Positions 1 to 64,000 of a DNA stretch of 64,000 bases are shown here, one piece after another. Where the stretch lies: NCBI GenBank assembly GCA_964187785.1, contig OZ076409.1:72666001-72730000 (forward strand). Reading direction: 5' to 3'. The notes under the pieces are model-generated. The model was given only the letters and a program-made list of their open reading frames with translations. It was not told the DNA's origin and did not search any database. Origin of the DNA: Amphiscolops sp. MND2022 (lineage: Eukaryota). Positions within the stretch are counted from its first letter, which is position 1. Every line of letters begins with the position of its first letter. The translations under genes were made by a program, and so were the position numbers.

Positions 1-150
1 TTGTGCCTAAAAACTCTTTAAACACTTCTAACGCAACCTTACGCACCCAAAATGATCGAAAATGCTTTTCACAATGGTGACATGTGCTCTTTCTACGATC
101 CTGGCTGGACAAGGTTTGCATATTTTTCAAGTACCTGTCAGCTAAATCTT

Positions 151-198
151 GTGATAGCCTTTTCAGTTGGCCTTGTGTCAACTTGGGAAGGCTATCAC
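151..198. other. H1 bulged hairpin (representative; in A, B, B-long and G cassettes)
   Basis: GTGATAGCCTT-TTCAGTTGGC-CTTGT-GTCAACTTGGG-AAGGCTATCAC imperfect inverted repeat. Confidence 0.85.
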
Positions 199-491
199 AT
201 CAAAAAACCATCAACAAAAATAATTTTTGTTTATTGGATCTTACAGTCGATACTTTTTTTCGTGATTCTATACTACCGTTAGTATATTTCATCAGGTCAC
301 CTTACGATTGCATTCAGTCTTTGATAAAAACCTATGAACTCAAAGTCACATTTATATATTTTTTTGCCAGAAAATAACATCAAAAATATCTAGAATATAT
401 AAAATAGAGTCTTTAACATTTTTACGTTTCAAGTTTTTGCCGTTATTAGGCCAATCAACGTCCTAGAGCCACATCCTGCCACATACTGTAC

Positions 492-558
492 AACGCCACA
501 TAGTGTTGCGACGTGCACAGTCTGTGGGCATGCCGAGGCATGCCCTTCGACGACGTAT
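492..558 (+). other. Conserved ~70-nt subterminal core (representative of 22 copies, U0-U21)
   Basis: AACGCCACA-N-ACGCCCAC-GTCYGT-RGGCATGCCGAGGCATGCCY-TTCGACGACG, conserved across otherwise unrelated families A, B and C. Confidence 0.9.
526..545. promoter_or_regulatory. Putative p53-family response element / palindrome (representative of 22 copies)
   Basis: GGGCATGCCG AGGCATGCCC matches two adjacent RRRCWWGYYY half-sites at 19/20 positions; binding is not demonstrated. Confidence 0.4.
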
Positions 559-597
559 GCCGAATACCGCGGGCCTACGCCCGCGCTCCCCGGCTAG

Positions 598-656
598 GTG
601 GGCGGGGGTAATTCCCCAACAAAAAAATCGGCCGGCGGGTCGGGTCCTGCCGGCCG
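598..656 (+). other. 5'-terminal double hairpin (representative)
   Basis: GGGG-TAATT-CCCC, then CGGCCGGCGGG-TCGGGT-CCTGCCGGCCG (629-656); structural equivalents follow every junction. Confidence 0.85.
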
Positions 657-2587
657 TCCAAAATCAAAATCCTCCTAGTAGAAAACGGCATGTCAAACGA
701 GCTATTTTTTTATTTAACCATACGAATTTCACCATTTTTTGCATGCCGCCCTGAAATGGCCATACGAGACGAAGTTCCTGCTGACGTTTTGCGATGTAAA
801 TGTTTTATAAAAAGTTATGGCCGATTTGTCATTCACCTAGAAGGGTAAAATGAGGAAAATTTCAACAAAGTCGCTGATAACTCAAATTGTGTTAATTTTT
901 GGACTTTGACTGTGAAACAAGCTTGGAACCTTCATTTCGTGGCTGGGGCATTGGACTGAACACAAAAGATGTAAAGTTTTTACGTTTTTTGAAAATTCGA
1001 CATTTTTGAAATTTTTTTCACTACTATCAGTACCCCATATGTCAAAAACACCTAAGAAAAAAATTTTGATTTGCTTTAAATTGGAAACCTTGGTATCCAT
1101 GGTTTCTGTCGGAACCTACTCGCAGCCAAACACCCAACAGTTTGCATCCAATGTGAAAATAAAATTTTTTTCGGGGTCATAAGCGTTTCACAAGGATTTC
1201 TCAACTTAGTATTAATTTACAAAATGGTCATTTTGAACATAATATTTTCATCGAGGCTTGTCGGCTATAGCCTTAATGTTCTAGAACGGTCCCACTGGCA
1301 ACGTAGCAACCATTTATAGTAATATAAAAGGTTAAAAAAATTTTTTCACCCGGTCTTCAGTCATTTTTCAGACATTCGGAGCATAACTTAGAAAATTTTC
1401 GACCCAAATACCCATTTTTTGTCAGGTCGAAAATTAAAATTCAGCTATTGAAGCAAAATTATTTACTCTGACGTAACCAGTGGGGCCCATGATACTCAAA
1501 AACACCATTGGCACTGGTACCAATGGCTCCAATAACATATGAGTCGCGATAAGACGTTATTTTGAGCAATACGTCTCAATTGAGGTAAAGATCTCGCAAG
1601 CCAGCGATCACTGTGAAATGTGATTTCATCAAAAATTTACTCATTTTTGTCAATAACTATGTGCACAGAGTGCGTAGGGTGAGTTCCAGCACTATAATGA
1701 GGTTTTTGAAGGCATCGGGTTGCTCAAGGGGTGGTATGAGACATTTTTTTTCCTATATACTACTGTGTTTTCCAAAACTTGTAGCCCATTATCAGGAAAA
1801 AATAATTTGACAAAATACTTTCAACTACTTTATTCAAAGGTTACAAAATAGATGAACACTGTGGTTGATCAGAAACTTTCATCTCTTTCGTTTTCCGAAA
1901 TAATTCCCTTCGAATGTGTTACATTTGTAGCAGGAAAAAAAACTGAAACTAAAAAATACGCGATTTTGCTGAGATAGAATCACAATGGTTGCGCCTAAAA
2001 TCTCTTTAAATACTTCTAACGCGACCTTACGGACCCAAAATGATTGAAAATGCTATTCACAATGGTGACATGTGCTCTTTCAACAATCCTGGCTGGACAA
2101 GGTTTGCATATTTTTCAAGTACCTGTCAGCTGAATCTTGTGATAGCCTTTTCAGTTGGCCTTGTGTCAACTTGGGAAGGCTATCACATCAAAAAACTTTC
2201 AACAAAAATACTTTTTGTTTATTGGATATTGCTGTCGATACCTTTTTTTGTGATTCTATACTACCGTTAGTATATTCCATCAGGTCACCAGACGATTGTA
2301 TTCAGTATTTGATAAAAACTTATGAACTCAAAGTCTTTTTCATATGTTTTTTGTTCAAAAAAATTATCAAAAAAATTTATATTATAAACAATTGAGTCTT
2401 TAATTTTTTTATTTCCCAATTTTCCAGTGTTATTAGGCTCATCAACTTCCTACTGCAACATCCAGACATTAGTACAACGCCACAAAGTGTTGCGACGTCC
2501 ACCGTCTGTGGGCATGCCGAGGCATGCCCTTCGACGACGTATGCCAAAAATAGCGCCCTCCGCGGTCACTACCGCGGTAGCAGCTAG
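598..2587 (+). mobile_element. U1: family A cassette, 1990 bp
   Basis: Starts GTGGGCGGGGGTAATTCCCC; AT-rich body; H1 hairpin, core, CTAG end. Confidence 0.8.
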
Positions 2588-4789
2588 GTGGGCGGGGGTA
2601 ATTCCCCAACAAAAAAATCGGCCGGCGGGTCGGGTCCTGCCGGCCGTCCAAAATCAAAATCCTCCTAGTAGAAAACGGCCGGTCAAACGAGCTATTTTTT
2701 TATTTAACCGTTAGAATTTGGGTTTAGATTGCATGCGGCCATGAAATGGCCATACGAATGGAAGTTCCTGCTGACGTTTTGCGATTGAAACACTTTATAA
2801 AAAGTTATGGCCAATTTGTCATTCACCTAGAAGGGCAAAATGAGGAAAATTTTAACAAAGTCACTGATAACTCAAAATGTAATAATTTTTGGACTTTGAC
2901 AGTGAAACAAGCTTGGAACTGTCATTTCGTGGCTGTGGCATTGCACTGAACACAAAAGATGTAAAGTTTTCACATTTTTTGAAAATTCGACATTTTTGAA
3001 TTTTTTTTCACTACTATCAGTACACTATATGTCAAAAACGCCTCTGAAAAAAATTTTTATTTGCTTAAAATTAGAAACCTTGGTATCCATGGTTTCCGTC
3101 AGTACCTACTCGCTGCCAAACGCTCAACAGTTTGCATCCAATGTGAAAATATAATTTTTTTCGAGGTCATAGGTGTTTCACAAGGATTTCTCAACTTAGT
3201 ATCTATTTACAAATTGGTCATTTTGAACACATTATTTTCATCGAAGCGTGTCAGATACCACCCTAATGCTCACGAATGGGCCTACTGGCAACGTTGGAAC
3301 CATTTTTAGTAATAGAAAGTATTAAAAAAATATTTTCACCCGGTCTTCAGTCATTTTTCAGACATTCGGTACTTAACTTAGAAAAATTTCGCATCAAAAA
3401 CCCATATTTGGTAGGGTCGAAATTTGAAATTCAGTTTTTTATGCAAAATTATTAACTCTGACGTAACCAGTGGAGCCCATGATACTCAAAAACACGATTG
3501 GGACTGGTAGCAGTGGCTCCAATAACATATGAGCCGCGATAAGACGTTATTCAGAGCAAACGCTCTAAATCGAAGTAAACATCTCTGAAGCCTGGGATCA
3601 CAGTGAAATGTGATATCACCAAAAGTTTACTCTTTTTTGTCAATCACTATGTACACAGAGTGCGTAGGGTGAGTTTCAGGACTATAATGAGGTTTTTGAA
3701 GTAATCGCGCTGCTCAAGGGGTGGTATGAGACTATTTTTTCCCATATACTACTACATTTCCATAAATTTGCAGTCCATTGTCTTGGAAAGATAACTTCAC
3801 AAAAACAATTTTTCTACTCTATTCAGTTATTAGAATAAAGTTGAACACTGTGGGTGATCAGAAATGCTCAATTCTTTTGGTTTTTAAAAAAAATCCTTCG
3901 CATTCGTTACATTTGTGGAAGGAAGGTTATCAGTAGCTCCAAAAAAACGAAATTTAGCACGAACAGACATGCAACGATGCAAAGCAAAAACGTTTTTACA
4001 ACTTCCGACGTTATTATTTTACACAAGAAGTTCGAAAATATCATTCGCAATGCTGTCATTCGCTATATATACGATCGCGGTCAATTTACAAACATTTAGA
4101 TTTCATTGTTCTGCTTGAAAACCAATTTTTGTCAGGTCGAAATTTTAAATTTTGCCTGGGGAGCAATACCCTTCACGCTGAAGTAAACAGTGGGGCCCAA
4201 GTTACTCAAAAACAAGAAAGAGACTGCTACAATATGTCCTAATAACATATGGACCACGATAGTACGTTTTTCACACAAAAAACTCTCATCCGAAGTAAAT
4301 ATGTTGAAAGCTTTTAATCACCGTGAGAAGTGATTTCATCAAAAAATAACTCTTTTTTGTCAATCACTATTTACACAGAATTTGTAAAGTTAGTTTGAGT
4401 CAAGAAATGAGGCTTTACCGTAATATGGGTTGCTCAAGGTGTTATATAAGACAAAAACTTCCTCTTTTCTACTAGCTTCTTCAAATATTTCAACCCTTTG
4501 TCACAATAAGTTAATATTCAAAATCTCTTTGAAATGTATCTTTATGTTGGGGTGAAGTCTAAGAACAATAACTATGATCGAAGAATGCTAGTACTGGTGT
4601 TTGAACCATGTCCGGATGAACAAATCACAAAATCATCAAAAAATTGTTCCCTTTTTTGGTTATTTTGGCAGTACTAAAAATGTTAGCCGAGAAATAATTT
4701 TTTCGATGGCACCATTGGATTCCTCTCAAAAAGTTGGTTATATGACCTGTGTAATAACCCCGTATCTTTTCAATTTAAATATATTTAAA

Positions 4790-6140
4790 AAGCCAACTAT
4801 TTTGACCAAAATCCTAAAAATCATACCATTTCCTAAAAATTTTCAAATGCACCCCATTTGACGTATAAGATAAGCACAGAAAACTATCATATACCGATCA
4901 ACTCTACTCCTATTGTAGATTATTAGAATTTTGTTTAGAATGAATTTTGATGAATAATAAAAAAATTTTGAACCCTCCAAAAATGGGCCAAAATTACACG
5001 AAAAAATTGACCTTAAAATACCAAAATGTCAAAAAATCATCAAAACCCAGGCTTCTTGGGGTTCTATCAACTCCGCGTGGTCCACAGAGTATGCTAAAAC
5101 AGGTTTTACCCGTTTTTGAGCAATATGTGAAAAAGCCGACATTTTTGGGAAAGAAAAACATACCATTTCATGAAAAAATTCAAATGCACGTCATTTGCCG
5201 TATTAGAATAGCACAGAAAACTATCACATACCAATCAACTCTACTTTCTTTGCAGATGAACAGAATTTTGTTTAGAATAAATTTTACCGGATAATAAAAA
5301 AATTTGAATCCTTCAAAAATGGGCCAAAAATACACGAAAAAATGGACCTTAAAAATTTAAAATGTCAAAAAATCATCAAAACAACAGCTTCTTGGGGTTC
5401 TATCAACTCCACGAGGTCCACAGAGTATGCTAAAACAGGTTTTACCCGTTTTTGAGCAATATGTGAAAAAGCCGACATTTTTGGGAAAGAAAAACATACC
5501 ATTTCCTAAAAAAATTCTAATGCACGCCATTTGCCGTATGAAAATAGCACAGAAAACTATCACATACCAATCAACTCTACTTTCATTGCAGATGAACAGA
5601 ATTTTGTTTAGAATAAACTTTACCGGATAATAAAAAAAATTGATTCCTTCTAATATGGGCCAAAATTACACGAAAAAATGGACCTTAAAATTTTAAAATG
5701 TCAAAAAATCATCAAAACCACGGCTTCTTGGGGTTCTATCAACTCCACGTGGTCCACAGAGTATGCTTAACCCGGTTTTACCCATCTTTGAGCAAAATGT
5801 GAAAATACCGACATTTTTGGAAAAGAAAAACATGCCATTTTCTAATAAATTTCAAATGCACGCCATTTGCTGTATGAGAATAACACAGAAAGCTGTCACA
5901 TACCGATCAACTCTACTTCCATTGTAGATTATCAGAAGTTTGTTTAGAATAAATTTTGAAGGATAATAAAAAAATTTGAATCCATCAAAAATGGGCCAAA
6001 ATTACACGAAAAAATTGACCTTAAAATATCAAAATGTCAAAAAATCATCAAAACCACAATTTCTTGGCGTTCTATCAACTCCATATGATACCAAACCAGG
6101 TACTGCCAATCGTTTGAGTTATAATAAAAAAACGTCTTTT
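4790..6140 (+). repeat. About 4 copies of a 336-bp internal tandem repeat
   Basis: ATGGGCCAAAA anchor at 4983, 5319, 5655, 5991 (period 336); outer limits approximate. Confidence 0.9.
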
Positions 6141-6372
6141 TTGGCAAGAATTCCATACCATAAATAATAATCATGTTCCATATAAGAAGCGAATCATTTC
6201 AGATATATACCCTGTTCATTTTTTTAATATTACCGATTATTAATTTAATAGATGTTTTGAATGTGAGCTTCCTAAAAGGTTCAGGTGTGATGATACGTAA
6301 ATAGAACCTTAGTTTCATCGAAATCTCAATTGAATATGTCCAATCTTAACCATCAGATAACAAGAAACACTT

Positions 6373-6415
6373 AAGTACATTCCATCTCCCCATCGGGGGA
6401 GATGAGAATGTACTT
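6373..6415. other. H2 bulged hairpin (representative; in A-long and C cassettes)
   Basis: AAGTACATTC-CATCTCCCC-ATCG-GGGGAGATG-A-GAATGTACTT. Confidence 0.85.
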
Positions 6416-7347
6416 TCGAGAAGCCAAATACGTCCAACATTCAAACTTTTGTAACTTTGTATGTAACTCCTGAAACGAAGAAGGAATAAAATTGTTTCTG
6501 GTACATACATGAGTCTTTACTTCAGCTTCTATTTCTGCTGAACAAAACCATTCGACTCTTTTGCCGGAGTTAAGATCGATTGTATTACCCAGTGAACAAA
6601 GGCATGACTGAAAACGTTTACTACTTTGTTCATAATTTTCTGGCCTTCCGAAATGATGAAACGTCCACATAACTAAGATAGCAAGTGAATGACTGCGAAA
6701 TGCACCTTATTAGATGAGGTAAATAACGTGTAAAACTCTCCTTTATCCTAACATGAGGTTGAGTAATGATCATTTGAGAATAGTTTGATATGTGAATACA
6801 ATAGTATAAAACAAGTACATTTTATATGAATAACGCCGTGGAAAGCGTTCAGAAAGGACAGTAGGCTTGTTTGGAACATGTATGTGTGGTGTCCCTTGGT
6901 GGCGTTCGCTTAGTGTATATGTCGAGGGGTATTCGAGTTGTTATGATAGAATTTACACACAAGTCTTTTGTTTTTTGGTTTTTTTAAAATGTCGTTAAGT
7001 ACCTGCATTCTATCCCCTTCTCAGAGATGACGTGAAGTTACGTTTGCTAAATAAATGTCATCGAAAGATCACACTCCCGACGAAATTAACTATCTTAACA
7101 CGTGTTTAGAATTTTAAATAAACAACCGTATAAGATTTTTATATTTCATTGAGTTTGATGAGGTCTTTTGTTCTTCTCACTACTATTTCAACCAATACAC
7201 ATATCCGTTACCATATCACATGTCTCCATTAGTACAACGCCACATAGCGTTCCGACGCCCACAGTCTGTGGGCATGCCGAGGCATGCCCTTCGACGACGT
7301 ATGGCAAATGGAGCCATGCCCGCCGTCTTTACGGCGGTAGCGGCTAG

Positions 7348-9333
7348 GTGGGCGGGGGTAATTCCCCAACAAAAATTACGGCCGGCGGGTTGGGTCCTGC
7401 CGGACGTTCAAATAGCGCGAAGCATCTAGTAGAAAACAAGGAGTCCTGAAACAGCGATTTTAAAATTGAACCGTTAGAATTTGGTTTTAGATTGCATGCG
7501 GCCCTAAAATCCCCATACGAATGGAAGTTCCTGCTGGCGTTAAGCGATTGAAATAATATATAAAAAGTTATGGCCCATTTTTGGGTCACCGAGAAGGTCA
7601 AAACGAAGAAAATTTTAACTAAGTTGCTGATAACTCAAAATGTGTTAATTTTTGGACTTTGACTGTGAAACAAGCTTGGAACCTTCATTTCGTGGCTGTG
7701 GCATTGCACTGAACACAAAAGATGTAAAGTTTTCACATTTTTTGAAAATTCGACATTTTTGATTTTTTTTTCACTACTATCAGTACACTATATGTCAAAA
7801 ACACCTCTGAAAAATTTTTTTATTTGCCTAAATTTAGAAACCTCGGTATCCATGGTTTCCGTCAGTGCCTACTCGCTGCCAAACACTCAACAGTTTGCAT
7901 CCAATGTGAAAATAAAAATTTTTTCGAGGTCTTAGGTGTTTCACAAGGATTACTCAACTTAGTATCAATTTACAAATTGGTCATTTTGAACACATTATTT
8001 TCATCGAAGCGTGTCATATACCGCCCTAATGCTCACGAACGGGCCTACTGGCAACGTTGGAACCATTTATAGTAATAAAAAGTTTTAAAAATTTTTTTCA
8101 CCCCGTCTTCAGTCATTTTACACACTTTCGGTACTTAACTTAGAAAAATTTCAACCAAAAACCCATTTTTTGTCAAGTCGAAAATTCAAATTCAGCTTTT
8201 TAAGCAAAATAAATAAATCTGACATAACCAGTGGAGCCCATGAAACTCAAAACCACGATTGAGACTGGTATCAATGGCTCCAATAACATATGAGTCGCGA
8301 TAAGACGTTATTTTGAGCAAAACATCTCAATTGAGGTAAACATCTCGCAAGCCAGGGATCACTGTGAAATGTGATTTCATCAAAATTTTACTCATTTTTG
8401 TAAATCACTATGTGCACAGAATGCGTAGGGTGCGTTTCAGCACTATAATGAGGTTTTTGAAGGCATCGAGTTGCTCAAAGGATGGTATGAGACATTTTTG
8501 TCCCATATACTACTGTATTTTCCAAAATTTTTAGCCCAATATCTGGAAATACAAACTTGACAAAATACTGTCAACTACTTTATTCAAAGGTTACAATATA
8601 GATGAACACTGTGGTTGATCAGAAACTTTCATCTCTTTCGTTTTCCGAAATATTTCCCTTCGCATGTGTTACATTTGTAGCAGAAAAAAAAATCGAAACT
8701 GAAAAATACGCTATTTTGCTAAAATGGAATCGCAATGATTGTGCCTAAAAACTTTTTAAATACTTCTAACGCAACTGTACAGACCCAAAATGATTGAAAA
8801 TGCCATTCACAATGCTGACATGTGCTCTTTCTACGATCCTAACTGGACAAGTTTTGCATATTTTTCAAGTACCTGTTAACTGAATCTCGTGATAGCCTTT
8901 TAAGTTGGCCTTGTGTCAACTTGGGAAGGCTATCACATCAAAAAATTTTCAACAAAAATACCTTTTGTTTATTGGAAATGACAGTCGATATATAATTTCG
9001 TGATTCTATACTACCGTTAGTACCTTCCATTAAGTCACCTGACGATTGCATTCAGTCTTTGATAAATACCTATGAACTCGAAGTCATATTTATAATTTTT
9101 GTGCTAAAAATAAACATCAAAATTATCCAATTTATTTAAAATTGAGTCTTTAGCGTTTTTGTTTTACTTTTTCTACTGTTATTAGGCCCATCAACTTCCT
9201 ACAGCCACGCTCTCTGTCATACCGTACAACGCCACATAGTGTTGCGACGTGCACAGTCTGTGGGCATGCCGAGGCATGCCCTTCGACGACGTATGCCGAA
9301 TACCGCGGGCCTACGCCCGCGCTCCCCGGCTAG
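7348..9333 (+). mobile_element. U3: family A cassette, 1986 bp
   Basis: Collinear with U1, same terminal structures. Confidence 0.8.
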
Positions 9334-11319
9334 GTGGGCGGGGGTAATTCCCCAACAAAAAAATCGGCCGGCGGGTTGGGTCCTGCCGGACGTCAAATAG
9401 TGTGAAACATCCAGTAGGAAACGGCGACATAAATCAGCGATTTTAAAATTTAACCGTTAGAATTCGGACTTGGAGTGCATGCGGCCCCAAAATGCCCATA
9501 CGAATCGAAGTTCCTGCTGACGTTAAGCGATAAAAACATTTTATAAAAAGTTATGGCCCATTTTACGTTCACCTATAAGGGTAAAATGAGGAAAATTTTT
9601 ACAAAGTCGCTGATAACTCAAAATACATTAATTTTTGGACTTTGACTGTGAAACAAGCTTAGAACCTTCATTTCGTGGCTGTGGCATTGCACTGAACACA
9701 AAAGATGTAAAGTATTTACATTTTTTGGAAATTCGACGTTTTTGATTTTTTTTCACTACTATCAGTACACTATATGTCAAAAACACCTCTGAAAAAAATT
9801 ATTATTTGCTTAAAATTGGAAACCTTGGTATCCATGGTTTCTGTCGGAACCTACTCGCTGCCAAACACCCAACAGTTTGCATCCAATGTGAAATTAAAAT
9901 TTTTTTCGAGGTCTTAGGTGTTTCACAAGGATTTCTCAACTTAGTTTCAATTTACAAATTGGTCATATTGAACACAATATTTTCATCGAAGCTTGTCAGA
10001 TACCGCCCTAATGCTCACTAATGGGCCTACTCGCAACGTTGGAACCGTTTATAGTAATAGAAAGTTTAAAAAAAATATTTTCACCCGGTCTTCAGTCATT
10101 TTTCAGTCATTCGGAACTTAACTTAGAAAAATTTCGACCAAAATACCCATTTTTTGTCAGGTCGAAAAATCAAATTCAGATTTTTAAGCAAAATTATTTA
10201 CTCTGACGTAACTAGTGGGCCCCATGATACTCAAAAACACGATTGGGACCGGTACCAAGGGCTCCAATTTCATATGAGCCGCGATAAGACGTTATTTTGA
10301 GCAACACGTCTCAATAGAGGTAAACATCTCGCAAGCCTGGGGTCACAGTGAAAAGTAATTTCATCAAGAATTTACTCATTTTTGTCAATCACTATGTGCA
10401 CAGAGTGCGTAGGGTGCGTTTCAGCACTTTAATGAGGTTTTTGAAGGCATCGGTCTGCTCAAGGGGTGGTATGAGACATTTTTTTCCTGTATACTACTGT
10501 ATTTTCCAAAACTTTTAGCCAATTATCTGGAAAAACTAACTTGACAAAATACTTTCAATTACTTTATTCAAAGGTTACAATATAGATGAACTCTGTGGTT
10601 GATCAGAAACTCTCAACTATATTGTTTTCCGGAAAAAATCACTTCGCATCTGTTACATTTGTAGCATGAAAAAAAGCAGAATCTAAAAAATACGCAATTT
10701 TGTTAAAATAGAATCGCGTTGATTGTGCCTAAAAAGTTAATAAACACGTCTGACGCCACCATACAGACCCAAAATGATTGAACATGTCAATCAGAATGCT
10801 GACATGTGTTCTATCTACGATCATGGTTGGACAATTTTTGCATTATTTTCAAGTACCTGTTAACTGAATCTTGTGATAGCCTTTTAAGTTGGCCTTGTGT
10901 CAACTTTGGAAGGCTATCACATCAAAAAATTATCAACAAAAATGCTTTTTGTTTATAGAATGTTGTTTTCGATAAACATTTTTGCGATTCTAAGCTACCG
11001 TTAGTACCTTCCATGAGGTCAGCTAACGATAGCATGCAGTCTCTGATAAAAAAATATGAACTCAATTACATTTTTCTAAAATTTTTCTCAGAGAAAAGTA
11101 CAAATAAATAAAAACAATATAAAATTCTAATCTCAAACAACTATAAATTGTTTGTTTTTCACCGTAATCAGTTTACGACCCATCACCCTATGTCACGGCA
11201 CCGTCATTAGTACAACGCCACATAGTGTTGCGACGTGCACAGTCTGTGGGCATGCCGAGGCATGCCCTTCGACGACGTATGCCGAATACCGCGGGCCTAC
11301 GCCCGCGCTCCCCGGCTAG
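9334..11319 (+). mobile_element. U4: family A cassette, 1986 bp
   Basis: Collinear with U1, more diverged in its 3' third. Confidence 0.8.
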
Positions 11320-14300
11320 GTGGGCGGGGGTAATTCCCCAACAAAAAAATCGGCCGGCGGGTCGGGTCCTGCCGGCCGTCCAAAATCAAAATCCTCCTAG
11401 TAGAAAACGGCATGTCAAACGAGCTATTTTTTTATTTAACCATACGAATTTCACCATTTTTTGCATGCGGCCCTGAAATGGCCATACGAGACGAAGTTCC
11501 TGCTGACGTTTTGCGATGTAAATGTTTTATAAAAAGTTATGGCCTATTTGTCATTCACCTAGAAGGGTAAAATGAGGAAAATTTTAACAAAGTCGCTGAT
11601 AACTCAAAATGTGTTAATTTTTGGACTTTGACTGTGAAACAAGCTTGGAACCTTCATTTCGTGGCTGGGGCATTGGACTGAACACAAAAGATGTAAAGTT
11701 TTTACGTTTTTTGAAAATTCGACATTTTTGAAATTTTTTTCACTACTATCAGTACCCCATATGTCAAAAACACCTCAGAAAAAAATTTTTATTTGCTTTA
11801 AATTGGAAACCTTGGTATCCATGGTTTCTGTCGGAACCTACTCGCAGCCAAACACTTAACAGTTTGCATCCAATGTGAAAATAAAATTTTTTTCGGGGTC
11901 ATAAGCGTTTCACAAGGATTTCTCAACTTAGTATCTATTTACAAATTGGTCATTTTGAACACATTATTTTCATCGAACCGTGTCAGATACCACCCTAATG
12001 CTCACGAATGGGCCTACTGGCAACGTTGGAACCATTTTTAGTAATAGAAAGTATTAAAAAAATATTTTCACCCGGTCTTCAGTCATTTTTCAGACATTCG
12101 GTACTTAACTTAGAAAAATTTCGCATCAAAAACCCATATTTGGTAGGGTCGAAATTTGAAATTCAGTTTTTTATGCAAAATTATTAACTCTGACGTAACC
12201 AGTGGAGCCCATGATACTCAAAATCACGATTGGGACTGGTATCAGTGGCTCCAATAACATATGAGCCGCGATAAGACGTTATTCAGAGCAAACGCTCTAA
12301 ATCGAAGTAAACATCTCTGAAGCCTGGGATCACAGTGAAATGTGATATCACCAAAAGTTTACTCTTTTTTGTCAATCACTATGTACACAGAGTGCGTAGG
12401 GTGAGTTTCAGGACTATAATGAGGTTTTTGAAGTAATCGCGCTGCTCAAGGGGTGGTATGAGACTATTTTTTCCCATAAACTACTACATTTCCATAAATT
12501 TGCAGTCCATTGTCTTGGAAAGATAACTTCACAAAAACAATTTTTGTACTCTATTCAGTTATTAGAATAAAGTTGAACACTGTGGTTGATCAGAAATGCT
12601 CAATTCTTTTGGTTTTTAAAAAAATTCCTTCGCATTCGTTACATTTGTGGAAGGAAGGTTATCAGTAGCTCCAAAAAAAAAACGAAATTTAGCACGAACA
12701 GACATGCAACGATGCAAAGCAAAAACGTTTTTACAACTTCCGACGTCATTATTTTACCCAAGAAGATTGAAAATATCATTCGCAATGCTGTCATTCGCTA
12801 TATATACGATCGCGGTCAATTTACAAACATTTAGATTTCATTGTTCTGCTTGAAAACCAATTTTTGTCAGGTCGAAATTTTAAATTTTGCCTGGGGAGCA
12901 ATACCCTTCACGCTGAAGTAAACAGTGGGGCCCAAGTTACTCAAAAACAAGAAAGAGACTGCTACAATATGTCCTAATAACATATGGACCACGATAGTAC
13001 ACTTTTCACACAAAAAACTCTCATCCGAAGTAAATATGTTGAAAGCTTTTAATCACCGTGAGAAGTGATTTCATCAAAAAGTAACTCTTTTTTGTCAATC
13101 ACTATTTACACAGAATTTGTAAAGTTAGTTTGAGTCATGAAATGAGGCTTTACCGTAATATGGGTTGCTCAAGGTGTTATATAAGACAAAAACTTCCTCT
13201 TTTCTACTAGCTTCTTCAAATATTTCAACCCTTTGTCACAATAAGTTAATATTCAAAATATCTTTGAAATGTATCTTTATGTTGGGGTGAAGTCTAAGAA
13301 CAATAACTATGATCGAAGAATGCTAGTACTGGTGTTTGAACCATGTCCGGATGAACAAATCACAAAATCATCAAAAAATTGTTCCCTTTTTTGGTTATTT
13401 TGGCAGTACTAAAAATGTTAGCTGATAAATAATTTTTTCGATGGCACCATTGGATTCCTCTCAAAAAGTTGGTTATATGACCTGTGTAATAACCCCGTAT
13501 CTTTTCAATTTAAATATATTTAAAAAGCCAACTATTTTGACCAAAATCCTAAAAATCATACCATTTCCTAAAAATTTTCAAATGCACCCCATTTGACGTA
13601 TAAGATAAGCACAGAAAACTATCATTTACCGATCAACTCTACTCCCATTGTAGATTATTAGAATTTTGTTTAGAATGAATTTTGATGGATATTAAAAAAA
13701 TTTTGAACCCTCCAAAAATGGGCCAAAATTACACGAAAAAATTGACCTTAAAATACCAAAATGTCAAAAAATCATCAAAACCACGGCTTCTTGGGGTTCT
13801 ATCAACTCCGCGTGGTCCACAGAGTATGCTAAAACAGGATTTACCCGTTTTTGAGCAATATGTGAAAAAGCCGACATTTTTGGGAAAGAAAAACATACCA
13901 TTTCCTAAAAAAATTCAAATGCACGTAATTTGCCGTATTAGAATAGCACAGAAAACTATCACATACCAATCAACTCTACTTTCATTGCAGATGAACAGAA
14001 TTTTGTTTAGAATAAATTTTACCGGATAATAAAAAAATTTGAATCCTTCAAAAATGGGCCAAAATTACACGAAAAAATGGACCTTAAAAATTTAAAATGT
14101 CAAAAAATCGTCAAAACAACAGCTTCTTGGGGTTCTATCAACTCCACGAGGTCCACAGAGTATGCTAAAACAGGTTTTACCCGTTTTTGAGCAATATGTG
14201 AAAAAGCCGACATTTTTGGGAGAGAAAAACATACCATTTCCTAAAAAAATTCAAATGCACGCCATTTGCCGTATGAAAATAGCACAGAAAACTATCACAT

Positions 14301-16090
14301 ACCAATCAACTCTACTTTCATTGCAGATGAACAGAATTTTGTTTAGAATAAATTTTACCGGATAATAAAAAAATTAGATTCCTTCTAAAATGGGCCAAAA
14401 TTACACGAAAAAAAGGACCTTAAAATTTTAAAATGTCAAAAAATCATCAAAACCACGGCTTCTTGGGGTTCTATCAACTCCACGTGGTCCACAGAGTATG
14501 CTTTATAGAGAGAATAATACCCGGTTTTACCCATCTTTGAGCAAAATGTGAAAATACCGACATTTTTGGAAAAGAAAAAAATACCATTTTCTAATAAATT
14601 TCAAATGCACGCCATTTGCTGTATGAGAATAACACAGAAAGCTGTCACATACCGATCAACTCTACTTCCATTGTAGATTATCAGAAGTTTGTTTAGAATA
14701 AATTTTGATGGTTAATAAAAATAATTGAATCCATCAAAAATGGGCCAAAATTACACGAAAAAATTGACCTTAAAATATCAAAATGGCAAAAAATCATCAA
14801 AACCACAGTTTCTTGGCGTTCTATCAACTCCATATGATACCAAACCAGGTACTGCCAATCGTTTGAGTTATAATAAAAAAACGTCTTTTTTGGCAAGAAT
14901 TCCATACCATAAATAATGTTCCATAGAAGAAGCGAATCATTTCAGATATATACCCTGTTCATTTTTTTAATATTACCGATTATTAATTTAATAGATGTTT
15001 TGAATGTGAGCTTCCTAAAAGGTTCAGGTGTGATGTTACGTAAATAGAACCTTAGTTTCATCGAAATCTCAATTGAATATGTCCAATCCTAACCATCAGA
15101 TAACAAGAAACACTTAAGTACATTCCATCTCCCCATCGGGGGAGATGAGAATGTACTTTCGAGAAGCCAAATACGTCCAACATTCAAACTTTTGTAACTT
15201 TGTATGTAACTCCTGAAACGAAGAAGGAATAAAATTGTTTCTGGTACATACATGAGTCTTTACTTCAGCTTCTATTTCTGCTGAACAAAACCATTCGACT
15301 CTTTTGCCGGAGTTAAGATCGATTGTATTACCCAGTGAACAAAGGCATGACTGAAAACGTTTACTACTTTGTTCATAATTTTCCGGCCTTCCGAAATGAT
15401 GAAACGTCCACATAACTAAGATAGCAAGTGAATGACTGCGAAATGCACCTTATTAGATGAGGTAAATAACGTGTAAAACTCTCCTTTATCCTAACATGAG
15501 GTTGAGTAATGATCATTTGAGAATAGTTTGATATGTGAATACAATAGTATAAAACAAGTACATTTTATATGAATAACGCCGTGGAAAGCGTTCAGAAAGG
15601 ACAGTAGGCTTGTTTGGAACATGTATGTGTGGTGTCCCTTGGTGGCGTTCGCTTAGTGTATATGTCGAGGGGTATTCGAGTTGTTATGATAGAATTTACA
15701 CACAAGTCTTTTGTTTTTTGGTTTTTTTAAAATGTCGTTAAGTACCTGCATTCTATCCCCTTCTCAGAGATGACGTGAAGTTACGTTTGCTAAATAAATG
15801 TCATCGAAAGATCACACTCCCGACGAAATTAACTATCTTACCACGTGTTTAGAATTTTAAATAAACAACCGTATAAGATTATTATATTTCATTGAGTTTG
15901 ATGAAGTCTTTTGTTCTTCTCACTACTATTTCAACCAATACACATATCCGTTACCATATCACATGTCTCCATTAGTACAACGCCACATAGCGTTCCGACG
16001 CCCAAAGTCTGTGGGCATGCCGAGGCATGCCCTTCGACGACGTATGGCAAATGGAGCCATGCCCGCCGTCTTTACGGCGGTAGCGGCTAG
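11320..16090 (+). mobile_element. U5: family A-long cassette, 4771 bp (U1/U2 mosaic)
   Basis: First ~600 bp match U1, remainder nearly identical to U2; H2 hairpin ~15116-15158. Confidence 0.8.
13525..14890 (+). repeat. About 4 copies of the ~336-bp internal tandem repeat
   Basis: Same repeat as 4790-6140. Confidence 0.85.
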
Positions 16091-18077
16091 GTGGGCGGGG
16101 GTAATTCCCCAACAAAAAAATCGGCCGGCGGGTCGGGTCCTGCCGGCCGTCCAAAATCAAAATTATACTAGTAGAAAACGGCCGGTCAAACGAGCTATTT
16201 TTTTATTTAACCGTTAGAATTTGGGTTTAGATTGCATGCGGCCATGAAATGGCCATACGAATCGAAGTTCCTGTTGACGTTTTGCGATTGAAACACTTTA
16301 TAAAAAGTTATGGCCAATTTGTCAGTCACCTAGAAGGGCAAAATGAGGAAAATTTTAACAAAGTCGCTGATATCTCAAAATGTGTTAATTTTTGGACTTT
16401 GACTGTGAAACAAGCTTGGAACCTTCATTTCGTGGCTGTGGCATTGCACTGAACACAAAAGCTGTAAAGTTTTCACATTTTTTGAAAATTCGACATTTTT
16501 GAAATTTTTTTCACTACTATCAGTACCCCATATGTCAAAAACACCTCAGAAAAATTTTTTTATTTGCTTTAAGTTGGAAACCTTGGTATCCATGGTTTCT
16601 GTCGGAACCTACTCGCAGCCAAACACCCAACAGTTTGCATCCAATGTGAAATAAAAAATTTTTTCGAGGTCATAAGCGTTTCACAAGGTTTTCATGATTT
16701 AGTATTAAATTACATAGTGGTCATTTTAAACATAAAATTTTGGTCCAGGCATGTCGGATATAGTCTGAATGCTCACGAACGGTCCTACTGGCAACGTAGG
16801 AACCATTTATAGTAATAAAAAGTATTAAAAATTTTTTTCACCCGGTCTTCAGTCATTTTTCAGATATTCGGAACTTAACTTAGAAAATTTTCGAACCAAA
16901 TACCCATTTTTTGTCAGGTCGAAAATTGAAATTCAGCTATTAAAGCAAAATTTTTTACTCTGACGTAACCAGTGGGGTCCATGATACTCAAAAATACGAT
17001 TGGGACTGGTACCAATGGCTCCTATATCATATGAGCCGCGATAAGACGTTATTTTGAGCAATACGTCTCAATTGAGGTAAACATCTCGCAAGCCTGGGAT
17101 CACAGTGAAATGTAATTTCATCAAAAAATTACTCATTTTCGTCAATCACTATGTGCATAGAGTGGGTAGGGTGAGTTCCAACACTATAATGAGGTTTTTG
17201 AAGGCATCGGGTTGCTCAAGGGGTGGTATGAGTCATTACTTTCCTATATACAACTGTATTTTCAAAAACTTTTAGCCCATTATCTGGAAAAACTAACTTG
17301 ACAAAATACTTTCAATTACTTTATTCAAAGGTTACAATATAGATGAACACTGTGGTTGATCAGAAACTTTCATCTCTTTCGTTTTCCGAAATAACTCCTT
17401 TCAAATGTGTTACATTTGTAGCAGGAAAAAAAACTGAAACTAAAAAATACGCGATTTTGCTGAGATAGAATCGCAATGGTTGCGCCTAAAATCTCTTTAA
17501 AAACTTCTAACGCAGCCTTATGGACCCAAAATGATTGAAAATGCCATTCACAATGCTGACATGTGCTCTTTCTACGATCCTGGCTGGACAAGTTTTGCAT
17601 TTTTTTCAAGTACCTGTTAACTGAACATTGTGATAGCCTTTCAAGTTGGCCTTGTGTCAACTTGGGAAGGCTGTCACATCAAAAAACTGTCCACAAAAAT
17701 ACCATTTGTTTATAGGATATTGCTGTCGATGCTTCACTTCGTGATTCGATCATGTCGTGAGTTCCTTCCATCAGGTCAGCTAACATTTGGATTCAGTGTT
17801 GGATAAGAACCTATGATTTTCATGACAATTTTCGTTTTTTTTTGCCAACAAAAAGTACAAATAAATGATATAAAACATATTTGTAACCTCTAGGAAGTTT
17901 AACTTTACCTTTTTTACCGTTACCATCACAACCCACCCCCTACGACCTCGCAGTGTCCTCATTACAACGCCACATAGTGTAGCGACGCCCACAGTCTGTG
18001 GGCATGCCGAGGCATGCCCTTCGACGACGTATGCCAAAAATAGCGCCCTCCGCGGTCACTACCGCGGTAGCAGCTAG
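16091..18077 (+). mobile_element. U6: family A cassette, 1987 bp
   Basis: Nearly identical to U12; 3' part shared with U16. Confidence 0.8.
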
Positions 18078-20073
18078 GTGCGGGGGGGAAACCCCAACAA
18101 AATTTTTGGAGGATTCGGGTAGGGTCCTGAATCCGAGTTCAGTGCTGCCAGCTTTCGTTAAGAAAATTTGGATAGGATTCGGGATCTCGTGATCTAACCA
18201 TAGGATTTTAAAGTTGGAGCGGCCCCCACCAGATTTTCCGAAAATTAGCGCCCCCCACCGGGTTCCATACCCCGGAAAATTTTTTTCTGGCCACACGGGC
18301 GACCGTTAGGGGGTCATTTTAGGGGTAAAATTCATATTGGGCCACATAACTTTTTTTCTGTTGATTTAAAACTTTGGGACCCTGCTAAAAGTTTCTTGAC
18401 CGTGTTGCAGGGGCCCCGGAGGTCCAAACCAAATTTTTCTATCTTGAAGCTATCTCCAAGTACCCCCCCGCCCAAAACGTTATTTTTCCGGAAACGCAGG
18501 TTTTTGACCCGGAAGGAGTCGTCTGAGCGCGGGGTCGTTAGGTGATGTATTGGGGACGGCCTTGAGACGAAGCGGGGGACATGTAGTTTGCCGACCCCTG
18601 TTTACCCCCCGGACGGGAAATGACCGTTATTTGAGCGGGAAAAATGCCCCCCTCCACGTTTTACCGCTATTTCCGGTGTGAAGGAGTGGGAGTAGCGCGT
18701 CGGGTGCCATATATCAAAAGTAGGTTTAGACAAGGATCTATCGGAAACATGTAGTTTGGGACCCCCTGGACCAACCCGTTAGCAGGAAATGGGGCTTCCG
18801 GCCCGTTTTTTTACGGTTAAAAACGGAAAATGGGCATTGAGGGGTAAATATCTCGTGAACGCGTGGAGCTACGGTGTCCTTCACTACTACAAGGTTTCAT
18901 ACCCATGATATGGTGCCTTCAGGGGGGCAAACAGATTTCCGCTATCTATCACCGTTACGGACTTGGCCCCCCAGCCTAACCGCTATGTGACCGGAAATTG
19001 CACTTTTTGAGCCCAAAGGGTCGATCCTAGCCGGGCAACGTTAGGTAACTTATTGTAGTACTCATTGAAACGAGTTGGGGGACATAGTTTCAGTCACCCC
19101 CCGTTACCTCTTAGGACCGGAAATGACCGTTATGAGGGTAAAATTGCAATTTTTATACATTTTGAAGGGCATTTAGGTGCGGAAGGAATGGTAATAGGTG
19201 CTTGGACACTATATGATGTAATGGAGGTCGTGAGGAGAGCATTCGGAAGTAACCGTTACGTTGACCCCAAAGTCCCCCTGGTACCGTTAACAACCGGAAA
19301 TTGCCAAATTTTGTGTTTATAAGGTACAAATGTTTGGTATTTTATGGATAAAAGTACCTGGAAGGTGTTTTAAAGGCCTCCAGAAGTGAACATAGTCATG
19401 AAACTTTGTGGGGGGTAACGGTATATAGCACCGGAAGTCCAAACCGTTGGTCACAGAATAGGTTTTTTGGTTTCAAAACGTCTTTAGGCGTAGTTTTGTG
19501 GGTTGAATCGTCATAATATCAACTAATACGGACTTTTTTCGGAAATAAAATTTTTTCACATTAGTTTCAGGGACCTCCAATGTTTCAGTCAACATAACCG
19601 TTACATTTTGATAGCCTTTCAAGTTGGCCTGGTGTCAACTTGGAAGGACTATCCTTCAAAAATCATTAATCAAGTGTGTTTTTGAGTATGTTTGTATTAC
19701 TTTAGAATCAATTAGAGCTTCAAGAAAAGTTTGCCAACGACAAAAACTATGTCGTGATGATTCCGTTATTAGAATACTTGTTAACAAAGTTTTAAAAACG
19801 TTGATTTTTTACATTTCAAATGTGTCCTAAATGCCAGAAAACCTCTTTACCAAACAAATGGTATTGATTGAATTGTTTATAACAGCTAATAAAAGTTCAA
19901 ACTGAATATTACGTTTCATTTTGGAAGCTGAAACGTCATTTTATAGTTTCATTAACGTCAACGCCACATACTTTACATCAACGCCCACCGTCCGTAGGCA
20001 TGCCGAGGCATGCCTTTCGACGACGTATACCAAATTCCTTTAACACAACACCCTCGAGCGCGGTAGCAGCTAG
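18078..20073 (+). mobile_element. U7: family B cassette, 1996 bp
   Basis: Starts GTGCGGGGGGGAAACCCC; GC-richer body not alignable by eye to A, rich in CCGTTA and CCGGAA; shares H1 hairpin (~19610) and core with A. Confidence 0.8.
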
Positions 20074-22065
20074 GTGCGGGGGGGAAACCCCATCCCTTAT
20101 CTTGGAGGATTCGGGTAGGGTCCTGAATCCGAGTTCAGTGCCGCCAGCTCTCAGTAGAAATCTGGGAAATTTTTTGCGATCTCGTGATCTAACCATAGGA
20201 TTTTAAAGTTGGAGCGGCCCCCACCAGATTTTCCAAAGTTATTCGCCCCCCACCGGGTTCCAGCGTGATTGAAATATTTTGACGGGGTACACGGGCGACC
20301 GTTAGGGGTCATTTTGGGGGTAAAATTTATATCCGGTCGCATAACTTTTTTCCTGTTGGATTAAAACTTTGGGACCCTGCTAAAAGTTTCTTGACCGTGT
20401 TGCGGGGGCTCCGGAGGTCCAAACCAAATTTTTCTGTCTTGAAGCTATCTCCAAGTACCCCCCCGCCCAAACCGTTATTTTTCCGGAAACGCAGGTTTTT
20501 GACCCGGAAGGAGTCGTCTGAGCGCGGGGTCGTTAGGTGATGTATTGGGGACGGCCTTGAGACGAAGCGGGGGATATATAGTTTGCCGACCCCAGTTTAC
20601 CCCCCGGACGGGAAATGACCGTTATATGAGCGGGAAAAATGCCCCTTCCACGTTTTACCGCTATTTCCGGTGTGAAGGAGTGGGAGTAGCGCTTCGGGTG
20701 CCATGTATCAAAAATAAGTTTAGACAAGGACCTATCGGAAACATGTAGTTTGGGACCCCCTGGACCAACCCGTTAGCGGGAAATGGGGCTTCCGCCTCCT
20801 TTTTTTACTGCTAAAACCGTAAAATGGGCATTGAGGGGTAAATATCTCGTGAACGCGTGGAGCAATCGTGTCCATCACTACTACAAGGTTTCATACCCAT
20901 GATATGGTGCCTTCAGGGGGGCAAACAGATTTCCGCTATCTATCACCGTTACCGACTTGGCCCCCCAGCCTAACCGCTATGTGACCGGAAATGTCACTTT
21001 TTGAGCCCAAAGGGTCGGTCCCAGCCGGGGAACGTTAGGTAACTTATTGTAGTACTCAATGAGACGAGTTGGGGGATATAGTTTCAGTCAACCCCCGTTA
21101 CCCCTTGGGACCGGAAATGACCGTTATGTGGGTAAATTTGCAATTTTTATACTCTTTGAAGTGTATTTAGGTGCGGAAGGAGTGGTAATAGGTGCTTGGA
21201 CACTATATGATGTAATGGAGGTCGTGAGGAGAGCATTCGGAAATAACCGTTATGTTGACCCCAAAGTCCCCCTGGTACCGTTAACGACCGGAAATGGCCA
21301 AATTTTGTGTCTATTGGGTACAAATGTTTGGTATTTTATAGATAAAAGTACCTGGAAGGTGTTTTAAAGGCCTCCAGAAGTGAACATAGTCATGAAATCT
21401 TGTGGGGGGTAACGGTATATAGCACCGGAAGTCCAAACCGTTGGTCACAGACTAGGTTTTTTGGTTTCAAAATGTCTTTAGGCATAGTTTTGTGGGTTGA
21501 ATCGTCATAATATCAACTAATACGGACTTTTTTCGGAAATAAAATTTTTTCACATTAGTTTCAGGGACCTCCAATGCTTCAGTCAACATAACCGTTACAT
21601 TTTGATAGCCTTTCAAGTTGACCTGGTGTCAACTTGGAAGGGCTATCCTTCTAAAATCGTTAATCAAGATTGTTTTTGGGTAGGTATATGTTGCATTAGT
21701 ACCAATTAGAGCTTCATCAACAGTTTGCCAACGGCAAAAACGATGTCGTGATAATTCCGTTATAAAAATATTAGTTAACAAATTGTTTTCAAAGTTGATT
21801 TTTTCCATTAAAAATGTGTCCTAATGCCACCAAATTGAATAAAATAATAAATGGTATTGACTAAAACTAAATAACAATGAAAAAGAAGATCAACATTTTT
21901 ATTAGGTCTCATTATGGAAGCTGAAACCTCACGTTTTAGTTTAATTAACGTCAACGCCACATACTTTACATCAACGCCCACCGTCTGTGGGCATGCCGAG
22001 GCATGCCCTTCGACGACGTATACCAAACAACCTCCATATCTACACCCACCCGCGGTAGCTGCTAG
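20074..22065 (+). mobile_element. U8: family B cassette, 1992 bp
   Basis: Collinear with U7. Confidence 0.8.
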
Positions 22066-24039
22066 GTGCGGGGGGGTAACCCCTACAAAGATATTGGAGG
22101 ATTCGGGTAGGGTCCTGAATCCGATTTTAACTCTAATAGCTATCGATAGGAAATCCTGCAAAAATTTCGGGATCTCGTGATCTAACCATAGGATTTTAAA
22201 GTTGGAGCGGCCCCCACCAGATTTTCCAAAGTTATTCGCCCCCCACCTGGTTCCAGCGTGATTGAAATATTTTGACGGGGTACACGGGCGACCGTTAGGG
22301 GTCATTTTGGGGGTAAAATTTATATCCGGTCGCATAACTTTTTTCCTGTTGGTTTAAAACTTTGGGACCCTGCTAAAAGTTTCTTGACCGTGTTGCAGTG
22401 GCTCCGGAGGTCCAAACCAAATTTTTCTATCTTGAAGCTATCTCCAAGTACCCCCCCGCCCAAACCGTTATTTTTCCGGAAACGCAGGTTTTTGACCCGG
22501 AAGGAGTCGTCTGAGCGCGGGGTCGTTAGGTGATGTATTGGGGACGGCCTTGAGACGAAGCGGGGGACATGTAGTTTGCCGACCCCTGTTTACCCCCCGG
22601 ACGGGAAATGACCGTTATTTGAGCGGGAAAAATGCCCCCCTCCACGTTTTACCGCTATTTCCGGTGTGAAGGAGTAGGCGTAGCGCGTCGGGTGTTATAT
22701 AACAAAAGTAGGTTTAGACAAGGACCTATCGGAAACATGTAGTTTGGGACCCCCTGGACCAACCCGTTAGCGGGAAATGGGGCTTCCGCCTCCTTTTTTT
22801 ACTGCTAAAACCGTAAAATGGGCATTGAGGTGTAAATATCTCGTGAACGCGTGGAGCTACGGTGTCCATCACTACTACAAGGTTTCATACCCATGATATG
22901 GTGCCTTCAGGGGGGCAAACAGATTTCCGCTATCTATCACCGTTACCGACTTGGCCCCCCAGCCTAACCGCTATGTGACCGGAAATGTCAATTTTTGAGC
23001 CCAAAAGGTCGGTCTCAGCCAGGGAACGTTGGGTAACTTATTGTAGTACTCATTGAGACGAGTTGGGGGACATAGTTTCAGTCACCCCCCGTTACCCCTT
23101 AGGACCGGAAATGACCGTTATGTGAGTAAAATTGCCATTTTTGTCCTATTTGAAGGGCATTTAGGTGCGGAAGGCGTGGTAATAGGTGCTTGGACACTAT
23201 ATGAGGTAAGGGAGGACGTGAGGCGAGCTTTCGGAATTAACCGTTATGCTGACCCTAAAGTCCCCCTGGTACCGGAAGTGACCCGTAATGGTCAAATTTT
23301 GTGTTTAAAGGGTACAAATGTTTGGTGTTTTATGGATAACAGTGCCTATTAGGTGTTTCGACGGTCTGCAGTCGTGAACATAGTCATGAAACCTTGTGGG
23401 GGGTAACGGTTTATAGCACCGGATGTCCAAACCGTTGGAGACAGGATAAGTTTTTTGGTTTTAAAATGTCTTTCGGCCTACTTTTGTCGACTATTATGGA
23501 CTATTTTTGGAAAATAAAGTTTTTCCAAATAGTTTCAGAGACTCCGAAACCTCAACCAACATAACCGTTACCTTATGATAGCCTTTCAAGTTGGCCTGGT
23601 GTCAACTTGGAAGGGCTATCCTTCAAAAATCATTAATCAAGTGTGTTTTTGAGTATGTTTGTATTACTTTAGAATCAATTAGAGCTTCAAGAAAAGTTAG
23701 CCAACGATAAAACTATGTCGTGATGATTCCGTTATTAGAATAATAGTTAACAAAATATTAATAAAGTTGATTTTTTACACTTTAAATGTGTTCTAAATGC
23801 CAGAAAACTTCTTTACCAAACAAATGGAATTGATTGAATTGTATATAACAGCTAATAAAACTTCAAATTGAATATTAGGTTTCATTATGGAAGCTGAAAT
23901 GTCATATTATAGTTTCAATAATGTCAACGCCACATACTTTACATCAACGCCCACCGTCTGTGGGCATGCCGAGGCATGCCCTTCGACGACGTATACCAAA
24001 TTCCTCCAACACAACACCCCCGAGCGCGTTAGCAGCTAG
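22066..24039 (+). mobile_element. U9: family B cassette, 1974 bp
   Basis: Collinear with U7 and U8. Confidence 0.8.
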
Positions 24040-25317
24040 GTGGTCGTTAGCATGGGATTTTCTTTATGAGCGTAGTCCACTTTTTTTAGGCCGGGGTAGG
24101 GTCCCGGGCCGTTACCAATTTCTTACGGAGGAAAAATGTGAAAATCTGCGAGTTTAAAAAATTGGCCCGTACGATTTGGCTGAAAATTGGCATACAGCAT
24201 CGCCTTGGTAAACAAATGACTTTGTCCTAGTGACATTTTGCCCAGAAAATTCAAAAAGTTGGTCAAATTGAAAATTTTTTGACCGTCTAAGGCTAAAATT
24301 TGACTTTTTCGCTTTTTTTGGTCAATTTCCTCAGAACTGGTTGATTTTGGTGAAGTAAGTCATAAGAGGTTATAAGGTCTGCAAATAGCCATCAATTGGC
24401 TTGCATAATCAGATTTTGTCAAAAGTGTTTAGTTTTTTCAAAATTTCACACTTTTTTTTCATTTCAGTGTTTTTTGATACAATTTATTGAATTTTTACTA
24501 AGTTCCACTAAATATTTTTAAAATGTTTTTAAAAAACCTTTTTTTGCACGTTTTTGATGTTTTTTGCTCTCCCATATAGGTTTTCGCATACGGGGAACCT
24601 GAATCTGACAACGAAATAATTTTATTCCGCAGTTCAACTTACGCCATTTTTAATAGTGAAAAATCACTCATTTTCAATCTAACGAGTGAAAATATCAGAA
24701 TTTAAAAACCTAAAGTTGAGTTTAAGGCGACTTACAGGTAGAAACAAATGCTCAGAAACAAACTGATTTCTTGTATTAGCTAAAGAAAGCCTTTAAAATT
24801 CTTTTTACTTTCTTTAAATCAAAATTCGACACTTTTCATGAAATTTGTCAGTGGAAAAAATTTATCATTTTTTAAATTAAAAACTTGCTTTGTTGGTCAT
24901 TTCCGTTAGTCATTAGTAGCTGTGTAATGCTCCAAAGCCTTTCAAGTTCTTTTGACCCTATTTGAAAGTTTTTGATACTGCATAATCAATCCGAGAGAAC
25001 GAAACAGTTGTGTACATTCCATCTCCCTCTTGGGGGAGATGAGAATGTACTTCCTAAAGTCCAGGTACTACAGATCATATTTGGTTTTATGCGACGCCCT
25101 CTATGCTAGTGCATATAAATACAAGTTGTTTGGCTGGATTTTGCTTCTGACTTGACGTATACTGTACGTTTGGTACTGACAATACCCATCATTTACATAA
25201 CAAACGTCAACGCCACATACCCTTACCAACGCCCATAGTCCGTAGGCATGCCGAGGCATGCCTTTCGACGACGCGCGCCAAACACAAGCGCGCCCGCACT
25301 TTTGCGGTAGCGGCTAG
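24040..25317 (+). mobile_element. U10: family C cassette, 1278 bp (single copy)
   Basis: Unique very AT-rich body; 5' GGGTAGGGTCC hairpin; H2 hairpin 25012-25050; variant core; CTAG end. Confidence 0.75.
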
Positions 25318-28300
25318 GTGGGCGGGGGTAATTCCCCAACAAAAAAATCGGCCGGCGGGTCGGGTCCTGCCGGCCGTCCAAAATCAAAATCCTCCTAGTA
25401 GAAAACGGCATGTCAAACGAGCTATTTTTTTATTTAACCATTAGAATTTCACCATTTTTTGCATGCGGCCCTGAAATGGCCATACGAGACGAAGTTCCTG
25501 CTGACGTTTTGCGATGTAAATGTTTTATAAAAAGTTATGGCCGATTTGTCATTCACCTAGAAGGGTAAAATGAGGAAAATTTTAACAAAGTCGCTGATAA
25601 CTCAAAATGTGTTAATTTTTGGACTTTGACTGTGAAACAAGCTTGGAACCTTCATTTCGTGGCTGTGGCATTGCACTGAACGCAAAAGATATAAAGTTTT
25701 TACATTTTTTGAAAATTTGACATTTTTGAAATTTTTTTCACTACTATCAGTATCATATATGTCAAAAACACCTCAGAAAAAAAAATTTATTTGCTTTAAC
25801 TTGGAAACCTTGGTATCCATGGTTTCTGTCGGAACCTACTCGCAACCAAACAACCAACAGTTTGCATCCAATGTGAAAATAAAAACTTTTTCTGGGTCAT
25901 AAGCGTTTCACAAGGATTTCTCAACTTAGTATTAATTTACAAAATGGTCATTTTGAACACAATATTTTCATCGAGGCTTGTCGGCTATAGCCTTAATGTT
26001 CTAGAACGGTCCCACTGGCAACGTAGGAACCATTTATAGTAATAGAAAGTTTAAAAAATATATTTTCACCCTGTCTTCAGTCATTTTTCAGTCATTCGGA
26101 ACTTAACTTAGAAAAATTTCGACCAAAATACCCATTTTTTGACAGATCGAAAATTCAAATTCAACTTTTTAAGCAAAATTATTAACTCTGACGTAACCAG
26201 TGGGGCTCATGATACTCAAAAACACGATTGGGACTGGTACCAATGGCTCCAATATCATATGAGCCGCGATAAGACGTTATTTTGAGCAATACGTCTCAAT
26301 TGAGGGAAACATCTCGCAAGCCTGGGATCACAGTTAAAAGTGATTTCGTCAAAAATTTACTCTTTTTCGTCTATCACTATGTACACAGAGTGCGTAGGGT
26401 GAGTTTCAGCACTATAATGCGGTTTTTGAAGGAATCGGTCTGCTCAAGGGGTGGTATGAGACATTTTTTTTGCATGTAGTACTATATTTCCTAAAAGTTT
26501 TAGCCCATTATCTCGAAAAGCTCACTTCGCAAATTACTTTCAGTTACTCTATTCGAAGCTTAGAATATATATGAACACTGTGGTTGATCAGAAACTCTTG
26601 ACTATTTTGTTTTTGGAAAAAAACTGCCTTGCATGTGTTACATTAGTGGCAGGAAAAATACCAGTAGCTCCAAAAATCACAATTTTGGACGGACAGACCT
26701 GCAATGATGCAAAGCAAAAACGTTTCAACAACTTCTGGCGCCACTTTTTTTACCCAAGAGGTTCGAAATTACTATTAACAATGCTGACATTCGCTATATA
26801 TAAGATCGAGGACAATTTACTAACACTTAGGTTATACATTTATATCAGAGAAACCATTCTTTGTCAGGTCGCAATTTTAAATTCAGTTTGGGAAGCAATA
26901 CTTTTCACTCTGAAGCAAACCGTTGGGCCCAAATTACTCAAAAACTACAAAAAGACTGTCACCAAATGCCCTAATAGCATATGAGATTCGACCGTATGTT
27001 TTTAACACAAAAACTCTCATCCGAAGTAAACATGTTGAAAGCCTTGAATCACCGTGAGAAATGATTTCATCAAAAAATATCCCTTTTTCGTCAATCTTTA
27101 TCTACACAGAACACGTTGTGTCATTTTCAGCCGTGAAATGAGCTTCTACCGTAATATGGGTTGCTCAAGGTGTTGTATAAGACAAAAACTTCCTCTTTTC
27201 TACTATCTTCTTCAAATATTTCAACCCTTTGTCACAAGAAGTTAATATTCAAAATCTCTTTGAAATGTTTCTTTAGGTTGGTGTGAAGTGTTAGAACAAT
27301 AATTATGATCGAAGAATGATAGTATTGGTGTTTGGACCATGTCCGGATGAACAAATTGCAAAATCATGAAAAATTTCTTACCATTTTTGGTCATTTTGTC
27401 AGTACTAAAAATGTTAGCTGAAAAAGAATTTTTTTGATGGCACCATTGGATTCCTCTCAAAAAGTTAGCTATATGAACTGTGTAATAACCCCGTATCTTT
27501 TCAATTTAAATAATTTTAAAAAGCAAACTTTTTTGACTAAAATCCTAAAAATCATACCATTTCCTAAAAAATTTCAAATGCCCCCCATTTGACGTATAAG
27601 AATAGCACAGAAAACTATCACATACCGATCGACTCTACTTCCATTGTAGATTACCAGAATTTTGTTAAGAACAATTTTTGACGGATGCAAAAAAATTTAA
27701 ACCCTCCAAAAAAGGGCCAAAATTACACGAAAAAATTGACCTTAAAATTTTAAAATGTCGAAAAATCATCAAAACCACAGCTTCTTGGGGTTCTATCAAC
27801 TCCACGTGGTCCACAGAGTATGTTAAAACAAGTTTTACCCGTATTTGAGCAATATGTGAAAAAGCCGACTTTTTTGGGAATGAAAAACATACCATTTCCT
27901 AAAAAATTTCAAACGCACCCCATTTGACGTATAAGAATAGCACAGAAAACTATCACATACCGATCGACTCTACTTCCATTGTAGGTTACCAGAATCTTGT
28001 TTAGAACAATTGTTGACGGATGCAAAAAAAAAATTAAACCCTCCAAAAATGGGCCAAAATTACACGAAAAAATTGACCTTAAATTTTTAAAATGTCAAAA
28101 AATCATCAAAATCACAGCTTCTTGGGGTTCTATCAACTCCACGTGGTCCACAGAGTATGCTAAAACAGGTTTACCTGTTTCTGAGCTATATGTGAAAAAA
28201 CCGACATTTTGGGGAAGAAAAACATACCATTTCCTAAAAAATTTCAAATGCACGCCATTTGCTGTATGAGAATAGCACAGAAAACTATCACATACCGATC

Positions 28301-30078
28301 AACTCTACTTCTATTGTAGATTATCAGATTTTTGTTTAGAACAAATTTTTATGGATATAAAAAATTTTTAAACCCTTCAAAAATGAGCCAAAATAACACG
28401 AAAAAATGGACCCTAAATTTTTAAAATGTCAAAAAGATATCCAAACCACAGCTTCTTGGGGTTCTATCAGCTCCACGTGGTCCACAGAGTATGCTAAAAC
28501 AGGTTTTGCCCGTTTTTGAGCAGTATATGAAAAAGCCGACATTTTTGGGGAAGAAAAACATACCATTTCCTAAATAATTTCAAATGCAGGCAATTTGCCG
28601 TATGAGAGTAGCACAGAAAACTATCACACACCGATCAACTCTACTTCTTTTGTAGATTATCAGAATTATGTTTAGAGTAAAGTTTTATGGATATGAAAAA
28701 TTTTTATACCCTCCAAAAATGGGCCAAAATGACACGAAAAAATTGACCTCAAATTTTTAAAATGTCAAAAAATTATCCAAACCACAGCGTCTTGGCGTTC
28801 TATCAACTCCAAATGACCTTCAGAGTATACCAAACCAGGTATTGCCAATCTTTTGAGCAATATTTAAAAACACCGACTATTTGGCAAGAACACCATAATA
28901 TGTTCCATATAAGAAGTGAATCATTCCACATATATACCCGGTCTAATATTTTCAAATTAGCGATAACATTAATACATGATGTTTTTTGAAAGTGAGCTTC
29001 ATAAGAGGTTGAGATGTAATAATACGTAAATGGACCCTAAGTTTCATTGAAATCTCAATGGAATACGTCCAATCAACTTCAATCCTAACTATTATATAAC
29101 AAGAAACACTTGAGTACATTCCATCTCCCCATCGGGGGAGATGAGAATGTACTTTTCAAAAGCCAAAAACTTCGAATTTTAAATCTTTTGTAACATTGTA
29201 TGTAACTGTTGAAACGATGAACGAATAAAAATGCTTCTAGTACCTTCATCAATTTTTGCTTCAGCTCCTATTTCTGCAGAACAAAACCAAAAGACACACT
29301 TACAGCAGTTAAGTTCGATTGTATAACTCAGTGAATAAAGGTATGACTGAGGAAGTTCACAAGTTGTTTCAAAAGTTTCCGGCCTTCCAAAATCATGAAA
29401 CGTCCACACAACCAAGATAGCAAGTGAAAGAATGCTGAATGCACCTTATTAGATGAGATAAATAACGTGTGGAACTTGCCATTATCTTAAGATGACGTTG
29501 ATTTATGATCTTTTAAGGATAGTTCGATATGTGACCACAATAGTGGAAAACTTATTACTATTTGAAGAACACCGTGGAAAGCGTTCAGAAAGGACAGTAT
29601 ATTTGTTTCGAGCATGCATGCGTGTGTTCCTTTGGTGACGTTAGCTTAGTGTACATGACGGAGGTATTCGAGAGATTATGATAGAGTTTACTCACAAGTC
29701 TTTGTTTTTTTAAACTTTCTATGCCGTTGAGTACATTCGTAAGGTCCATCCATCCCCTTCTCTGGGAATGTACGTTTGCCAAATGACTGTCATCCAAAAT
29801 TCGTAATCCGGACGAGTTTAACTACATAAACATGTGATGAGCGTTTTCTATTCAAAACCGAATAACTTTTTTTTCTCGAAAATGATGATGGTTTTGATTT
29901 TGATGTCTTCTACTTTTATCATCATGCAAACGACCTTACCATGTCTCTCTTCTGTCGTCATTTGTACAACGCCACATAGCGTTCCGACGCCCACCGTCTG
30001 TGGGCATGCCGAGGCATGCCCTTCGACGACGTATGCCAAATGAGCCATACCCGCACTCTGGAGTGCGGTAGCGGCTAG
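25318..30078 (+). mobile_element. U11: family A-long cassette, 4761 bp (diverged from U2/U5)
   Basis: Same layout as U2 with many substitutions; H2 hairpin 29113-29153. Confidence 0.8.
27515..28885 (+). repeat. About 4 copies of the ~337-bp internal tandem repeat
   Basis: Homologous to 4790-6140 (GGGTTCTATCAACTCCACGTGGTCCACAGAGTATG recurs). Confidence 0.85.
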
Positions 30079-32067
30079 GTGGGCGGGGGTAATTCCCCAA
30101 CAAAAAAATCGGCCGGCGGGTCGGGTCCTGCCGGCCGTCCAAAATCAAAATCCTCCTAGTAGAAAACGGCCGGTCAAACGAGCTATTTTTTTATTTAACC
30201 GTTAGAATTTGGGTTTAGATTGCATGCGGCCATGAAATGGCCATACGAAGGGAAGTTCCTGCTGACGTTTTGCGATTGAAACACTTTATAAAAAGTTATG
30301 GCCAATTTGTCATTCACCTAGAAGGGCAAAATGAGGAAAATTTTAACAAAGTCGCTGATAACTCAAAATGTAATAATTTTTGGACTTTGACAGTGAAACA
30401 AGCTTGGAACTGTCATTTCGTGGCTGTGGCATTGCACTGAACACAAAAGATGTAAAGTTTTCACATTTTTTGGAAATTCGACATTTTTGATTTTTTTTTC
30501 ACTACTATCAGTACACTATATGTCAAAAACACCTCAGAAAAAAAATTTTATTTGCTTTAAATTGGAAACCTTGGTATCCATGGTTTCTGTCGGAACCTAC
30601 TCGCAGCCAAACACCCAACAGTTTGCATCCAATGTGAAATAAAAAATTTTTTCGAGGTCATAAGCGTTTCACAAGGTTTTCATGATTTAGTATTAAATTA
30701 CATAGTGGTCATTTTAAACATAAAATTTTGGTCCAGGCATGTCGGATATAGTCTGAATGCTCACGAACGGTCCTACTGGCAACGTAGGAACCATTTATAG
30801 TAATAAAAAGTATTAAAAAATTTTTTTCACCCGGTCTTCAGTCATTTTTCAGACATTCGGAACTTAACTTAGAAAATTTTCGAACCAAATACCCATTTTT
30901 TGTCAGCTCGATAATTGAAATTCAGCTATTAAAGCAAAATTTTTTACTCTGACGTAACCAGTGGGGTCCATGATACTCAAAAATACGATTGGGACTGGTA
31001 CCAATGGCTCCTATATCATATGAGCCGCGATAAGACGTTATTTTGAGCAATACGTCTCAATTGAGGTAAACATCTCGCAAGCCTGGGATCACAGTGAAAT
31101 GTAAATTCATTAAAAAATTACTCATTTTCGTCAATCACTATGTGCATAGAGTGGGTAGGGTGAGTTCCAACACTATAATGAGGTTTTTGAAGGCATCGGG
31201 TTGCTCAAGGGGTGGTATGAGTCATTACTTTCCTATATACAACTGTATTTTCAAAAACTTTTAGCCCATTATCTGGAAAAACTAACTTGACAAAATACTT
31301 TCAATTACTTTATTCAAAGGCTACAATATAGATGAACCCTGTGGTTGATCAGAAACTTTCATCTCTGTCGTTTTCCGAAATAACTCCTTTCAAATGTGTT
31401 ACATTTGCAGCAGAAAAAAAAACTGAAACTAAAAAATACGCAATTTTGCTGAGATAGAATCGCAATGGTTGCGCCTAAAATCTCTTTAAATACTTCTAAC
31501 GCGACCTTACGGACCCAAAATGATTGAAAATGCCATTCACAATGCTGACATGTGCTCTTTCTACGATCCTGGCTGGACAAGTTTTGCATTTTTTTCAAGT
31601 ACCTGTTAACTGAACATTGTGATAGCCTTTCAAGTTGGCCTTGTGTCAACTTGGGAAGGCTGTCACATCAAAAAACTGTCAACAAAAATACCATTTGTTT
31701 ATAGGATATTGCTGTCGATGCTTCACTTCGTGATTCGATCATGTCGTGAGTTCCTTCCATCAGGTCAGCTAACATTTGGATTCAGTGTTGGATAAGAACC
31801 TATGATTTTCATGACAATTTTCGTTTTTTTTTTGCCAACAAAAAGTACAAATAAATGATATAAAACATATTTGTAACCTCTAGGAAGTTTAACTTTACCT
31901 TTTTTACCGTTACCATCACAACCCACCCCCTACGACCTCGCAGTGTCCTCATTACAACGCCACATAGTGTAGCGACGCCCACAGTCTGTGGGCATGCCGA
32001 GGCATGCCCTTCGACGACGTATGCCAAAAATAGCGCCCTCCGCGGTCACTACCGCGGTAGCAGCTAG
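30079..32067 (+). mobile_element. U12: family A cassette, 1989 bp
   Basis: Nearly identical to U6. Confidence 0.8.
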
Positions 32068-34062
32068 GTGGGCGGGGGTAATTCCCCAACAAAAATTACG
32101 GCCGGCGGGTTGGGTCCTGCCGGACGTTCAAATAGCGCGAAGCATCTAGTAGAAAACAAGGAGTCCTGAAACAGCGATTTTAAAATTGAACCGTTAGAAT
32201 TTGGTTTTAGATTGCATGCGGCCCTAAAATCCCCATACGAATGGAAGTTCCTGCTGGCGTTAAGCGATTGAAATAATATATAAAAAGTTATGGCCCATTT
32301 TTGGGTCACCGAGAAGGTCAAAACGAAGAAAATTTTAACTAAGTTGCTGATAACTCAAAATGTGTTAATTTTTGGACTTTGACTGTGAAACAAGCTTGGA
32401 ACCTTCATTTCGTGGCTGTGGCATTGCACTGAACACAAAAGATGTAAAGTTTTCACATTTTTTGAAAATTCGACATTTTTGAATTTTTATTCACTACTAT
32501 CAGTACACTATATGTCAAAAACACCTCTAAAAAAATTTTTTATTTGCTTAAATTTAGAAACCTCGGTATCCATGGTTTCCGTCAGTGCCTACTCGCTGCC
32601 AAACACTCAACAGTTTGCATCCAATGTGAAAATAAAATTTTTTTCGAGGTCTTAGGTGTTTCACAAGGATTACTCAACTTAGTATCAATTTACAAATTGG
32701 TCATTTTGAACACATTATTTTCATCGAAGCGTGTCATATACCGCCCTAATGCTCACGAACGGGCCTACTGGCAACGTTGGAACAATTTATCGTAATAGAA
32801 AATATAAAAAAAAATTTTTCACCCGGTCATCAGTCATTTTTCACACATTCGGAACTTAACTTAGAAAAATTTCAACCGAAAAACCCATTTTTTGTCAGGT
32901 CGAAAATTCAAAGTCAGCTTTTTAAGCAAAATTATCAACTCTGACGTAACCAGTGGGGCCCATGATACTCAAAACAACGATTGGGGTTGGTACCAATGGC
33001 TCCAATAACATATGAGTCGCGATAAGACGTTATTTTGAGCAATATGTCTCAATTGAGTTAAAGATCTCGCCAACCAGTGATCACTGTGAAATGTAAATTC
33101 ATTAAAAATTTACTCATTTTCGTCAATCACCATGTGCACAGAGTGCGTAGGGTGAGTTCCAGCACTATAATGAGGTTTTTGAAGGCATCGGGTTGCTCAA
33201 GGGGTGGTATGAGACATTTTTTTCCTATATACTACTGTATTTTCCAAAAGTTTTAGCCCATTATCTGGAAAAACTAACTTGACAAAATACTTTCAATAAC
33301 TTTATTCAAAGGTTACAATGTAGATGAACCCAGTGGTTGATCAAAAATTTTCATCTCTTTCGGTTTCCGAAATAATTCCCTTCGAATGTGTTACATTTGT
33401 AGCAGGAAAAAAACCGAAACTAAAAAATACGCGATTTTGCTGAGATAGAATTGCAATGGTTGCCCCTAAAATCTCTTTAAATACTTCTAACGCGACCTTA
33501 TGGACCCAAAATGATTGAAAATGCCATTCACACTGCTGACATGTGCTCTTTCGACGATCCTGGCTAGACAAGTTTTGCATATTTTTCAAGTACCTGTTAA
33601 CTGAATTTTGTGATAGCCTTTTAAGTTGGCCTTGTGTCAACTTGGGAAGGCTATCACATCAAAAAACTTTCATCAAAAATACTTTTTGTTTATACAATAA
33701 TGTAGTCGATAGTTATTTTCGTGATTTTACACTACCGTTAGTACCTTCCGCCAGGTCAGCTGACGATTGCATGCTGTCTTTGATAAAAACGTATGAACAC
33801 CAAGAAAATATTGTTGTATTTTTGTTGAAGAAAAGTATTAATAAATAATAAAAATATAATTCTAACCTTAAACAACTATAAATTTGCTTAACCGTTATTA
33901 GTCCTACCACCTATCATCAGCCTATGCCATGGCCCGGTGATTAGTAGTAGAACGCCACATAAAGTAGCGACGCCCACAGTCTGTGGGCATGCCGAGGCAT
34001 GCCCTTCGACGACGTATGGCAATTTTAGCGTAGCCCGCGGTCACTACCGCGGTAGCAGCTAG
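32068..34062 (+). mobile_element. U13: family A cassette, 1995 bp
   Basis: 5' ~700 bp nearly identical to U3; 3' part differs. Confidence 0.8.
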
Positions 34063-36055
34063 GTGCGGGGGGGTAACCCCAACTTTTTTCTTGGAGGAAT
34101 CGGGTAGGGTCCTGATTCCGAGTTCAGTGCCGCCAGCTATCGTTAAAAACCTATACCTTTTAAACCCGATCTCGAGAACTAACCACGCCCCTTCTTTAAT
34201 TTTTTGGCCCCCACTCACTTTTTGATAGTAGATCGCCCCCCACTGGGTTCCAAGTTGGGCAAAAATGGAGGTCAGGGGTAACGGGGACCGTTAAGGGGTA
34301 ACTCAGGGGGTAAAATTTATTTTTTGCGTCATATCTTTTCCCCCCGTGGATTTAGCGCTTCCGGTCAGCAGACAAAACCTCATGTACGTGATACGGGGCC
34401 TCCATAGGTCCAAACAAAATTTTTCTATCATGCACCGTTACGGACTTGCCCCCCCGGCCCAACCGTTATTTTGCCGGAAATTGCACTTTTTGACCGGGAA
34501 GGAGTCGTCTGAGCACGGAGTCGTTTGGTAATGTTTTGTAGTGCATCTGGAGACGTGTTGGGGGACATGTAGTTTGCCGACCCCAGTTTACCCCTCAGAC
34601 GGGAAATGACCGTTATGTCAGTTTTGAAAATGCCCCCCTTCAATTTTCCCCGCAATTTCCGTTGTGAAGGAGTGGGAGTAGCGCGTCGGGTGCCATATAT
34701 CAAAAGTAGGTTTAGACAAGGACCAACCGGAAACATGTGGTTTGGGACCCCCTGACCCAACCCGTTAGCCGTTATAAAGGTGATCGCCTCCTTTTTTTAC
34801 ACTCAAAACCGGAAAACGGGCATTGAGGGGTAAATATCTCGTGAACGCGTGGAGCAATCGTGTCCATCACTACTACAAGGTTTCATACCCATGATATGGT
34901 GCCTTCAGGGGGGCAAACAGATTACCGCTATCTATCACCGTTACCGACTTGGCCCCCCAGCCTAACCGCTATGTGACCGGAAATTGCACTTTTTGAGCCC
35001 AAAGGGTCGGTCCCAGCCTGGGAACGTTAGGTAACTTATTGTAGTACTCATTGAGACGAGTTGGGGGATATAGTTTCAGTCACCCCCCGTTACCCCTTGA
35101 GACCGGAAATGACCGTTATGTGAGTAGAATTGCAATTTTTATACCTTTTGAAGGGCATTTAGGTGCGGAAGGAATGGTAATAGGCGCTTGGACACTATAT
35201 GATGTAATGGAGGTCGTGAGGAGAGCATTCGGAAATAACCGTTATGTTGACCCCAAAGTCCCCCTGGTACCGTTAACGACCGGAAATGGCCAAATTTTGT
35301 GTTTATAGGGTACAAATGTTTGGTATTTTATGGATAAAAGTACCTGGAAGATGTTTTAAAGGCCTCCAGAATTGAACATAGTCATGAAACCTTGTGGGGG
35401 ATAACGGTATATAGCACCGTAAGTCCAAACCGTTGGTCACAGAATAGGTTTTTTGGTTTCAAAATGTCTTTAGGCGTAGTTTTGTGGGTTGAATCGTCAT
35501 AATATCAACTAATACGGACTTTTTTGGGAAATGAAATTTTTTCACATTAGTTTCAGGGACCTACAATGCTTTAGTCAACATAACCGTAACATTTTGATAG
35601 CCTTTCAAGTTGACCTGGTGTCAACTTGGAAGGGCTATCCTTCTAAAATCGTTAATCAAGAGTGTTTTTGGATAGGTATATGTTGCATTAGTACCAATTA
35701 GAGCTTCATCAACAGTTTGCCAACGGCAAAACAATGTCGTGATAATTCCGTTATAAGAATAACAGTTAACAAATTGTTTACAAAGTTGATTTTTCCCATT
35801 CAAAATGTGTCCAAATGCCACCAAATTGAATAAAATAATAAATGGTATTGACTAAAACTAACTAACATTGAAAAAGAAGCTCAACATTTTTAATAGGTCT
35901 CATTATGGAAGCTGAAACCTCACGTTTTAGTTTAATTAACGTCAACGCCACATACTTTACTACAACGCCCACCGTCTGTGGGCATGCCGAGGCATGCCCT
36001 TCGACGACGTATGGCAAATTCGCCCCTGCGAGGTCACTACCGCGGTAGCAGCTAG
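34063..36055 (+). mobile_element. U14: family B cassette, 1993 bp
   Basis: B subfamily nearly identical to U21. Confidence 0.8.
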
Positions 36056-38037
36056 GTGGGCGGGGGTAATTCCCCAACAAAAATTACGGCCGGCGGGTTG
36101 GGTCCTGCCGGACGTCAAATAGCAAAGAATATCTAGTAGGAAACGGCGACACAGAATCGCGATTTTTAAATCTAACCACAATTTTTTGGACTTGGAGTGC
36201 ATGCGGCCCTGAAATGCCCATACGAATCGAAGTTCCTGCTGACGTTAAGCGATTGAAATAATATATAAAAAGTTATGGCCCATTTTTCACTCACATAGAA
36301 GGGTAAAATGAGGAAATTTTTAACAAAGTCGCTGATAACTCAAAATGTGTTAATTTTTGGACATTGACTGTGAAACAAGCTTGGAACCTTCATTTCGTGG
36401 CTGTGGCATTGCATTGAACACAAAAGATGTAAAGTTTTTACATTTTTTGAAAATTCGACTTTTTTGAAATTTTTTTCACTACTATCAGTACCCATATGTC
36501 AAAAACGCCTCAGAAAAAAATTTTTATTTGCTTTAAATTGGAAACCTTGGTATTCATGGTTTCTGTCGGAACCTACTCGCAGCCAAACACCCAACAGTTT
36601 GCATCCAAAGTGAAAATAAAATTTTTTTCGGGGTCATAAGCGTTTCACAAGGATTTCTCAACTTAGTATTAATTTACAAAATGGTCATTTTGAACACAAT
36701 ATTTTCATCGAGGCATGTCGGCTATAGTCCTATTGCTCACGAACGGTCCTACTGGCAACGTAATAACCATTTATAGAAATGTAAAGTTATAAAAAAAATT
36801 TTTCACCCGGTCTTCAGTCATTTTTCAGTCATTCGGAACTTAACTTAGGAAAATTTCGACCAAAATATCCATTTTTTGTCAGGTCGAAAAATCAAATTCA
36901 TATTTTTAAGCAAAATTATTAACTCTGACGTAACCCATGGGGCCCATGATACTCAAAACAACGATTGACACTGGTATCAATGGCTCCAATAACATATGAG
37001 TCGCGATAAGACGTTATTTTGAGCATTACGTCTCAATTGAGGTAAAGATCTCGCAAGCCAGCGATCACTGTGAAATGTGATTTCATCAAAAATTTACTCT
37101 TTTTTGTCAATCACTATGTGCACAGAATGCGTAGGGTGCGTTTCAGCACTATAATGAGGTTTTTGAAGGCATCGAGTTGCTCAAGGGGTGGTATGAGACA
37201 TTTTTGTCCCATATACTACTGTATTTTCCAAAATTTTTAACCCAATATCTGGAAATACCAACTTGACAAAATACTTTCAACTACTTTATTCAAAGGTTAC
37301 AATATAGATGAACACAGTGGTTGATCAGAAACTTTCATCTCTTTCGTTTTCCGAAATATTTCCCTTCGCATGTGTTACATTCGTAGCAGAAAAAAAATCG
37401 AAACTGAAAAATACGCAATTTTGCTAATATAGAATCGCAATGACTGTGCCTAAAAACTCTTTAAACACTTCTAACGCAACCTTACGCACCCAAAATGATC
37501 GAAAATGCTATTCACAATGGTGACATGTGCTCTTTCTACGATCCTGGCTGGACAAGGTTTGCATATTTTTCAAGTACCTGTCAGCTAATTCTTGTGATAG
37601 CCTTTTCAGTTGGCCTTGTGTCAACTTGGGAAGGCTATCACATCAAAAAACCAGCAACAAAAATAATTTTTGTTTATTGGATCTTACAGTCGATACTTTT
37701 TTTCGTGATTCTATACTACCGTTAGTATATTTCATCAGGTCACCTTACGATTGCATTCAGTCTTTGATAAAAACCTATGAACTCAAAGTCACATTTATAT
37801 TTTTTTTGTCAAAAAAACATCAAAAATATCTAAAATATATAAAATAGAGTCTTTAACTTTTTTACGTTTCAAGTTTCTGCCGTTATTAAGCCAATCAACT
37901 TCCTACAGCCACGCTCTCTGTCATACTGTACAACGCCACATAGTGTTGCGACGTGCATAGTCTGTGGGCATGCCGAGGCATGCCCTTCGACGACGTATGC
38001 CGAATACCGCGGGCCTACGCCCGCGCTCCCCGGCTAG
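36056..38037 (+). mobile_element. U15: family A cassette, 1982 bp
   Basis: Collinear with U1; 3' part matches U0. Confidence 0.8.
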
Positions 38038-40027
38038 GTGGGCGGGGGTAATTCCCCAACAAAAAAATCGGCCGGCGGGTCGGGTCCTGCCGGCCGTCCA
38101 AAATCAAAATCCTCCTAGTAGAAAACGGCATGTCAAACGAGCTATTTTTTTATTTAACCATTAGAATTTCACCATTTTTTGCATGCGGCCCTGAAATGGC
38201 CATACGAGACGAAGTTCCTGCTGACGTTTTGCGATGTAAATGTTTTATAAAAAGTTATGGCCGATTTGTCATTCACCTAGAAGGGTAAAATGAGGAAAAT
38301 TTTAACAAAGTCGCTGATAACTCAAAATGTGTTAATTTTTGGACTTTGACTGTGAAACAAGCTTGGAACCTTCATTTCGTGGCTGGGGCATTGGACTGAA
38401 CACAAAAGATGTAAAGTTTTTACGTTTTTTGAAAATTCGACATTTTTGAAATTTTTTTCACTACTATCAGTACCCCATATGTCAAAAACACCTCAGAAAA
38501 AAATTTTTATTTGCTTTAAATTGGAAACCTTGGTATCCATGGTTTCTGTCGGAACCTACTCGCAGCCAAACACCCAACAGTTTGCATCCAATGTGAAAAT
38601 AAAAATTTTTTCGGGGACATAAGCGTTTCACAAGGTTTTCATGTTTTAGTATTAAATTACATAGTGGTCATTTTAAACATAAAATTTTGGTCCAGGTATG
38701 TCGGATATAGTCTGAATGCTCACGAACGGTCCTACTGGCAACGTAGGAACCATTTATAGTAATGAAAAGTAATAAAAAAATTTTTTTAACCGGTCTTCAG
38801 TCATTTTTCAGACATTCGGAACTTAACTTAGAAAATTTTCGAACCAAATACCCATTTTTTGTCAGGTCGAAAATTGAAATTCAGCTATTAAAGCAAAATT
38901 TTTTACTCTGACGTAACCAGTGGGGTCCATGATACTCAAAAATACGATTGGGACTGGTACCAATGGCTCCTATATCATATGAGCCGCGATAAGACGTTAT
39001 TTTGAGCAATACGTCTCAATTGAGGTAAACATCTTGCAAGCCTGGGATCACAGTGAAATGTAATTTCATCAAAAAATTACTCATTTTCGTCAATCACTAT
39101 GTGCAGAGAGTGGGTAGGGTGAGTTCCAACACTATAATGAGGTTTTTGAAGGCATAGGGTTGCTCAAGGGGTGGTATGAGTCATTACTTTCCTCTATACA
39201 ACTGTATTTTCAAAAACTTTTAGCCCATTATCTGGAAAAATTAACTTGACAAAATACTTTCAATTAATTTATTCAAAGGTTACAATATAGATGAACACTG
39301 TGGTTGATCAGAAACTTTCATCTCTTTCGTTTTCCGAAATAACTCCTTTCAAATGTGTTACATTTGTAGCAGGAAAAAAAACTGAAACTAAAAAATACGC
39401 GATTTTGCTGAGATAGAATCGCAATGGTTGCGCCTAAAATCTCTTTAAATACTTCTAACGCGACCTTACGGACCCAAAATGATTGAAAATGCCATTCACA
39501 ATGCTGACATCTGCTCTTTCTACGATCCTGGCTGGACAAGTTTTGCATTTTTTTCAAGTACCTGTTAACTGAACATTGTGATAGCCTTTCAAGTTGGCCT
39601 TGTGTCAACTTGGGAAGGCTGTCACATCAAAAAACTGTCAACAAAAATACTCTTTGTTTATAGGATAATGCTGTCGATGCTTCACTTCGTGATTCGATCA
39701 TGTCGTGAGTTCCTTCCATCAGGTCAGCTAACATTTGGATTCAGTGTTGGATAAGAACCTATGATTTTCATGACAATTTTAGTTCTTTTTTGTCAACAAA
39801 AAGTACAAATAAATGATATAAAACATATTTGTAACCTTTAGGAAGTTTAACTTTACCTTTATTTACCGTTGCCATCGCCACCCACCCCCTACGACCTCGC
39901 AGTGTCCTCATTACAACGCCACATAGTGTAGCGACGCCCACAGTCTGTGGGCATGCCGAGGCATGCCCTTCGACGACGTATGCCAAATATAGCGTTAGCC
40001 CGCGGTCACTACCGCGGTAGCAGCTAG
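38038..40027 (+). mobile_element. U16: family A cassette, 1990 bp
   Basis: U1-type 5' part joined to U6/U12-type 3' part. Confidence 0.8.
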
Positions 40028-42005
40028 GTGGGCGGGGATTTCACCCCAAAAAAAACTAGAGCGGCGGGTAGGGTCCTGCCGCGAACTCCCAAAACAGCTA
40101 TCGCTTATAAGAAAAAGCACACCCTGAACAGCCGATTTTAAAATCTAACCGTACGATTCTTCTCATTTTTTGCATGCGGCCCTAATTTGCACATACGAGA
40201 CGAAGTTCCTGCTGACGTTAAGCCCTAAAAACATTATAAAAAAAGTTATGGCCAATTTTTGGTCCCCATTAGATGTAAAAATGATGAAATTTTTCATAAA
40301 AGGGCAAATATCTCAAAATGCAGTACTTTTTGGAAATTGACTGTGAAACAAGCTTGGAACCTTCATTTCGTGGCTGTGGCATTGCACTGAACACAAAAGA
40401 TGTAAAGTTTTTACATTTTTTGAAAATTTGAGAATTTTGAAATTTTTTTCACTACTTTCAGTACCATATATGTCAAAAACACCTCAGAAAATAATTTTTA
40501 TTTGCTTTAACTTGGAAACCTTGGTATCCATGGTTTCTGTCGGAACCTACTCGCAGCCAAACACCCAACAGTTTGCATCCAATGTTAAAATAAAATTTTT
40601 TTCTGGGTCATAAGCGTTTCACAAGGATTTCTCAACTTAGTATTAATTTACAAAATGGTCATTTTGAACACAAGATTTTCATCGAGGCTTGTCGGCTATA
40701 GCCTTAATGTTCTAGAACGGTCCCACTGGCAACGTAGGAACCATTTATAGTAATAGAAAGTTTTAAAAAAATATTTTCACCCGGTCTTCAGTCATTTTTC
40801 AGTCATTCGGAACTTAACTTAGAAAAATTTCGTCTCAAAAACCCATTTTTCGTCAGGTCGAAATTTGAAATTCAGCTTTTGAAGCACAAATATGCACTCT
40901 GACGTAACCAGTGGGGCCAATGATACTCAACAACACCATTGAGACTGGTATCAGTGGCTCCAATAACATATGAGCCGCGATAAGACGTTATTTTTAACAA
41001 AACTGTTCAAATGAAGTAAACATCTCGGAACCCTTGGATCACAGTGAATGTTGATTTGAACAAAAACTTACTCTTTTTTGTCAATCACTATGTACACCGA
41101 ATGCTTAGGGTGAGTTTCAGCACTACTATGAGGATTTTGAAGGAATCGGGTTGCTCAAGGCGTGGTATGAGACACTTTTGTCTCATATACTACTGCTTTT
41201 TTGAATAACTTTTCGCCCAATATCTCACAAAGCAAACCTAAAAAATACTTTCCGATACTTAATTCACTTCTTAGAATATAATTGAACATTGTGGTTGATC
41301 AGAAACTCTCAACTCTTATGTTTTTCAATAAATATTCCTTCGCATGTGTCCCATTTGTAGCATTAAAAAAAGCTGAAGCTAAAAAATACGCTATTTTGCT
41401 AAGATAGAATTACAAGTATTGTAACCAATATATCTTTAAATACTTCTAACGCCACCTTACGGACCCAAGATGATTGAAAATACTGTTCACAAGGATCACA
41501 TGTGCTCTTTCTGCGATCTAGGCTGCTCATTTTTTGCTTAGTTCACATGTAGCTGTTAACTGTATCTTGTGATAGCCTTTTAAGTTGGCCTTGTGTCAAC
41601 TTGTGAAGGCTATCACATCAAAAAACTATAAACAAAAGTACGTTTTGTTTACATGGTATAGCTTTCGATAGTTATTTTTGTGATTCTGTCCAACGTTGGT
41701 ACCTTCCATGATGTCAGCTAATGATAGCATTCAGTCTTCGATAAAAACCTATGAACTCCAAGCACATTTAGATATTTTTTGCTATAAAAAGTCATCAAAA
41801 AGATCGAAATTATTTAATATAGAGTCTTTAACGTTTTTATTTTTCGTTTTTCTACTGTTGTTAGGCCCATGAACATCTTACAGCCACGCTGTCTGTCATT
41901 AGTACAACGCCACATAGTGTTGCGACGTCCACCGTCCGTGGGCATGCCGAGGCATGCCCTTCGACGACGTATGCCAAATATACGCATTAGCGCGGTAGCA
42001 GCTAG
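40028..42005 (+). mobile_element. U17: diverged family A cassette, 1978 bp
   Basis: Variant 5' hairpins (GCGGCGGGTAGGGTCCTGCCGC); collinear A body. Confidence 0.8.
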
Positions 42006-42167
42006 GTGCGGGGGGGAAACCCCAACAAAATTTTTGGAGGATTCGGGTAGGGTCCTGAATCCGAGTTCAGTGCTGCCAGCTTTCGTGTGCGGGGGGGAAA
42101 CCCCAACAAAATTTTTGGAGGATTCGGGTAGGGTCCTGAATCCGAGTTCAGTGCTGCCAGCTTTCGT
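42006..42167 (+). repeat. Exact 81-bp tandem duplication of the cassette 5' end
   Basis: 42006-42086 equals 42087-42167; both begin GTGCGGGGGGGAAACCCC. Confidence 0.95.
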
Positions 42168-44080
42168 TAAGAAAATTTGGATAGGATTCGGGATCTCGTG
42201 ATCTAACCATAGGATTTTAAAGTTGGAGCGGCCCCCACCAGATTTTCCGAAAATTAGCGCCCCCCACCGGGTTCCATACCCCGGAAAATTTTTTTCTGGC
42301 CACACGGGCGACCGTTAGGGGGTCATTTTAGGGGTAAAATTCATATTGGGCCACATAACTTTTTTTCTGTTGATTTAAAACTTTGGGACCCTGCTAAAAG
42401 TTTCTTGGCCGTGTTGCAGGGGCCCCGGAGGTCCAAACCAAATTTTTCTATCTTGAAGCTATCTCCAAGTACCCCCCCGCCCAAAACGTTATTTTTCCGG
42501 AAACGCAGGTTTTTGACCCGGAAGGAGTCGTCGGAGCGCGGGGTCGTTAGGTGATGTATTGGGGACGGCCTTGAGACGAAGTGGGGGACATGCAGTTTGC
42601 CAACCCCAGTTTACCCCCCGGACGGGAAATGACCGTTATATGAGCGGGAAAAATGCCCCCTTCCACGTTTTACCGCTATTTTCGGTGTGAAGGAGTGGAA
42701 GTAGCGCGTCGGGTGCCATATATCAAAAGTAGGTTTAGACAAGGACCTATCGGAAACATGTGGTTTGGGACCCCCTGGACCAACCCGTTAGCGGGAAATG
42801 GGGCTTCCGCCTCCTTTTTTTACTGCTAAAACAGCAAAATGGGCATTGAGGGGTAAATATCTCGTGAACGCGTGGAGCAATCGTGTCCATCACTACTACA
42901 AGGTTTCATACCCATGATATGGTGCCTTCAGGGGGGCAAACAGATTTCCGCTATCTATCACCGTTACGGACTTGGCCCCCCAGCCTAACCGCTATGTGAC
43001 CGGAAATGTCACTTTTTGAGCCCAAAGGGTCGGTCCCAGCCAGGGAACGTTAGGTAACTTATTGTAGTACTCATTGAGACGAGTTGGGGGACATAGTTTC
43101 AGTCACCCCCCGTCACCCCTTGGGACCGGAAATGACCGTTATGTGAGTAAATTTGCCATTTTTGTCCAATTTGAAGGGCATTTAGACGCGGAAGGAGTGG
43201 TAACAGGTGCTTGGACACTATATGAGGTAAGGGAGGACGTGAGGCGAGCATTCGGACATAACCGTTATGTTGACCCTAAAGTCCCCCTGGTACCGTAAAC
43301 GACCGGAAATGGTCAAATTTTGTATTTTTAGGGTACAAATGTTTGGTATTTTATGGAATAAAGTACATGGAAGGTGTTTCAAAGGCATCCAGAAATGAAC
43401 ATAGTCATGAAACCTTGAGGGGTGTAACGGTATATAACACCGGAAGTCCAAGCCGTTGGACACAGTATAGGTTTTTGGGTTTTAAAATGCTTATGAACGT
43501 ACATTTGTGGGTTGAATTGTTCTAATATTGACTATTTTCGATATTTTTTGACATTAAAGGTTTTTCCAATAGTTTCAGGGACCTCCAAAGCTTCAATCAA
43601 CATAACCTTTACATTATGATAGCCTTTCAAGTTGGCCTGGTGTCAACTTGGAAGGGCTATCCTTCACAAATCGTATATCAAGTGTGTTTTTGAGTAGGTT
43701 TTTATCACTTTAGTATCAATTAGAGCTTAATCATTAGTTTGCCAACGACAAAAACCATGTCGTGATGATTCCGTTAGTAGAAGAATAGTTAACAACTTGT
43801 TGACAAAGTTGATTTTTTTTTGCATTTAAAATGCTTCCTAAATGCCAGGAAAACGATTTACGTTATAAATGGTACTGATTGACCCAAATAACAGTTAAAA
43901 AAAGTTAAACATTATTTTTTCGTTTCATTATTGAAGCTGAAACCTCACGTTTTAACTTAATTAACGTCAACGCCACATACTTTACATCAACGCCCACCGT
44001 CTGTGGGCATGCCGAGGCATGCCCTTCGACGACGTATACCAAAATCCAATATATCTACACCCACCCGCGGTAGCAGCTAG
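42006..44080 (+). mobile_element. U18: family B cassette, 2075 bp (1994 bp plus an 81-bp 5' duplication)
   Basis: U7-like 5' end present twice. Confidence 0.8.
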
Positions 44081-46871
44081 GTGGCGGGGGGCTGTCCCCA
44101 ATAGAATATAGTGAGGTAGGGTAGGGTTCCCTACCGAACATTCAGTACTGAAAGACTCTTGTAGTATGAAAATTTTTCGATGTTTTGAGACCGATTTCGG
44201 ATTCCACCCGTCAGAAGTTTATGATTTTTTGGCCCCCACCCAGATTTTGGGCACTGATCGCCCCCCACCAGGTTCCATACCCGTGGTTTCGTTGTGACGG
44301 GTACACGAGCGACCGTTAGGGGTCAATCAGGGGGTAAAATTTATAAAAGTGTGAATAACTTTTCCCCCCGTCGTTTTAGCAGGTCCGGTCACTAGTAAAG
44401 GTTTGTTGGGCATCATGCAGTGGGTACGGGGGGCCAAACAAAAAATTTCTATCTTGCACCGTTACGGACTTGGCCCCCCGCCCAAACCGCTATTTTACCG
44501 GAAATTGCACTTTTTGACCGGGAAGGAGTCGTCTGAGCGCGGAGTCATTTGGTAATGTTTTGTAGAGCATCTGGAGACGTGGTGGGGGACATGTAGTTTG
44601 CCGACCCCAGTTTACCCCTCGGACGGGAAATGACCGTTATGTGAGTTTCAAAAATGCCCCCCTCCAATTTTCCCCGCAATTTCCGGTGTGAAGGAGTCGG
44701 AATAGCGTGTCGAGTGCTATATATCAAAAGTAGCTTTAAACAAGGACCTATCAGAAACATGTGGTTTGGGACCCTTTGAACGGACCCGTTAGCCGGAAAT
44801 AGGGTGACCGCCTCCTTTTTTTGGTGGTAAAACCGTAAAACGGGCATTAAAGTGTAATTATCTCGTGAACGCGTGGAGCAATCGTGTCCATCACTCCTAC
44901 AAGGTTTCATACCCATGACATGGTGCCTTCAGGGGGGCAAACAGATCAGCGCTATCTATCACCGTTACGGACTTTGCCCCCCAGCCTAACCGCTATATTA
45001 CCGGAAATTGCCCTTTTTGACCAGGAAGGAGTCGTCTGAGAGTGGAGTCGTTAAGTAATGTTTTGTAGAGCATCTAGAGACGTGTTGGGGGACATGTAGT
45101 TTGCCGACCCCGGTTTACCCCTCGGACGGGAAATTACCGTTATGTGAGTTTTAAAATTGACCCCCTTCAACTTTCTCCGTTATTTCCGATGTGAAGGAGT
45201 GAGGGTAGCGCGTCGGGTGTCATATATCAAAAGTAGGTTAAGACAAGGACCAACCGGGAACATGTTGTTTGGGACCCTCTGGCCCAACCCGTTAGCCGTT
45301 ATAAGGGTGATCGCCTCCTTTTTTTACTGCTAAAACCGGAAAACGGGCATTGAGGGGTAAATATCTCGTGAACGCGTGGAGCAATCGTGTCCATCACTAC
45401 TACAAGGTTTCATACCCATGATACGGTGCCTTCAGGGGGGAAAACAGATTACCGCTATATATCACCGTTACGGACTTGGCCCCCCAGCCTAACCGCTATG
45501 TGACCGGAAATGTCATTTTTTGAGCCAAAAGGGTTGGTCCCAGCGTGGGAACGTCAGGTAACTTTATGTAGAACTCAATGAGACGAGTTGGGGGATATAG
45601 TTTCAGTCACCCCCCGTTGACCCGTTAGACCGGAAACGACCGTTATGTAGTGAAAAATGTAATTTTTATACTTTTTGAAGGCCATTTAGGGCAGGAAGTA
45701 TCGGTAATATGTCTTTGGACAGTATACAATGAAAGTTTTGGTGTGAAACAAGCAATCTGAAATAACCGTTATTATGATTCGGAAGTCACACTAACAGCGA
45801 AAATGACCGTTATGTAGTGAAAATTTTTTTTCACATTTTTTTTGCTTTCGATAGGTCCTTCAAGCCAAGAAGTAGCTGTATTAGGTCTTTGGTCACTTTA
45901 TGATGATTGTGGTGTTGTGAGATGACCGTACGAACTTGACCTTTATAATGCCCCTGAAGTTGGTGTGGCACGAGAAATTTCAGAAAGTTTGTCTTTTCTG
46001 TGTTTTGTTGGAATAAACATGTAATTTCATCAAACCAAAGTGCATTCAGGGTGTCAGAAAGCTTCAAGAAAAGAATTTGACAGGAAACATGAGGTGAGAA
46101 ATAGGAAAATGCCACGGAAATCCAACCCGTTGGGAAGTAAAGATAATAAATTGGTTTGGAAGTGCCAATCGACGTGTAATTGCGGATCATAGCTACGATA
46201 TTGTCTCTGTTGTTTCTTTTTGAAGACTTTGAACATTTTCACTTTATCAGCTTGAAGTTTCGACTCCATTAACTCAATAACCGTTACAATATGATAGCCC
46301 TCAAGTTGACCTTGTGTCAACTTGAAAGGGCTATCCTTTCACAACTGCGCAGCGACAGTGTGATTGAGTGTTTTTGTTATTATCCATAGCCAATTTGAAC
46401 TTCAACAAAAGTTTAACCATAGTTAAAAAATTTCATATGATTCTTTTAAAAGGATAAGTAAGAAACAAATGTTTGACAAAAAACTTTCAACCTTTAATTT
46501 GTGGACTGAATATCAGGAAAACCATGTCTCCTAACGTTGTTGGATGAAATTCAACATGATTCTTTTAATAGGATAACAAAGTTTGACAACATATTTTTTT
46601 ATATTCTTTCGTTGGTGCTCTACATTTTAGGAAAACGAATTTTCCAACAAATATTGTTGGCTGATGCCTGTTCATAGTGGCTTGAAAATTTCACCAACTG
46701 TAATGCTTTTTATCAAAGGTGAAACCGCTCCTTACCGTCGCATAATGTAATTCAAGCCGACGCCCACATGCCAACATCAACGCCCACCGTCCGTAGGCAT
46801 GCCGAGGCATGCCTTTCGACGACGTATGCCAAATCACGCCCCTGCGAGGTCACTAAAGCGGTAGCGGCTAG
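44081..46871 (+). mobile_element. U19: family B-long cassette, 2791 bp
   Basis: B-like body with an extra ~503-bp module, diverged 3' part, H1 hairpin at ~46293, variant core. Confidence 0.75.
44458..45650 (+). repeat. 503-bp internal tandem module, 2 copies plus a partial third
   Basis: ACCGTTACGGACTT anchor at 44458, 44961, 45464. Confidence 0.85.
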
Positions 46872-48841
46872 GTGCGGGGGGGTAACCCCAACAAATATAT
46901 TGGAGGATTCGGGTAGGGTCCTGAATCCGATTTTAACTCTAATAGCTATCGATAGGAAATCTTGCAAAAATTTCGGGATCTCGTGATCTAACCATAGGAT
47001 TTTAAAGTTGGAGCGGCCCCCACCAGATTTTCCGAAAATTAGCGCCCCCCACCGGGTTCCATACCCCGGAAAATTTTTTTCTGGCCACACGGGCGACCGT
47101 TAGGGGGTCATTTTAGGGATAAAATTCATATTGGGCCACATAACTATTTTCTGTTGATTTAAAACTTTGGAACCCTGCTAAAAGTTTCTTGACCGTGTTG
47201 CAGGGGCCCCGAAGGTCCAAACCAAATTTTTCTATCTTGAAGCTATCTCCAAGTACCCCCCCGCTCAAACCGTTATTTTTCCGGAAACGCAGGTTTTTGA
47301 CCCGGAAGGAGTCGTCTGAGCGCGGGGTCGTTAGGTGATGTATTGGGGACGGCCTTGAGACGAAGTGGGGGACAAGTAGTTTGCCAACCTCAATTTACCC
47401 CCCGGACGGGAAATGACCGTTATATGAGCGTGAAAAATGCCCCCCTCCACGTTTTACCGCTATTTCCGGTGTGAAGGAGTGGGAGTAGCGCGTCGGGTGT
47501 TATATAACAAAAGTAGGTTTAGACAAGGACCTATCGGAAACATGTAGTTTGGGACCCCCTGGACCAACCCGTTAGCGGGAAATGGGGCTTCCGCCTCCTT
47601 TTTTTAGTGCTAAAACCGTAAAATGGGCATTGAGGGGTAAATATCTCGTGAACGCGTGGAGCAATCGTGTCCATCACTACTACAAGGTTTCATACCCATG
47701 ATATGGTGCCTTCAGGGGGGCAAACAGATTTCCGCTATCTATCACCGTTACCGACTTGGCCCCCCAGCCTAACCGCTATGTGACCGGAAATGTCACTTTT
47801 TGAGCCCAAAGGGTCGGTCCCAGCCGGGGAACGTTAGGTAACTTATTGTAGTACTCAATGAGACGAGTTGGGGGATATAGTTTCAGTCACCCCCCGTTAC
47901 CCCTTGGGACCGGAAATGACCGTTATGTGGGTAAAATTGCAATTTTTATACTTTTTCAAGTGTATTTAGGTGCGGAAGGAGTGGTAATAGGTGCTTGGAC
48001 ACTATATGAGGCAAGGGAGGACTTGAGGCGAGCATTCGGAAATAACCGTTATGTTGACCCTAAAGTCCCCCTGGTACCGTAAACGACCGGAAATGGTCAA
48101 ATTTTGTGTCTATTGGGTACAAATGTTTTGTATTTTGTAGATAAAAGTATCTATTAGGTGTTTCGACGGTCTACAGTAGTGAACATAGTCATGAAACCTT
48201 GTGGGGGGTAACGGTATATAGCACCGGAAGTCAAACCGTTGGAGACAGGATAGGTTTTTTGGTTTTAAAATGTCTTTCGGCGTAATTTTTTTGACTCTTG
48301 TGGACTATTTTTAAAAATTAAAGTTTTTCCATATAGTTTCAGAGACTCCGAAACCTCAACCAACATAACCGTTACCTTATGATAGCCTTTCAAGTTGGCC
48401 TGGTGTCAACTTGGAAGCGCTATCCTTCTGAAATCGTTAATCAAGAGTGTTTTTGGGTAGGTATATATTGCATTAGTACCAATTAGAGCTTCATCAACAG
48501 TGTATCAACGACAAAAACTATGCCGTCATGATTCCGTTATTAGAATCATAGTGAGCAAATTGTTGAAAAAAATGGTTTTTACCATACAAAATGTGTCCTA
48601 AATGCCAGGAAACCTATTTACCTAACAAATGGTATTAATTGGAATGTATGTAACAGATTTATAAAAGTTCAAATTGAATATTACATTTCATTATGGAAGC
48701 TGAAACGTCATATTTTAGTTTAATTAACGTCAACGCCACACACTTTACATCAACGCACACCGTCTGTGGGCATGCCGAGGCATGCCCTTCGACGACGTAT
48801 GACAAATCCTTATCAAACGACGCCCGTACATCCCGGGCTAG
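46872..48841 (+). mobile_element. U20: family B cassette, 1970 bp
   Basis: Mosaic of U9-like and U7-like segments. Confidence 0.8.
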
Positions 48842-50835
48842 GTGCGGGGGGGTAACCCCAACTTTTTTCTTGGAGGAATCGGGTAGGGTCCTGATTCCGA
48901 GTTCAGTGCCGCCAGCTATCGTTAAAAACCCATACCTTTTAAACCCGATCTCGGGAACTAACCACGCCCCTTCTTTAATTTTTTGGCCCCCACTCACTTT
49001 TTGAGAGTAGATCGCCCCCCACTGGGTTCCAAGTTGGGCAAAAATGGAGGTCATGGGTAACGGGGACCGTTAAGGGGTAACTCAGGGGGTAAAATTTATT
49101 TTTTGCGTCATATCTTTTCCCCCCGTGGATTTAGCTCTTCCGGTCAGCAGACAAAACCTCATGTACGTGATACGGGGCCTCCGTAGGTCCAAACAAAATT
49201 TTTCTATCATGCACCGTTACGGACTTGCCCCCCCGGCCCAACCGTTATTTTGCCGGAAATTGCACTTTTTGACCGGGAAGGAGTCGTCTGAGCACGGAGT
49301 CGTTTGGTAATGTTTTGTAGTGCATCTGGAGACGTGTTGGGGGACATGTAGTTTGCCGGCCCCAGTTTACCCCCCGGACGGGAAATGACCGTTATGTGAG
49401 TTTTAAAATTACCCCCCTTCAATTTTCCCCGTTATTTCCGGTGTGAAGGAGTGGGAGTAGCGCGTCGGGTGCCATATATCAAAAGTAGGTTTAGACAAGG
49501 ACCAACCGGAAACATGTGGTTTGGGACCCCCTGACCCAACCCGTTAGCCGTTATAAGGGTGATCGCCTCCTTTTTTTACACTCAAAACCGGAAAACGGGT
49601 ATTGAGGGGTAAATATCTCGTGAACGCGTGGAGCAATCGTGTCCATCACTACTACAAGGTTTCATACCCATGATATGGTGCCTTCAGGGGGGCAAACAGA
49701 TTACCGCTATCTATCACCGTTACCGACTTGGCCCCCCAGCCCAACCGCTACGTGACCGGAAATTGCACTTTTTGAGCCCAAAGGGTCGATCCTAGCCGGG
49801 CAACGTTAGGTAACATATTGTAGTACTCATTGAGACGAGTTGGGGGATATAGTTTCAGTCACCCCCCGTTACCCCTTGAGACCGGAAATGACCGTTATGT
49901 GAGTAGAATTGCAATTTTTATACCTTTTGAAGGGCAATTAGGTGCGGAAGGAATGGTAATAGGTGCTTGGACACTATATGATGTAATGGAGGTCGTGACG
50001 AGAGCATTCGGAAATAACCGTTATGTTGACCCCAAAGTCCCCCTGTTACCGTTAACGACCGGAAATGGCCAAATTTTGTGTTCATGGGGTACAAATGTTT
50101 AGTATTTTATGGATAAAAGTACCTGGAAGATGTTTTAAAGGCCTCCAGAAGTGAACATAGTCATGAAACCTTGTGGGGGGTAACGGTATATAGCACCGTA
50201 AGTCCAAACCGTTGGTCACAGAATAGGTTTTTTGGTTTCAAAATGCCTTTAGGCGTAGTTTTGTGGGTTGAATCGTCATAATATCAACTAATACGGACTT
50301 TTTTGGGAAATAAAATTTTTTCACATTAGTTTCAGGGACCTACAATGCTTCAGTCAACATAACCGTAACATTTTGATAGCCTTTCAAGTTGACCTGGTGT
50401 CAACTTGGAAGGGCTATCCTTCTAAAATCGTTAATCAAGAGTGTTTTTGGATAGGTATATGTTGCATTAGTACCAATTACAGCTTCATCAACAGTTTGCC
50501 AACGGCAAAACAATGTCGTGATAATTCCGTTATAAGAATAAAAGTTAACAAATTGTTTACAAAGTTGATTTTTCCCATTCAAAATGTGTCCAAATGCCAC
50601 CAAATTGATTAAAATAATAAATGGTGATGACTAAAACTAACTAACATTGAAAAAGAAGCTCAACATTTTTAATAGGTCTCATTATGGAAGCTGAAACCTC
50701 ACATTTTAGTTCAATTAACGTCAACGCCACATACTTTACATCAACGCCCACCGTCTGTGGGCATGCCGAGGCATGCCCTTCGACGACGTATAACAAACAC
50801 CTTTAATATCTACACCCACCCGCGGTAGCAGCTAG
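48842..50835 (+). mobile_element. U21: family B cassette, 1994 bp
   Basis: Nearly identical to U14 except the terminal ~40 nt; last cassette with the 3' core. Confidence 0.8.
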
Positions 50836-51907
50836 GTGGAATTGGGTTATGACAAACTCATTTTTCGAGGTTGGGGTAGGGCCCACAACCGAGCCCTAAT
50901 TTCATTTGCTACTGTACCGAAACCCCCCCTGAAAAATCACGATCTTTTATATGAGCCCTACGATTTCGTTGAAACTTTGCATGAGGCAAGAAAAAAAAAT
51001 TCTAAGAATTTTTTCTTGCTGACACTTTTTCGAAAAAACGGTCCTTAATGGTTTTTTTGGCACTTTTTTGTTGAAATTTAGTGCATTTTGTGCATTATTC
51101 GTGAGTAACGTGAATAAAAATGAATGTGCTCAGAATTGGACCATATTATATGCGAATACTCAGCACAGTTATGCGATTTCATTTTCATGTCGCGGCACGT
51201 CGCTCCGACTCTCGAGAGTTAGTTATGACAGGATGAAAAAATACAAATGAGTGCCAAAAAAACGAGGTAGGAATTTTTTTTTTTAAATTATGTTTTCGAA
51301 CAAAAATGTGAATAATTTTTTTTCACATGACAAAAAAAAGTACGAAAAAAAGTACGAAAACAAGTACGAGAAAAAGTACAAAAAAAATTGGATAATTTTT
51401 TTTGAAAAAAAAAACAATTTTTTGGAATATTTTTTTCACCGTACAGGACCTAATTAGTACCGTAGAATTCATTTTATGCATTGCCCAGTTGCCCTTCTAT
51501 TGTTTTGTAGCGCTGACAACTTATTTGAGGTTTGTGTAGCAAAGTATGTTCAGCAAAGTTTAAAGGGAGGAACCATATAGTTTATTTTAAGTCAACTCTA
51601 TTATATTTCACACTGCTGTTAACCAAAATTAACTCTTGCGGTCGTCTCATGGTCCCGGAGTGGTCCATGAGACAGACGCAATGGCAAAACACAAAGGTCC
51701 AAGTGATGATTAGTCGTAGTGTCACATGTGATCCTGCATGTGACGGCTGTATATAGGTTGGAGCTGTTTTTCTTTTTCGAAACTTTCGCATTGGCAATAT
51801 GTCTTTTAATGTCTTAGTTGCGATGTTATTACCTTCATCGAGTACGTTCTCCTAACACTCTTAACCCAACTCGCTAGACTAATGGCAGTGGACGGACACG
51901 AGTCTAG
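50836..51907 (+). mobile_element. U22: family D cassette, 1072 bp (single copy)
   Basis: 5' GGTTGGGGTAGGGCCCACAACC hairpin, conserved 5' block, H4 hairpin 51638-51679, ends AGTCTAG; no core. Confidence 0.7.
51333..51380 (+). repeat. 12-bp minisatellite (AAAAAAAGTACG) x4
   Basis: Four slightly degenerate copies. Confidence 0.85.
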
Positions 51908-52977
51908 GTGGTCAAGGGGGATGCCCATCAGAAAATATTGCGAGGCCGGGGAGGGTCCCGAGAGCCGAGCACATTCTATCAATTCCTACCTTCAGGATTG
52001 CGAAGTATTTTAACCGATCTCGAAATTCACCCGTAGGATTTGTCTGAAACTTTGCATGTGGCTTTATCTCAAAAATTTAAGAATTTTTTTCTGCTGACGT
52101 TTTTCCAGAAAAATTCATTTTGAAGGGTTTTTTTGCGTTTTTTTGGTTTTTTTCATCTTTTTTCATCTTTGATTAATCAATGACCGAATCAAAGGCCATT
52201 TTCACCATGAAGGAAAGCCCGTAGCGGCAAAGTGCACTTTTATGAAAATCATCAACGGTCAACGGTCTTTCGAACGGTCCGAAAAAATTTCCCCCCGGGG
52301 GAAACCAAAGTGCCGAAAAGTGCCAAAATTAATTTTTTGACTGAATCACTTTGATCAAATTGATGATTTGAGCAGCCGGAACGGTCCGCACGGTCTCGGA
52401 CAATAAGGTCAAAAATTGTCAGCATCCAATGGGGGTTCCAAAAATGTAATTCGTTCACCTGTAGGAGACATCAGAAAAAAGTTGATTTTTTGGGGTATAT
52501 GTCATTATGAGTGATTGGATGAGAAATAATTGTATCACTTTCAGTTGGATATGATGCAGCACAGGAAGCAGCTGCAGCAAACTAGAAACTGGTTATGGGG
52601 CTGGGGTTTACCCTCTGTATCGAGCAAAATAGCCCTAGGGCATAAGTTGTGCCAAAAAATGCCTCAAACTGATGATTTGGTTATTGCAAATCGATCAGCA
52701 AAATTTATTGTCACCGGTGTTCCGAGAGTTGCGCAGCATCTCGCAGGAACAACGGTGCTTGTTTAGAAAGCAAAAAACCACAAAATCCCTTGAGTTAAGT
52801 TGACGGCAGTCACCATAGACATTCACTCGTCAGGGTGATGATATTTATCGTTCAATCCCAGAATAACTTACAAAAAATTGCTAGCCTCAATATTTCTTTT
52901 TCATACTCCATTAGCAAAGGTTGCGCTGTTAAGTTTAGGCCTTTTACTAGCAGTGCTCTAAATCGCTCCATCGCTAG
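51908..52977 (+). mobile_element. U23: family E cassette, 1070 bp
   Basis: Starts GTGGTCAAGGGGGATGCCC; H3 hairpin 52710-52757; ends CCATCGCTAG. Confidence 0.75.
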
Positions 52978-54048
52978 GTGGTCAAGGGGGATGCCCATCA
53001 GAAAATATTGCGAGGCCGGGGAGGGTCCCGAGAGCCGAGCACATTCTATCAATTCCTACCTTCAGGATTGCGAAGTATTTTAACCGATCTCGAAATTCAC
53101 CCGTAGGATTTGTCTGAAACTTTGCATGTGGCTTTATCTCAAAAATTTAAGAATTTTTTTCTGCTGACGTTTTTCCAGGAAAATTCATTTTGTAGGGTTT
53201 TTTTGCGTTTTTTTGGTTTTTTTCATCTTTTTTCATCTTTGATTAATCAATGACCGAATCAAAGGCCATTTTCACCATGAAGGAAAGCCCGTAGCGGCAA
53301 AGTGCACTTTTATGAAAATCATCAACGGTCAACGGTCTTTCGAACGGTCCGAAAAAATTTCCCCCCGGGGGAAACCAAAGTGCCGAAAAGTGCCAAAATT
53401 ATTTTTTTGACTGAATCACTTTGATCAAATTGATGATTTGAGCAGCCGGAACGGTCCGCACGGTCTCGGACAATAAGGTCAAAAATTGTCAGCATCCAAT
53501 GGGGGTTCCAAAAATGTAATTCGTTCACCTGTAGGAGACATCAGAAAAAAGTTGATTTTTTGGGGTATATGTCATTATGAGTGATTGGATGAGAAATCAT
53601 TGCATCACGTTGAGTTGCATTTGATGCAGCACACGAAGCAGCTGCAGCGAACTTGAAACTGCTTAGGGGGGTAGGGTTTACTATCTGTAACAAGCAAAAT
53701 ATCCCTTGGGCAAAAGGTATGCCAAAAAGTGCCTCAAAGTGCTAATTAAGTTGTTGCAAATCGGCTAGCAAAATTTATTGTCACCGGTGTTCCGAGAGTT
53801 GCGCAGCATCTCGCAGGAACAACGGTGCTTGTTTCGAACGCAAAACCCAACATACCTCTTTGGTGACGTGACGGAGGTCACCATTGGCCTTTTTCGGCAG
53901 TGTGATGATATTATTATTGTTGAATTGTGAACAACTTACACAAAAGATTTAGCGTGGGATATTTGTTTGTTTCATACTTCAGTAACAAACTTTCAACCGT
54001 TTCGTTTAGGCCTCTACCTAGCAGTGCTCTAAATCGCTCCATCGCTAG
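52978..54048 (+). mobile_element. U24: family E cassette, 1071 bp
   Basis: First ~620 bp almost identical to U23, then diverged; H3 hairpin 53780-53827. Confidence 0.75.
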
Positions 54049-55080
54049 GTGGTCCGGGGAAGTACCCCACAGGAAAATGCGAGGCGCGGGGAGGGTCCTG
54101 CTAGCCGAGCCTAAAAAATAGGATTCTAAAAACTAATTATATGCCAGGGGGGTACAGGAACACGATCTCGGAATTGAACCGTAGGATTTTGCTGAAATTT
54201 TGCATGCAGCCATAAATGGAAATTCTAAGAATTTTTTCCTGCTGGCACTTTTTTGAGAAAACGCAATTTCGGAAGTTATGAGCAAATGATCGGTTTTTTC
54301 ACCTATTTTCGGTACTTTTTCGCTGCAATATCTGCAGCATGTGCACACAATTGGCTGATACTTTACATGCGAGGCATAAATGATGTTAGGTGTTTGCATG
54401 TCAAAAATCATTAGGCTGGTGATACTAGGCTGGGAGATAGAATCGAAAGTGATACCGGGAAATGGTGAAATCTCCGGTCATCGCGTCATAAATTCCGAAC
54501 TTTTGTATAGATGGTCTTTACTTAAGTGGTAGCAGTACAGTTGATGTGTTTTTAACATCACGTGATGAGGATAAAAAATAAAAAATAAAAAAGTTCTACA
54601 TAAGTTCTACCAGAATTCGTAAAATGGAGAATTTTTGCCAAAAAATTTTTTTCCGCGTTTTTAATGAAATAACCTACCAGGAATTCAAAAATCACGTTAT
54701 TTATTGTGCCAGCGGTGTGAAAATGGGTCATAAGTTCAACATTCACCAAATTTCTATACCAGTTTTACCAAACATTGAGATAAAACTGTTCAGTATACAT
54801 TAAACTCAATATGTGACTTTAATTTTTTGGAATCATTGTCACCGGTGTTCCGAGGGATGCACAGCAGCTCGAAGGAACAACGGTGACCCGAAGGGGGGCT
54901 GTAGGTACCTTTTAAATCGTACGGCAGTCACTGTATAGTTTTCTTCGTCAAGGTACTACATGTGATTGTGACATGTAAGATGTTCACGAAAGGAGCCCAA
55001 AATGAACAAGAATTACATGAATTAACATCCGTAGAGTACCGAACGCGCCCTCTGGTAATTGGTACCTTTCCCTCCACTGG
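54049..55080 (+). mobile_element. U25: family F cassette, 1032 bp
   Basis: Double 5' hairpin, conserved 5' block, H3 variant 54838-54887, ends CTCCACTGG. Confidence 0.7.
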
Positions 55081-58000
55081 GTGGTCCGGGGCTTAATTTG
55101 CCCCACAATAGTCATTGCGAGGCCTGGGGAGGGTCCCGGAGCCGAGCGCTATATACAAAATGCATCCATGGTAGACCGGGAGAAAAACAAGCGATTTTCC
55201 AATCTAACCGTTAGATTTCCATGAAACTTTGCACACATACATAAAATCAAATTCTAAGAACTTTTTTCCCCTGACGTATCATGATTGAAACATTTGTTGA
55301 AAAGTTATGTGCAAATGATCGTGTTTTTTGGCCATTTTTCGCATTTTTCACGTAGTAGCTCCACACTTTACGCTATGCATTTGGCCCATTTTTTGCGTGC
55401 GAGGCATAAATGATGTCATGCTTACACATGCCAAAAATTATTTCTTAATTCGCAACAGGAGTGGAGATATGGCGGATAATATTGGCGGAAAATTTAACGA
55501 TTACGAAACTTTGCACACATTTGGCCAACATTTGTTTCAAAAATGACAAAAATCAAAAAGTCCGCGGATTGCGTTGAAACTTGGCACACAGGTAGTAAAA
55601 CAAATTTTAAGAACTTTTTTCTTCTGACGTTTTTCCGAAAAATTGCATCTTCAACCTATATTTGCAATGTTTCGGGTTTTTTGATTCAACGTGATTTATC
55701 ACTCACATATTCAGAGTCCATTTTCAGCATGAAGCAACGCAGATACCGCCAATGTGCACATTTTGCAAAATCATCAACGGCCAACGGTCTACCGAACGGT
55801 CCAAAAAAATTTTCCCCTCGGGCCCAATCAAAGTGGCCAAAAGTGCCAAATGGTTTTTTCCAACAGTATCACCATTACAAAATTGATGATTTGACCAGGA
55901 GCAACGGTCCGCACGGTCTCGGACCATAAGGTGAAAAAGTGTCAGTGAGTTATGGTGACGACCAAAATGACATCAGTTGACCTCTAAGAGGCCTCTGGAA
56001 AAATTTGATTTTTTTGAGTCACGGTCCGAGTTGATCTGTTACGTTGAATGAACATTTCATAATCATGTTACTCATAACCGAGTACAGATAGCACCGTGGG
56101 TCATCTTTATGAAAATGAACATTGGGCAGCGGTCTAACGACTGAGTGCAAAAATAATACCTTAGTTGCCATAGGGAAGGAAAAAAATTTTCAGAAGTGTT
56201 GTTTTCAATTTTTCATGTCGACTCGCAGTTACAAAATTGTGATTTTCTCTTCAGCAACGGTCCGAACGGTCTGGTACCATAAGATAAAAATTTGTCAGTG
56301 TGACATGGTGGCGCCCAAAAACACATCAGAACACTGGTAGGAAGCCTCTGAAAGAGTTTCGAATTTTCACGTGGGTCCGAGAGTTATAGTGTCACATCGT
56401 AACTACATTTCGGGTATGCATATCTCCTCACAGAGTACAGATAGCATCATGGGTCACCTTTTCGAAAAAGAACGTGGGCCACTGGTCTATCGATTGGTTA
56501 GAAAAAGTTTTCAGTCACTGCTGCACGGCGTGAATAATATGCCAATATGGGGTATTTAGCATTTTTTTGCACGACTCGGACCTACAAAAGCCTATTTCTG
56601 CTGCACCAACGGTTTGTACGGTCTTCGACCATAAGGTCAAAAAGTGTCAGTGTGCTATGGTGACGCCCAAAAACCCACCAGTACACTTGTAGAGTGCTTC
56701 CGAAAAATTTTGGATTTTTTAGGTGAGTCCGAGAGTTATAGAGAGTTATGTTGTCACATCGAAACTACATTTCGGGAATGTATATCTCCTGACAGAGTAC
56801 AGATACCAACATGGGTCATCTCTTGGAAAGTGAACGTCGGCCACTGGCCTACCAAATGGTGATAAAAAGTTTTCACCAGTTGCTACAGGGAGTGATAAAA
56901 GTGCTTACATGGGTTACATAGCATTTTTTCAGGCGACTCGGACTTACAAAAAGCTCATTTGCTCGCCAACAACGGTCTCTACGGTCTCCACTCAATGGGT
57001 CGAAAATTTTTTGTGGGCTATGGTGACGCTCAAAAACCCATCAGTTTACTTGTGGGATGATTCTGTAAAAATTTCGTGTTTTCGTGCAGACTATGTTACA
57101 TATTACATTGGGAACCGTGTTTTTTTCTCTCCAAAATCATGTTTTTGAGTGCCCAAAAACTGTTTTTAAAGCCCAGTAGCCATCTAAAATGTACTTTTGC
57201 ATAACACGGGGTGTGAATAACGTGAAAAAAGTGTTCACTGTGGATTTGGAGTTATGTCGAAAAAATCAGCTGCCATTAGACGTTACATTACAGAAAATCG
57301 TACCTTACATATCGATTCATGGGTTGAGTCAAAAACAGCTAAAGTTCTTTTTCAGTCAATCAAGACTCTTTTTTGTTCACAACCAAGTGTACTGCTGACG
57401 TCGAACCTATTTTGACCTTCCACAATGGTTATAGTGCAATTTTGAGGTACAAAAGCCTCGTTGACAAACAAAATTCCAAGATGAAATTGCTTTCCAAATC
57501 ATTTTTTGAAGTATAGGAACGCCATTTTCAGCCGACAACCATCAAATATCCACTTCTCTTGGCCCAGTGGCTTGTGAAAAATACAACTGGGCATTGACAA
57601 GGCACAAGGACCTTACTTCGAGTAGTCATGTGCCACAATATTCGCTAATCGATAGCAAATTTTGTTGAAAATTGATACAACATCACATTTTTGGTGGACT
57701 CGAAATGACAAATTGGAGCTTCTGCAGCAACTATAGGCTTTTAGTGCAACTCAGTGGCACTGTTACTTAGGAAAATACGGTCTACAGTAGTTTCATGCTA
57801 ATTTTTCAGAATCTGAGGTACATAAAAATATCATACTGAATAGACATATGACTTAAACATTGGAATTTTTCCGGTTGTGTCACCACTTTTTTGGTATCAG
57901 CGGTCCTACCAACACCGTTTTTGGTCTAAAACTAAACCCGAGGCTCAACCAAGATATATATGAGACTTGTAAAATCAATGCAAGGACTTTCGACATGTCA

Positions 58001-59975
58001 AAAGTACTGATAAGAAGAGAAACTTCTCAAAAAATCATGGTATGTGTCATATTCCATTCCACGTTTTTTAATCGGTGCTTGTCGGTTATGGTATTAACGC
58101 TGAACAACGACCTCACTGACAACAAACAACTCGTTTATAGTCATTAAAAGTGTTTATAATACAACCATGCTTGGTCTGGACACATTTTTTATCCCATTCG
58201 TTCGTAACAATAAAAATTTTTTCCCCAATAACCCAATTTTTGTCAGGTCGAAAACTGATTTCTCGTGTTTTGAACAACATTATTGTGTTTGACGTAACCT
58301 GTGGCCTCCAAAATACTGAAAAAGAGATATATGACTGGTATCAAATGCTTTAGTGACATGTGAGCCACGATAACACGTTTTGCAAAGAAAAATTCAACTT
58401 TCAACTGAAAATTTCGAAGACACATTTTCACAATAGAAACAGAATATATAACAATCTAACCTAATTCCCGTCAATTACTATTAATATAGTATCATTGTTG
58501 CGAATATGAGGTCCATACAGGGGTGTATGGGAAAAAAATGGCGCATAAAGCATTGTGTAACACAAAGTTTACCAAAGTACTAAGAATTTGTCACGGTTTC
58601 TTTGCACTCTAACTCAAAAATTTGATGGTGTAAACATCAATGAGCAGTTCAATTTAGTACGGTTTATCAACTGTGTATCTTTTTCAAAGTGCACAATCTT
58701 TCTGTTGTTCCAAACTCCTTTGTTAGGGCTGAAAAGTGTCATATGTTTTACAACGCAATGTTCATTAAAAGATACATTAGCAAAGACCGAATCAACTTCA
58801 CAGCAGGTAATCAAATTCTCAATACGTTTTTCAGTACTTGGATTTCGCAGACTATATAGATTTCATTTGCATTTTTATAAAGACTTTATAACTGAATCTT
58901 GCATTTTTATAAAGAGTTTATAAAAAAATTTCGTGATAGCCTTCCAAGTTGGCCTTCGGCCAACTTGGAAGGCTAACACTACAAACACCAAAAACCAGGA
59001 GTTCCTCTACTCTCAAAATAGGCGGGGAAACTTTCATTGAACTTTCCTTTCTCACATTAATTGATAATTTCAGGACATGAGCATTTCTATTCGCTATACG
59101 ATGACCACCATTGTGTTCAATAAATAAATCTTTCCTTGTGACGCTTAAAAATACCATAAAAACTAACTTGAAACATATGAATTGTATGTGGAACGTACAT
59201 TTATCTAACCAATGAGTGGCTACCCCTATTGGTTCCACGAAATCCTCTACCCCTCCACCAGACAGTACGTTACATCATACGTTGATGTCTTCCACAGTGG
59301 TCACATAGGGCAAAAAAAAGGAAATGGAGTTGGAGTGTATGTATTTCTAATGCATTTAAGTCAGCCACTTGTGATAGGAAAGGTTCAAAACTACGGAATA
59401 AATCTATCCTAGCTGAAAATTGTTTCGGCAAACACATGGCACACAAAAATACTTCAAAAATTTCCAGCAGTCAATTCCTTCCACAAAAATTTTTCTGTCC
59501 GATTGTGAATAATTTCAATATTTGGAATTCGCCAGTCCCGTCATCTTCGCATCTCACCTCGGTCACAACAGAGCTTTCTTTTTTTCAATTCTCTCCACCC
59601 ATTTCCACATAACGAGGCAGTTACGTTCACTATTTGGAGTGTTATTGGAGATTATAAGGCATTAATCACTGTAATGAACAATTACTTCTAATGTTGAAAC
59701 TCTTCCAGTTTTCTTTGTAAATTGTCAAAGTAGAACATCGCTTTTATTCAGCAGGAACGTCGCGTTGGCTTGCAGATTGATGGATAAGTGACAAGTAGCA
59801 TTGTAAGGCACCACGTGTCGTGGAGATGCCAAATATGAAATACGTTGAACACAACAAAGACTACTTTTGTCAACAGAACGGAAAACGAAAATTTTATTGT
59901 TGAAAATTCTTTTCTTTCTATACACATTTTCCTCGCTTCTCGGCAGTGTAACTGCAACAACCTCGCCTCCACTGG
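55081..59975 (+). mobile_element. U26: family G cassette, 4895 bp
   Basis: Double 5' hairpin, ~355-bp internal repeats, A-related module near 58240, H1 hairpin 58933-58979, ends CTCCACTGG. Confidence 0.7.
55880..57080 (+). repeat. Diverged ~355-bp internal tandem repeats (4 anchors)
   Basis: CAACGGTCCG-ACGGTCT...TGTCAGTG anchor near 55903, 56256, 56608, 56970. Confidence 0.75.
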
Positions 59976-62900
59976 GTGGTTGGGGCGTTATTCCCCACGA
60001 AGTTCGCGGCCGCGGGAGACGGGACCCGCGGACCGCCCATCCAATGCAAAAATATACACTCTAAACAGCACCATTATAAACACGATCTCGAAAATGAACC
60101 GTAGGATTGTCTTGAAATTTTGCATACGGATAGAAGAGAAAATTCTAAGAACTTTTTCCTGCTGGCACTTTTCCGAAAAAAATGTCCGTCATGGGTTTTT
60201 TTGGGTTTTTTTGGTTTTTTCTCATCTTTCTCATCTTTGATTAATCAATCACTGAATCAAAGGCCATTTTCAGCATGAAGGAATGCCCGTAGCGGCAAAG
60301 TGCACTTTTACAAAAATCATCAACAGTCAACGGTCTTTCGAACGGTCTAAAAAATTTTCCCCCGGGGGGCATCCAAAGTGCCGAAAAGTGCCAAAATATT
60401 TTTTTGGTCTGAATCATTTTGATGAAATTGTTGATTTGAGCAGCAGGAACGGTCCGCACGGTCTCGGACCATAAGGTCAAAAATTGTCAGTGAGTTATGG
60501 TGACGACCAAAATGACATTGGTTGAGCTGTAGGAGGCCTCTGAAAAAATTTGAATTTTTTGAGTCTACAATCCGAGCTGAACTGTTACGTATTATGAACT
60601 TTTCAGTACTATGTTGCCAATGACCGAGTACAGATAGATGCATGGGTCAGCCTTATTGAAATGAACATTGGGCACTGGGCTACCGATTGAGTGCAAAAAT
60701 TATAGCCTAGTTGCTGTAGTCGAAGAAAAAAATTCTCAGAAGTGTTACTTTCAATTTGTCATGTTGACTCGGAGTTACAAAAAGGTGATTTTCTCGCCAA
60801 CAACGGTCCGAACGGTCTTCGACCATGAGATCAAAAATTGTCAGTGTGCTATGGTGACGCCCAAAAACCCAGCCGAACAAGCGTAGGATGCTTCTGAAAA
60901 AATTTCGAATTTTTACGTCGGCCCAAGAGTTATTGTGTTACATCGTAACAACATTTCGTGTATGCATATCTCCTGACAGAGTACAGATAGCATCATGGGT
61001 CACCTTTATGAAAGGGAACGTGGGCCACTGGTGTACTGCATGGTTATAAAAAATTTAGACTAAGTGCTGCACGGCGTGAATAATATGCCAAGATGTGTTA
61101 TTTACGATATTTTAGCACGACTCGGACTGACAAAAAGCCTATTTCTTCCCCAGCAACGGTCCAAACGGTCATCAAGTGTAAGGTCAAAAAATGTCAGTGT
61201 GACATGATGGCGCCTAAAAACCCACCAGAACATTGGTAGGAAGCTTCTGGAAAAAATTCGAATTTTTACGTGGGCCCGAGAGTTATGATGTTGCATCGTA
61301 GCAACATTTCGTGTATGCATATCTCCTGACAGAGTACAGATAGCATCATGGGTCACCTTTTTGAAAAAGAACGTGGGCCACTGGTCTATCGATTGGTTGT
61401 AAAAAGTTTTCAATCACTGCTGCACGGCGTGAATAATATGCCAATATGGGGTATTTAGCATTTTTTTGCACGACTCGGACCTACAAAAGTCCCATTTCTG
61501 CTCCACCAACGGTCCGTACGGTCTTCAACCATAAGGTCAAAAAGTGTCAGTGTGCTATGGTGACGCCCAAAAACACACCAGTACACTTGTAGAGTGCTTC
61601 CGAAAAATTTTGGAATTTTTAGGTGAGTCCGAGAGTTATAGAGAGTTATGTTGTCACATGGTAACTACATTTCGGGAATGTATATCTCCTGACACAGTAC
61701 AGATACCAATATGGGTCATCTTTTGGAAAGTGAACGTGGGCCACTGGCCTACCGAATGATGATAAAAAGTTTTCACCAGTTGCTACAGGGAGTGATAAAA
61801 GTGCTTACATGGGTTACATAGCATTTTTTCAGGCGACTCGGACTTACAAAAAGCTCATTTGCTAGCGAACAACGGTCTGTACGGTCTCCACTCAATGGGT
61901 CGAAAATTTTTTGTGGGCTATGGTGACGCTCAAAAACCCATCAGTTTACTTGTGGGATGATTCTGTAAAAATTTAGTGTTTTCGTGCAGACTATGTTACA
62001 TATTACATTAGGAACCGTGTTTTTTTTTTCACCAAAATCATGTTTTTGAGTGCCCAAAAACACTTTTTTAAAGCCCAGTAGCCACCTAAAATGTTCTTTT
62101 GCATAACATGGGATGTGAATAACGTCAAGAAAGTGCTCACTATGGATTTGGAGTTATCTCGAAAAAATCAGCTGCCATTAGACGTTACATTACAGAAAAT
62201 CGTACCTTACATATCGATACATGGGTTGAGTCAAAAACAGCTAAAGTTCTTTTTCAGTCAATCAATACTGTTTTTTGTTCACAACCAAGTGTACAGCTGA
62301 CGTCGAACCTTTTTTGACCTTCCACAATGGTTATAATGCGATTTTGAGGGACAAAAGGCTTGTTGACAAACAAAATTCCAAGATGAAATTGCTTTCCAAA
62401 TCATTTTTTGAAGTATAGGAACGCCATTTTTTGCCGACAACCATCAAATATCCACTTCTCTTGGCCCAGGGGCTTGTGAAAAATACAACTGAGCCTTGAC
62501 AAGGCACATGGACCGTAATTCGAGTAGTCATGTACCACAACATTTGCTAATCGATAGCAACTTTTGTTGAAAATTGATACAACATCACATTTTTGGTGGA
62601 CTCGAAATGACAAAATGGAGCTTTACCAGAAACTATTGGCTTTTAGTACAACTCACTGGCACTGTAAGTTACGAAAATACGGTTTACAGTAGTTTCATGC
62701 TACTTTTTCAGAATCTGAGGTACATAAAAATATCATACTGAATAGACAAATAACTTCAACATCGGAATTTTTCCGGATGTGTCACCACCTTTTTGGTATC
62801 AGCGGTCCTACCAACACTGCTTTTGGTCTAACACTAAACCCAAGGATCAACCAAGATGTATATCAGACTTGTAAAATCAATGCAAGGTCTTTCGACATGT

Positions 62901-64000
62901 CAAAAGTACTGATAAGACGAGAATCTTCTCAAAAATTCATGTTATGTGTCATATTCCATTCCACGTTTATTAATCGGTGCTTGTCGGTTATAGTATTAAC
63001 GCTCAACAACGAGCTTACTGACACGAAACAACTTGTAGACAGTTATTAAAAGTATGTATAATTCCAACATGCTCGGTTTTGGCAGATTTTTCATCCCATT
63101 AGTTCTTAACGTGTAAATTTTACTTCCCAAAAACCCTATTTTTGTCAGGTCGAAATTCGAATTTTCGTGTTTTGATCAATATTATTGTGTCTGACGTAAC
63201 CTGTGGCCTCCAAAATACTCAAAAACAATAGTATGACTGCTATCAAATGCTTCAGTGACATGTGGGGCACGTTAACACGTTTTGGTAAGAAAAATTCCAC
63301 TTCGAAGTGAAAATTTGGAAGACACATTGTGTCAATAAAAACTGAATACATGCAAAACGTTCCTAACTCCCGTCAATTAGTATTGACGTAGTAACTGTGT
63401 TGCGAATTAGAGGTCTATAGAGTGGTGTATGGGAAAACTGTGGCGCATAAAGCGTTGTTCATAACAAAGTTCTTCCAATAACTACAATTGTGTTTTCAAA
63501 AGTTTCACTATATTTCACATATTCACAGAATGTGATTGATGCTACCTAGTAATGGAAAACCACTGTCGAATCTTCTTTAGTGGACTCAACAGTCCTGAAA
63601 ATCACAGACATACATCACGTTTCATAATTATACACTCGAGGCTACACAATAATTTATTTCCGCTAGTTGCTGATAACTGAATTTCCTGATAGCCTTCCAA
63701 GTTGGCCTTGTGTCAACCTGGGAAGGCTATCAGCACAAAACACAAAGAACACAGCTTGTTGTTGCCTCTAATTTGCTGTTGTTTTCGTTAAGATTTTATG
63801 GTACCGTTTCTTTATAACATGTGGTTAACATAAGACAATTTCTCTCTGTATGGAACGACATCCATTGATAAGAAAGATTACAGTTTTTTAGTTGAAAAAG
63901 ACCTTGAAACTACTGCGCAATTCATGCAATTTATCCAAAACGTTCATTCATTTCAATAATTTGCGTCCCATTGAGCGTCACAAACCACTATACCTCCTTT
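59976..64000 (+). mobile_element. U27: family G-related cassette, truncated by the window end
   Basis: E-like 5' region, G-type repeats and body, H1 hairpin 63687-63732. Confidence 0.7.
60430..61980 (+). repeat. Diverged ~354-bp internal tandem repeats (5 anchors)
   Basis: Same anchor near 60448, 60801, 61155, 61508, 61871. Confidence 0.75.

Follow-up and report, generated by a model that had tools for sequence, protein, structure and literature searches.

Canonical Helitrons (HLE1) encode a RepHel transposase with Y2 HUH and Pif1 domains, carry an RPA-like accessory gene, have a CTRR-type right end and insert without target duplication. The elements described here appear to share all of these traits, their right ends being CTAG or CTGG. 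HLE1 elements begin with TC and insert at A|T, whereas ours begin with GTG and insert at CTNG|DT (behind CTAG or CTTG); two left-end hairpins and a C-terminal GIY-YIG domain set them further apart. HLE1 elements also have a short hairpin some 11 bp from the 3' terminus; in ours a conserved palindrome, GGGCATGCCGAGGCATGCCC, stands 60–75 nt ahead of the terminal CTRG in 22 of the 27 right ends of the stretch analysed. The HLE2 elements (Helentron/Helitron2, proto-Helentron) likewise have hairpins at both ends and internal tandem repeats in non-autonomous copies, and one HLE2 family, from Sphagnum, is reported to have a GIY-YIG domain (PMC11417382). HLE2 targets are T|T or T|C rather than CTNG|DT, and the asymmetric terminal inverted repeats of HLE2 do not exceed chance here (match length against a shuffled control, 95 end pairs, a few of them merged units). 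The DUF6570 domain of HLE2 is missing from 4 of 4 array RepHels and 2 of 2 relatives but present in 3 of 3 Helentrons of this genome; the AP endonuclease of Helentrons is also absent from the array RepHels. Taken together, ends, target and domains fit neither HLE1 nor HLE2.

In the insertion sequences IS91 and IS200/IS605, the end of the element equals the target motif. They also resemble our elements in having a tetranucleotide target, orientation-specific insertion and no duplication (PMC10288648, PMC5876387). Replitrons (Y1 Rep, no helicase; PMC10288648) were considered and rejected, a Pif1 helicase being fused to Rep here. IS91 and IS200/IS605 are prokaryotic HUH elements; ours have a eukaryotic RepHel with fused helicase, and form megabase, multi-family arrays. 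Integrons use a tyrosine integrase and attI/attC sites, with insertion at one attI. Their cassette arrays, like those here, are same-orientation trains of discrete units with a regenerated joining site. Here, however, the enzyme is an HUH-helicase, the transposase lies inside units, there are no cargo genes and insertion is at many internal junctions. The ‘integron-like’ label of a preliminary description of this locus is an analogy only: in the array stretches read no integrase was found, and no long ORFs besides RepHel and ORF2, and the units of the window have no cargo genes.

Tandem and clustered Helitrons are already known, with head-to-tail junctions reported for canonical Helitrons such as Helraiser and the tandem Helitrons of plants and bats (PMC5876387, PMC4067079, PMC12477314). 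The published arrays have been ascribed to missed termination or rolling-circle amplification; here, neighbours are seldom near-identical. The telomere-targeting Helitrons of Paramecium, a clade outside HLE1 and HLE2, go into telomeric repeats, which then flank them (PMC13085455). Like ours, they have long transposase ORFs, sequence-directed, strand-specific insertion and same-orientation clusters with non-autonomous copies, and their right end, CCAA, matches the target repeat as our CTRG matches the target tetranucleotide (PMC13085455). Their target is the telomeric repeat, whereas here it would be the element's own junction, and the flanks of the arrays are non-telomeric host repeats; GIY appears in neither the text nor the seven supplements of that paper. 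No multi-family, self-targeting array was found in the literature searched.

The whole stretch analysed, the window, is 64,000 bp long. Its 27 CTRG|GTG junctions divide it into 28 units, of which 26 are complete and 2 partial:

1..64000, +: part of a same-strand array of probable non-autonomous Helitron-like units, continuing on both sides
1..597, +: unit 0, family A, 3' part only
598..2587, +: unit 1, family A, 1,990 bp
598..660, +: left-end example: GTG start, small hairpin, then larger hairpin with G-rich loop
2510..2587, +: right-end example: 20-bp palindrome, spacer, CTAG
2588..7347, +: unit 2, A-long, 4,760 bp; 336-bp tandem repeats inside at 4817–6083
7348..9333, +: unit 3, family A
9334..11319, +: unit 4, family A; 99.0% identity with a differently flanked unit on contig C5
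11320..16090, +: unit 5, A-long
16091..18077, +: unit 6, family A
18078..20073, +: unit 7, family B
20074..22065, +: unit 8, family B; matched by units 76 kb upstream (99.1% identity) and 1.7 Mb off (99.3%)
22066..24039, +: unit 9, family B
24040..25317, +: unit 10, family C, 1,278 bp
25318..30078, +: unit 11, A-long; two differently flanked copies upstream are 99.4–99.5% identical to it
30079..32067, +: unit 12, family A
32068..34062, +: unit 13, family A
34063..36055, +: unit 14, family B
36056..38037, +: unit 15, family A
38038..40027, +: unit 16, family A
40028..42005, +: unit 17, family A; its subfamily also occurs solo within host repeats
42006..44080, +: unit 18, family B; left end duplicated, exact 81 bp (42006–42167)
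44081..46871, +: unit 19, B-long, 2,791 bp
46872..48841, +: unit 20, family B
48842..50835, +: unit 21, family B
50836..51907, +: unit 22, family D, 1,072 bp, without 3' palindrome
51908..52977, +: unit 23, family E
52978..54048, +: unit 24, family E, 91% identical to the preceding unit
54049..55080, +: unit 25, family F, ends in CTGG
55081..59975, +: unit 26, family G, 4,895 bp, repeats of about 350 bp inside, ends in CTGG
59976..64000, +: unit 27, G-related, 4,737 bp in total, reaching 712 bp past the window

The 28 units and their family order agree with the preliminary description, as do its statements that all units face the same way (every junction is on the + strand), that no host DNA lies between them and that they are non-coding; tblastn with six proteins found no RepHel- or ORF2-like ORF in the window, and Rfam and tRNA scans of it gave no match. 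The array extends at least 58 kb further on each side. The window has 35 copies of CTRGGTG where 8.3 would be expected, a number that none of 100 shuffles of it reaches in the case of the observed 35; the 27 occurrences on the + strand are all unit junctions, and the 8 on the − strand lie at fixed internal positions of A and B-long units. The families had been called unrelated. Families without body homology do abut precisely, but a segment of about 130 bp, subterminal at about 100–230 nt, is common to most, and A and G bodies share 150–320 bp at 68–72% identity.

All 27 left ends of the window start with GTG and have a hairpin, its G-rich loop starting 39–55 nt in; several families, and the lineage L026, are without a strong 3' hairpin. 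GTG is present in 41 of 41 distinct left ends, a set gathered by that junction motif, and is confirmed by solo copies and empty sites. The right-end tetranucleotide is CTAG at 110 and CTGG at 14 of 124 junctions, and 927 of 934 A-type left ends are preceded by CTRG. For one right-end motif, GTG comes next in 1,419 cases and a non-G base in 26, counts that omit right ends at which the following G does not begin a GTG, as well as those with A as the last base of the pattern. Within units, strand depletion of the target motif, one of 11 motifs examined, is weak: 3 versus 14 (p = 0.013) in the 17 non-autonomous representatives and 12 versus 17 in the four autonomous lineages.

The preliminary description left the class of the elements unnamed, postulated an enzyme acting in trans (HUH Rep/Rep-helicase or tyrosine recombinase) and proposed a genome scan for long members encoding it. 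Within arrays, and bounded by the same CTRG|GTG junctions, there are indeed units of 12–17 kb that encode a Helitron-like RepHel of 2,350–2,600 aa, and it is these sibling units, in arrays elsewhere in the genome, that would supply the activity and that mark the group as Helitron-like. The protein comprises a Y2 HUH Rep, an SF1B/Pif1 helicase fused to it and a C-terminal GIY-YIG domain; the motifs FxTxTCN, EFQ..HxH, YxxxY and Walker A are intact. There are four lineages, about 30% identical to each other, with one common junction, and all nine copies with both ends read are CTRG|GTG-bounded, in arrays on C1, C4, C5 and C8. Among eight autonomous elements compared, none has an A or B body. RepHel scores weakly against the Pfam model Helitron_like_N (31–40 bits versus 205), and a PDB sequence search with it matched no Helitron transposase. 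The Rep core is homologous to HLE2-type Rep (hhalign 97%, 20% identity), and the region upstream of it is unalignable. In a quick Rep tree built with this genome's own HLE1 and Helentron rows, and no published references, 44 array-type proteins stand apart from 8 HLE1 and 4 Helentron rows (SH-aLRT 99), with long branches meeting. A role for GIY-YIG as targeting module is doubtful: by eye, the domain is degenerate in two lineages, L046 and L049, that still occur in arrays. Most RepHel-bearing units also carry ORF2, in which a Pfam scan found no family. Its single-sequence fold was poor (pLDDT 34); an alignment-based model (pLDDT 79.5) resembles OB-fold single-stranded-DNA-binding proteins (Foldseek E 8e-6; best Z 9.9, rmsd 2.9, 115 residues), and by this model ORF2 is matched to the OB-fold.

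Empty paralogous sites show that host insertion occurs at CTNG|[A/T/G]T without duplication or loss, the absence of duplication resting on three informative loci; at a fourth, C1:29.54 Mb, paralogs diverge at the junction. Around one solo copy, 11 of 11 paralogs are collinear across the empty site, as are 11 of 11 at a site where a single unit is followed, 17 bp further along, by two different ones. An array of 232,659 bp occupies a single host site, where 3 of 3 paralogs read CTAG|GTATCAAC. This supports the earlier proposal of insertion that regenerates the site without target duplication. The proposed 7-mer CTRGGTG does mark the family switches, but is not strictly required, host targets reading CTAG|AT, CTAG|TT, CTAG|GTA and CTTG|AT.

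We consider it likely that the units belong, as non-autonomous members, to a Helitron-like group in which origin, terminator and target are the same seam, and that arrays grow there unit by unit. From the Helitron mechanism, RepHel would nick the + strand at CTRG|GTG, unwind from the nick to the next CTRG and join both ends into a circle, an intermediate that we infer from work on Helraiser and FoHeli; the circle would then go into another CTRG|NT. Because the element ends in the target tetranucleotide, a target would stand at both ends after each insertion. The left-end hairpin carried by the junction, and putatively bound by RepHel, would make it much superior as a target to a host CTAG standing alone. 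Arrays would thereby lengthen singly, from whichever families are active, and recombination between related units would produce mosaics and occasional block duplications.

We also lean, on balance, towards a wider reading: an old, widespread, unnamed clade of RepHel-GIY-YIG elements with an OB-fold protein, in which self-seam targeting builds multi-family arrays of hundreds of kb in one host site, and a 6-Mb cluster, the element making its own landing pad and safe harbour, a habit kept across lineages about 30% identical. A total of 344 clusters at E<1e-30 suggests that the group is common; no relative was found in viral contigs. At 27 metagenome loci, where most contigs stop near the ORF, the left-end hairpin was seen only in L176/L177 (one element) and the junction in none. 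If these readings are true, this is a eukaryotic DNA transposon that prefers its own end-to-end junction as target. It would then offer a direct test of how transposons, by making their own safe harbours, can multiply to thousands of copies, and would show how a megabase repeat block can arise from a transposon without satellite amplification. It also adds a Helitron-like group weak on the Pfam Helitron model and without the termini sought by annotation tools, and a putatively precise, duplication-free, site-regenerating HUH transposase with units of 1–17 kb would be of interest for targeted gene insertion.

Arrays are not confined to one locus but present at many. Palindrome copies are split 3,427 versus 866 by strand, and chromosome C1 has a 6-Mb cluster, which a host break at C1:70.687–70.697 Mb shows not to be one uninterrupted array; a centromere role is not favoured, copies being concentrated in one cluster. 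The arrays could also be explained by a short target alone, with insertion at any CTAG|DT and no enzyme preference for the junction, arrays dominating through loss of dispersed copies (by selection or decay) or re-insertion near the donor in one chromatin compartment. Solos and short arrays do occur in host repeats, families are zoned along the C1 cluster, and the strand bias fits one dominant cluster. At 15 of 20 array-free right ends there is no recognisable left end within 5.2 kb; many of these resemble remnants. Older remnants are present in dispersed form, undercounted by exact motifs. We nevertheless regard this explanation as unlikely: host CTAG|DT sites (roughly a million) exceed junctions several hundredfold, 44 internal + strand CTRG|DT sites are unused in 85 array units, no unit is nested in 184 kb, and young copies at 98–99% identity link different chromosomes yet sit at junctions.

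The preferred reading, growth at the junction, also has to accommodate signs of recombination. The 85 units surveyed comprise 16 body families and 54 subfamilies. Only 2 of 84 neighbour pairs reach 95% identity, and among 45 consecutive units 0 of 44 do so, there is no repeated dimer, and copies at 99–100% lie apart, not adjacent; 27 unit pairs at ≥98% join different loci and contigs. Near-identical units that lie apart, with different neighbours, argue for growth mostly unit by unit, and the earlier judgement that satellite expansion cannot account for unit order is upheld. Satellite DNA with homogenised neighbours or higher-order repeats is rejected on the same neighbour pairs, a single trimer being duplicated. 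On the other hand, the right-hand 40 units have more same-family neighbours than expected (13 versus 7.6, p = 0.006), one 3-unit block is duplicated at 99.8–100%, three successive units are 98–99% alike, and A units are mosaics whose best partner switches along the unit; these suggest that recombination or local copying contributes. That it is the main route, with site-specific founding followed by homologous recombination of circles into a related resident unit, or unequal exchange or gene conversion as in a satellite, is improbable given the 45 units just described, the abutting families without body homology and one fresh host site shared by two different families. An assembly artefact, or a single complex satellite, is hardly credible. 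The array at C1:23.98 Mb does hold a 200-N gap and an inversion, but against this stand the diversity of the 85 units, the recurrence of one junction at many loci that have host flanks and empty paralogs, and intact 7-kb ORFs within arrays, one of them a 100% match to the protein of a separately deposited ENA contig. Occasional junctions are imprecise: there are a 13-bp spacer, a 164-bp fragment and, on C8, a start after CTTG inside a short unit, and one solo copy, 9 bp short, follows GTCC.

The window occupies C1:72,666,001-72,730,000 (contig C1) of a eukaryotic assembly totalling 1.07 Gb, and contains CTRGGTG 35 times, against 8.3 expected. Twenty-seven of these lie on the + strand and divide the window into 28 units; cutting at them reproduces both the families and the order listed in the preliminary description. 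Extending the window by 60 kb on either side (184 kb in all) brings the count to 86 + strand junctions, which enclose 85 complete units with no host DNA between them. These sort into 16 body families and, at a 95% cut-off, 54 subfamilies. Tandem repeats of 336 bp or about 350 bp account for part of the size of long units:

Window 4817-6083, internal tandem repeats of a long unit
Window 13552-14832, internal tandem repeats of a long unit
Window 27548-28882, internal tandem repeats of a long unit
Window 56379-57053, internal tandem repeats of a long unit
Window 60766-61974, internal tandem repeats of a long unit

Each of the window's 27 left ends starts with GTG and carries a hairpin whose G-rich loop begins 39-55 nt from the end; a 20-bp palindrome is present at 22 of the 27 right ends. 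Genome-wide there are 4,293 copies of the palindrome, and the first 100 places listed are almost all inside arrays. The R of CTRG goes with the upstream unit, which places the cut at CTR^G or CTRG^. One left end is duplicated exactly (81 bp; window 42006-42167), as is that of a unit at window-equivalent 74203 (stretch L008). Fusarium Helitrons have likewise been reported with several 5' termini; the duplication could be a start that was aborted. Inside a Gypsy-like retroelement (L058, position 5806) lies an isolated fragment of the 3' palindrome, without CTRG.

A-type left ends stand directly behind CTRG in 927 of 934 cases. Immediately after one right-end motif, GTG stands in 1,419 cases and a non-G base in 26; the non-G pattern misses matches with last base A, and ends with G before anything but TG go uncounted in both patterns. 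With three chance matches dropped, the host side reads AT (19), TT (3) or AC (1), these 23 reads including two paralogous pairs. Empty paralogous sites read straight across, and so fix the unit boundaries. A solo 1,978-bp unit interrupts a host repeat of which 11 paralogs are uninterrupted at the site, eight of them CTTG|ATT. In a second host repeat, two CTAG sites lie 17 bp apart: the first is occupied by a single unit, the second by two different ones, and 11 paralogs are empty. An entire array of 232.7 kb (C1:70,454,838 to 70,687,496), its inside known from motif positions and 5 kb of sequence, has flanks that rejoin as CTAG|GTATCAAC, found in all three paralogs read. By eye, these look like copies of a LINE reverse transcriptase. 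The LINE is split 42 bp past the array end by a different element, about 2.4 kb long and flanked by T-rich sequence, which has a terminal hairpin and looks like a Helentron derivative (L196 240-400 to L194 430).

Among the first 45 units, no neighbours are 95% or more identical and no dimers are repeated; units that match at 99-100% are separated by tens of kilobases and have differing neighbours. Among the last 40, same-family neighbours are in surplus, a trimer is duplicated once and a single run reaches 98-99%. Twenty-seven unit pairs at 98% or above connect separate loci, including other chromosomes. This pattern is one of growth by insertion, unit by unit, and not by concatemers or higher-order repeats. 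Mosaic A units point to recombination as a second process. A bare tetranucleotide target is insufficient to cause arrays, because CTAG|DT occurs about once per kb in a 249-kb repeat-rich host sample, and sites internal to units are unused. The left-end hairpin would instead make a junction the preferred target; selection or local re-insertion may also account for the arrays.

The wider C1 cluster runs from 70.45 to 76.48-76.50 Mb, with + strand array at all 10 places sampled. At least one host break falls inside it, and it is therefore a cluster of arrays. It is zoned by family: the A-type left end is absent at 70.45-71.38 Mb and frequent from 71.38 Mb on, and 1.3-kb families prevail farther right. 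At C1:23.977-23.980 Mb (L023-L024), a + and a - array face each other tail to tail with a 200-N gap between them; the join may be a product of scaffolding. Two findings complicate the account of how arrays grow: of 20 right ends outside arrays, 15 have no recognisable left end inside 5.2 kb, and there are imprecise junctions on contig C8, as in L114 (C8:25,690,001) 1450-4237:

L114 1450-4237, unit beginning after CTTG, 1.1 kb inside another
L114 1450-4237, 13-bp spacer with a CTGG end
L114 1450-4237, 164-bp fragment with a GTA start

The window's own DNA encodes neither ORF1 nor ORF2. A genome search for the enzyme with Pfam Helitron_like_N gave strong canonical matches, and weak matches in open frames roughly 2,350-2,600 aa long, many of them at C1:73.5-76.5 Mb on the array's strand, where autonomous copies are concentrated. 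Ten long weak-match copies were fetched. The nine with both ends reachable are all units of 12-17 kb, bounded by CTRG|GTG, inside arrays (C1, C4, C5 and C8); the tenth has an identical left junction. With the autonomous copies compared, the window's units have only terminal segments in common. In ORF1, a Pif1 helicase and a C-terminal GIY-YIG domain accompany Rep motifs 1-3, which include two tyrosines; its sequence is just 28-30% identical among four lineages. ORF2 (280-390 aa) was detected in five of seven units compared, is fragmentary in the L047 type and went undetected in the L046 type; its predicted model resembles OB-fold ssDNA-binding proteins (e.g. RPA and MCM10). Some members have an OTU-like N-terminal region (P0004 from L049, P0028, P0030 and P0032), as many Helitrons do. 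Two further groups with long open frames are present in the genome, canonical HLE1 and Helentrons of the endonuclease type (L050-L055, L013-L022); the junction motif is absent from the stretches scanned at L050-L055.

The element is Helitron-like in the broad sense. Tests for HLE1 on left end and target were both negative, as were all those for HLE2 on inverted repeats, target and DUF6570. PMC11417382 leaves at least four clusters unclassified, and these could contain this group. Together, this paper and others (PMC13085455, PMC5148889, PMC3627910, PMC5876387, PMC13404089, PMC4067079, PMC10288648, PMC12477314 and 10.64898/2026.09.17.752431) describe tandem Helitrons in plants and bats, distantly related Helitrons that at times lie immediately side by side, insertion favoured near other Helitrons, and Helitrons that target telomeres (PMC13085455). 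Searches of the literature accessible outside Repbase, Dfam, subscription journals and bioRxiv supplements turned up neither GTG...CTRG elements nor a multi-family array built at its own junction. The phenomenon is real and coherent in mechanism, and in its present form apparently undescribed.

Among 1.84 billion representatives, a Rep profile matched 344 clusters at E<1e-30 and 1,391 at 0.001; the named matches are Styela clava proteins alone (23-26%). A profile of the helicase end and GIY-YIG tail matched 75 of 83 such proteins of at least 2,000 aa and none of three Helentrons. In a quick Rep tree, which omits published references and half of the collected proteins and carries long-branch caveats, the group is separate from the HLE1 and Helentrons of this genome. 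The junction was not seen in 27 metagenome loci, the majority of them too short. Two metagenome contigs carry a distant relative with an ORF2 homologue and, 1.6 kb ahead of its ORF, the same left-end hairpin loop.

Follow-up and report, generated by a model that had tools for sequence, protein, structure and literature searches.

The window, the whole stretch of 64,000 nucleotides analysed here, is built of cassettes that follow one another head to tail, each with a short hairpin of a type that recurs in otherwise unrelated cassettes. This raises the question of what the cassettes are and what the hairpin does in them. An earlier note had proposed that every cassette carries one of four interchangeable hairpin types (H1 to H4) as an essential cis-signal on single-stranded nucleic acid, serving as a second-strand origin, a packaging or helper-specificity signal, or a small-RNA precursor.

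The cassettes are non-autonomous Helitrons, joined head-to-tail at CTRG/GTG, a junction with 4,708 matches genome-wide. The array in the window belongs to a larger unbroken array of at least 264 kb, and 2 of its 28 junction-defined units extend beyond the window. The array and examples of its ends are:

1..64000 (+): non-autonomous Helitrons of several kinds in one head-to-tail array; 28 units with 27 junctions, all in one orientation
526..597 (+): right end of an A-type element; it holds a 20-nt palindrome and a short GC hairpin and closes with CTAG
594..601 (+): example junction CTAG/GTGG, where one element finishes (3′) and its neighbor begins (5′)
598..660 (+): left end; it begins with GTG and holds a short G/C hairpin plus a second one whose loop is G-rich

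Units start with GTGG or GTGC, not TC. CTAG or CTGG closed 291 of 292 parsed units, a count that is partly by construction because the parser tolerated one mismatch; the CTAG finish was also found in 6 array or solo ends located by their end sequence. CTRG closed the host 5′ flank in 6/7 cases, so that insertion occurs after CTRG and not between A and T, and the host 3′ flanks opened with TTG, GTG, ATG, ATT and ATG (not TT). A short hairpin 10–15 nt before CTRR was present in the A, B and A-long ends and not evident in D. By eye, no terminal inverted repeat was seen in the ends, and the 64-kb window holds no open reading frame longer than 181 aa. The G-rich-loop motif of the second left-end hairpin was found again in distant metagenomic relatives, and relatives with the same left-end hairpin are present in other eukaryotes; matches in further hosts of the lineage include hagfish and Perkinsus. 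The lineage inserts at its own ends, and its mixed arrays reach multi-megabase size.

All four motifs were located at the places and in the cassettes claimed for them. Intact hairpins and one relic are listed below, with their position as a fraction of cassette length from the 3′ end.

153..196 (+): H1, A cassette begun before the window
2141..2184 (+): H1, A cassette 598-2587, at 0.214
6375..6413 (+): H2, A-long cassette 2588-7347, at 0.200
8891..8934 (+): H1, A cassette 7348-9333, at 0.212
10875..10918 (+): H1, A cassette 9334-11319, at 0.213
15118..15156 (+): H2, A-long cassette 11320-16090, at 0.200
17632..17675 (+): H1, A cassette 16091-18077, at 0.214
19610..19653 (+): H1, B cassette 18078-20073, at 0.222
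21604..21647 (+): H1, B cassette 20074-22065, at 0.221
23577..23620 (+): H1, B cassette 22066-24039, at 0.224
25012..25050 (+): H2, C cassette 24040-25317, at 0.225
29114..29152 (+): H2, A-long cassette 25318-30078, at 0.199
29731..29773 (+): destabilised H2 relic, A-long, at 0.07; −6.9 kcal/mol, where intact H2 reaches about −18
31621..31664 (+): H1, A cassette 30079-32067, at 0.214
33612..33655 (+): H1, A cassette 32068-34062, at 0.215
35596..35639 (+): H1, B cassette 34063-36055, at 0.220
37596..37639 (+): H1, A cassette 36056-38037, at 0.212
39580..39623 (+): H1, A cassette 38038-40027, at 0.214
41571..41614 (+): H1, A cassette 40028-42005, at 0.209
43618..43661 (+): H1, B cassette 42006-44080, at 0.213
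46293..46335 (+): H1, B-long cassette 44081-46871, at 0.200
48381..48424 (+): H1, B cassette 46872-48841, at 0.223
50375..50418 (+): H1, B cassette 48842-50835, at 0.220
51636..51681 (+): H4, D cassette 50836-51907, at 0.234
52712..52757 (+): H3 with GCGNAGC apex, E cassette 51908-52977, at 0.228
53782..53827 (+): H3, E cassette 52978-54048, at 0.229
54840..54885 (+): H3, F cassette 54049-55080, at 0.212
58935..58977 (+): H1, G cassette 55081-59975, at 0.208
63688..63731 (+): H1, G cassette from 59976 (4,737 bp, ending past the window), at 0.212

Each of the 28 junction-defined units thus holds one intact hairpin: H1 in 20 cassettes (A, B, B-long and G), H2 in 4 (A-long and C), H3 in 3 and H4 in 1. 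In the 2-kb units H1 starts 435–464 nt before the end, in agreement with the 440–465 nt given earlier. The rule of one hairpin per cassette held for intact copies; A-long elements carry a second, misplaced H2 copy which is destabilised in 12/12 elements. Similarly, no cassette with two types occurs in the window, but outside it H2 and H1 stand together in 2 of 327 non-autonomous units, the product of a local fusion. The four types are real and do not exhaust the set, as a fifth was found in a 3.07-kb family and about 10 further types in autonomous elements.

On the + strand, DNA fold z-scores were −6.6 for H1, −8.5 for H2, −5.2 for H3 and −4.3 for H4, with 0/200 shuffles as stable. Between families of one type, hairpin identity was 0.86 (H1), 0.89 (H2) and 0.76 (H3), against 0.42–0.52 in the flanks, a value also given by comparisons between different types. 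For seven families the diversity among copies was 0.000–0.100 in the hairpin and 0.144–0.422 in the flanks, bearing out the description of the hairpin as an island of conservation. A check for covariation gave two-sided pair changes at 7/19 pairs in H3 and 6/20 pairs in H1. Conservation and covariation, together with the failure of hairpin-less and two-hairpin forms to spread (see below), support the part of the earlier claim that concerns an essential single-stranded cis-signal.

Neither the Helitron identity of the cassettes nor the scaling of hairpin place with length was part of the earlier reading. Across 27 families of 1.0–6.5 kb, with hairpins defined by motif and blind to position, the distance of the hairpin from the 3′ end equalled 0.203 × length + 24 nt (r2 0.9975); H1 alone gave a slope of 0.204 over 12 families. 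The most stable DNA hairpin lay at 0.19–0.24 in 379/408 elements (334/354 and 45/54). When element lengths were predicted from hairpin position with the 5′ ends unseen, 5/6 fell within 6%, and the sixth succeeded only with the second-ranked hairpin. Among autonomous elements (n = 25) the hairpin near 0.2 ranked first in 18 and in the top three in 24, and in 7 it ranked only second to fourth; these positions are not independent, because the elements are related. One homologous hairpin lies at 0.200–0.204 in 8/8 elements of 12.3–13.7 kb, both arms changing together, and in a 14.15-kb autonomous family a weak hairpin lies at 0.213–0.216. A unit of 34.1 kb, with a hairpin of its own at 0.211, is not counted as a clean test because it is recombinant, an H1 tail having been added to it. 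We conclude that the length-scaled hairpin position is real across a 26-fold range (1–27 kb) and about 15 unrelated hairpins. We could not find a length-proportional cis-element described in the literature for any transposon.

Elements that changed in length or broke the rule were also considered. Three non-autonomous families have long 5′ stretches and 3′ tips in common with autonomous elements of 14, 23 and 27 kb, yet the hairpin they have at their own new 0.2 point is a different one. Three forms that break the rule were checked, and none had spread (hairpin-less at 1 place, two-hairpin at 2 adjacent places and displaced-hairpin at 1). Metagenomic relatives were found at 43 loci, of which 17 were examined, none of them a complete element with both ends proven, and they provide leads only. 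In one (L170 with L169) the hairpin lies at 0.211–0.214 if the first CTAG after the last open reading frame is the end, and at 0.218–0.264 with later CTRG sites; another (L165) has two hairpins, at 0.186 or 0.227 with tentative ends.

The autonomous partners (12–27 kb) are located in the same arrays as the cassettes, outside the window. Their protein combines a HUH Rep, a PIF1 helicase and a C-terminal SLX1-like GIY-YIG nuclease: PF14214 and PF05970 were recognized, with HUH and YxxKY motifs and two catalytic tyrosines, the helicase matched Helraiser 7lcc, and the C-terminus was most like SLX1 (E 2.5e-11). Pfam Helitron scores were very weak. Intact RepHels include types of 2,377 and 2,853 aa, which go with accessory open reading frames. 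DUF6570 was absent from 2 partial RepHels of this lineage and 6 database relatives; in 3 other Helitrons from this genome, taken as controls, it was present. A quick tree (one HLE2 and no HLE1 reference) placed HLE2 very distant, and core identity to an HLE2 of the same genome was only 20–36%.

The reading that fits best, and to which we give about an even chance on the evidence of sequence, is that second-strand synthesis starts on the peeled strand at the hairpin, so timed as to be complete when peeling ends. The RepHel of a partner would nick the GTG end, stay attached and peel the + strand 5′ to 3′. Once four fifths were peeled, the hairpin would fold and be primed by host primase or by a 3′-OH made by the SLX1-like domain, and minus-strand copying would cover the 0.8 L back to the 5′ end during peeling of the last 0.2 L. 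If copying on the bare strand were about 4x faster than peeling, a ratio assumed to fit the data, both would end together and the strand would be closed at CTRG/GTG as a largely double-stranded circle. With a hairpin exposed too early, copying would run off an unjoined end; with one exposed too late, the product would be a circle that is single-stranded and inactive. A fixed lag may account for the +24 nt intercept. New copies would enter directly after CTRG, usually the end of another element, and so arrays would build up. The mitochondrial light-strand origin is likewise a stem-loop exposed part-way through strand displacement, and bacterial replichore balance places a site in proportion to replicon length; neither concerns transposons, and the ratios are about 2:1 or 1:1, not 4:1. 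To our knowledge, neither has been documented with interchangeable hairpins across sizes that differ 26-fold.

For Helraiser, only double-stranded donors and circles are described as transposing well, and the same source proposed that the peeled strand is copied by lagging-strand synthesis or from a dedicated primer (PMC5876387). The sso and ssi sites of rolling-circle plasmids and phages are described as displaced-strand hairpins, lying apart from the nick site, at which host enzymes start the second strand (PMC5714925, PMC13037366). They also have GCGNAGC-type loops, a DNA mini-hairpin reported for the priming sites of phage G4 and of plasmids (PMC13037366), and GCGNAGC forms the H3 apex in 58/64 small-family copies. 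They differ in being bacterial, the corresponding function of the present hairpins is putative, and in the portions of these sources covered no scaling of position with genome length was found reported (PMC5714925, PMC13037366). Several points count against an origin: the hairpin types have no common sequence motif that a primase could read, Helraiser transposes without any such hairpin reported, base skew gives no clear saw-tooth at the hairpin, and there are the exceptions among autonomous elements described above. The strand evidence is also mixed, as H2 is near-symmetric (of 50 variants, 27 fold better on + and 17 on −), H4 slightly prefers the − strand, and the G-family H1 has its GAA loop on the − strand.

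A less probable reading, though the strongest of the rivals, is that two processes meet or are resolved at the hairpin: one started at the 5′ end and another, about 4x slower, started at the 3′ end would converge there, and the SLX1-like domain would cut branched or hairpin DNA and release the intermediate. Such a terminus-like site, proportional to two unequal arms, accounts for the same rule, and a structure-specific nuclease would read shape and not sequence, which fits interchangeable unrelated hairpins. Several hairpins, H2 and H4 among them, also fold about equally on both strands. However, the + strand folds better in 34/48 families and 19/19 H3 variants, and this bias and the mini-hairpin loops suit a signal on the peeled strand rather than a resolution point. 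There is no clear saw-tooth or switch in base skew at the hairpin (G skew is higher in the 5′ arm in 18/29 non-autonomous families), and the Helitron sources covered gave no description of a second process from the 3′ end.

It is improbable that the peeling helicase pauses or is checked at the hairpin, and that this arms termination and makes RepHel stop at the next CTRG without reading into the neighbor. A pause signal predicts a constant distance from the end, and the observed distance grows with the element, starting near 220 nt and reaching some 5,400 nt. This is so even though array units are almost all exact-ended monomers, some families (D) lack an obvious hairpin just before CTAG, and read-through is described as common in Helraiser after loss of the terminal hairpin (PMC4778049), all of which a termination checkpoint would fit.

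A role as RNA, either small-RNA precursor or transcript 3′-end signal, appears slightly less probable again. The 17–22 bp stems with G-U-compatible pairs and strong RNA folding would allow it, as would the autonomous hairpins, which sit between genes or at the end of a gene. Against it, the window gave 0 Rfam matches at gathering score, the H3 loop is a DNA mini-hairpin, and in 16 long units the hairpin at 0.2 came first more often by DNA than by RNA energies. The gene context is variable and the fraction constant, and an RNA gives no reason for proportional placement. The small-RNA option of the earlier note is thus disfavored.

A helper-specificity or packaging tag matching each cassette to one autonomous family or virus would explain several discrete types each common to unrelated cassettes, but it is very improbable: H1–H4 occurred in 0/26 autonomous units (an apparent 27th match was a missed junction), which carry hairpins of their own, so that H1–H4 are hardly helper-specificity tags, H1 and H2 each pair with several end types, no capsid domain was found in five partner open reading frames scanned and no relative in viral contigs, and position is left unexplained.

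Of the roles first listed, the second-strand origin therefore remains the best fit, and comparison with known Helitrons bears on how novel its carriers may be. With HLE1/Helraiser, as described in the parts of PMC4778049 and PMC5876387 covered, these elements have in common a HUH-Y2 Rep-PIF1 fusion, a 3′ CTRR end and non-autonomous derivatives, and the array junction corresponds to the head-to-tail circle junction. They differ in the GTG start in place of TC, insertion after CTRG and not between A and T, the SLX1-like GIY-YIG C-terminus, the mixed tandem arrays and the internal hairpin at a fixed fraction. HLE2 (Helentron/Helitron2), as far as PMC11417382 was covered, likewise has a large RepHel with extra nuclease domains, one family with a captured GIY-YIG, and tandem repeats inside non-autonomous copies; the CTRG end, lack of DUF6570 and lack of a TT target set the present elements apart. 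The third Helitron clade of Paramecium, compared by its published description, is also distinct from HLE1 and HLE2, with very long open reading frames, satellite-filled arms, targeted and strictly oriented insertion and many derivatives without open reading frames. It has CCAA ends and a telomeric-repeat target, and its main text mentions neither GIY nor an internal position rule (PMC13085455).

With somewhat less than even confidence, and judging from sequence comparison, we suggest that this is an undescribed, widespread Helitron lineage under a 4:1 geometry rule, in which one hairpin that starts the second strand would be required at 80% of the length and the relative speed of two DNA-copying machines would determine the architecture. 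The hairpin bears on an open question, the conversion of the peeled strand of a Helitron to duplex DNA: Helraiser is described as needing double-stranded circles, yet transfected single strands were not converted (PMC5876387), and this genome gives a precise candidate site. The position rule holds as a design rule whatever the mechanism, and it limits how much DNA these elements can capture, and where. If the origin reading is true, no second-strand origin would have been identified earlier in any rolling-circle transposon of eukaryotes, and the hairpin would act as an internal ruler for how fast polymerase and helicase run relative to each other.

The window proved to consist of 28 non-coding units arrayed head to tail without a break, in a single orientation and joined at CTAG-GTG or CTGG-GTG, and the array extended across all 264 kb fetched around it. 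In the genome as a whole (1.07 Gb), where the window lies on contig C1 at 72,666,001–72,730,000, the junction pattern had 4,708 exact matches and the reversed control 0. Copies of the young family D had varied neighbors on several contigs and lay exactly at a junction every time, showing that units insert one at a time at the ends of other units. At true array edges, host 5' flanks ended in CTRG in 6/7 cases and host 3' flanks began with NTG in 4/5, which makes the target similar to the junction of the elements themselves. Gaps in the arrays contained elements of 12–27 kb, with the same ends as the cassettes and an ORF of 2,180–2,853 aa (RepHel) with Helitron_like_N, PIF1 and GIY-YIG domains; among solved structures, SLX1 was closest to the last (E 2.5e-11). 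As these same-ended elements encode such an ORF, the cassettes are non-autonomous Helitrons. Several features of the elements and their surroundings are as follows (G000, this genome; C, contigs; L, stretches taken for comparison).

G000 C1 about 70.5–76.5 Mb, C2 102–104 Mb and C3 2.4–3.9 Mb: multi-megabase zones of element clusters
G000:C1:23,977,000–23,980,000 (L040): strand switch of the array, the only inversion in the regions fetched
Window 526–545: 20-nt palindrome, 60–90 nt from the 3' end in most A, B and C ends, common to many non-autonomous and several autonomous families
Window 598–660: left-end hairpin with a GGG(T/G)AGGGNCC loop
Window 42006–42167 and G000:C1:72740203: exact duplications of an element's first 81 or 58 nt
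G000:C1:72730713 and 72757770: 2.19-kb family, left end atypical in its GTGGAGG start, hairpin H2 still at 0.227 of its length from the 3' end
G000:C1:24008187 (L042–L043; relatives in L059–L070 and L125–L130): element with tandem structured 45–80-nt units behind the RepHel stop, in the clade with a RepHel of 2,373–2,386 aa

The duplications suggest re-initiation at the left end. Some of the 45–80-nt units have a T-rich loop within a GCCC..GAGCC frame, reminiscent of a histone-mRNA stem-loop, and another unit of this kind lies behind the last ORF. Accessory ORFs, of about 220 and 330–470 aa, also occur in autonomous elements; a Pfam scan of three of these (L033:7219–8235, L042:223–1389 and L042:2362–3027) gave no match.

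The earlier note had described four interchangeable hairpin types, H1–H4, one type to a cassette, as islands of conservation. All four were present where it placed them, with one intact copy per unit in 28/28 units of the window, and they folded far more stably than shuffles, both as RNA and as DNA. The islands were borne out, identity between families sharing a type being 0.76–0.89 in the hairpin vs 0.42–0.52 in the flanks; within seven families, hairpin diversity was at most one third of that of the flanks. Covariation, proposed as a check, was also found: two-sided changes occurred in 7/19 pairs of H3 (14 variants; score reached by 0/500 shuffles) and 6/20 pairs of H1 (27 variants; 1/500), scores of a kind that, by the tool's own warning, relatedness inflates. 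Genome-wide, matches numbered 2,918 for the H1 pattern, a figure that counts many sites twice, once per strand, and 2,528 for that of H2; four H1 sites examined outside arrays lay within older copies of the same elements. The rule of one type per cassette held for 307/327 non-autonomous units, which had exactly one H1–H4 motif, and failed in two, which had H2 plus H1. The remainder comprised a missed-junction dimer and 17 units lacking an H1–H4 motif. Expressing hairpin position as distance from the 3' end over element length, seven of the 17 had an H3 variant at 0.22, five were members of a 3.07-kb family whose hairpin, of a fifth type, lay at 0.21, and the last five had their top DNA hairpin within 0.19–0.24. 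H1–H4 were absent from the autonomous elements searched, but every one of these has its own strong hairpin.

Comparison of the autonomous hairpins revealed that the apex lies at a distance from the 3' end that scales with element length. With hairpins located by motif alone, 27 families of 1.0–6.5 kb gave d = 0.203 L + 24 nt (r2 0.9975), and fractions across the 307 single-motif units were 0.199–0.239. In a motif-free test, in which DNA stem-loops were ranked by stability with the terminal 110–115 nt excluded, the top structure fell at 0.19–0.24 in 334/354 units, then in 45/54 units obtained later. The 29 misses included 13 units with an H3 or H2 variant at about 0.22 lost to the single-loop filter, three missed junctions, six true deviants and seven autonomous elements whose near-0.2 hairpin ranked second to fourth. 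The in-range hairpin took first rank in 18/25 autonomous elements and one of the first three ranks in 24/25.

The rule was set down as a prediction ahead of the new families, and hairpin position then gave lengths for six elements whose 5' ends were still to be obtained. Predicted and found lengths for five of the six were 23.9/23.1, 27.3/25.7, 26.2/27.0, 23.4/22.7 and 23.6/23.0 kb; the sixth (14.0 kb vs 13.5 found) was predicted only by its second-ranked hairpin. A seventh predicted element was a 34-kb recombinant. This 34.1-kb element (G000:C3:3769845; L079, L186, L117, L099, L100, L118) is an autonomous element with its 3' part swapped for the H1-bearing tail of a 4.9-kb cassette. A homologous hairpin lay at 0.200–0.204 in 8/8 elements of 12.3–13.7 kb, and the fraction was constant while gene context differed (directly after RepHel, after an accessory ORF or after the last ORF). 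The one-fifth rule is well supported in this genome.

Three derived families show the hairpin at a new one-fifth point. A-long, a G family and the fifth-type family, which are 4.76, 4.74 and 3.07 kb long, have their first 3.5, 3.5 and 0.9 kb in common with autonomous elements of 27, 22.7 and 14 kb, and likewise their last 115, 30 and 86 nt; the autonomous hairpins are gone, and H2, H1 and the fifth type, respectively, stand at one-fifth of the new length. Part of the A-long tail resembles, at 70–73%, the region around H2 in a 1.27-kb family; the additional H2 that it brings, at 0.07, is destabilised in 12/12 copies (−1.7 to −6.9 vs about −18 kcal/mol). Deviants were rare: an H2+H1 fusion occurred twice, 5.6 kb apart, while an element of 18.8 kb that carries a 3.2-kb insertion and has its hairpin at 0.16, and a G cassette that had lost H1, occurred once each. 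Two more (1,112 and 1,452 bp) are neighbors on C8. The rarity of the three checked for spread supports selection on position but does not prove it, since a recent origin of most mutations would also leave deviants rare.

Several observations bear on whether DNA or RNA is read, and on which strand. In 16 long units the hairpin at 0.2 ranked first more often by DNA than by RNA energies, and the + strand, which a Helitron peels, folded better in 34/48 families. The H3 apex is GCGNAGC, N being variable, in 58/64 small-family copies; this extra-stable DNA mini-hairpin is described for a plasmid ssi as well as for the primase site of phage G4 (PMC13037366). Several autonomous hairpins also have a C-GNA-G closure on the + strand. 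Against a + strand signal, H2 and H4 show almost no strand preference, and in one H1 form the GAA loop is on the − strand. Base skew was not informative, and an Rfam search of the window gave no match.

In rolling-circle plasmids and phages a separate hairpin origin serves the second-strand step (PMC5714925). For Helraiser, the available text reports that the + strand alone is transposed, that double-stranded circles are required and that transfected single strands are not converted, its authors proposing a dedicated primer or lagging-strand synthesis on the peeled strand (PMC5876387). We infer that the hairpin may well be a second-strand origin, with its place a timing device. Back-copying over 0.8 L would then finish together with peeling of the last 0.2 L, which would require a copying:peeling rate ratio near four. 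The main rival, with the hairpin as a point of convergence or resolution that the SLX1-like domain cuts, seems to us less likely. A termination checkpoint or an RNA element leaves the length-proportional position unexplained, as does the helper tag offered in the earlier note.

These elements have the RepHel and CTRR ends by which Helitrons are tested, but neither the TC start and AT target of HLE1 nor, in a test run with controls, the DUF6570 and TT target of HLE2. Their RepHel core is 20–36% identical to an HLE2 of the same genome, the two standing far apart in a quick tree drawn without an HLE1 reference. A protein search returned 80 relatives, among them entries under the names Perkinsus and hagfish, and many of the 80 have GIY-YIG; in the accessible text on HELIANO, GIY-YIG is reported solely in one moss HLE2 family (PMC11417382). 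The left-end hairpin is conserved between this animal and metagenomic relatives far removed from it (L164, L165, L170, L177, L179), its loop being common to five metagenome contigs, and is probably a RepHel binding site and clade marker. One of the five contigs fits the rule at 0.211–0.214, its end being tentative, and another is ambiguous. Three of the relatives with this hairpin have CTRG then TTAG at the likely start. In the metagenomic relatives L169, L170, L172, L173, L175, L178 and L180 RepHel is spread over several ORFs, reflecting either introns or a multi-gene layout, and extra ORFs lie on the opposite strand. Nearest in style is a Paramecium clade, whose ends and target, as far as its published account was available, differ from these (PMC13085455). 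Full-text searches, covering mostly open literature and neither Repbase nor supplements, showed no earlier account of a hairpin inside an element whose position scales with length, nor of arrays like these. The one-fifth rule is thus without precedent in the literature searched, and the lineage is, with Repbase and supplements outside the comparison and possibly bearing on its classification, a new variant of Helitron.

Follow-up and report, generated by a model that had tools for sequence, protein, structure and literature searches.

The window analyzed here, a 64-kb stretch of DNA (1–64000, + strand), is one head-to-tail array of 28 units in a single orientation, the first and last of which are cut by its edges, and 22 of these units carry close to their 3′ junction a 20-nt sequence that we predict to be a near-optimal site for a p53/p63/p73-family tetramer of the host. 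Building on what can be read directly, namely the sequence, the unit ends, covariation, the arrival of units one at a time and the predicted affinity, we tentatively interpret the units as rolling-circle transposons, non-autonomous and Helitron-like, which belong to several families with a common pair of ends; several of these types also hold the p53-type site. Its near-constancy in otherwise unrelated units suggests that copying of the elements may be coupled to stress signaling in the host.

Neighboring units meet at CT[A/G]G|GTG junctions, all 27 of which lie on the + strand and open a unit with a related head (25 CTAG, 2 CTGG; in the window as a whole, GTG follows 25 of 79 CTAG and 2 of 127 CTGG). 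The first junction, CTAG|GTG at 594–600 (+), is cut between 597 and 598, and successive units start at 598, 2588, 7348, 9334, 11320, 16091, 18078, 20074 and 22066 (U01–U09), at 24040, 25318, 30079, 32068, 34063, 36056, 38038, 40028 and 42006 (U10–U18), and, in the order listed, at 44081, 46872, 48842, 50836, 51908, 52978, 54049, 55081 and 59976 (U19–U27). An all-against-all BLAST of the 28 units sorts them into at least eight non-coding element types: A (10 units, 1978–1995 nt when complete, GC 0.37), B (7 units, 1970–1996 nt, one being 2075 nt with a duplication; GC 0.45), B2 (1 unit, 2791 nt), C (3 units, 4760–4771 nt, A-like over the first 1.4–1.5 kb and then made of 336-bp repeats), D (1 unit, 1278 nt), E (1072 nt), F (1070 and 1071 nt), G (1032 nt) and H (one unit of 4895 nt and one cut unit). 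Types A and B have about 7% of their length in common (the ends and one internal hairpin), yet are equally long. The type order along U00–U21 (AACAACABBBDCAABAAABBBB, with B2 scored as B) is not regular, and the clustering of same-type neighbors (10 of 21, p 0.10) is not significant. Two ORFs of at least 150 aa occur in the window, with no coding sequence recognized, and none of the stop-to-stop frames scanned against Pfam (20 of 45) scored above its curated cut-off; a frame in U19 at 45834–46238 (−) gave a weak match (21.5 versus 25 bits at the curated cut-off), which we attribute to chance.

A pattern search of the 64-kb window places RGGCATGCCGAGGCATGCCY at 22 positions (526 to 50759) with 0 mismatches, all on the + strand, and thereby bears out the sequence-only reading, which had described the 20-mer as essentially invariant in U0–U21. 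Allowing up to 3 mismatches gains only the same 22 places on the opposite strand, and 100 dinucleotide shuffles give a chance expectation of 0.00. Nineteen copies have G and C at their two ends (G..C form, all + strand pattern matches): 526–545 (U00, type A, p53-family-type), 2510–2529 (U01, A), 7270–7289 (U02, C), 9262–9281 (U03, A), 11248–11267 (U04, A), 16013–16032 (U05, C), 18000–18019 (U06, A), 21989–22008 (U08, B), 23962–23981 (U09, B), 30002–30021 (U11, C), 31990–32009 (U12, A), 33985–34004 (U13, A), 35980–35999 (U14, B), 37966–37985 (U15, A), 39949–39968 (U16, A), 41940–41959 (U17, A, with the upstream C variant described below), 44005–44024 (U18, B), 48768–48787 (U20, B) and, as the final copy, 50759–50778 (U21, B). 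The remaining three take an A..T form, again as + strand pattern matches, at 19996–20015 (U07, B), 25244–25263 (U10, D) and 46795–46814 (U19, B2). A p53 site is defined in the cited passage as two RRRCWWGYYY decamers with a spacer of 0–13 (PMC3485254). The 19/20 match to this consensus that had been claimed earlier is found in all 22 copies with spacer 0; in both halves of every copy, C4 and G7 are intact around an AT center, both cores being CATG.

The 20-mer was previously described as ending 22 consecutive cassettes. While the number 22 stands, another 46–59 nt separate the 20-mer from the 3′ junction of its unit (U00–U21), and the array continues with five complete units (E, F, F, G, H; 50836–59975, +) and a partial one, which have the same junction and head motifs and no 20-mer. 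In these units the best spacer-0 match to the consensus is 17/20. We discarded a unit boundary at the 20-mer itself, since the linker downstream of it travels with the upstream body (U06/U12) and an 81-nt duplication, described below, fixes the cut at CTAG|GTG.

Conservation extends over a 36-nt block (520–555, +, in U00), from 6 nt upstream to 10 nt downstream of the 20-mer, which is alike in all 22 copies bar 3 positions (33 of 36 invariant; three haplotypes, 18/3/1), contrary to the earlier statement that the flanks vary. The 16 flanking bases lie outside the p53 consensus and are as conserved as the 20-mer, and the G at position 10, its sole off-consensus base, is also invariant, which is tighter than p53 requires. 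On both sides of the block the same copies diverge strongly. In type A, which has 60% invariant columns, the block forms a 36-column invariant run, the longest of that type; in type B alone, the invariant run at the 20-mer measures 18 nt versus 57 nt elsewhere, and the 20-mer is not the longest. An upstream C variant occurs in 3 of 3 A..T copies, in 1 of 19 G..C copies, and in a fourth A..T copy on a metagenome contig (L001). Because all A..T copies carry one linked haplotype, the covariation is counted once; most simply, the paired A..T change is one event spread by recombination. The earlier argument from this variant thus keeps its three coordinates and its preserved end pair, and loses most of its weight. 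Short CG-containing direct motifs flank the 20-mer at 490–520 and 546–555 (and in the copies). Type A heads open with what we take to be a GC-box-like stretch, and the junction region may be a composite promoter.

We scored affinity with the per-base costs measured for human p53 in Table 2 of PMC2275157, a matrix that may not be the host's. On this human matrix, the G..C and A..T forms lie a predicted 0.16 and 0.26 logKd from the optimum (predicted logKd −7.45 and −7.35, respectively); the tightest natural site among those listed in the Table 3 passage has −7.35 (PMC2275157). Functional p53 sites lie mostly within 1.5 logKd of the best site (PMC2807882), a range that includes both forms of the 20-mer when scored for human p53. 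By the same scoring, no other position in the 64 kb comes closer to the optimum than a dlogKd of 0.79, which is also the best value in the units that lack the 20-mer. The A..T change, the sole change seen in the 20-mer, affects positions 1 and 20 and costs 0.05 each on the human matrix. DNA specificity is described as conserved across p53, p63, p73 and fly p53, and GGGCATGCCC is given as the tightest half-site of zebrafish p53 (PMC2807882).

A random 20-mer comes within 0.16 logKd of the optimum with a chance of 0.2–2.5e-9, a random perfect 9-bp hairpin with 0.5–2.3e-5 (2–6e-5 for a dlogKd of up to 0.26), and a random doubled 8-mer palindrome with 0.7–2.1e-3. The 20-mer is more than a hairpin, because a random 9-bp hairpin reaches such a p53 score about once in 100,000. 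A dimer of dimers reads such a doubled symmetry, repeated every 10 bp, and a hairpin has no such need. The p53 motif was picked after the fact; assuming ten conserved hairpins and a hundred factor families, the hairpin-only reading is left with at most a few percent. Of the two readings proposed from the sequence alone, a p53-family site or a palindrome or hairpin resembling one, the former therefore fares better (random-hairpin chance 0.5–6e-5), and the covariation argument is weak.

The heads follow one order, GTG, a G4/C4 hairpin, and then a second hairpin around a conserved loop, as in U01, with hairpin 1 (G4-loop-C4) at 605–617 (+) and hairpin 2 at 629–656 (+). The arms of hairpin 2 change compensatorily between types: 39 of 50 arm pairs are Watson-Crick versus 21.2 when permuted, and 0 of 20000 permutations score as high. 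These pairs were counted on the loop anchor, as MAFFT did not keep the head hairpin in register; the arm pairs in the test number 10 distinct ones, of which 3 pair poorly in the register used, and U19 and U27 were dropped because their loops do not fit the anchor. Other hairpins of the units also covary. Each body contains one long imperfect hairpin that lies 240–1040 nt before the 3′ end and could be a second-strand origin or processing signal. It comes in four interchangeable kinds: P1 in types A, B, B2 and H (153–197 in U00), P2 in C, D and L001 (6373–6415 in U02), P3 in F and G (52712–52757 in U23) and P4 in E (51636–51682), with a P1 variant with perfect 18-bp arms in U26 (58937–58975), all on the + strand. 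Type C units further hold a 336-bp internal tandem repeat (4817–6083, +; further copies at 13552–14832 and 27548–28882) and type H units one of 353–362 bp (60766–61974, +; also 56379–57053), the internal periods being 168/336/503 bp and 353–362 bp. Such periods, along with a low GC content and CpG that shows no decay, would be in keeping with an invertebrate animal as host.

In the tails of U00–U21, the 36-nt block is followed by a variable linker. A, C and D units add a GC-rich hairpin, varied in sequence, that ends 10–12 nt before CTAG; in U00, this Helitron-type terminal hairpin lies at 568–585 (+) and ends 12 nt before the unit end. Folding of 22 distinct tails shows 9 that beat 95% of shuffles (p ≤ 0.05) and 13 that do not, significant hairpins being clear in A, C and D and mostly absent in B and E–H. 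Terminal inverted repeats between unit head and tail do not exceed chance, the best sub-terminal 12-mers (8–10/12 in 26 of 26 complete units) equal those of shuffled heads, and no head-tail direct repeat stands above chance in a comparison that a repeat of 4–6 nt would escape. On L001, the tail block, a P2 hairpin and the head motif lie between two bodies that are absent from the window. The junction at L001:880–886 reads CGAG|GTG, so that relatives have no strict need of the T in CTRG. A degenerate core can be recognized about 100–240 nt into the units starting at 50836, 51908, 54049, 55081 and 59976, at L001:990–1090 and, by eye, also behind the heads of A and B, pointing to a putative shared ancestry of all heads.

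Five of five non-adjacent pairs at 96–98% identity (U02/U05, U06/U12, U06/U16, U12/U16 and U14/U21) have neighbors that are of another type or only 79–85% alike. Because near-identical units have unlike neighbors, we conclude that units arrived singly; block duplication by unequal crossing-over is rejected on the same grounds. Some units are mosaic (the first 700 columns for U03/U13 and the first 600 for U01/U16), and U14/U21, at 98% identity, are unlike over the last 50 nt. Recent homogenization of mosaic units could mimic selection. The two adjacent F units (51908–54048) are near-identical in their first ~600 nt and last 30 nt and differ in between. The head of U18 contains an exact 2 × 81-nt duplication (42006–42167, +), the only stray head in the window, whose second copy lacks a preceding CTAG; the bases before and after the copies differ, leaving no edge homology. 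Because the duplication begins at the first base of U18, the cut is fixed at CTAG|GTG. This single case, possibly an assembly error, is fitting for aborted + strand synthesis and religation.

We infer the enzyme, the circles, the self-targeting, the binding and its sign as follows. A rolling-circle, Helitron-like step is probable: an HUH (Rep-helicase) transposase acting in trans would nick the + strand at CTRG|GTG and stay on the GTG 5′ end, and the released circle would carry the same CTRG|GTG junction as is found between units. Because origin and target would share their sequence, arrays would accept any family, and circles could join existing arrays unit by unit. In U18, synthesis may have proceeded 81 nt from the CTAG 3′-OH before the new end was joined to the displaced strand. 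Whether in an array or in a circle, the 20-mer would lie 46–59 nt upstream of the next origin, and a factor bound there could open that origin, or transcribe it, in the germline or in cells with damage; the p53/p63-type factor would perhaps be joined by another one on the flanking bases. That the 20-mer is bound by a p53-family protein seems somewhat more likely than not, whereas a benefit of such binding to the element is a tentative proposal, by which copies with an intact site would be copied more often and the site would stay unchanged across unrelated bodies. It is doubtful that the elements form an undescribed GTG...CTRG rolling-circle branch for which the junction is the only target, which assembles integron-like mixed arrays from interchangeable modules, and in which p53/p63, through a site upstream of every origin, either licenses copying or is titrated.

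Alternatively, the 20-mer and its flanks could be a site of the element's own machinery, either a hairpin in the displaced strand or a target of a transposase dimer of dimers, with a likeness to p53 sites that is due to chance. We consider this unlikely, although folding gives the 20-mer an 8-bp stem (z −2 to −3) and the A..T change keeps the end pair, every other conserved block of the units is a hairpin with compensatory changes, and the conserved 36 nt exceed the length of a p53 site. A hairpin needs neither self-palindromic arms (chance 0.4–0.7%) nor a p53 fit within 0.26 of the optimum (2–6e-5), and the outer pairs are missing from the centroid fold of the G..C form. An essential transposase site, in particular, is unlikely because the distance to the junction floats (46–59 nt, a variation of 13 nt) and because the 20-mer is absent from five complete units that share this junction, both of which suit a regulatory site better than a cleavage determinant; in 24 of 27 units, in contrast, the head hairpin loop keeps a fixed distance of 38–40 nt to the junction. 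A genuine p53-family site could also have been captured once from host DNA and carried passively, useless to the element and kept uniform by recombination. Tails do swap between bodies (U14/U21 and many patchwork pairs), only three block haplotypes exist, and Helitrons are described as capturing promoters (PMC4778049). The same copies nevertheless diverge strongly on both sides of the block, the invariant 36-column run of type A against 60% invariant columns argues for constraint, and L001 has the same block among unrelated bodies, which makes passive carriage quite unlikely.

Binding might, conversely, work against the array or around it, with the host silencing it through a p53-family protein, or with the many sites titrating the protein and thereby sparing cells with nicked DNA. 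p53 can repress transposons. The array holds 22 near-optimal predicted sites in 50 kb, and decoy roles of transposon-borne sites have been speculated upon for C. elegans (PMC8896005). Copying elements should lose a repressive site, however, yet this is the best-kept block across types, and CpG decay of the kind that silencing by methylation would leave is absent (o/e 1.05 and 0.87); we regard the proposal as improbable. The least probable of the explanations considered replaces the rolling circle with site-specific recombination of circles by a tyrosine recombinase, Crypton- or integron-like, and leaves the role of the 20-mer as a question apart. The cassette-like order with precise junctions would agree with it, as would the long palindromes P1 and P2, which have 5–6-nt centers and resemble recombinase sites, and animal Cryptons are described as having no terminal repeats (PMC3212892). 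No unit switches type at P1, though, despite P1 being common to A and B, a constant dyad around the junction is absent, and the tails with hairpin and CTAG, together with the head-precise 81-nt duplication, fit HUH chemistry.

Canonical Helitrons (HLE1) are among the closest known elements. In Helraiser, a 19-bp palindrome lies 11 nt before the CTAG of the right end, and circles have precise head-to-tail junctions (PMC4778049); tandem Helitron arrays are described in plants and bats (PMC5876387). Like Helraiser/Helibat1, our units have a CTRR 3′ end with, in many of them, a hairpin about 11 nt before it, and they share with HLE1, as portrayed in the cited passages, the lack of inverted ends, the head-to-tail junctions, tandem arrays and non-coding derivatives sharing ends (PMC4778049, PMC5876387, PMC11417382). 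The polarity inferred from the 81-nt duplication is also that drawn for Helraiser (PMC4778049). Canonical Helitrons start with TC and insert at A|T, whereas HLE2 elements have short inverted ends and insert at TT (PMC11417382, PMC4067079). Here, in contrast, units start with GTG (27 of 27 junctions and L001), no A|T target is seen, the internal junctions being G|G with no array edge in the window, heads have two covarying hairpins, arrays mix at least eight types unit by unit, many tails have no hairpin, and L001 ends in CGAG rather than CTRR. Similar to non-autonomous Helentrons (HINE/DINE-1, Cg_HINE), the units are non-coding with terminal hairpins (PMC4067079, PMC7492417), and their 168/336/503-bp and 353–362-bp repeats recall the internal 160–180-bp repeats of the oyster elements (PMC7492417). 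Helentrons and other HLE2 elements differ in their sub-terminal inverted repeats of 11–18 nt, none of which rises above chance here, and in T-rich ends, TT insertion and dispersed copies, as opposed to CTRG|GTG junctions and no T-rich flanks. The units thus fall outside both definitions, and we call them Helitron-like in working without assigning them to HLE1 or HLE2.

Telomeric elements of the HeT-A/TART type have poly(A) 3′ ends and variable 5′ truncation, whereas the units here are precise at both ends, without poly(A) and in narrow length classes. Mixed families in tandem are common to both our array and the HeT-A/TART/TAHRE arrays of Drosophila (PMC10088271), and target-specific Helitrons are found at Paramecium chromosome ends (PMC13085455). 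Two Dada families likewise insert in tandem, giving several families at one site (PMC3706591), but into small-RNA genes with a 6–7-bp duplication; the 64 kb contain 0 Rfam matches and no junction duplication. We also compared the units with Cryptons and Replitrons and matched them to neither. Fungal and oomycete Cryptons have 4–6-bp terminal direct repeats and a tyrosine recombinase (PMC3212892); no recombinase partner was seen in the window, where a short shared repeat is indistinguishable from the junction without an array edge. Replitrons of algae, plants and stramenopiles have short direct repeats at or near their ends and a Rep partner (PMC10288648), while neither a Rep partner nor a head-tail direct repeat above chance was seen here, where one of 4–6 nt would not show.

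p53 sites are reported in transposons such as zebrafish EnSpm-N6_DR and human LINE1, Alu and LTR elements, EnSpm-N6_DR resembling our units as a non-autonomous DNA element with a p53 consensus site (PMC3485254). The site here differs from these in being near-optimal by prediction, shared by unrelated bodies, placed beside the junction, and tandem rather than dispersed near genes. Host stress-factor sites on rolling-circle elements also have a precedent in the HSF-1 sites of C. elegans Helitrons (PMC8896005), although the factor differs and our units have a single sub-terminal site, and a wheat Helitron is activated by heat (PMC13286980). In the literature searched, mostly open-access and largely by title, we came across neither a rolling-circle element described as carrying a p53 site nor a description of mixed GTG...CTRG arrays. 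The p53 sites known from transposons serve mostly as raw material from which hosts build gene regulation; here the pattern is reversed, in that unrelated bodies keep one near-optimal predicted site next to the junction, as though it were of use to the element. Should binding and an effect on circles hold true, the array would offer a direct test of mobile DNA exploiting p53-family activation in germline or damaged cells, and would bear on the idea that the ancestral job of the p53 family concerned transposons. The array itself, with precise self-targeting by many families, would give Helitron-like elements a new type of end structure and a new rule of targeting and, given its transposase, could provide a site-specific integration system. 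Such arrays are missed by tools that seek TC...CTRR or inverted ends.

No transposase, array edge or empty site was seen within the window, and scans of sequence collections found no Rep-helicase partner sharing these ends. Four of five scans of the viral contig collection were blank and the other returned 3 GC-rich chance matches without similarity to the units; both scans of the prokaryote genome contig collection were blank, as were the plasmid and phage collections for 17900–21000. The metagenome scan yielded one contig, L001. Sequencing runs with this DNA came down to a single one (X1, share 0.15), and no RNA run was among those listed. Among 34 sequencing-run contigs over 21900–27500 (5 at 99% or above), one joint skips type D, which we set aside as too weak, with 39 letters on its short side. 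A second p53-like match (19/20, spacer 1) at 6863–6883 and 15606–15626, in 2 of 3 type C units, was rejected as a real site and is taken as chance. Finally, unrelated bodies converge in length, with A (598–2587) and B (18078–20073) at about 1.97–2.00 kb, E, F and G (50836–55080) at 1.03–1.07 kb, and C and H at 4.76–4.90 kb, which may reflect a limit on the size of circles or of nucleosome arrays.

Follow-up and report, generated by a model that had tools for sequence, protein, structure and literature searches.

The locus raises the question of what holds gene-less tandem units of dissimilar sequence to narrow lengths, and of how such units come to lie end to end. The window, the whole 64,000-nucleotide stretch of Amphiscolops sp. 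DNA that was analysed, was cut at CT[AG]G^GTG[GC], giving 27 junctions on the forward strand and 26 whole units (U01–U26). Element boundaries (GTG...CTRG) were fixed from solo copies, and the same junction motif is present at 27 of 27 window junctions, with right ends reading CTAG or CTGG. The features of the window are as follows; U01–U26 were delimited by junction cutting.

1..597, +: family A unit, 3′ part, clipped by the window start (self-alignment, junction)
594..601, +: junction CTAG^GTGG, one element's right end abutting the next one's left end
598..2587, +: U01, family A, 1990 bp
598..680, +: left terminal sequence, with GTG[GC], a short G/C hairpin and a second stem with a GGGT(A/C)GGGTCC motif
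2140..2185, +: internal hairpin of ~45 bp, type I, in U01
2470..2587, +: right terminal sequence, with the GGCATGCCGAGGCATGCC palindrome, a variable hairpin and the CTAG end
2588..7347, +: U02, A-long, 4760 bp, with a type II hairpin
4817-6083, +: 336-bp module, 3.8 copies, inside U02
7348..11319, +: U03 and U04, family A, 1986 and 1986 bp
11320..16090, +: U05, A-long, 4771 bp
16091..18077, +: U06, family A, 1987 bp
18078..24039, +: U07–U09, family B, 1996, 1992 and 1974 bp
24040..25317, +: U10, singleton, 1278 bp, a distant member of the 1.27-kb class
about 25012-25050, +: type II hairpin in U10
25318..30078, +: U11, A-long, 4761 bp
30079..34062, +: U12 and U13, family A, 1989 and 1995 bp
34063..36055, +: U14, family B, 1993 bp
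36056..42005, +: U15–U17, family A, 1982, 1990 and 1978 bp
42006..44080, +: U18, family B, 2075 bp, its left end duplicated exactly over 81 bp
44081..46871, +: U19, singleton, 2791 bp, with 503-bp modules
46872..50835, +: U20 and U21, family B, 1970 and 1994 bp
50836..51907, +: U22, family D, 1072 bp
51908..54048, +: U23 and U24, family E, 1070 and 1071 bp
about 53782-53827, +: type III hairpin in the family E stretch
54049..55080, +: U25, family F, 1032 bp
55081..59975, +: U26, family G, 4895 bp, with modules of ~353-362 bp
59976..64000, +: G-group unit clipped by the window end; its full length in the assembly is 4737 bp

The units can be identified as non-autonomous, gene-less Helitron-like elements rather than virus satellites. 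A search for hidden coding found no ORF longer than 225 aa within 464 kb of array; substitutions in the units show no 3-bp period, stops occur in every frame, and Rfam returned no matches at the gathering threshold. The junction region folds with a z-score of −3.2, and a 3′ hairpin is present in the folded A and B junctions and weak in E. Type I of the internal hairpin was found in A, B, G and the 1.39- and 2.79-kb families. An internal hairpin of types I–III is carried by 39 of 44 passenger families and, half-motif matches aside, by none of the 14 complete autonomous units. The hairpin II search of the genome gave 292 strand matches, the best 100 of which all lie inside known C1 array intervals.

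Junction cutting reproduced all the cassette lengths given in the earlier note: 1978–1995 bp for the nine A units, 1970–1996 bp for the seven B units (U18 counted without its duplication), 1072, 1070, 1071 and 1032 bp for D, E, E and F, 4760, 4771 and 4761 bp for A-long, 4895 bp for G, and 1278 and 2791 bp for the singletons. A wider sample of 1.11 Mb, comprising 485 small units, contains classes of 1032–1072 (n = 12), 1260–1314 (n = 208), 1381–1421 (n = 27), 1970–2016 (n = 172), 2178–2195 (n = 11), 2375–2380 (n = 5), 2791–2800 (n = 5), 3063–3074 (n = 5), 4716–4771 (n = 30) and 4894–4953 bp (n = 5). Five of the 485 are off-class, namely a unit of 1121 bp that contains a gap, chimeras of 1678 bp and (twice) 1778 bp, and U18. 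As the earlier note had it, lengths fall into separate classes and vary little within a family, but the classes number about nine or ten rather than three, and four lineages not represented in the window (1.39, 2.18, 2.38 and 3.07 kb) sit outside the sizes first named.

The passenger classes each match the 5′ end of their own parent. The 5′ 1548 bp of family A matches a 16.5-kb autonomous unit around L209 at 80%; the 5′ part of family B matches a 20,217-bp autonomous unit (G000:C3:2492823-2513040(-)), to whose 5′ end the first 1576 bp of the U19 family is 95% identical. Family E (5′ 590 bp) and most of the first 3.5 kb of family G match the 23-kb autonomous unit around L204, and family F (5′ 650 bp) matches a 13.6-kb autonomous unit around L205 (62%; sister family 93%). 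A parent search for family D (U22) found none. Passenger-to-parent size is not a constant ratio, ranging from about 1/21 to 1/3.5 (parents of 12–23 kb, passengers of 1.0–4.9 kb). In terms of kinship, most of the 1.27-kb class falls in one clade, the G units make up a clade, and a further clade unites B, the 2.0-kb family F12 and the 2.79-kb family.

The 5′ parts of A/B, E/F and A-long/G come from different autonomous parents, which argues that equal size is not plain descent. Simple end-to-end descent, which by the earlier note would have spoken against selection on length, does not account for the equal sizes of A/B, E/F or A-long/G. The note's description of A and B as non-alignable holds end to end, for about three quarters of their length, because sensitive alignment shows the last ~450 bp to be collinear at 61%, with alike end hairpins.

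The interiors bear marks of constraint. The indel/substitution ratio is 0.013–0.020 in the cores of A, B and A-long, compared with 0.046–0.112 in the 3′ parts. In canonical Helitron copies, a neutral yardstick that is mostly coding DNA, it is 0.043; the 1.27-kb core, at 0.046, is not indel-poor. The A and B cores are nearly without non-homopolymer indels at 7–10% divergence. Within the 1.27-kb clade, mean identity is 63% and the length SD about 1%, the total-length SD being 13.4 against 19.4 expected for independent segments (p = 0.001). Length compensation is significant only in this clade (A, p = 0.051; 1.39-kb, p = 0.049; B, p = 0.77), and the families in this test are not independent of each other.

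An AA/TT period peaks at 9.75–10.75 bp in 37 of 44 families, phasing exceeds the 95th percentile of the control in 29 of 44, and A/T tracts are conserved (8% variable versus 23%). Lag peaks lie at 167, 334 and 503 in B, the 2.79-kb family and the A-long module, at 167 in the 1.39-kb class, and at 176–177 and 353–364 in the G and 2.38-kb families; several families have subrepeats of 167–182 bp. None of 26 A-long copies has gained or lost a 336-bp module. Substitution phasing at 10 bp is significant in one of four groups (A only). Indel sizes show no clear 10–11-bp step, and helical-step indels were rejected, there being only a small bump at 8–9 bp. Taken together, the indel-poor cores, the 10-bp A/T phasing and the subrepeats favour a constraint from chromatin or DNA bending. 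Within lineages, length seems to be under constraint (compensation, indel-poor cores), in agreement with the selection on length proposed in the earlier note, whose own alternative of a chromatin or circularisation constraint fits better than packaging. Passenger length is likely to be kept tight through constrained internal spacing, not by a virus shell.

Selection might instead act on the size of the whole circle, through nucleosome count or the ease of circularisation or second-strand synthesis, and so drive convergence on ~1.05, ~2.0 and ~4.8 kb. Four lineage pairs among 14 agree within 1%, against ~1.1 expected (p 0.027–0.053), and both the segment compensation in the 1.27-kb clade and the unchanging module number of A-long would fit. 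However, the 1% threshold was picked after the data had been seen, the coincidence is significant neither at 2% or 3% nor with G scored at 4897 (p 0.09–0.14), and the 3′ 450 bp are common to A and B. No significant common length period, nucleosomal or helical, was found at 80–250 bp or ~10.5 bp (p 0.28–0.61). The sharing of size classes by unrelated lineages beyond chance is borderline (p 0.03–0.10 at 1%), and we regard selection on circle size as possible but doubtful. Descent only, with families young or homogenised and their spacing unselected, would account for the clades described above and for the weakness of the cross-lineage coincidence. It sits poorly with a length SD of about 1% at 63% mean identity, with A and B cores almost free of non-homopolymer indels and with the conserved A/T tracts, and is unlikely.

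How the arrays grow is indicated by the insertion sites. Of the 1296 copies counted for a single common right end, 1261 (97%) adjoin another element's head; this end is followed by GTG[GC] in 1261 copies, by A/T in 32 and by GTG[AT] in three, a count that leaves out CTAG+G+non-T and CTAGGT+non-G and uses a single end motif as a proxy for every end. Copies that stand alone occupy CTNG^DT sites, with flanks CTNG^AT, CTNG^TT or CTNG^GT, and no target-site duplication is apparent at them; the flank is unlike the copy's own CTAG end in five of eight, and no empty allele was seen. The host flank before the first head is CTNG in 11 of 14 cases and not CTNG in three, and a search designed to exclude G gave three further non-CTNG host flanks. 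Heads with non-A at −2 gave 11 matches, all at array coordinates, in a search too strict for B heads. Preferential loss of ectopic copies could inflate the junction targeting, which is read from the genome.

Adjacent units compare with random family members at identities of 0.879 versus 0.882 in A, 0.767 versus 0.706 in the 1.27-kb class and 0.904 versus 0.891 in B, the somewhat greater likeness in the last two suggesting local bursts. None of 40 adjacent pairs reaches at least 99% identity, the best match is the neighbour for two of 63 units, and the closest copies are often distant or on other chromosomes. Since neighbours are no more alike than random family members, the arrays, the longest of which measure ~6 Mb, probably expand through independent insertions into junctions that are already there. 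New copies are thus likely to insert at end-to-end junctions of resident copies, building megabase chains, and it is highly probable that this Helitron lineage targets its own junction. A circular intermediate with joined ends is also likely; its junction would read the same as the genomic ones, and two contig sequencing runs with a share of 0.07–0.08 contributed nothing on circles.

The arrays could alternatively be satellite DNA, produced by rolling-circle concatemers or unequal crossing-over instead of targeted insertion. Tandem Helitron arrays of plants and bats are read as concatemers in the cited passages of PMC5876387, and runs of the same class do occur. But a 464-kb stretch contains 24 families in interleaved order, the nearest relative of a unit is generally not its neighbour, and no multi-unit block duplicated at ≥97% was found, the four matches above 3 kb being single A-long units or one 3.4-kb stretch; a satellite origin is very unlikely, and largely refuted for this window.

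Rep genes with the same termini, raised in the earlier note as a check, were found in 14 complete autonomous units (12,045–23,047 bp), which share the cassettes' junctions and hold RepHel ORFs. In Pfam terms, RepHel comprises Helitron_like_N and PIF1 domains, usually with a GIY-YIG domain, fused or adjacent. The HUH motifs are intact in the array Rep, and by hand count 70 of 122 Rep matches have an open frame of at least 2100 aa; 35 Rep matches lie in C1:70.5-76.5 Mb, all on the forward strand. Some long open RepHel copies are identical across different chromosomes, and two of 22 RepHel loci have no junction in the stretch examined. The Rep region had no phmmer matches in the PDB at E ≤ 1. A third ORF, present at 18 of 19 autonomous loci, is OB-fold-like (atlas 0.90–0.93); its model (pLDDT 57) gave VIA Z 9.2 to the MCM10 OB, a single-sequence fold was unusable (pLDDT 33), and no capsid was among the fold matches. 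It is predicted to be an ssDNA-binding OB-fold protein, not a capsid. Other ORFs gave no capsid match in Pfam or PHROG, a few non-conserved ones being without identification, and an accessory 219-aa ORF had no atlas match.

Other identities were rejected. DUF3504 and Phage_integrase matches to tyrosine recombinases (Crypton/DIRS) exist, and four such regions were examined and lacked array junctions; one loose junction match was seen among them, inside a coding region. IS607/Fanzor had no TnpB matches, and the tRNA-like target of one solo copy gave only a weak tRNA score under relaxed settings.

A satellite relationship to a helper virus with circular ssDNA, whose shell would set the size of the units, as the earlier note had suggested, is very unlikely: although the ends suit a rolling-circle replicon, three lineage pairs with different parents are near-equal in size and the passenger-only hairpin would suit a passenger-specific signal, the helpers are 12–23-kb chromosomal Helitron-like transposons, the conserved accessory ORF is OB-fold-like, no capsid family was found by Pfam in 17 other autonomous-unit ORFs, there are at least nine size classes with no fixed ratio to the parent, and the right-end motif had no IMG/VR matches.

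Foremost among the results is the self-targeting lineage of Helitrons. The units are probably gene-less passengers of this divergent Helitron-like family, with tight lengths that likely result from selection on internal spacing. From Helraiser biochemistry, RepHel would nick at CTRG^GTG, the peeled single strand would close into a circle with the junction CTAG^GTG, and the circle would be joined into a chromosomal site resembling its own junction. The best target would be a resident left end, offering both a nick site and transposase-binding hairpins, so that one ectopic landing at CTNG^DT would seed an array growing in one orientation. A passenger would combine its parent's 5′ leader with a hairpin-bearing 3′ segment around an interior of phased A/T DNA, with nucleosome-sized subrepeats in several families; such an interior would tolerate substitutions better than indels, so its length would drift little. 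Length matches between lineages may reflect partly shared 3′ modules, partly chance and possibly a weak size optimum.

A bolder, tentative reading, which we think has a minor chance of holding as a whole, joins these points: a lineage outside HLE1 and HLE2 would integrate site-specifically at its own junction, equipped with a GIY-YIG nuclease and an ssDNA-binding protein of its own, forming integron-like megabase arrays, while the passengers would be nucleosome-phased minicircle replicons with a private hairpin, drawn to ~1.05, 2.0 and 4.8 kb by circle-size selection. The size-selection half is doubtful. If true, the lineage would be a natural site-specific, duplication-free eukaryotic integrase with a defined landing pad and a cargo of 1–23 kb, and it would offer a route by which transposons give rise to megabase tandem arrays with neither concatemers nor unequal crossing-over involved. 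Fixed-length phased passengers with a passenger-only hairpin would make cis needs besides the ends testable, including second-strand priming and a role of chromatin in determining circle size.

Helitrons are known for near-random insertion at A^T or T^T. In an unrooted FastTree phylogeny (56 sequences, 520 columns), the array Rep clade is split from HLE1+HLE2 with a support of 0.996. The array clade profile matches Helraiser in the helicase only (E 1.7e-07), whereas this genome's HLE1 matches at 2.5e-153, and DUF6570 was found in none of the seven full-length array RepHels scanned compared with all seven HLE2 controls. A literature search, with Repbase and Dfam outside it, found the lineage described nowhere; it may belong to the unclassified HLE clusters of which HELIANO speaks.

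As HLE1 (for example Helraiser) is described in the cited passages, the arrays share with it an HUH Rep with a PIF1 helicase, the lack of target duplication, a 3′ hairpin and CTRR end (here CTAG/CTGG), an ssDNA-binding OB gene downstream of RepHel, and non-autonomous derivatives with common ends (PMC11417382; PMC5876387). The arrays differ in their 5′ end (GTG instead of TC), in their target (CTNG^DT and their own junction instead of A^T), in the fused or adjacent GIY-YIG of RepHel and in their separate Rep clade. HLE2 (Helentron/Helitron2) shares RepHel, OTU in some members, and passengers with internal tandem modules, as in the oyster Helentron derivatives of the cited excerpt (PMC7492417); one HLE2 family captured GIY-YIG, according to the relevant part of PMC11417382. 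Unlike HLE2, the arrays lack DUF6570, their target is not T^T, and no terminal inverted repeats were seen in the ends GTG/CTRG, read by eye. The third-clade Helitrons of Paramecium are similar by description, lying outside HLE1/HLE2, with very long ORFs, an inferred sequence-specific target, fixed orientation and satellite-rich passengers, but have CCAA ends and telomeric-repeat targets, and the cited text of the paper is without GIY (PMC13085455).

As an analogy only, AAV Rep at AAVS1 is an HUH-helicase aimed at a chromosomal site resembling its own origin, in the cited portion of PMC2900306. AAV is, however, a capsid virus with an SF3 helicase, and its target is a host site, not its own junction. 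To our knowledge, no megabase self-arrays are known in the IS91 family. This family is bacterial and small, with a transposase lacking a helicase (PMC5876387, cited passages), but resembles the array lineage in its HUH transposase, its lack of target duplication and a tetranucleotide target like its own cleavage site. By the cited part of PMC13181058, the target tetranucleotides in the IS91 family are CTTG, CTCG and GTCC; those found here are CTAG, CTTG, CTCG, CTGG and GTCC.

The window (G000:C1:72,666,001-72,730,000) forms part of a 1.07-Gb assembly and is filled throughout by a chain of units joined at 27 junctions of the form CT[AG]G^GTG[GC], all on the plus strand and without a break. Cutting at these junctions reproduces every cassette length in the earlier note. 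The chain extends past the window in both directions, giving 464 kb with 241 units from 24 families and no open reading frame (ORF) longer than 225 aa. What emerges more strongly than the length question is a Helitron lineage that probably targets itself, giving mixed arrays on a megabase scale.

Contig C3 carries a 20,217-bp unit bounded by the same junctions. The first of its genes has a 2207-aa product combining Helitron_like_N with PIF1 (RepHel), and a GIY-YIG ORF and a 439-aa ORF come after it. Its Rep region has at least 122 matches genome-wide, 70 of which lie in open frames of at least 2100 aa by hand count. The array region from G000:C1:70,454,838 to ~76.5 Mb (~6 Mb, one orientation) holds 35 matches, all on the plus strand (C1:70.5-76.5 Mb). 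In the DNA taken around each of 22 RepHel loci, both junctions were present at 14 (12,045-23,047 bp), one at six and none at two. The third ORF, found at 18 of 19 autonomous loci tested, resembles OB-fold single-stranded DNA (ssDNA)-binding proteins in language-model features. Its predicted fold (alignment of 10; middling pLDDT of 57) best matches MCM10 (VIA Z 9.2, r.m.s.d. 3.3 over 115 residues), followed by RPA, CST and POT1, and we predict an OB-fold ssDNA-binding protein. The autonomous unit around L204 (L264/L263) also carries a ~220-aa ORF in duplicate, one copy on each side of RepHel, with no matches in Pfam, PHROG or atlas searches.

By sequence match, every passenger class with a known parent carries the 5′ leader of one particular autonomous unit. 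No parent was found for D among the autonomous units compared.

Autonomous units whose 5′ leaders are carried by passenger classes
A and A-long: L209 unit, 1548 bp, 80% identity
B and 2.79-kb class: C3 element
E and G: L204 unit
F: L205 unit, identity up to 93%
3.07-kb class: L202 unit, 96%
1.27-kb clade: L201/L207 units and kin

One common right end is followed by GTG[GC] in 1261 cases, by A or T in 32 and by GTG[AT] in 3, a count for one end motif that leaves out two continuations (CTAG+G+non-T and CTAGGT+non-G). The 30 non-G cases read were AT (21), TT (8) and TA (1). CTNG precedes the first head in 11 of 14 host flanks, one of them at 70.455 Mb, where the large C1 array begins. In five of eight solo copies the host flank differs from the element's own CTAG end, which makes it a target rather than a duplication. 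Judged from these flanks, the target is a mimic of the element's own end junction; the targets of IS91 likewise resemble its cleavage sites (PMC13181058). As CTNG^DT by itself is a common sequence, 97% use of resident junctions needs something more: the transposase probably captures a resident left end, directing insertion to existing junctions. Of the 30 copies read at array ends or standing alone, six or more belong to a single A subfamily (U17-like), suggesting that families differ in targeting strictness. A solo A-type copy of 1977 bp (L174, G000:C2:16,308,011-16,309,990) lies within tRNA-like sequence at CTAG^AT, and the flank at L164 resembles that flank.

Growth by concatemers or unequal crossing-over is argued against by neighbour identities, the closest copies of A units being rarely adjacent. 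Adjacent A units are 0.879 identical and random pairs 0.882. The closest copy of an A unit (median identity 98.7%) was its neighbour for two of 63 units, whereas for 58 it lay over five units off or in a different sampled region. Insertion at junctions could instead proceed by analogy with Helraiser, in whose circles CTAG meets the 5′ end and which uses these circles as donors (PMC5876387).

Smaller arrays lie on C1 (3.5, 24.0, 29.5 and 38.1 Mb), C2 (57.8 and 102-103.9 Mb, the latter reaching the contig end), C3 (2.4-3.9 Mb), C4 (77.2 Mb), C5 (22.7 Mb), C6 (15.6 Mb), C7 (65.2 Mb) and C10 (36.4 Mb). Orientation flips (G000:C2 ~102.6-102.77 Mb, C3 ~2.56-2.72 Mb, C1 ~23.978 Mb and L194) suggest inversions within arrays. 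Left ends are duplicated, head inserted into head, at window 42006-42167 and at L195, L196 and L199, resembling Fusarium Helitrons, in which multiple 5′ termini have been reported. Chimeric units join one family's front to another's back (F17, F18, F9/F10; L267 ~4,750-6,070), and right ends are exchanged freely between families. A 2.18-kb family (F9/F10 type, for example G000:C1:72,730,709) starts with GTGG at junctions, yet lacks the usual GGGTAGGGTCC left-end stem. Elsewhere, a 1055-aa ORF (L042, G000:C3:2,082,272-2,085,436) comprises three 331-aa DUF3504 tyrosine-recombinase-like (Crypton-type) units. The 17-kb contig G000:C1368 (L055, L056), with reverse-transcriptase-like and phage-integrase ORFs, is DIRS-like by eye and may be a contaminant.

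The earlier note described lengths quantised at ~1.05, ~1.99 and ~4.8 kb. Lengths are indeed discrete among the 485 small units (44 families, ~14 lineages) in 1.11 Mb sampled, but fall into nine or ten classes, and the 1.39-, 2.18-, 2.38- and 3.07-kb lineages, absent from the window, lie outside those proposed. Four lineage pairs agree within 1% in length against ~1.1 expected (p 0.027-0.053, three nulls). This excess disappears when the threshold is 2% (p 0.15-0.27) or 3% (p 0.08-0.21), and it shrinks if two dependent lineages are removed (p 0.04-0.08) or if G is given a length of 4897 (p 0.09-0.14). A common length period was not detected across lineages. A and B share only end motifs, except that their last ~450 bp match at 61% in sensitive alignment; D, E and F share just ~200-260 bp at the 5′ end, and E and F additionally a hairpin. 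Common descent does not outright account for the near-equal pairs, because A/B, E/F and A-long/G derive from different parents. Quantisation across lineages is unproven.

The length constraint is clearer within lineages. Among 30 representatives of the 1.27-kb clade, which are on average 63% identical, total length has an SD of 13.4 versus 19.4 from independent segments (p=0.001); compensation is marginal in A and the 1.39-kb class and absent in B. Indels per substitution, from 25 random, non-independent pairs per region, are 0.013-0.020 in the A, B and A-long cores (mainly homopolymer slips), 0.046-0.112 in 3′ parts and 0.046 in the 1.27-kb core; canonical Helitron copies give 0.043, or 0.072 for pairs above 99% (summed by hand). 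None of 26 A-long copies has gained or lost a module. AA/TT phasing is strongest at about 10-10.5 bp in 37 of 44 families, and six of 14 regions tested, non-alignable families among them, show lag peaks at 167/334/503 or 176-177/353-364, which are nucleosome-sized spacings. On these periodicities the modules, for which the earlier note considered a role as stuffer, resemble units of phased chromatin or bent DNA more than inert filler.

That the units are packaged in capsids as virus satellites, as the earlier note proposed, is highly improbable: the helpers are chromosomal and span a twofold size range, in no constant proportion to the sizes of their passengers; neither the conserved nor the other ORFs yielded a capsid gene (a few non-conserved ones have no assigned identity); and the right-end motif has no matches in IMG/VR. 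The length observation holds, and its interpretation in part, with packaging unlikely and a spacing constraint within lineages likely.

Of 44 passenger families, 39 carry a ~45-bp hairpin at a distance of 240-1090 bp from the 3′ end; its sequence is of one of three types, and three further families have similar hairpins. Half-motif matches aside, the ~45-bp hairpin does not occur in the 14 complete autonomous units, and another hairpin lies between RepHel and the OB gene at nine of 19 autonomous loci. Our guess is a putative second-strand priming site or GIY-YIG substrate.

Comparison drew on PMC5876387, PMC5148889, PMC11417382, PMC13181058, PMC13085455, PMC11934779, PMC7492417, PMC2900306 and a centromere atlas preprint (10.64898/2026.09.17.752431). 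Earlier publications describe Helitrons in tandem arrays, Helitrons inserted into themselves and, for Paramecium, a third clade with a specific target (PMC13085455). We found no published description of Helitrons that bear GIY-YIG and OB genes, are bounded by GTG...CTRG and insert into junctions of their own lineage, and repeat databases or supplements may hold one. Beyond this genome, the array Rep has 354 representative relatives at E<=0.001. On one metagenome contig (L223), which may come from this or a close species, a matching left-end stem and GGGTAGGGTCC motif precede a RepHel ORF. In an unrooted Rep-region tree (n=56; 34 database matches without the motif pattern left out, every second of the remainder taken), array proteins and unnamed database relatives split with support of 0.996 from this genome's HLE1 (Helraiser-like) and HLE2 (DUF6570-bearing). 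The array elements are members of the Helitron superfamily and Helitron-like in working, and the lineage departs from HLE1 and HLE2 in the ends, target and clade by which these are defined.

Follow-up and report, generated by a model that had tools for sequence, protein, structure and literature searches.

Doubled 5′ ends have been described in the FoHeli elements of Fusarium oxysporum, in which the first 31, 65, 73 or 85 nt are found repeated (PMC5148889). In the available text of that study, its authors explain the multiple 5′ termini by self-insertion. For the Helraiser transposon, the accessible parts of two reports describe cleavage of the plus strand only at the end junction, precisely at the join (PMC4778049, PMC5876387), and a Helraiser with a damaged right end was found to keep its precise 5′ end and to make new 3′ ends (PMC4778049). 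Head-to-tail Helitrons of maize and bat are described, in the available part of the source, as abutting exactly and as having neighbours that can belong to different families (PMC2267711). The accessible portion of a review mentions plant centromere arrays in which several 5′ ends accompany a single 3′ end (Xiong et al. 2016, as given in PMC12628747), and inner tandem arrays as frequent in non-autonomous Helitron/Helentron elements (PMC12628747). Large local arrays with units of ~2 kb median length and a ~370-bp internal repeat are reported, again in the available text, for the subtelomeric Helitron-like repeat HSymSHlR of the invertebrate Hydractinia (PMC11934779).

The window analyzed here, a 64,000-nt stretch of the Amphiscolops sp. 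MND2022 genome (contig OZ076409.1, positions 72,666,001–72,730,000, forward strand), shares features with each of these systems. As in FoHeli, the first tens of bases of one element are repeated once before a single 3′ end, and the 5′ end carries a hairpin (PMC5148889). FoHelis, however, start with TCAG or TGCCT, bear 12–16-bp asymmetric inverted repeats, occur at dispersed sites and come with known RepHel partners (PMC5148889), whereas the elements of the window start with GTG, lack such an inverted repeat, lie in a mixed array and have no known partner. The Helitrons of maize, bat and plant centromeres, as far as the available descriptions go, occur in pairs or in arrays whose copies are decayed and truncated, whereas the present array extends beyond 64 kb and joins intact units, drawn from no fewer than seven families, through 27 precise joints in succession. 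By its description, HSymSHlR resembles the array in unit length, internal repeat and local abundance, but in the accessible text it is one family, as against several here, and has no defined ends or joints (PMC11934779). No description of a self-joined mixed array starting with GTG was found in a literature survey whose coverage of subscription papers was incomplete, and the families may already stand in Repbase or Dfam.

A mixed array and its joints

The array extends through the whole window and can be summarized as follows.

1 to 64000, plus strand: mixed head-to-tail array with 27 CTRG^GTG joints, whose GTGs range from 598 to 59976, and 26 whole units of 1032–4895 nt; both window ends are open.

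The units all lie on the same strand, are non-coding, measure 1.0–4.9 kb and fall into several families. Family A comprises nine whole units of ~1.99 kb and three forms of 4.76 kb that contain inner repeats of 336 bp, and family B seven units of ~1.99 kb and one of 2.79 kb; further units measure 1278, 1072, 1070/1071, 1032 and 4895 nt, and two more are cut by the window ends. Families A and B have little in common beyond short blocks. A plain rolling-circle concatemer is ruled out, since neighbors are seldom nearest relatives: this is so for only 2 of the 26 whole units, a count that leaves out the incomplete last unit, itself related to its neighbor U26. Comparison within the B family reveals internally mosaic units, indicating that ordinary recombination also reshuffles the array. 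The observed/expected CpG ratio of 0.95 shows no depletion, which suggests that the repeats are unmethylated.

Several further features of the array were observed. The family order forms 11 runs (with long forms counted under A and B), so few runs being seen in 0 of 20000 shuffles, and all six divergent D–G family units are grouped at the right end (50836–64000), a clustering that suggests layered accretion or tail/head compatibility. Units U14 (34063–36055) and U21 (48842–50835) are 97% alike and differ over their last ~45 nt, the U14 tail resembling those of U19 and of A-type units; tails thus appear to be exchanged also inside the common subterminal block, as a second swap point besides the joint. 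Unit U26 carries, at 55081–55570, an extra segment of ~357 nt after its head that resembles U25, together with a second copy of the conserved +127 to +200 block at about +487, and may be a chimera formed within that block. An internal hairpin block of ~40–60 nt, TGATAGCC...CAACTTG (43617–43655 and equivalents, lying ~400 nt before the 3′ end), is common to the otherwise unrelated A and B families, is also present in U26 and U27, and is a possible second cis signal. Long units contain inner tandem arrays of 336–362 bp, at 4817–6083, 13552–14832, 27548–28882, 56379–57053 and 60766–61974.

The plus strand of the window contains 27 copies of the heptamer CTRGGTG, each of them at a unit boundary. 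The 3′ ends at these joints are CTAG in 25 cases and CTGG in two, GTG opens all 27 heads, and at every joint CTRG directly abuts GTG, with nothing between them and no target duplication, so that all window joints read G^G. Comparisons between joints locate the switch from one family to the next. Joints 18078 and 32068 have 243 nt in common leftwards and 3 nt rightwards, joints 7348 and 32068 have 415 nt in common rightwards and 5 leftwards, and joints 51908 and 52978 have 201 nt rightwards and 4 leftwards. Because identity is lost at once on the other side, the switch falls within CTAG|GTG, at one of eight possible bonds. Reached independently of the duplication described below, this bracketing agrees with an earlier note on this DNA, which had proposed GTG as the 5′ end and CTRG as the 3′ end of the transferred strand.

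Among the 27 joints, 22 tail/head type pairs are distinct. Similarity linkage across the joint (blocks 7 nt apart) amounts to a rho of 0.13 (p 0.096) for the first 22 of the 27 joints, vs. 0.43–0.85 for other neighboring blocks, and to a rho of 0.38 (p 0.003) over all 27 joints. Four joints (598, 9334, 11320, and 38038) combine the same tail with near-identical heads and are exactly identical over 79–110 nt to the left and 43–149 nt to the right; such long two-sided identity implies that these joints were copied through as a block and not newly made. On the minus strand, CTRGGTG occurs eight times inside units (840, 2830, 11562, 16333, 25560, 30321, 38280, and 44243), seven of these copies lying at offset 243 of A units. 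None of the eight is interrupted, which rules out the heptamer alone as a sufficient target.

The restart at a single joint

One joint of the array departs from this pattern, and the features around it, together with those of the closest comparable unit, are the following.

42002 to 42005, plus strand: CTAG, closing the upstream A-family element U17 (40028–42005) at its 3′ end, and putative 3′-OH side of the nick; all 27 joints end in CTRG.
42006 to 42086, plus strand: 81-nt 5′-end fragment, GTG...TTTCGT, without a matching 3′ end and including both head hairpins.
42087 to 44080, plus strand: full-length non-coding B-family element of 1994 nt, with a GTG start not preceded by CTRG, ending in CTAG (44077–44080).
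18078 to 20073, plus strand: sibling B element U7, with a single start, taken as the unduplicated state; its head alone, besides that of the adjacent copy, equals the 81-nt fragment.

The earlier note had reported that the 5′ end runs for 81 bp after CTAG and starts again at 42087, and this is exact: positions 42006–42086 and 42087–42167 form a direct tandem pair identical at 81 of 81 bases, with CTAG directly 5′ of the first copy and GTG opening the restart as it opens every head. The duplication lies within the span given there (42002–42170), although the repeat ends at 42167 and not at 42170. The first copy is preceded and followed by G and the second preceded and followed by T, and every shift of the repeat register between −4 and +3 costs 1–4 mismatches, the cost being zero only at CTAG^GTG. 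With its register fixed at one position, the duplication shows no microhomology, as had been claimed. The same note had called the breakpoint unambiguous, which is right in that no register can be slid, but the restart is a single event at the level of the assembly and the reading presumes that no untemplated base was added.

The duplicated unit (42006–44080) measures 2075 nt, or 1994 nt minus the repeat, a length that fits, as had been anticipated, the 2-kb class formed by the six other B-family units (1970–1996 nt). The repeat is the sole large insertion in the B-family alignment, and U7 matches the region of the second copy in an exact run of 321 nt. Among the 11 rows returned by Tandem Repeats Finder for the whole window, the 81-nt repeat is the only one with a 100% match, the remainder being the five internal arrays of 336–362 bp and five low-complexity repeats of 10–19 bp. 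A separate scan for adjacent repeats (10–400 nt, at least 90% identity, low-complexity units of up to 40 nt filtered out) gave the same picture.

Among the eight bonds of CTRGGTG, the start of the duplication selects G^G (n = 1), which is also the one position in agreement with the CTRR-3′ rule for Helitrons. That it falls inside the −4 to +3 interval set by the joint comparison supports a cut at CTAG^GTG on the plus strand, which we consider very probable. An assembly error, or a chance repair or slippage duplication that happened to start at a joint, would leave a comparable trace, and the two copies are indeed 100% identical, representing one event seen in the assembly only. If ~20 older breakpoints in the window are allowed for (a rough hand count), the likelihood of landing in the heptamer rises to ~7%, and that of landing exactly at G^G to ~1%. 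Slippage and graph loops, however, usually make use of overlap, which is absent at this duplication, and the few small indels between close units (two between U6 and U12, two between U14 and U21) suggest that the assembly is accurate. For a single event, a duplication placed at random would begin exactly at a joint with a chance of 27/64000, or 4.2e-4, and would have either of its ends among the eight cut positions of the heptamer with a chance of 0.7%. An origin by artifact or chance hence seems distinctly improbable.

Terminal signals and routes to the restart

An aborted round of transposition is the leading route to the restart. The array would consist of non-autonomous, Helitron-like single-strand transposons with 5′-GTG and CTRG-3′ ends that would target the joint they themselves form. 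Acting in trans, a transposase of HUH type would nick the plus strand at CTRG^GTG and stay on the GTG 5′ end; at the resident joint, the nick after 42005 would leave a 3′-OH on CTAG, to which a polymerase would add 81 nt, the old strand being displaced. Once the round had stopped, the new 3′ end would be joined to the displaced GTG end, and replication would fix an exact, blunt tandem duplication starting at the nick. The enzyme class, the nick chemistry, the self-targeting and the abort step are what we infer from the features of the locus, the CTRG end, the subterminal hairpin, the missing target duplication and the inner tandem repeats pointing to a HUH/Helitron-like enzyme. Against this account, the 81-nt fragment has TCGT at its end, unlike CTRR, and the ends of the elements depart from those of all Helitron groups in the accessible descriptions. 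To the account as a whole (HUH/Helitron-like nick, 81-nt extension, abort and rejoining) we assign an even chance. The cut itself is held with greater confidence because two of the alternatives discussed below, the insertion of an element or of a truncated sibling and the action of a retroposon, share the plus-strand nick.

Three structural features lie near the cut.

42012 to 42023, repeated at 42093 to 42104, plus strand: head hairpin 1, G tract / C tract, from folds and alignment.
42039 to 42062, repeated at 42120 to 42143, plus strand: head hairpin 2 with the GGGTAGGGTCC motif (42045–42055), 39 nt from the cut, from covariation.
41940 to 41959, plus strand, the B element's own copy lying at 44005 to 44024: subterminal palindrome in the tail block common to families A, B and C (fold z −3.06 for 41900–42010).

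The G/C hairpin 1 is present in most heads, and a GGGTAGGGTCC-like motif lies in the second hairpin of all of them, 38–40 nt from the cut in 25 of the 27 heads and at 45 and 54 nt in the other two. Hairpin 2 covaries across families (81.5% paired, 30 double changes, 0 of 500 shuffles, with relatedness uncorrected), and the G-T pair seen in 11 of 17 rows, which would be A-C on the minus strand, favors folding of the plus strand. Judging by these patterns, hairpin 2 is a candidate initiator-binding signal. An additional conserved block lies near +105 to +130 of the head. In the tails, a GC-rich, 18-nt hairpin with a stem of 7–8 bp stands 10–12 nt before the cut in 6 of 21 distinct tails, all of A type (shuffles: mean 0.09, maximum 2); no stem of at least 5 bp is found near the cut in 12 of the 21, including most B-family tails and that of the B element, and most B and D–G tails are without the A-type hairpin.

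The earlier note had attributed the restart to a single nick and an aborted first round. The assignment of the GTG and CTRG ends is supported, but the same sequence would result if the same class of enzyme, cutting at the same place, had put a B element into a sister copy at 81 nt (TTTCGT^TAAG) and the resulting two-headed chimera had then moved as a single unit, or if a 3′-truncated sibling had been inserted at the joint. The accessible text of the Fusarium study proposes self-insertion for Helitrons that carry multiple 5′ termini (PMC5148889), and U7, with its identical head, could have been the donor. Insertion into a sister, however, has to take place away from a joint, and a search of the window with a head model returned 28 strong matches, namely the 27 joints and the restart at 42087, so that no such insertion was detected in the window by this model. 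Furthermore, only 2 of the 27 heads match the 81-nt fragment, one of them being that of the adjacent copy; were the donor picked randomly within the window, agreement with the neighbor would be expected in no more than these 2 of 27 cases, which favors an event in place. Both insertion routes are therefore considered unlikely.

Target-primed reverse transcription leaves one precise and one ragged end, as would be expected of the 81-nt fragment if it were the 5′-truncated copy of a self-targeting retroposon. A minus-strand RNA ending in ...CAC-3′ would in that case be reverse transcribed from the CTAG 3′-OH, with the same plus-strand nick and the polarity of the element reversed. The head, which would be the 3′ end of such an RNA, is also the part conserved across all families. 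Nonetheless, both ends are found on 26 of 26 whole units and only a single fragment is present, the units carry no poly-A or simple-repeat tail, and the G-T pair of hairpin 2 would become A-C on the minus strand. In addition, the RNA families of Rfam gave no match at gathering score over the whole window, five sub-threshold matches in 39800–56000, and one hammerhead-core match at chance level. A retroposon origin is thus very unlikely, and the same Rfam result rules out a 5S, SL or snRNA array.

Ordered cassettes on one strand with a short core at their joins are also reminiscent of a Crypton-like or integron-like tyrosine recombinase, which would insert circles at a CTRGGTG core and leave the duplication through an abortive recombinase nick. 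A few identical bases suffice for integron integrases. Here, however, the break lies in the middle of the heptamer and heads already differ at +4, leaving no 6–8-bp overlap, and inverted copies of a unit's own 5′ prefix extend over no more than 3–7 nt within its last 250 nt (26 units). When 93 stop-free stretches (62 aa or longer, taken from 10 representative units) were searched against Pfam, 15 weak matches resulted, all below cut-off, with no transposase or recombinase fragment among them. We regard this route as extremely unlikely.

Outside the window, the tail palindrome was found at one locus in metagenome contigs and at none in viral contigs, gapped head patterns returned 26 viral and 40 prokaryotic loci, and blastn against plasmids and phages gave no match. 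When head and tail profiles were applied to all 67 loci, only the palindrome locus was convincing, the next best having an E of 0.017 among loci pre-selected for the motif. This locus, on a metagenome-collection contig from another assembly (OBOP01004400.1), holds one related joint at 787–1016, which shares the tail block, the head hairpins and G^GTG with the window and has CGAG in place of CTAG; its palindrome is the same compensated variant as in U7, U10 and U19. The design of the elements is hence not private to the Amphiscolops genome, and G^GTG is its more constant part.

Relation to known elements and implications

Compared with Helitron1 (HLE1, exemplified by Helraiser) as presented in the available text, the units share a CTRR 3′ end (the 25 CTAG and two CTGG), a hairpin 10–12 nt upstream in A-type tails, the lack of a target duplication at all 27 joints, and precise end-to-end joints (PMC4778049, PMC5876387), and the pairing of a precise 5′ end with a variable 3′ end likewise recalls Helraiser (PMC4778049). 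A 3′ hairpin 10–12 nt before the end is also given for Helitron1 in the accessible text of the Fusarium study (PMC5148889); against the expected 16–20 nt at ~10–12 nt, the 6 of 21 tails with 7–8-bp stems are far above shuffles, and 12 of the 21 lack a stem of 5 bp or longer. Unlike Helitron1, the units begin with GTG (27 of 27 heads) and not TC, the joints, which lie within the array only, are G^G and not A^T, and the part conserved across families is the 5′ end and not the 3′ end.

Helitron2/Helentron (HLE2) elements have as their hallmarks an asymmetric terminal inverted repeat of ~11–17 nt, insertion at T^T and hairpins at both termini. The longest inverted copies in the 26 units are the 3–7 nt given above, the joints are G^G, and the head hairpin covaries across families while the tail palindrome is restricted to A, B, and C. 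A subterminal CGCCCAC, an inverted head copy ~85 nt from the end, was considered as such a repeat and rejected, being only 7 nt long and present in 6 of 26 units. With Replitrons, which are HUH elements, the array has in common that Replitron-1 inserts directly 3′ of RG and that the Replitron right end is imprecise, according to the available text (PMC10288648); all 27 cuts here follow AG or GG, a weak, 2-nt feature. Replitrons differ, in that text, in having short terminal direct repeats and, for Replitron-1, target duplications (PMC10288648), whereas no doubled motif is seen at the joints, where one shared copy could hide inside the array; Replitron arrays are not mentioned in that text. Judged on sequence features and on the published descriptions of the groups, the elements are Helitron-like in their working, yet lie outside canonical Helitron1 and Helitron2.

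A more far-reaching reading, possible but doubtful, is that the units represent a rolling-circle group with its own CTRG^GTG joint and head hairpins as obligate target, building ordered, integron-like arrays from many non-coding families through an undescribed HUH transposase outside Helitron1, Helitron2 and Replitron. The restart would then be a frozen intermediate that reveals the scissile bond and strand, and the arrays might mark a host centromere or chromosome end.

By analogy with Fusarium (31–85 nt), the doubled short 5′ end is an already known kind of Helitron scar. What departs from it is the mixed, apparently self-targeting array with its GTG, G^G and CTRG ends. In a pure head-to-tail array, the ends of the elements are unreadable from their flanks, since all joints look alike, and a single blunt restart is enough to assign the cut to one bond. 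It thereby yields a search key for the missing transposase, a 5′-GTG head with a motif at +39 and a CTRG-3′ end, as well as a defined substrate on which nicking can be assayed. Should self-targeting hold true, it would provide a direct route from a transposon to a large, mixed, satellite-like block, without the formation of concatemers.
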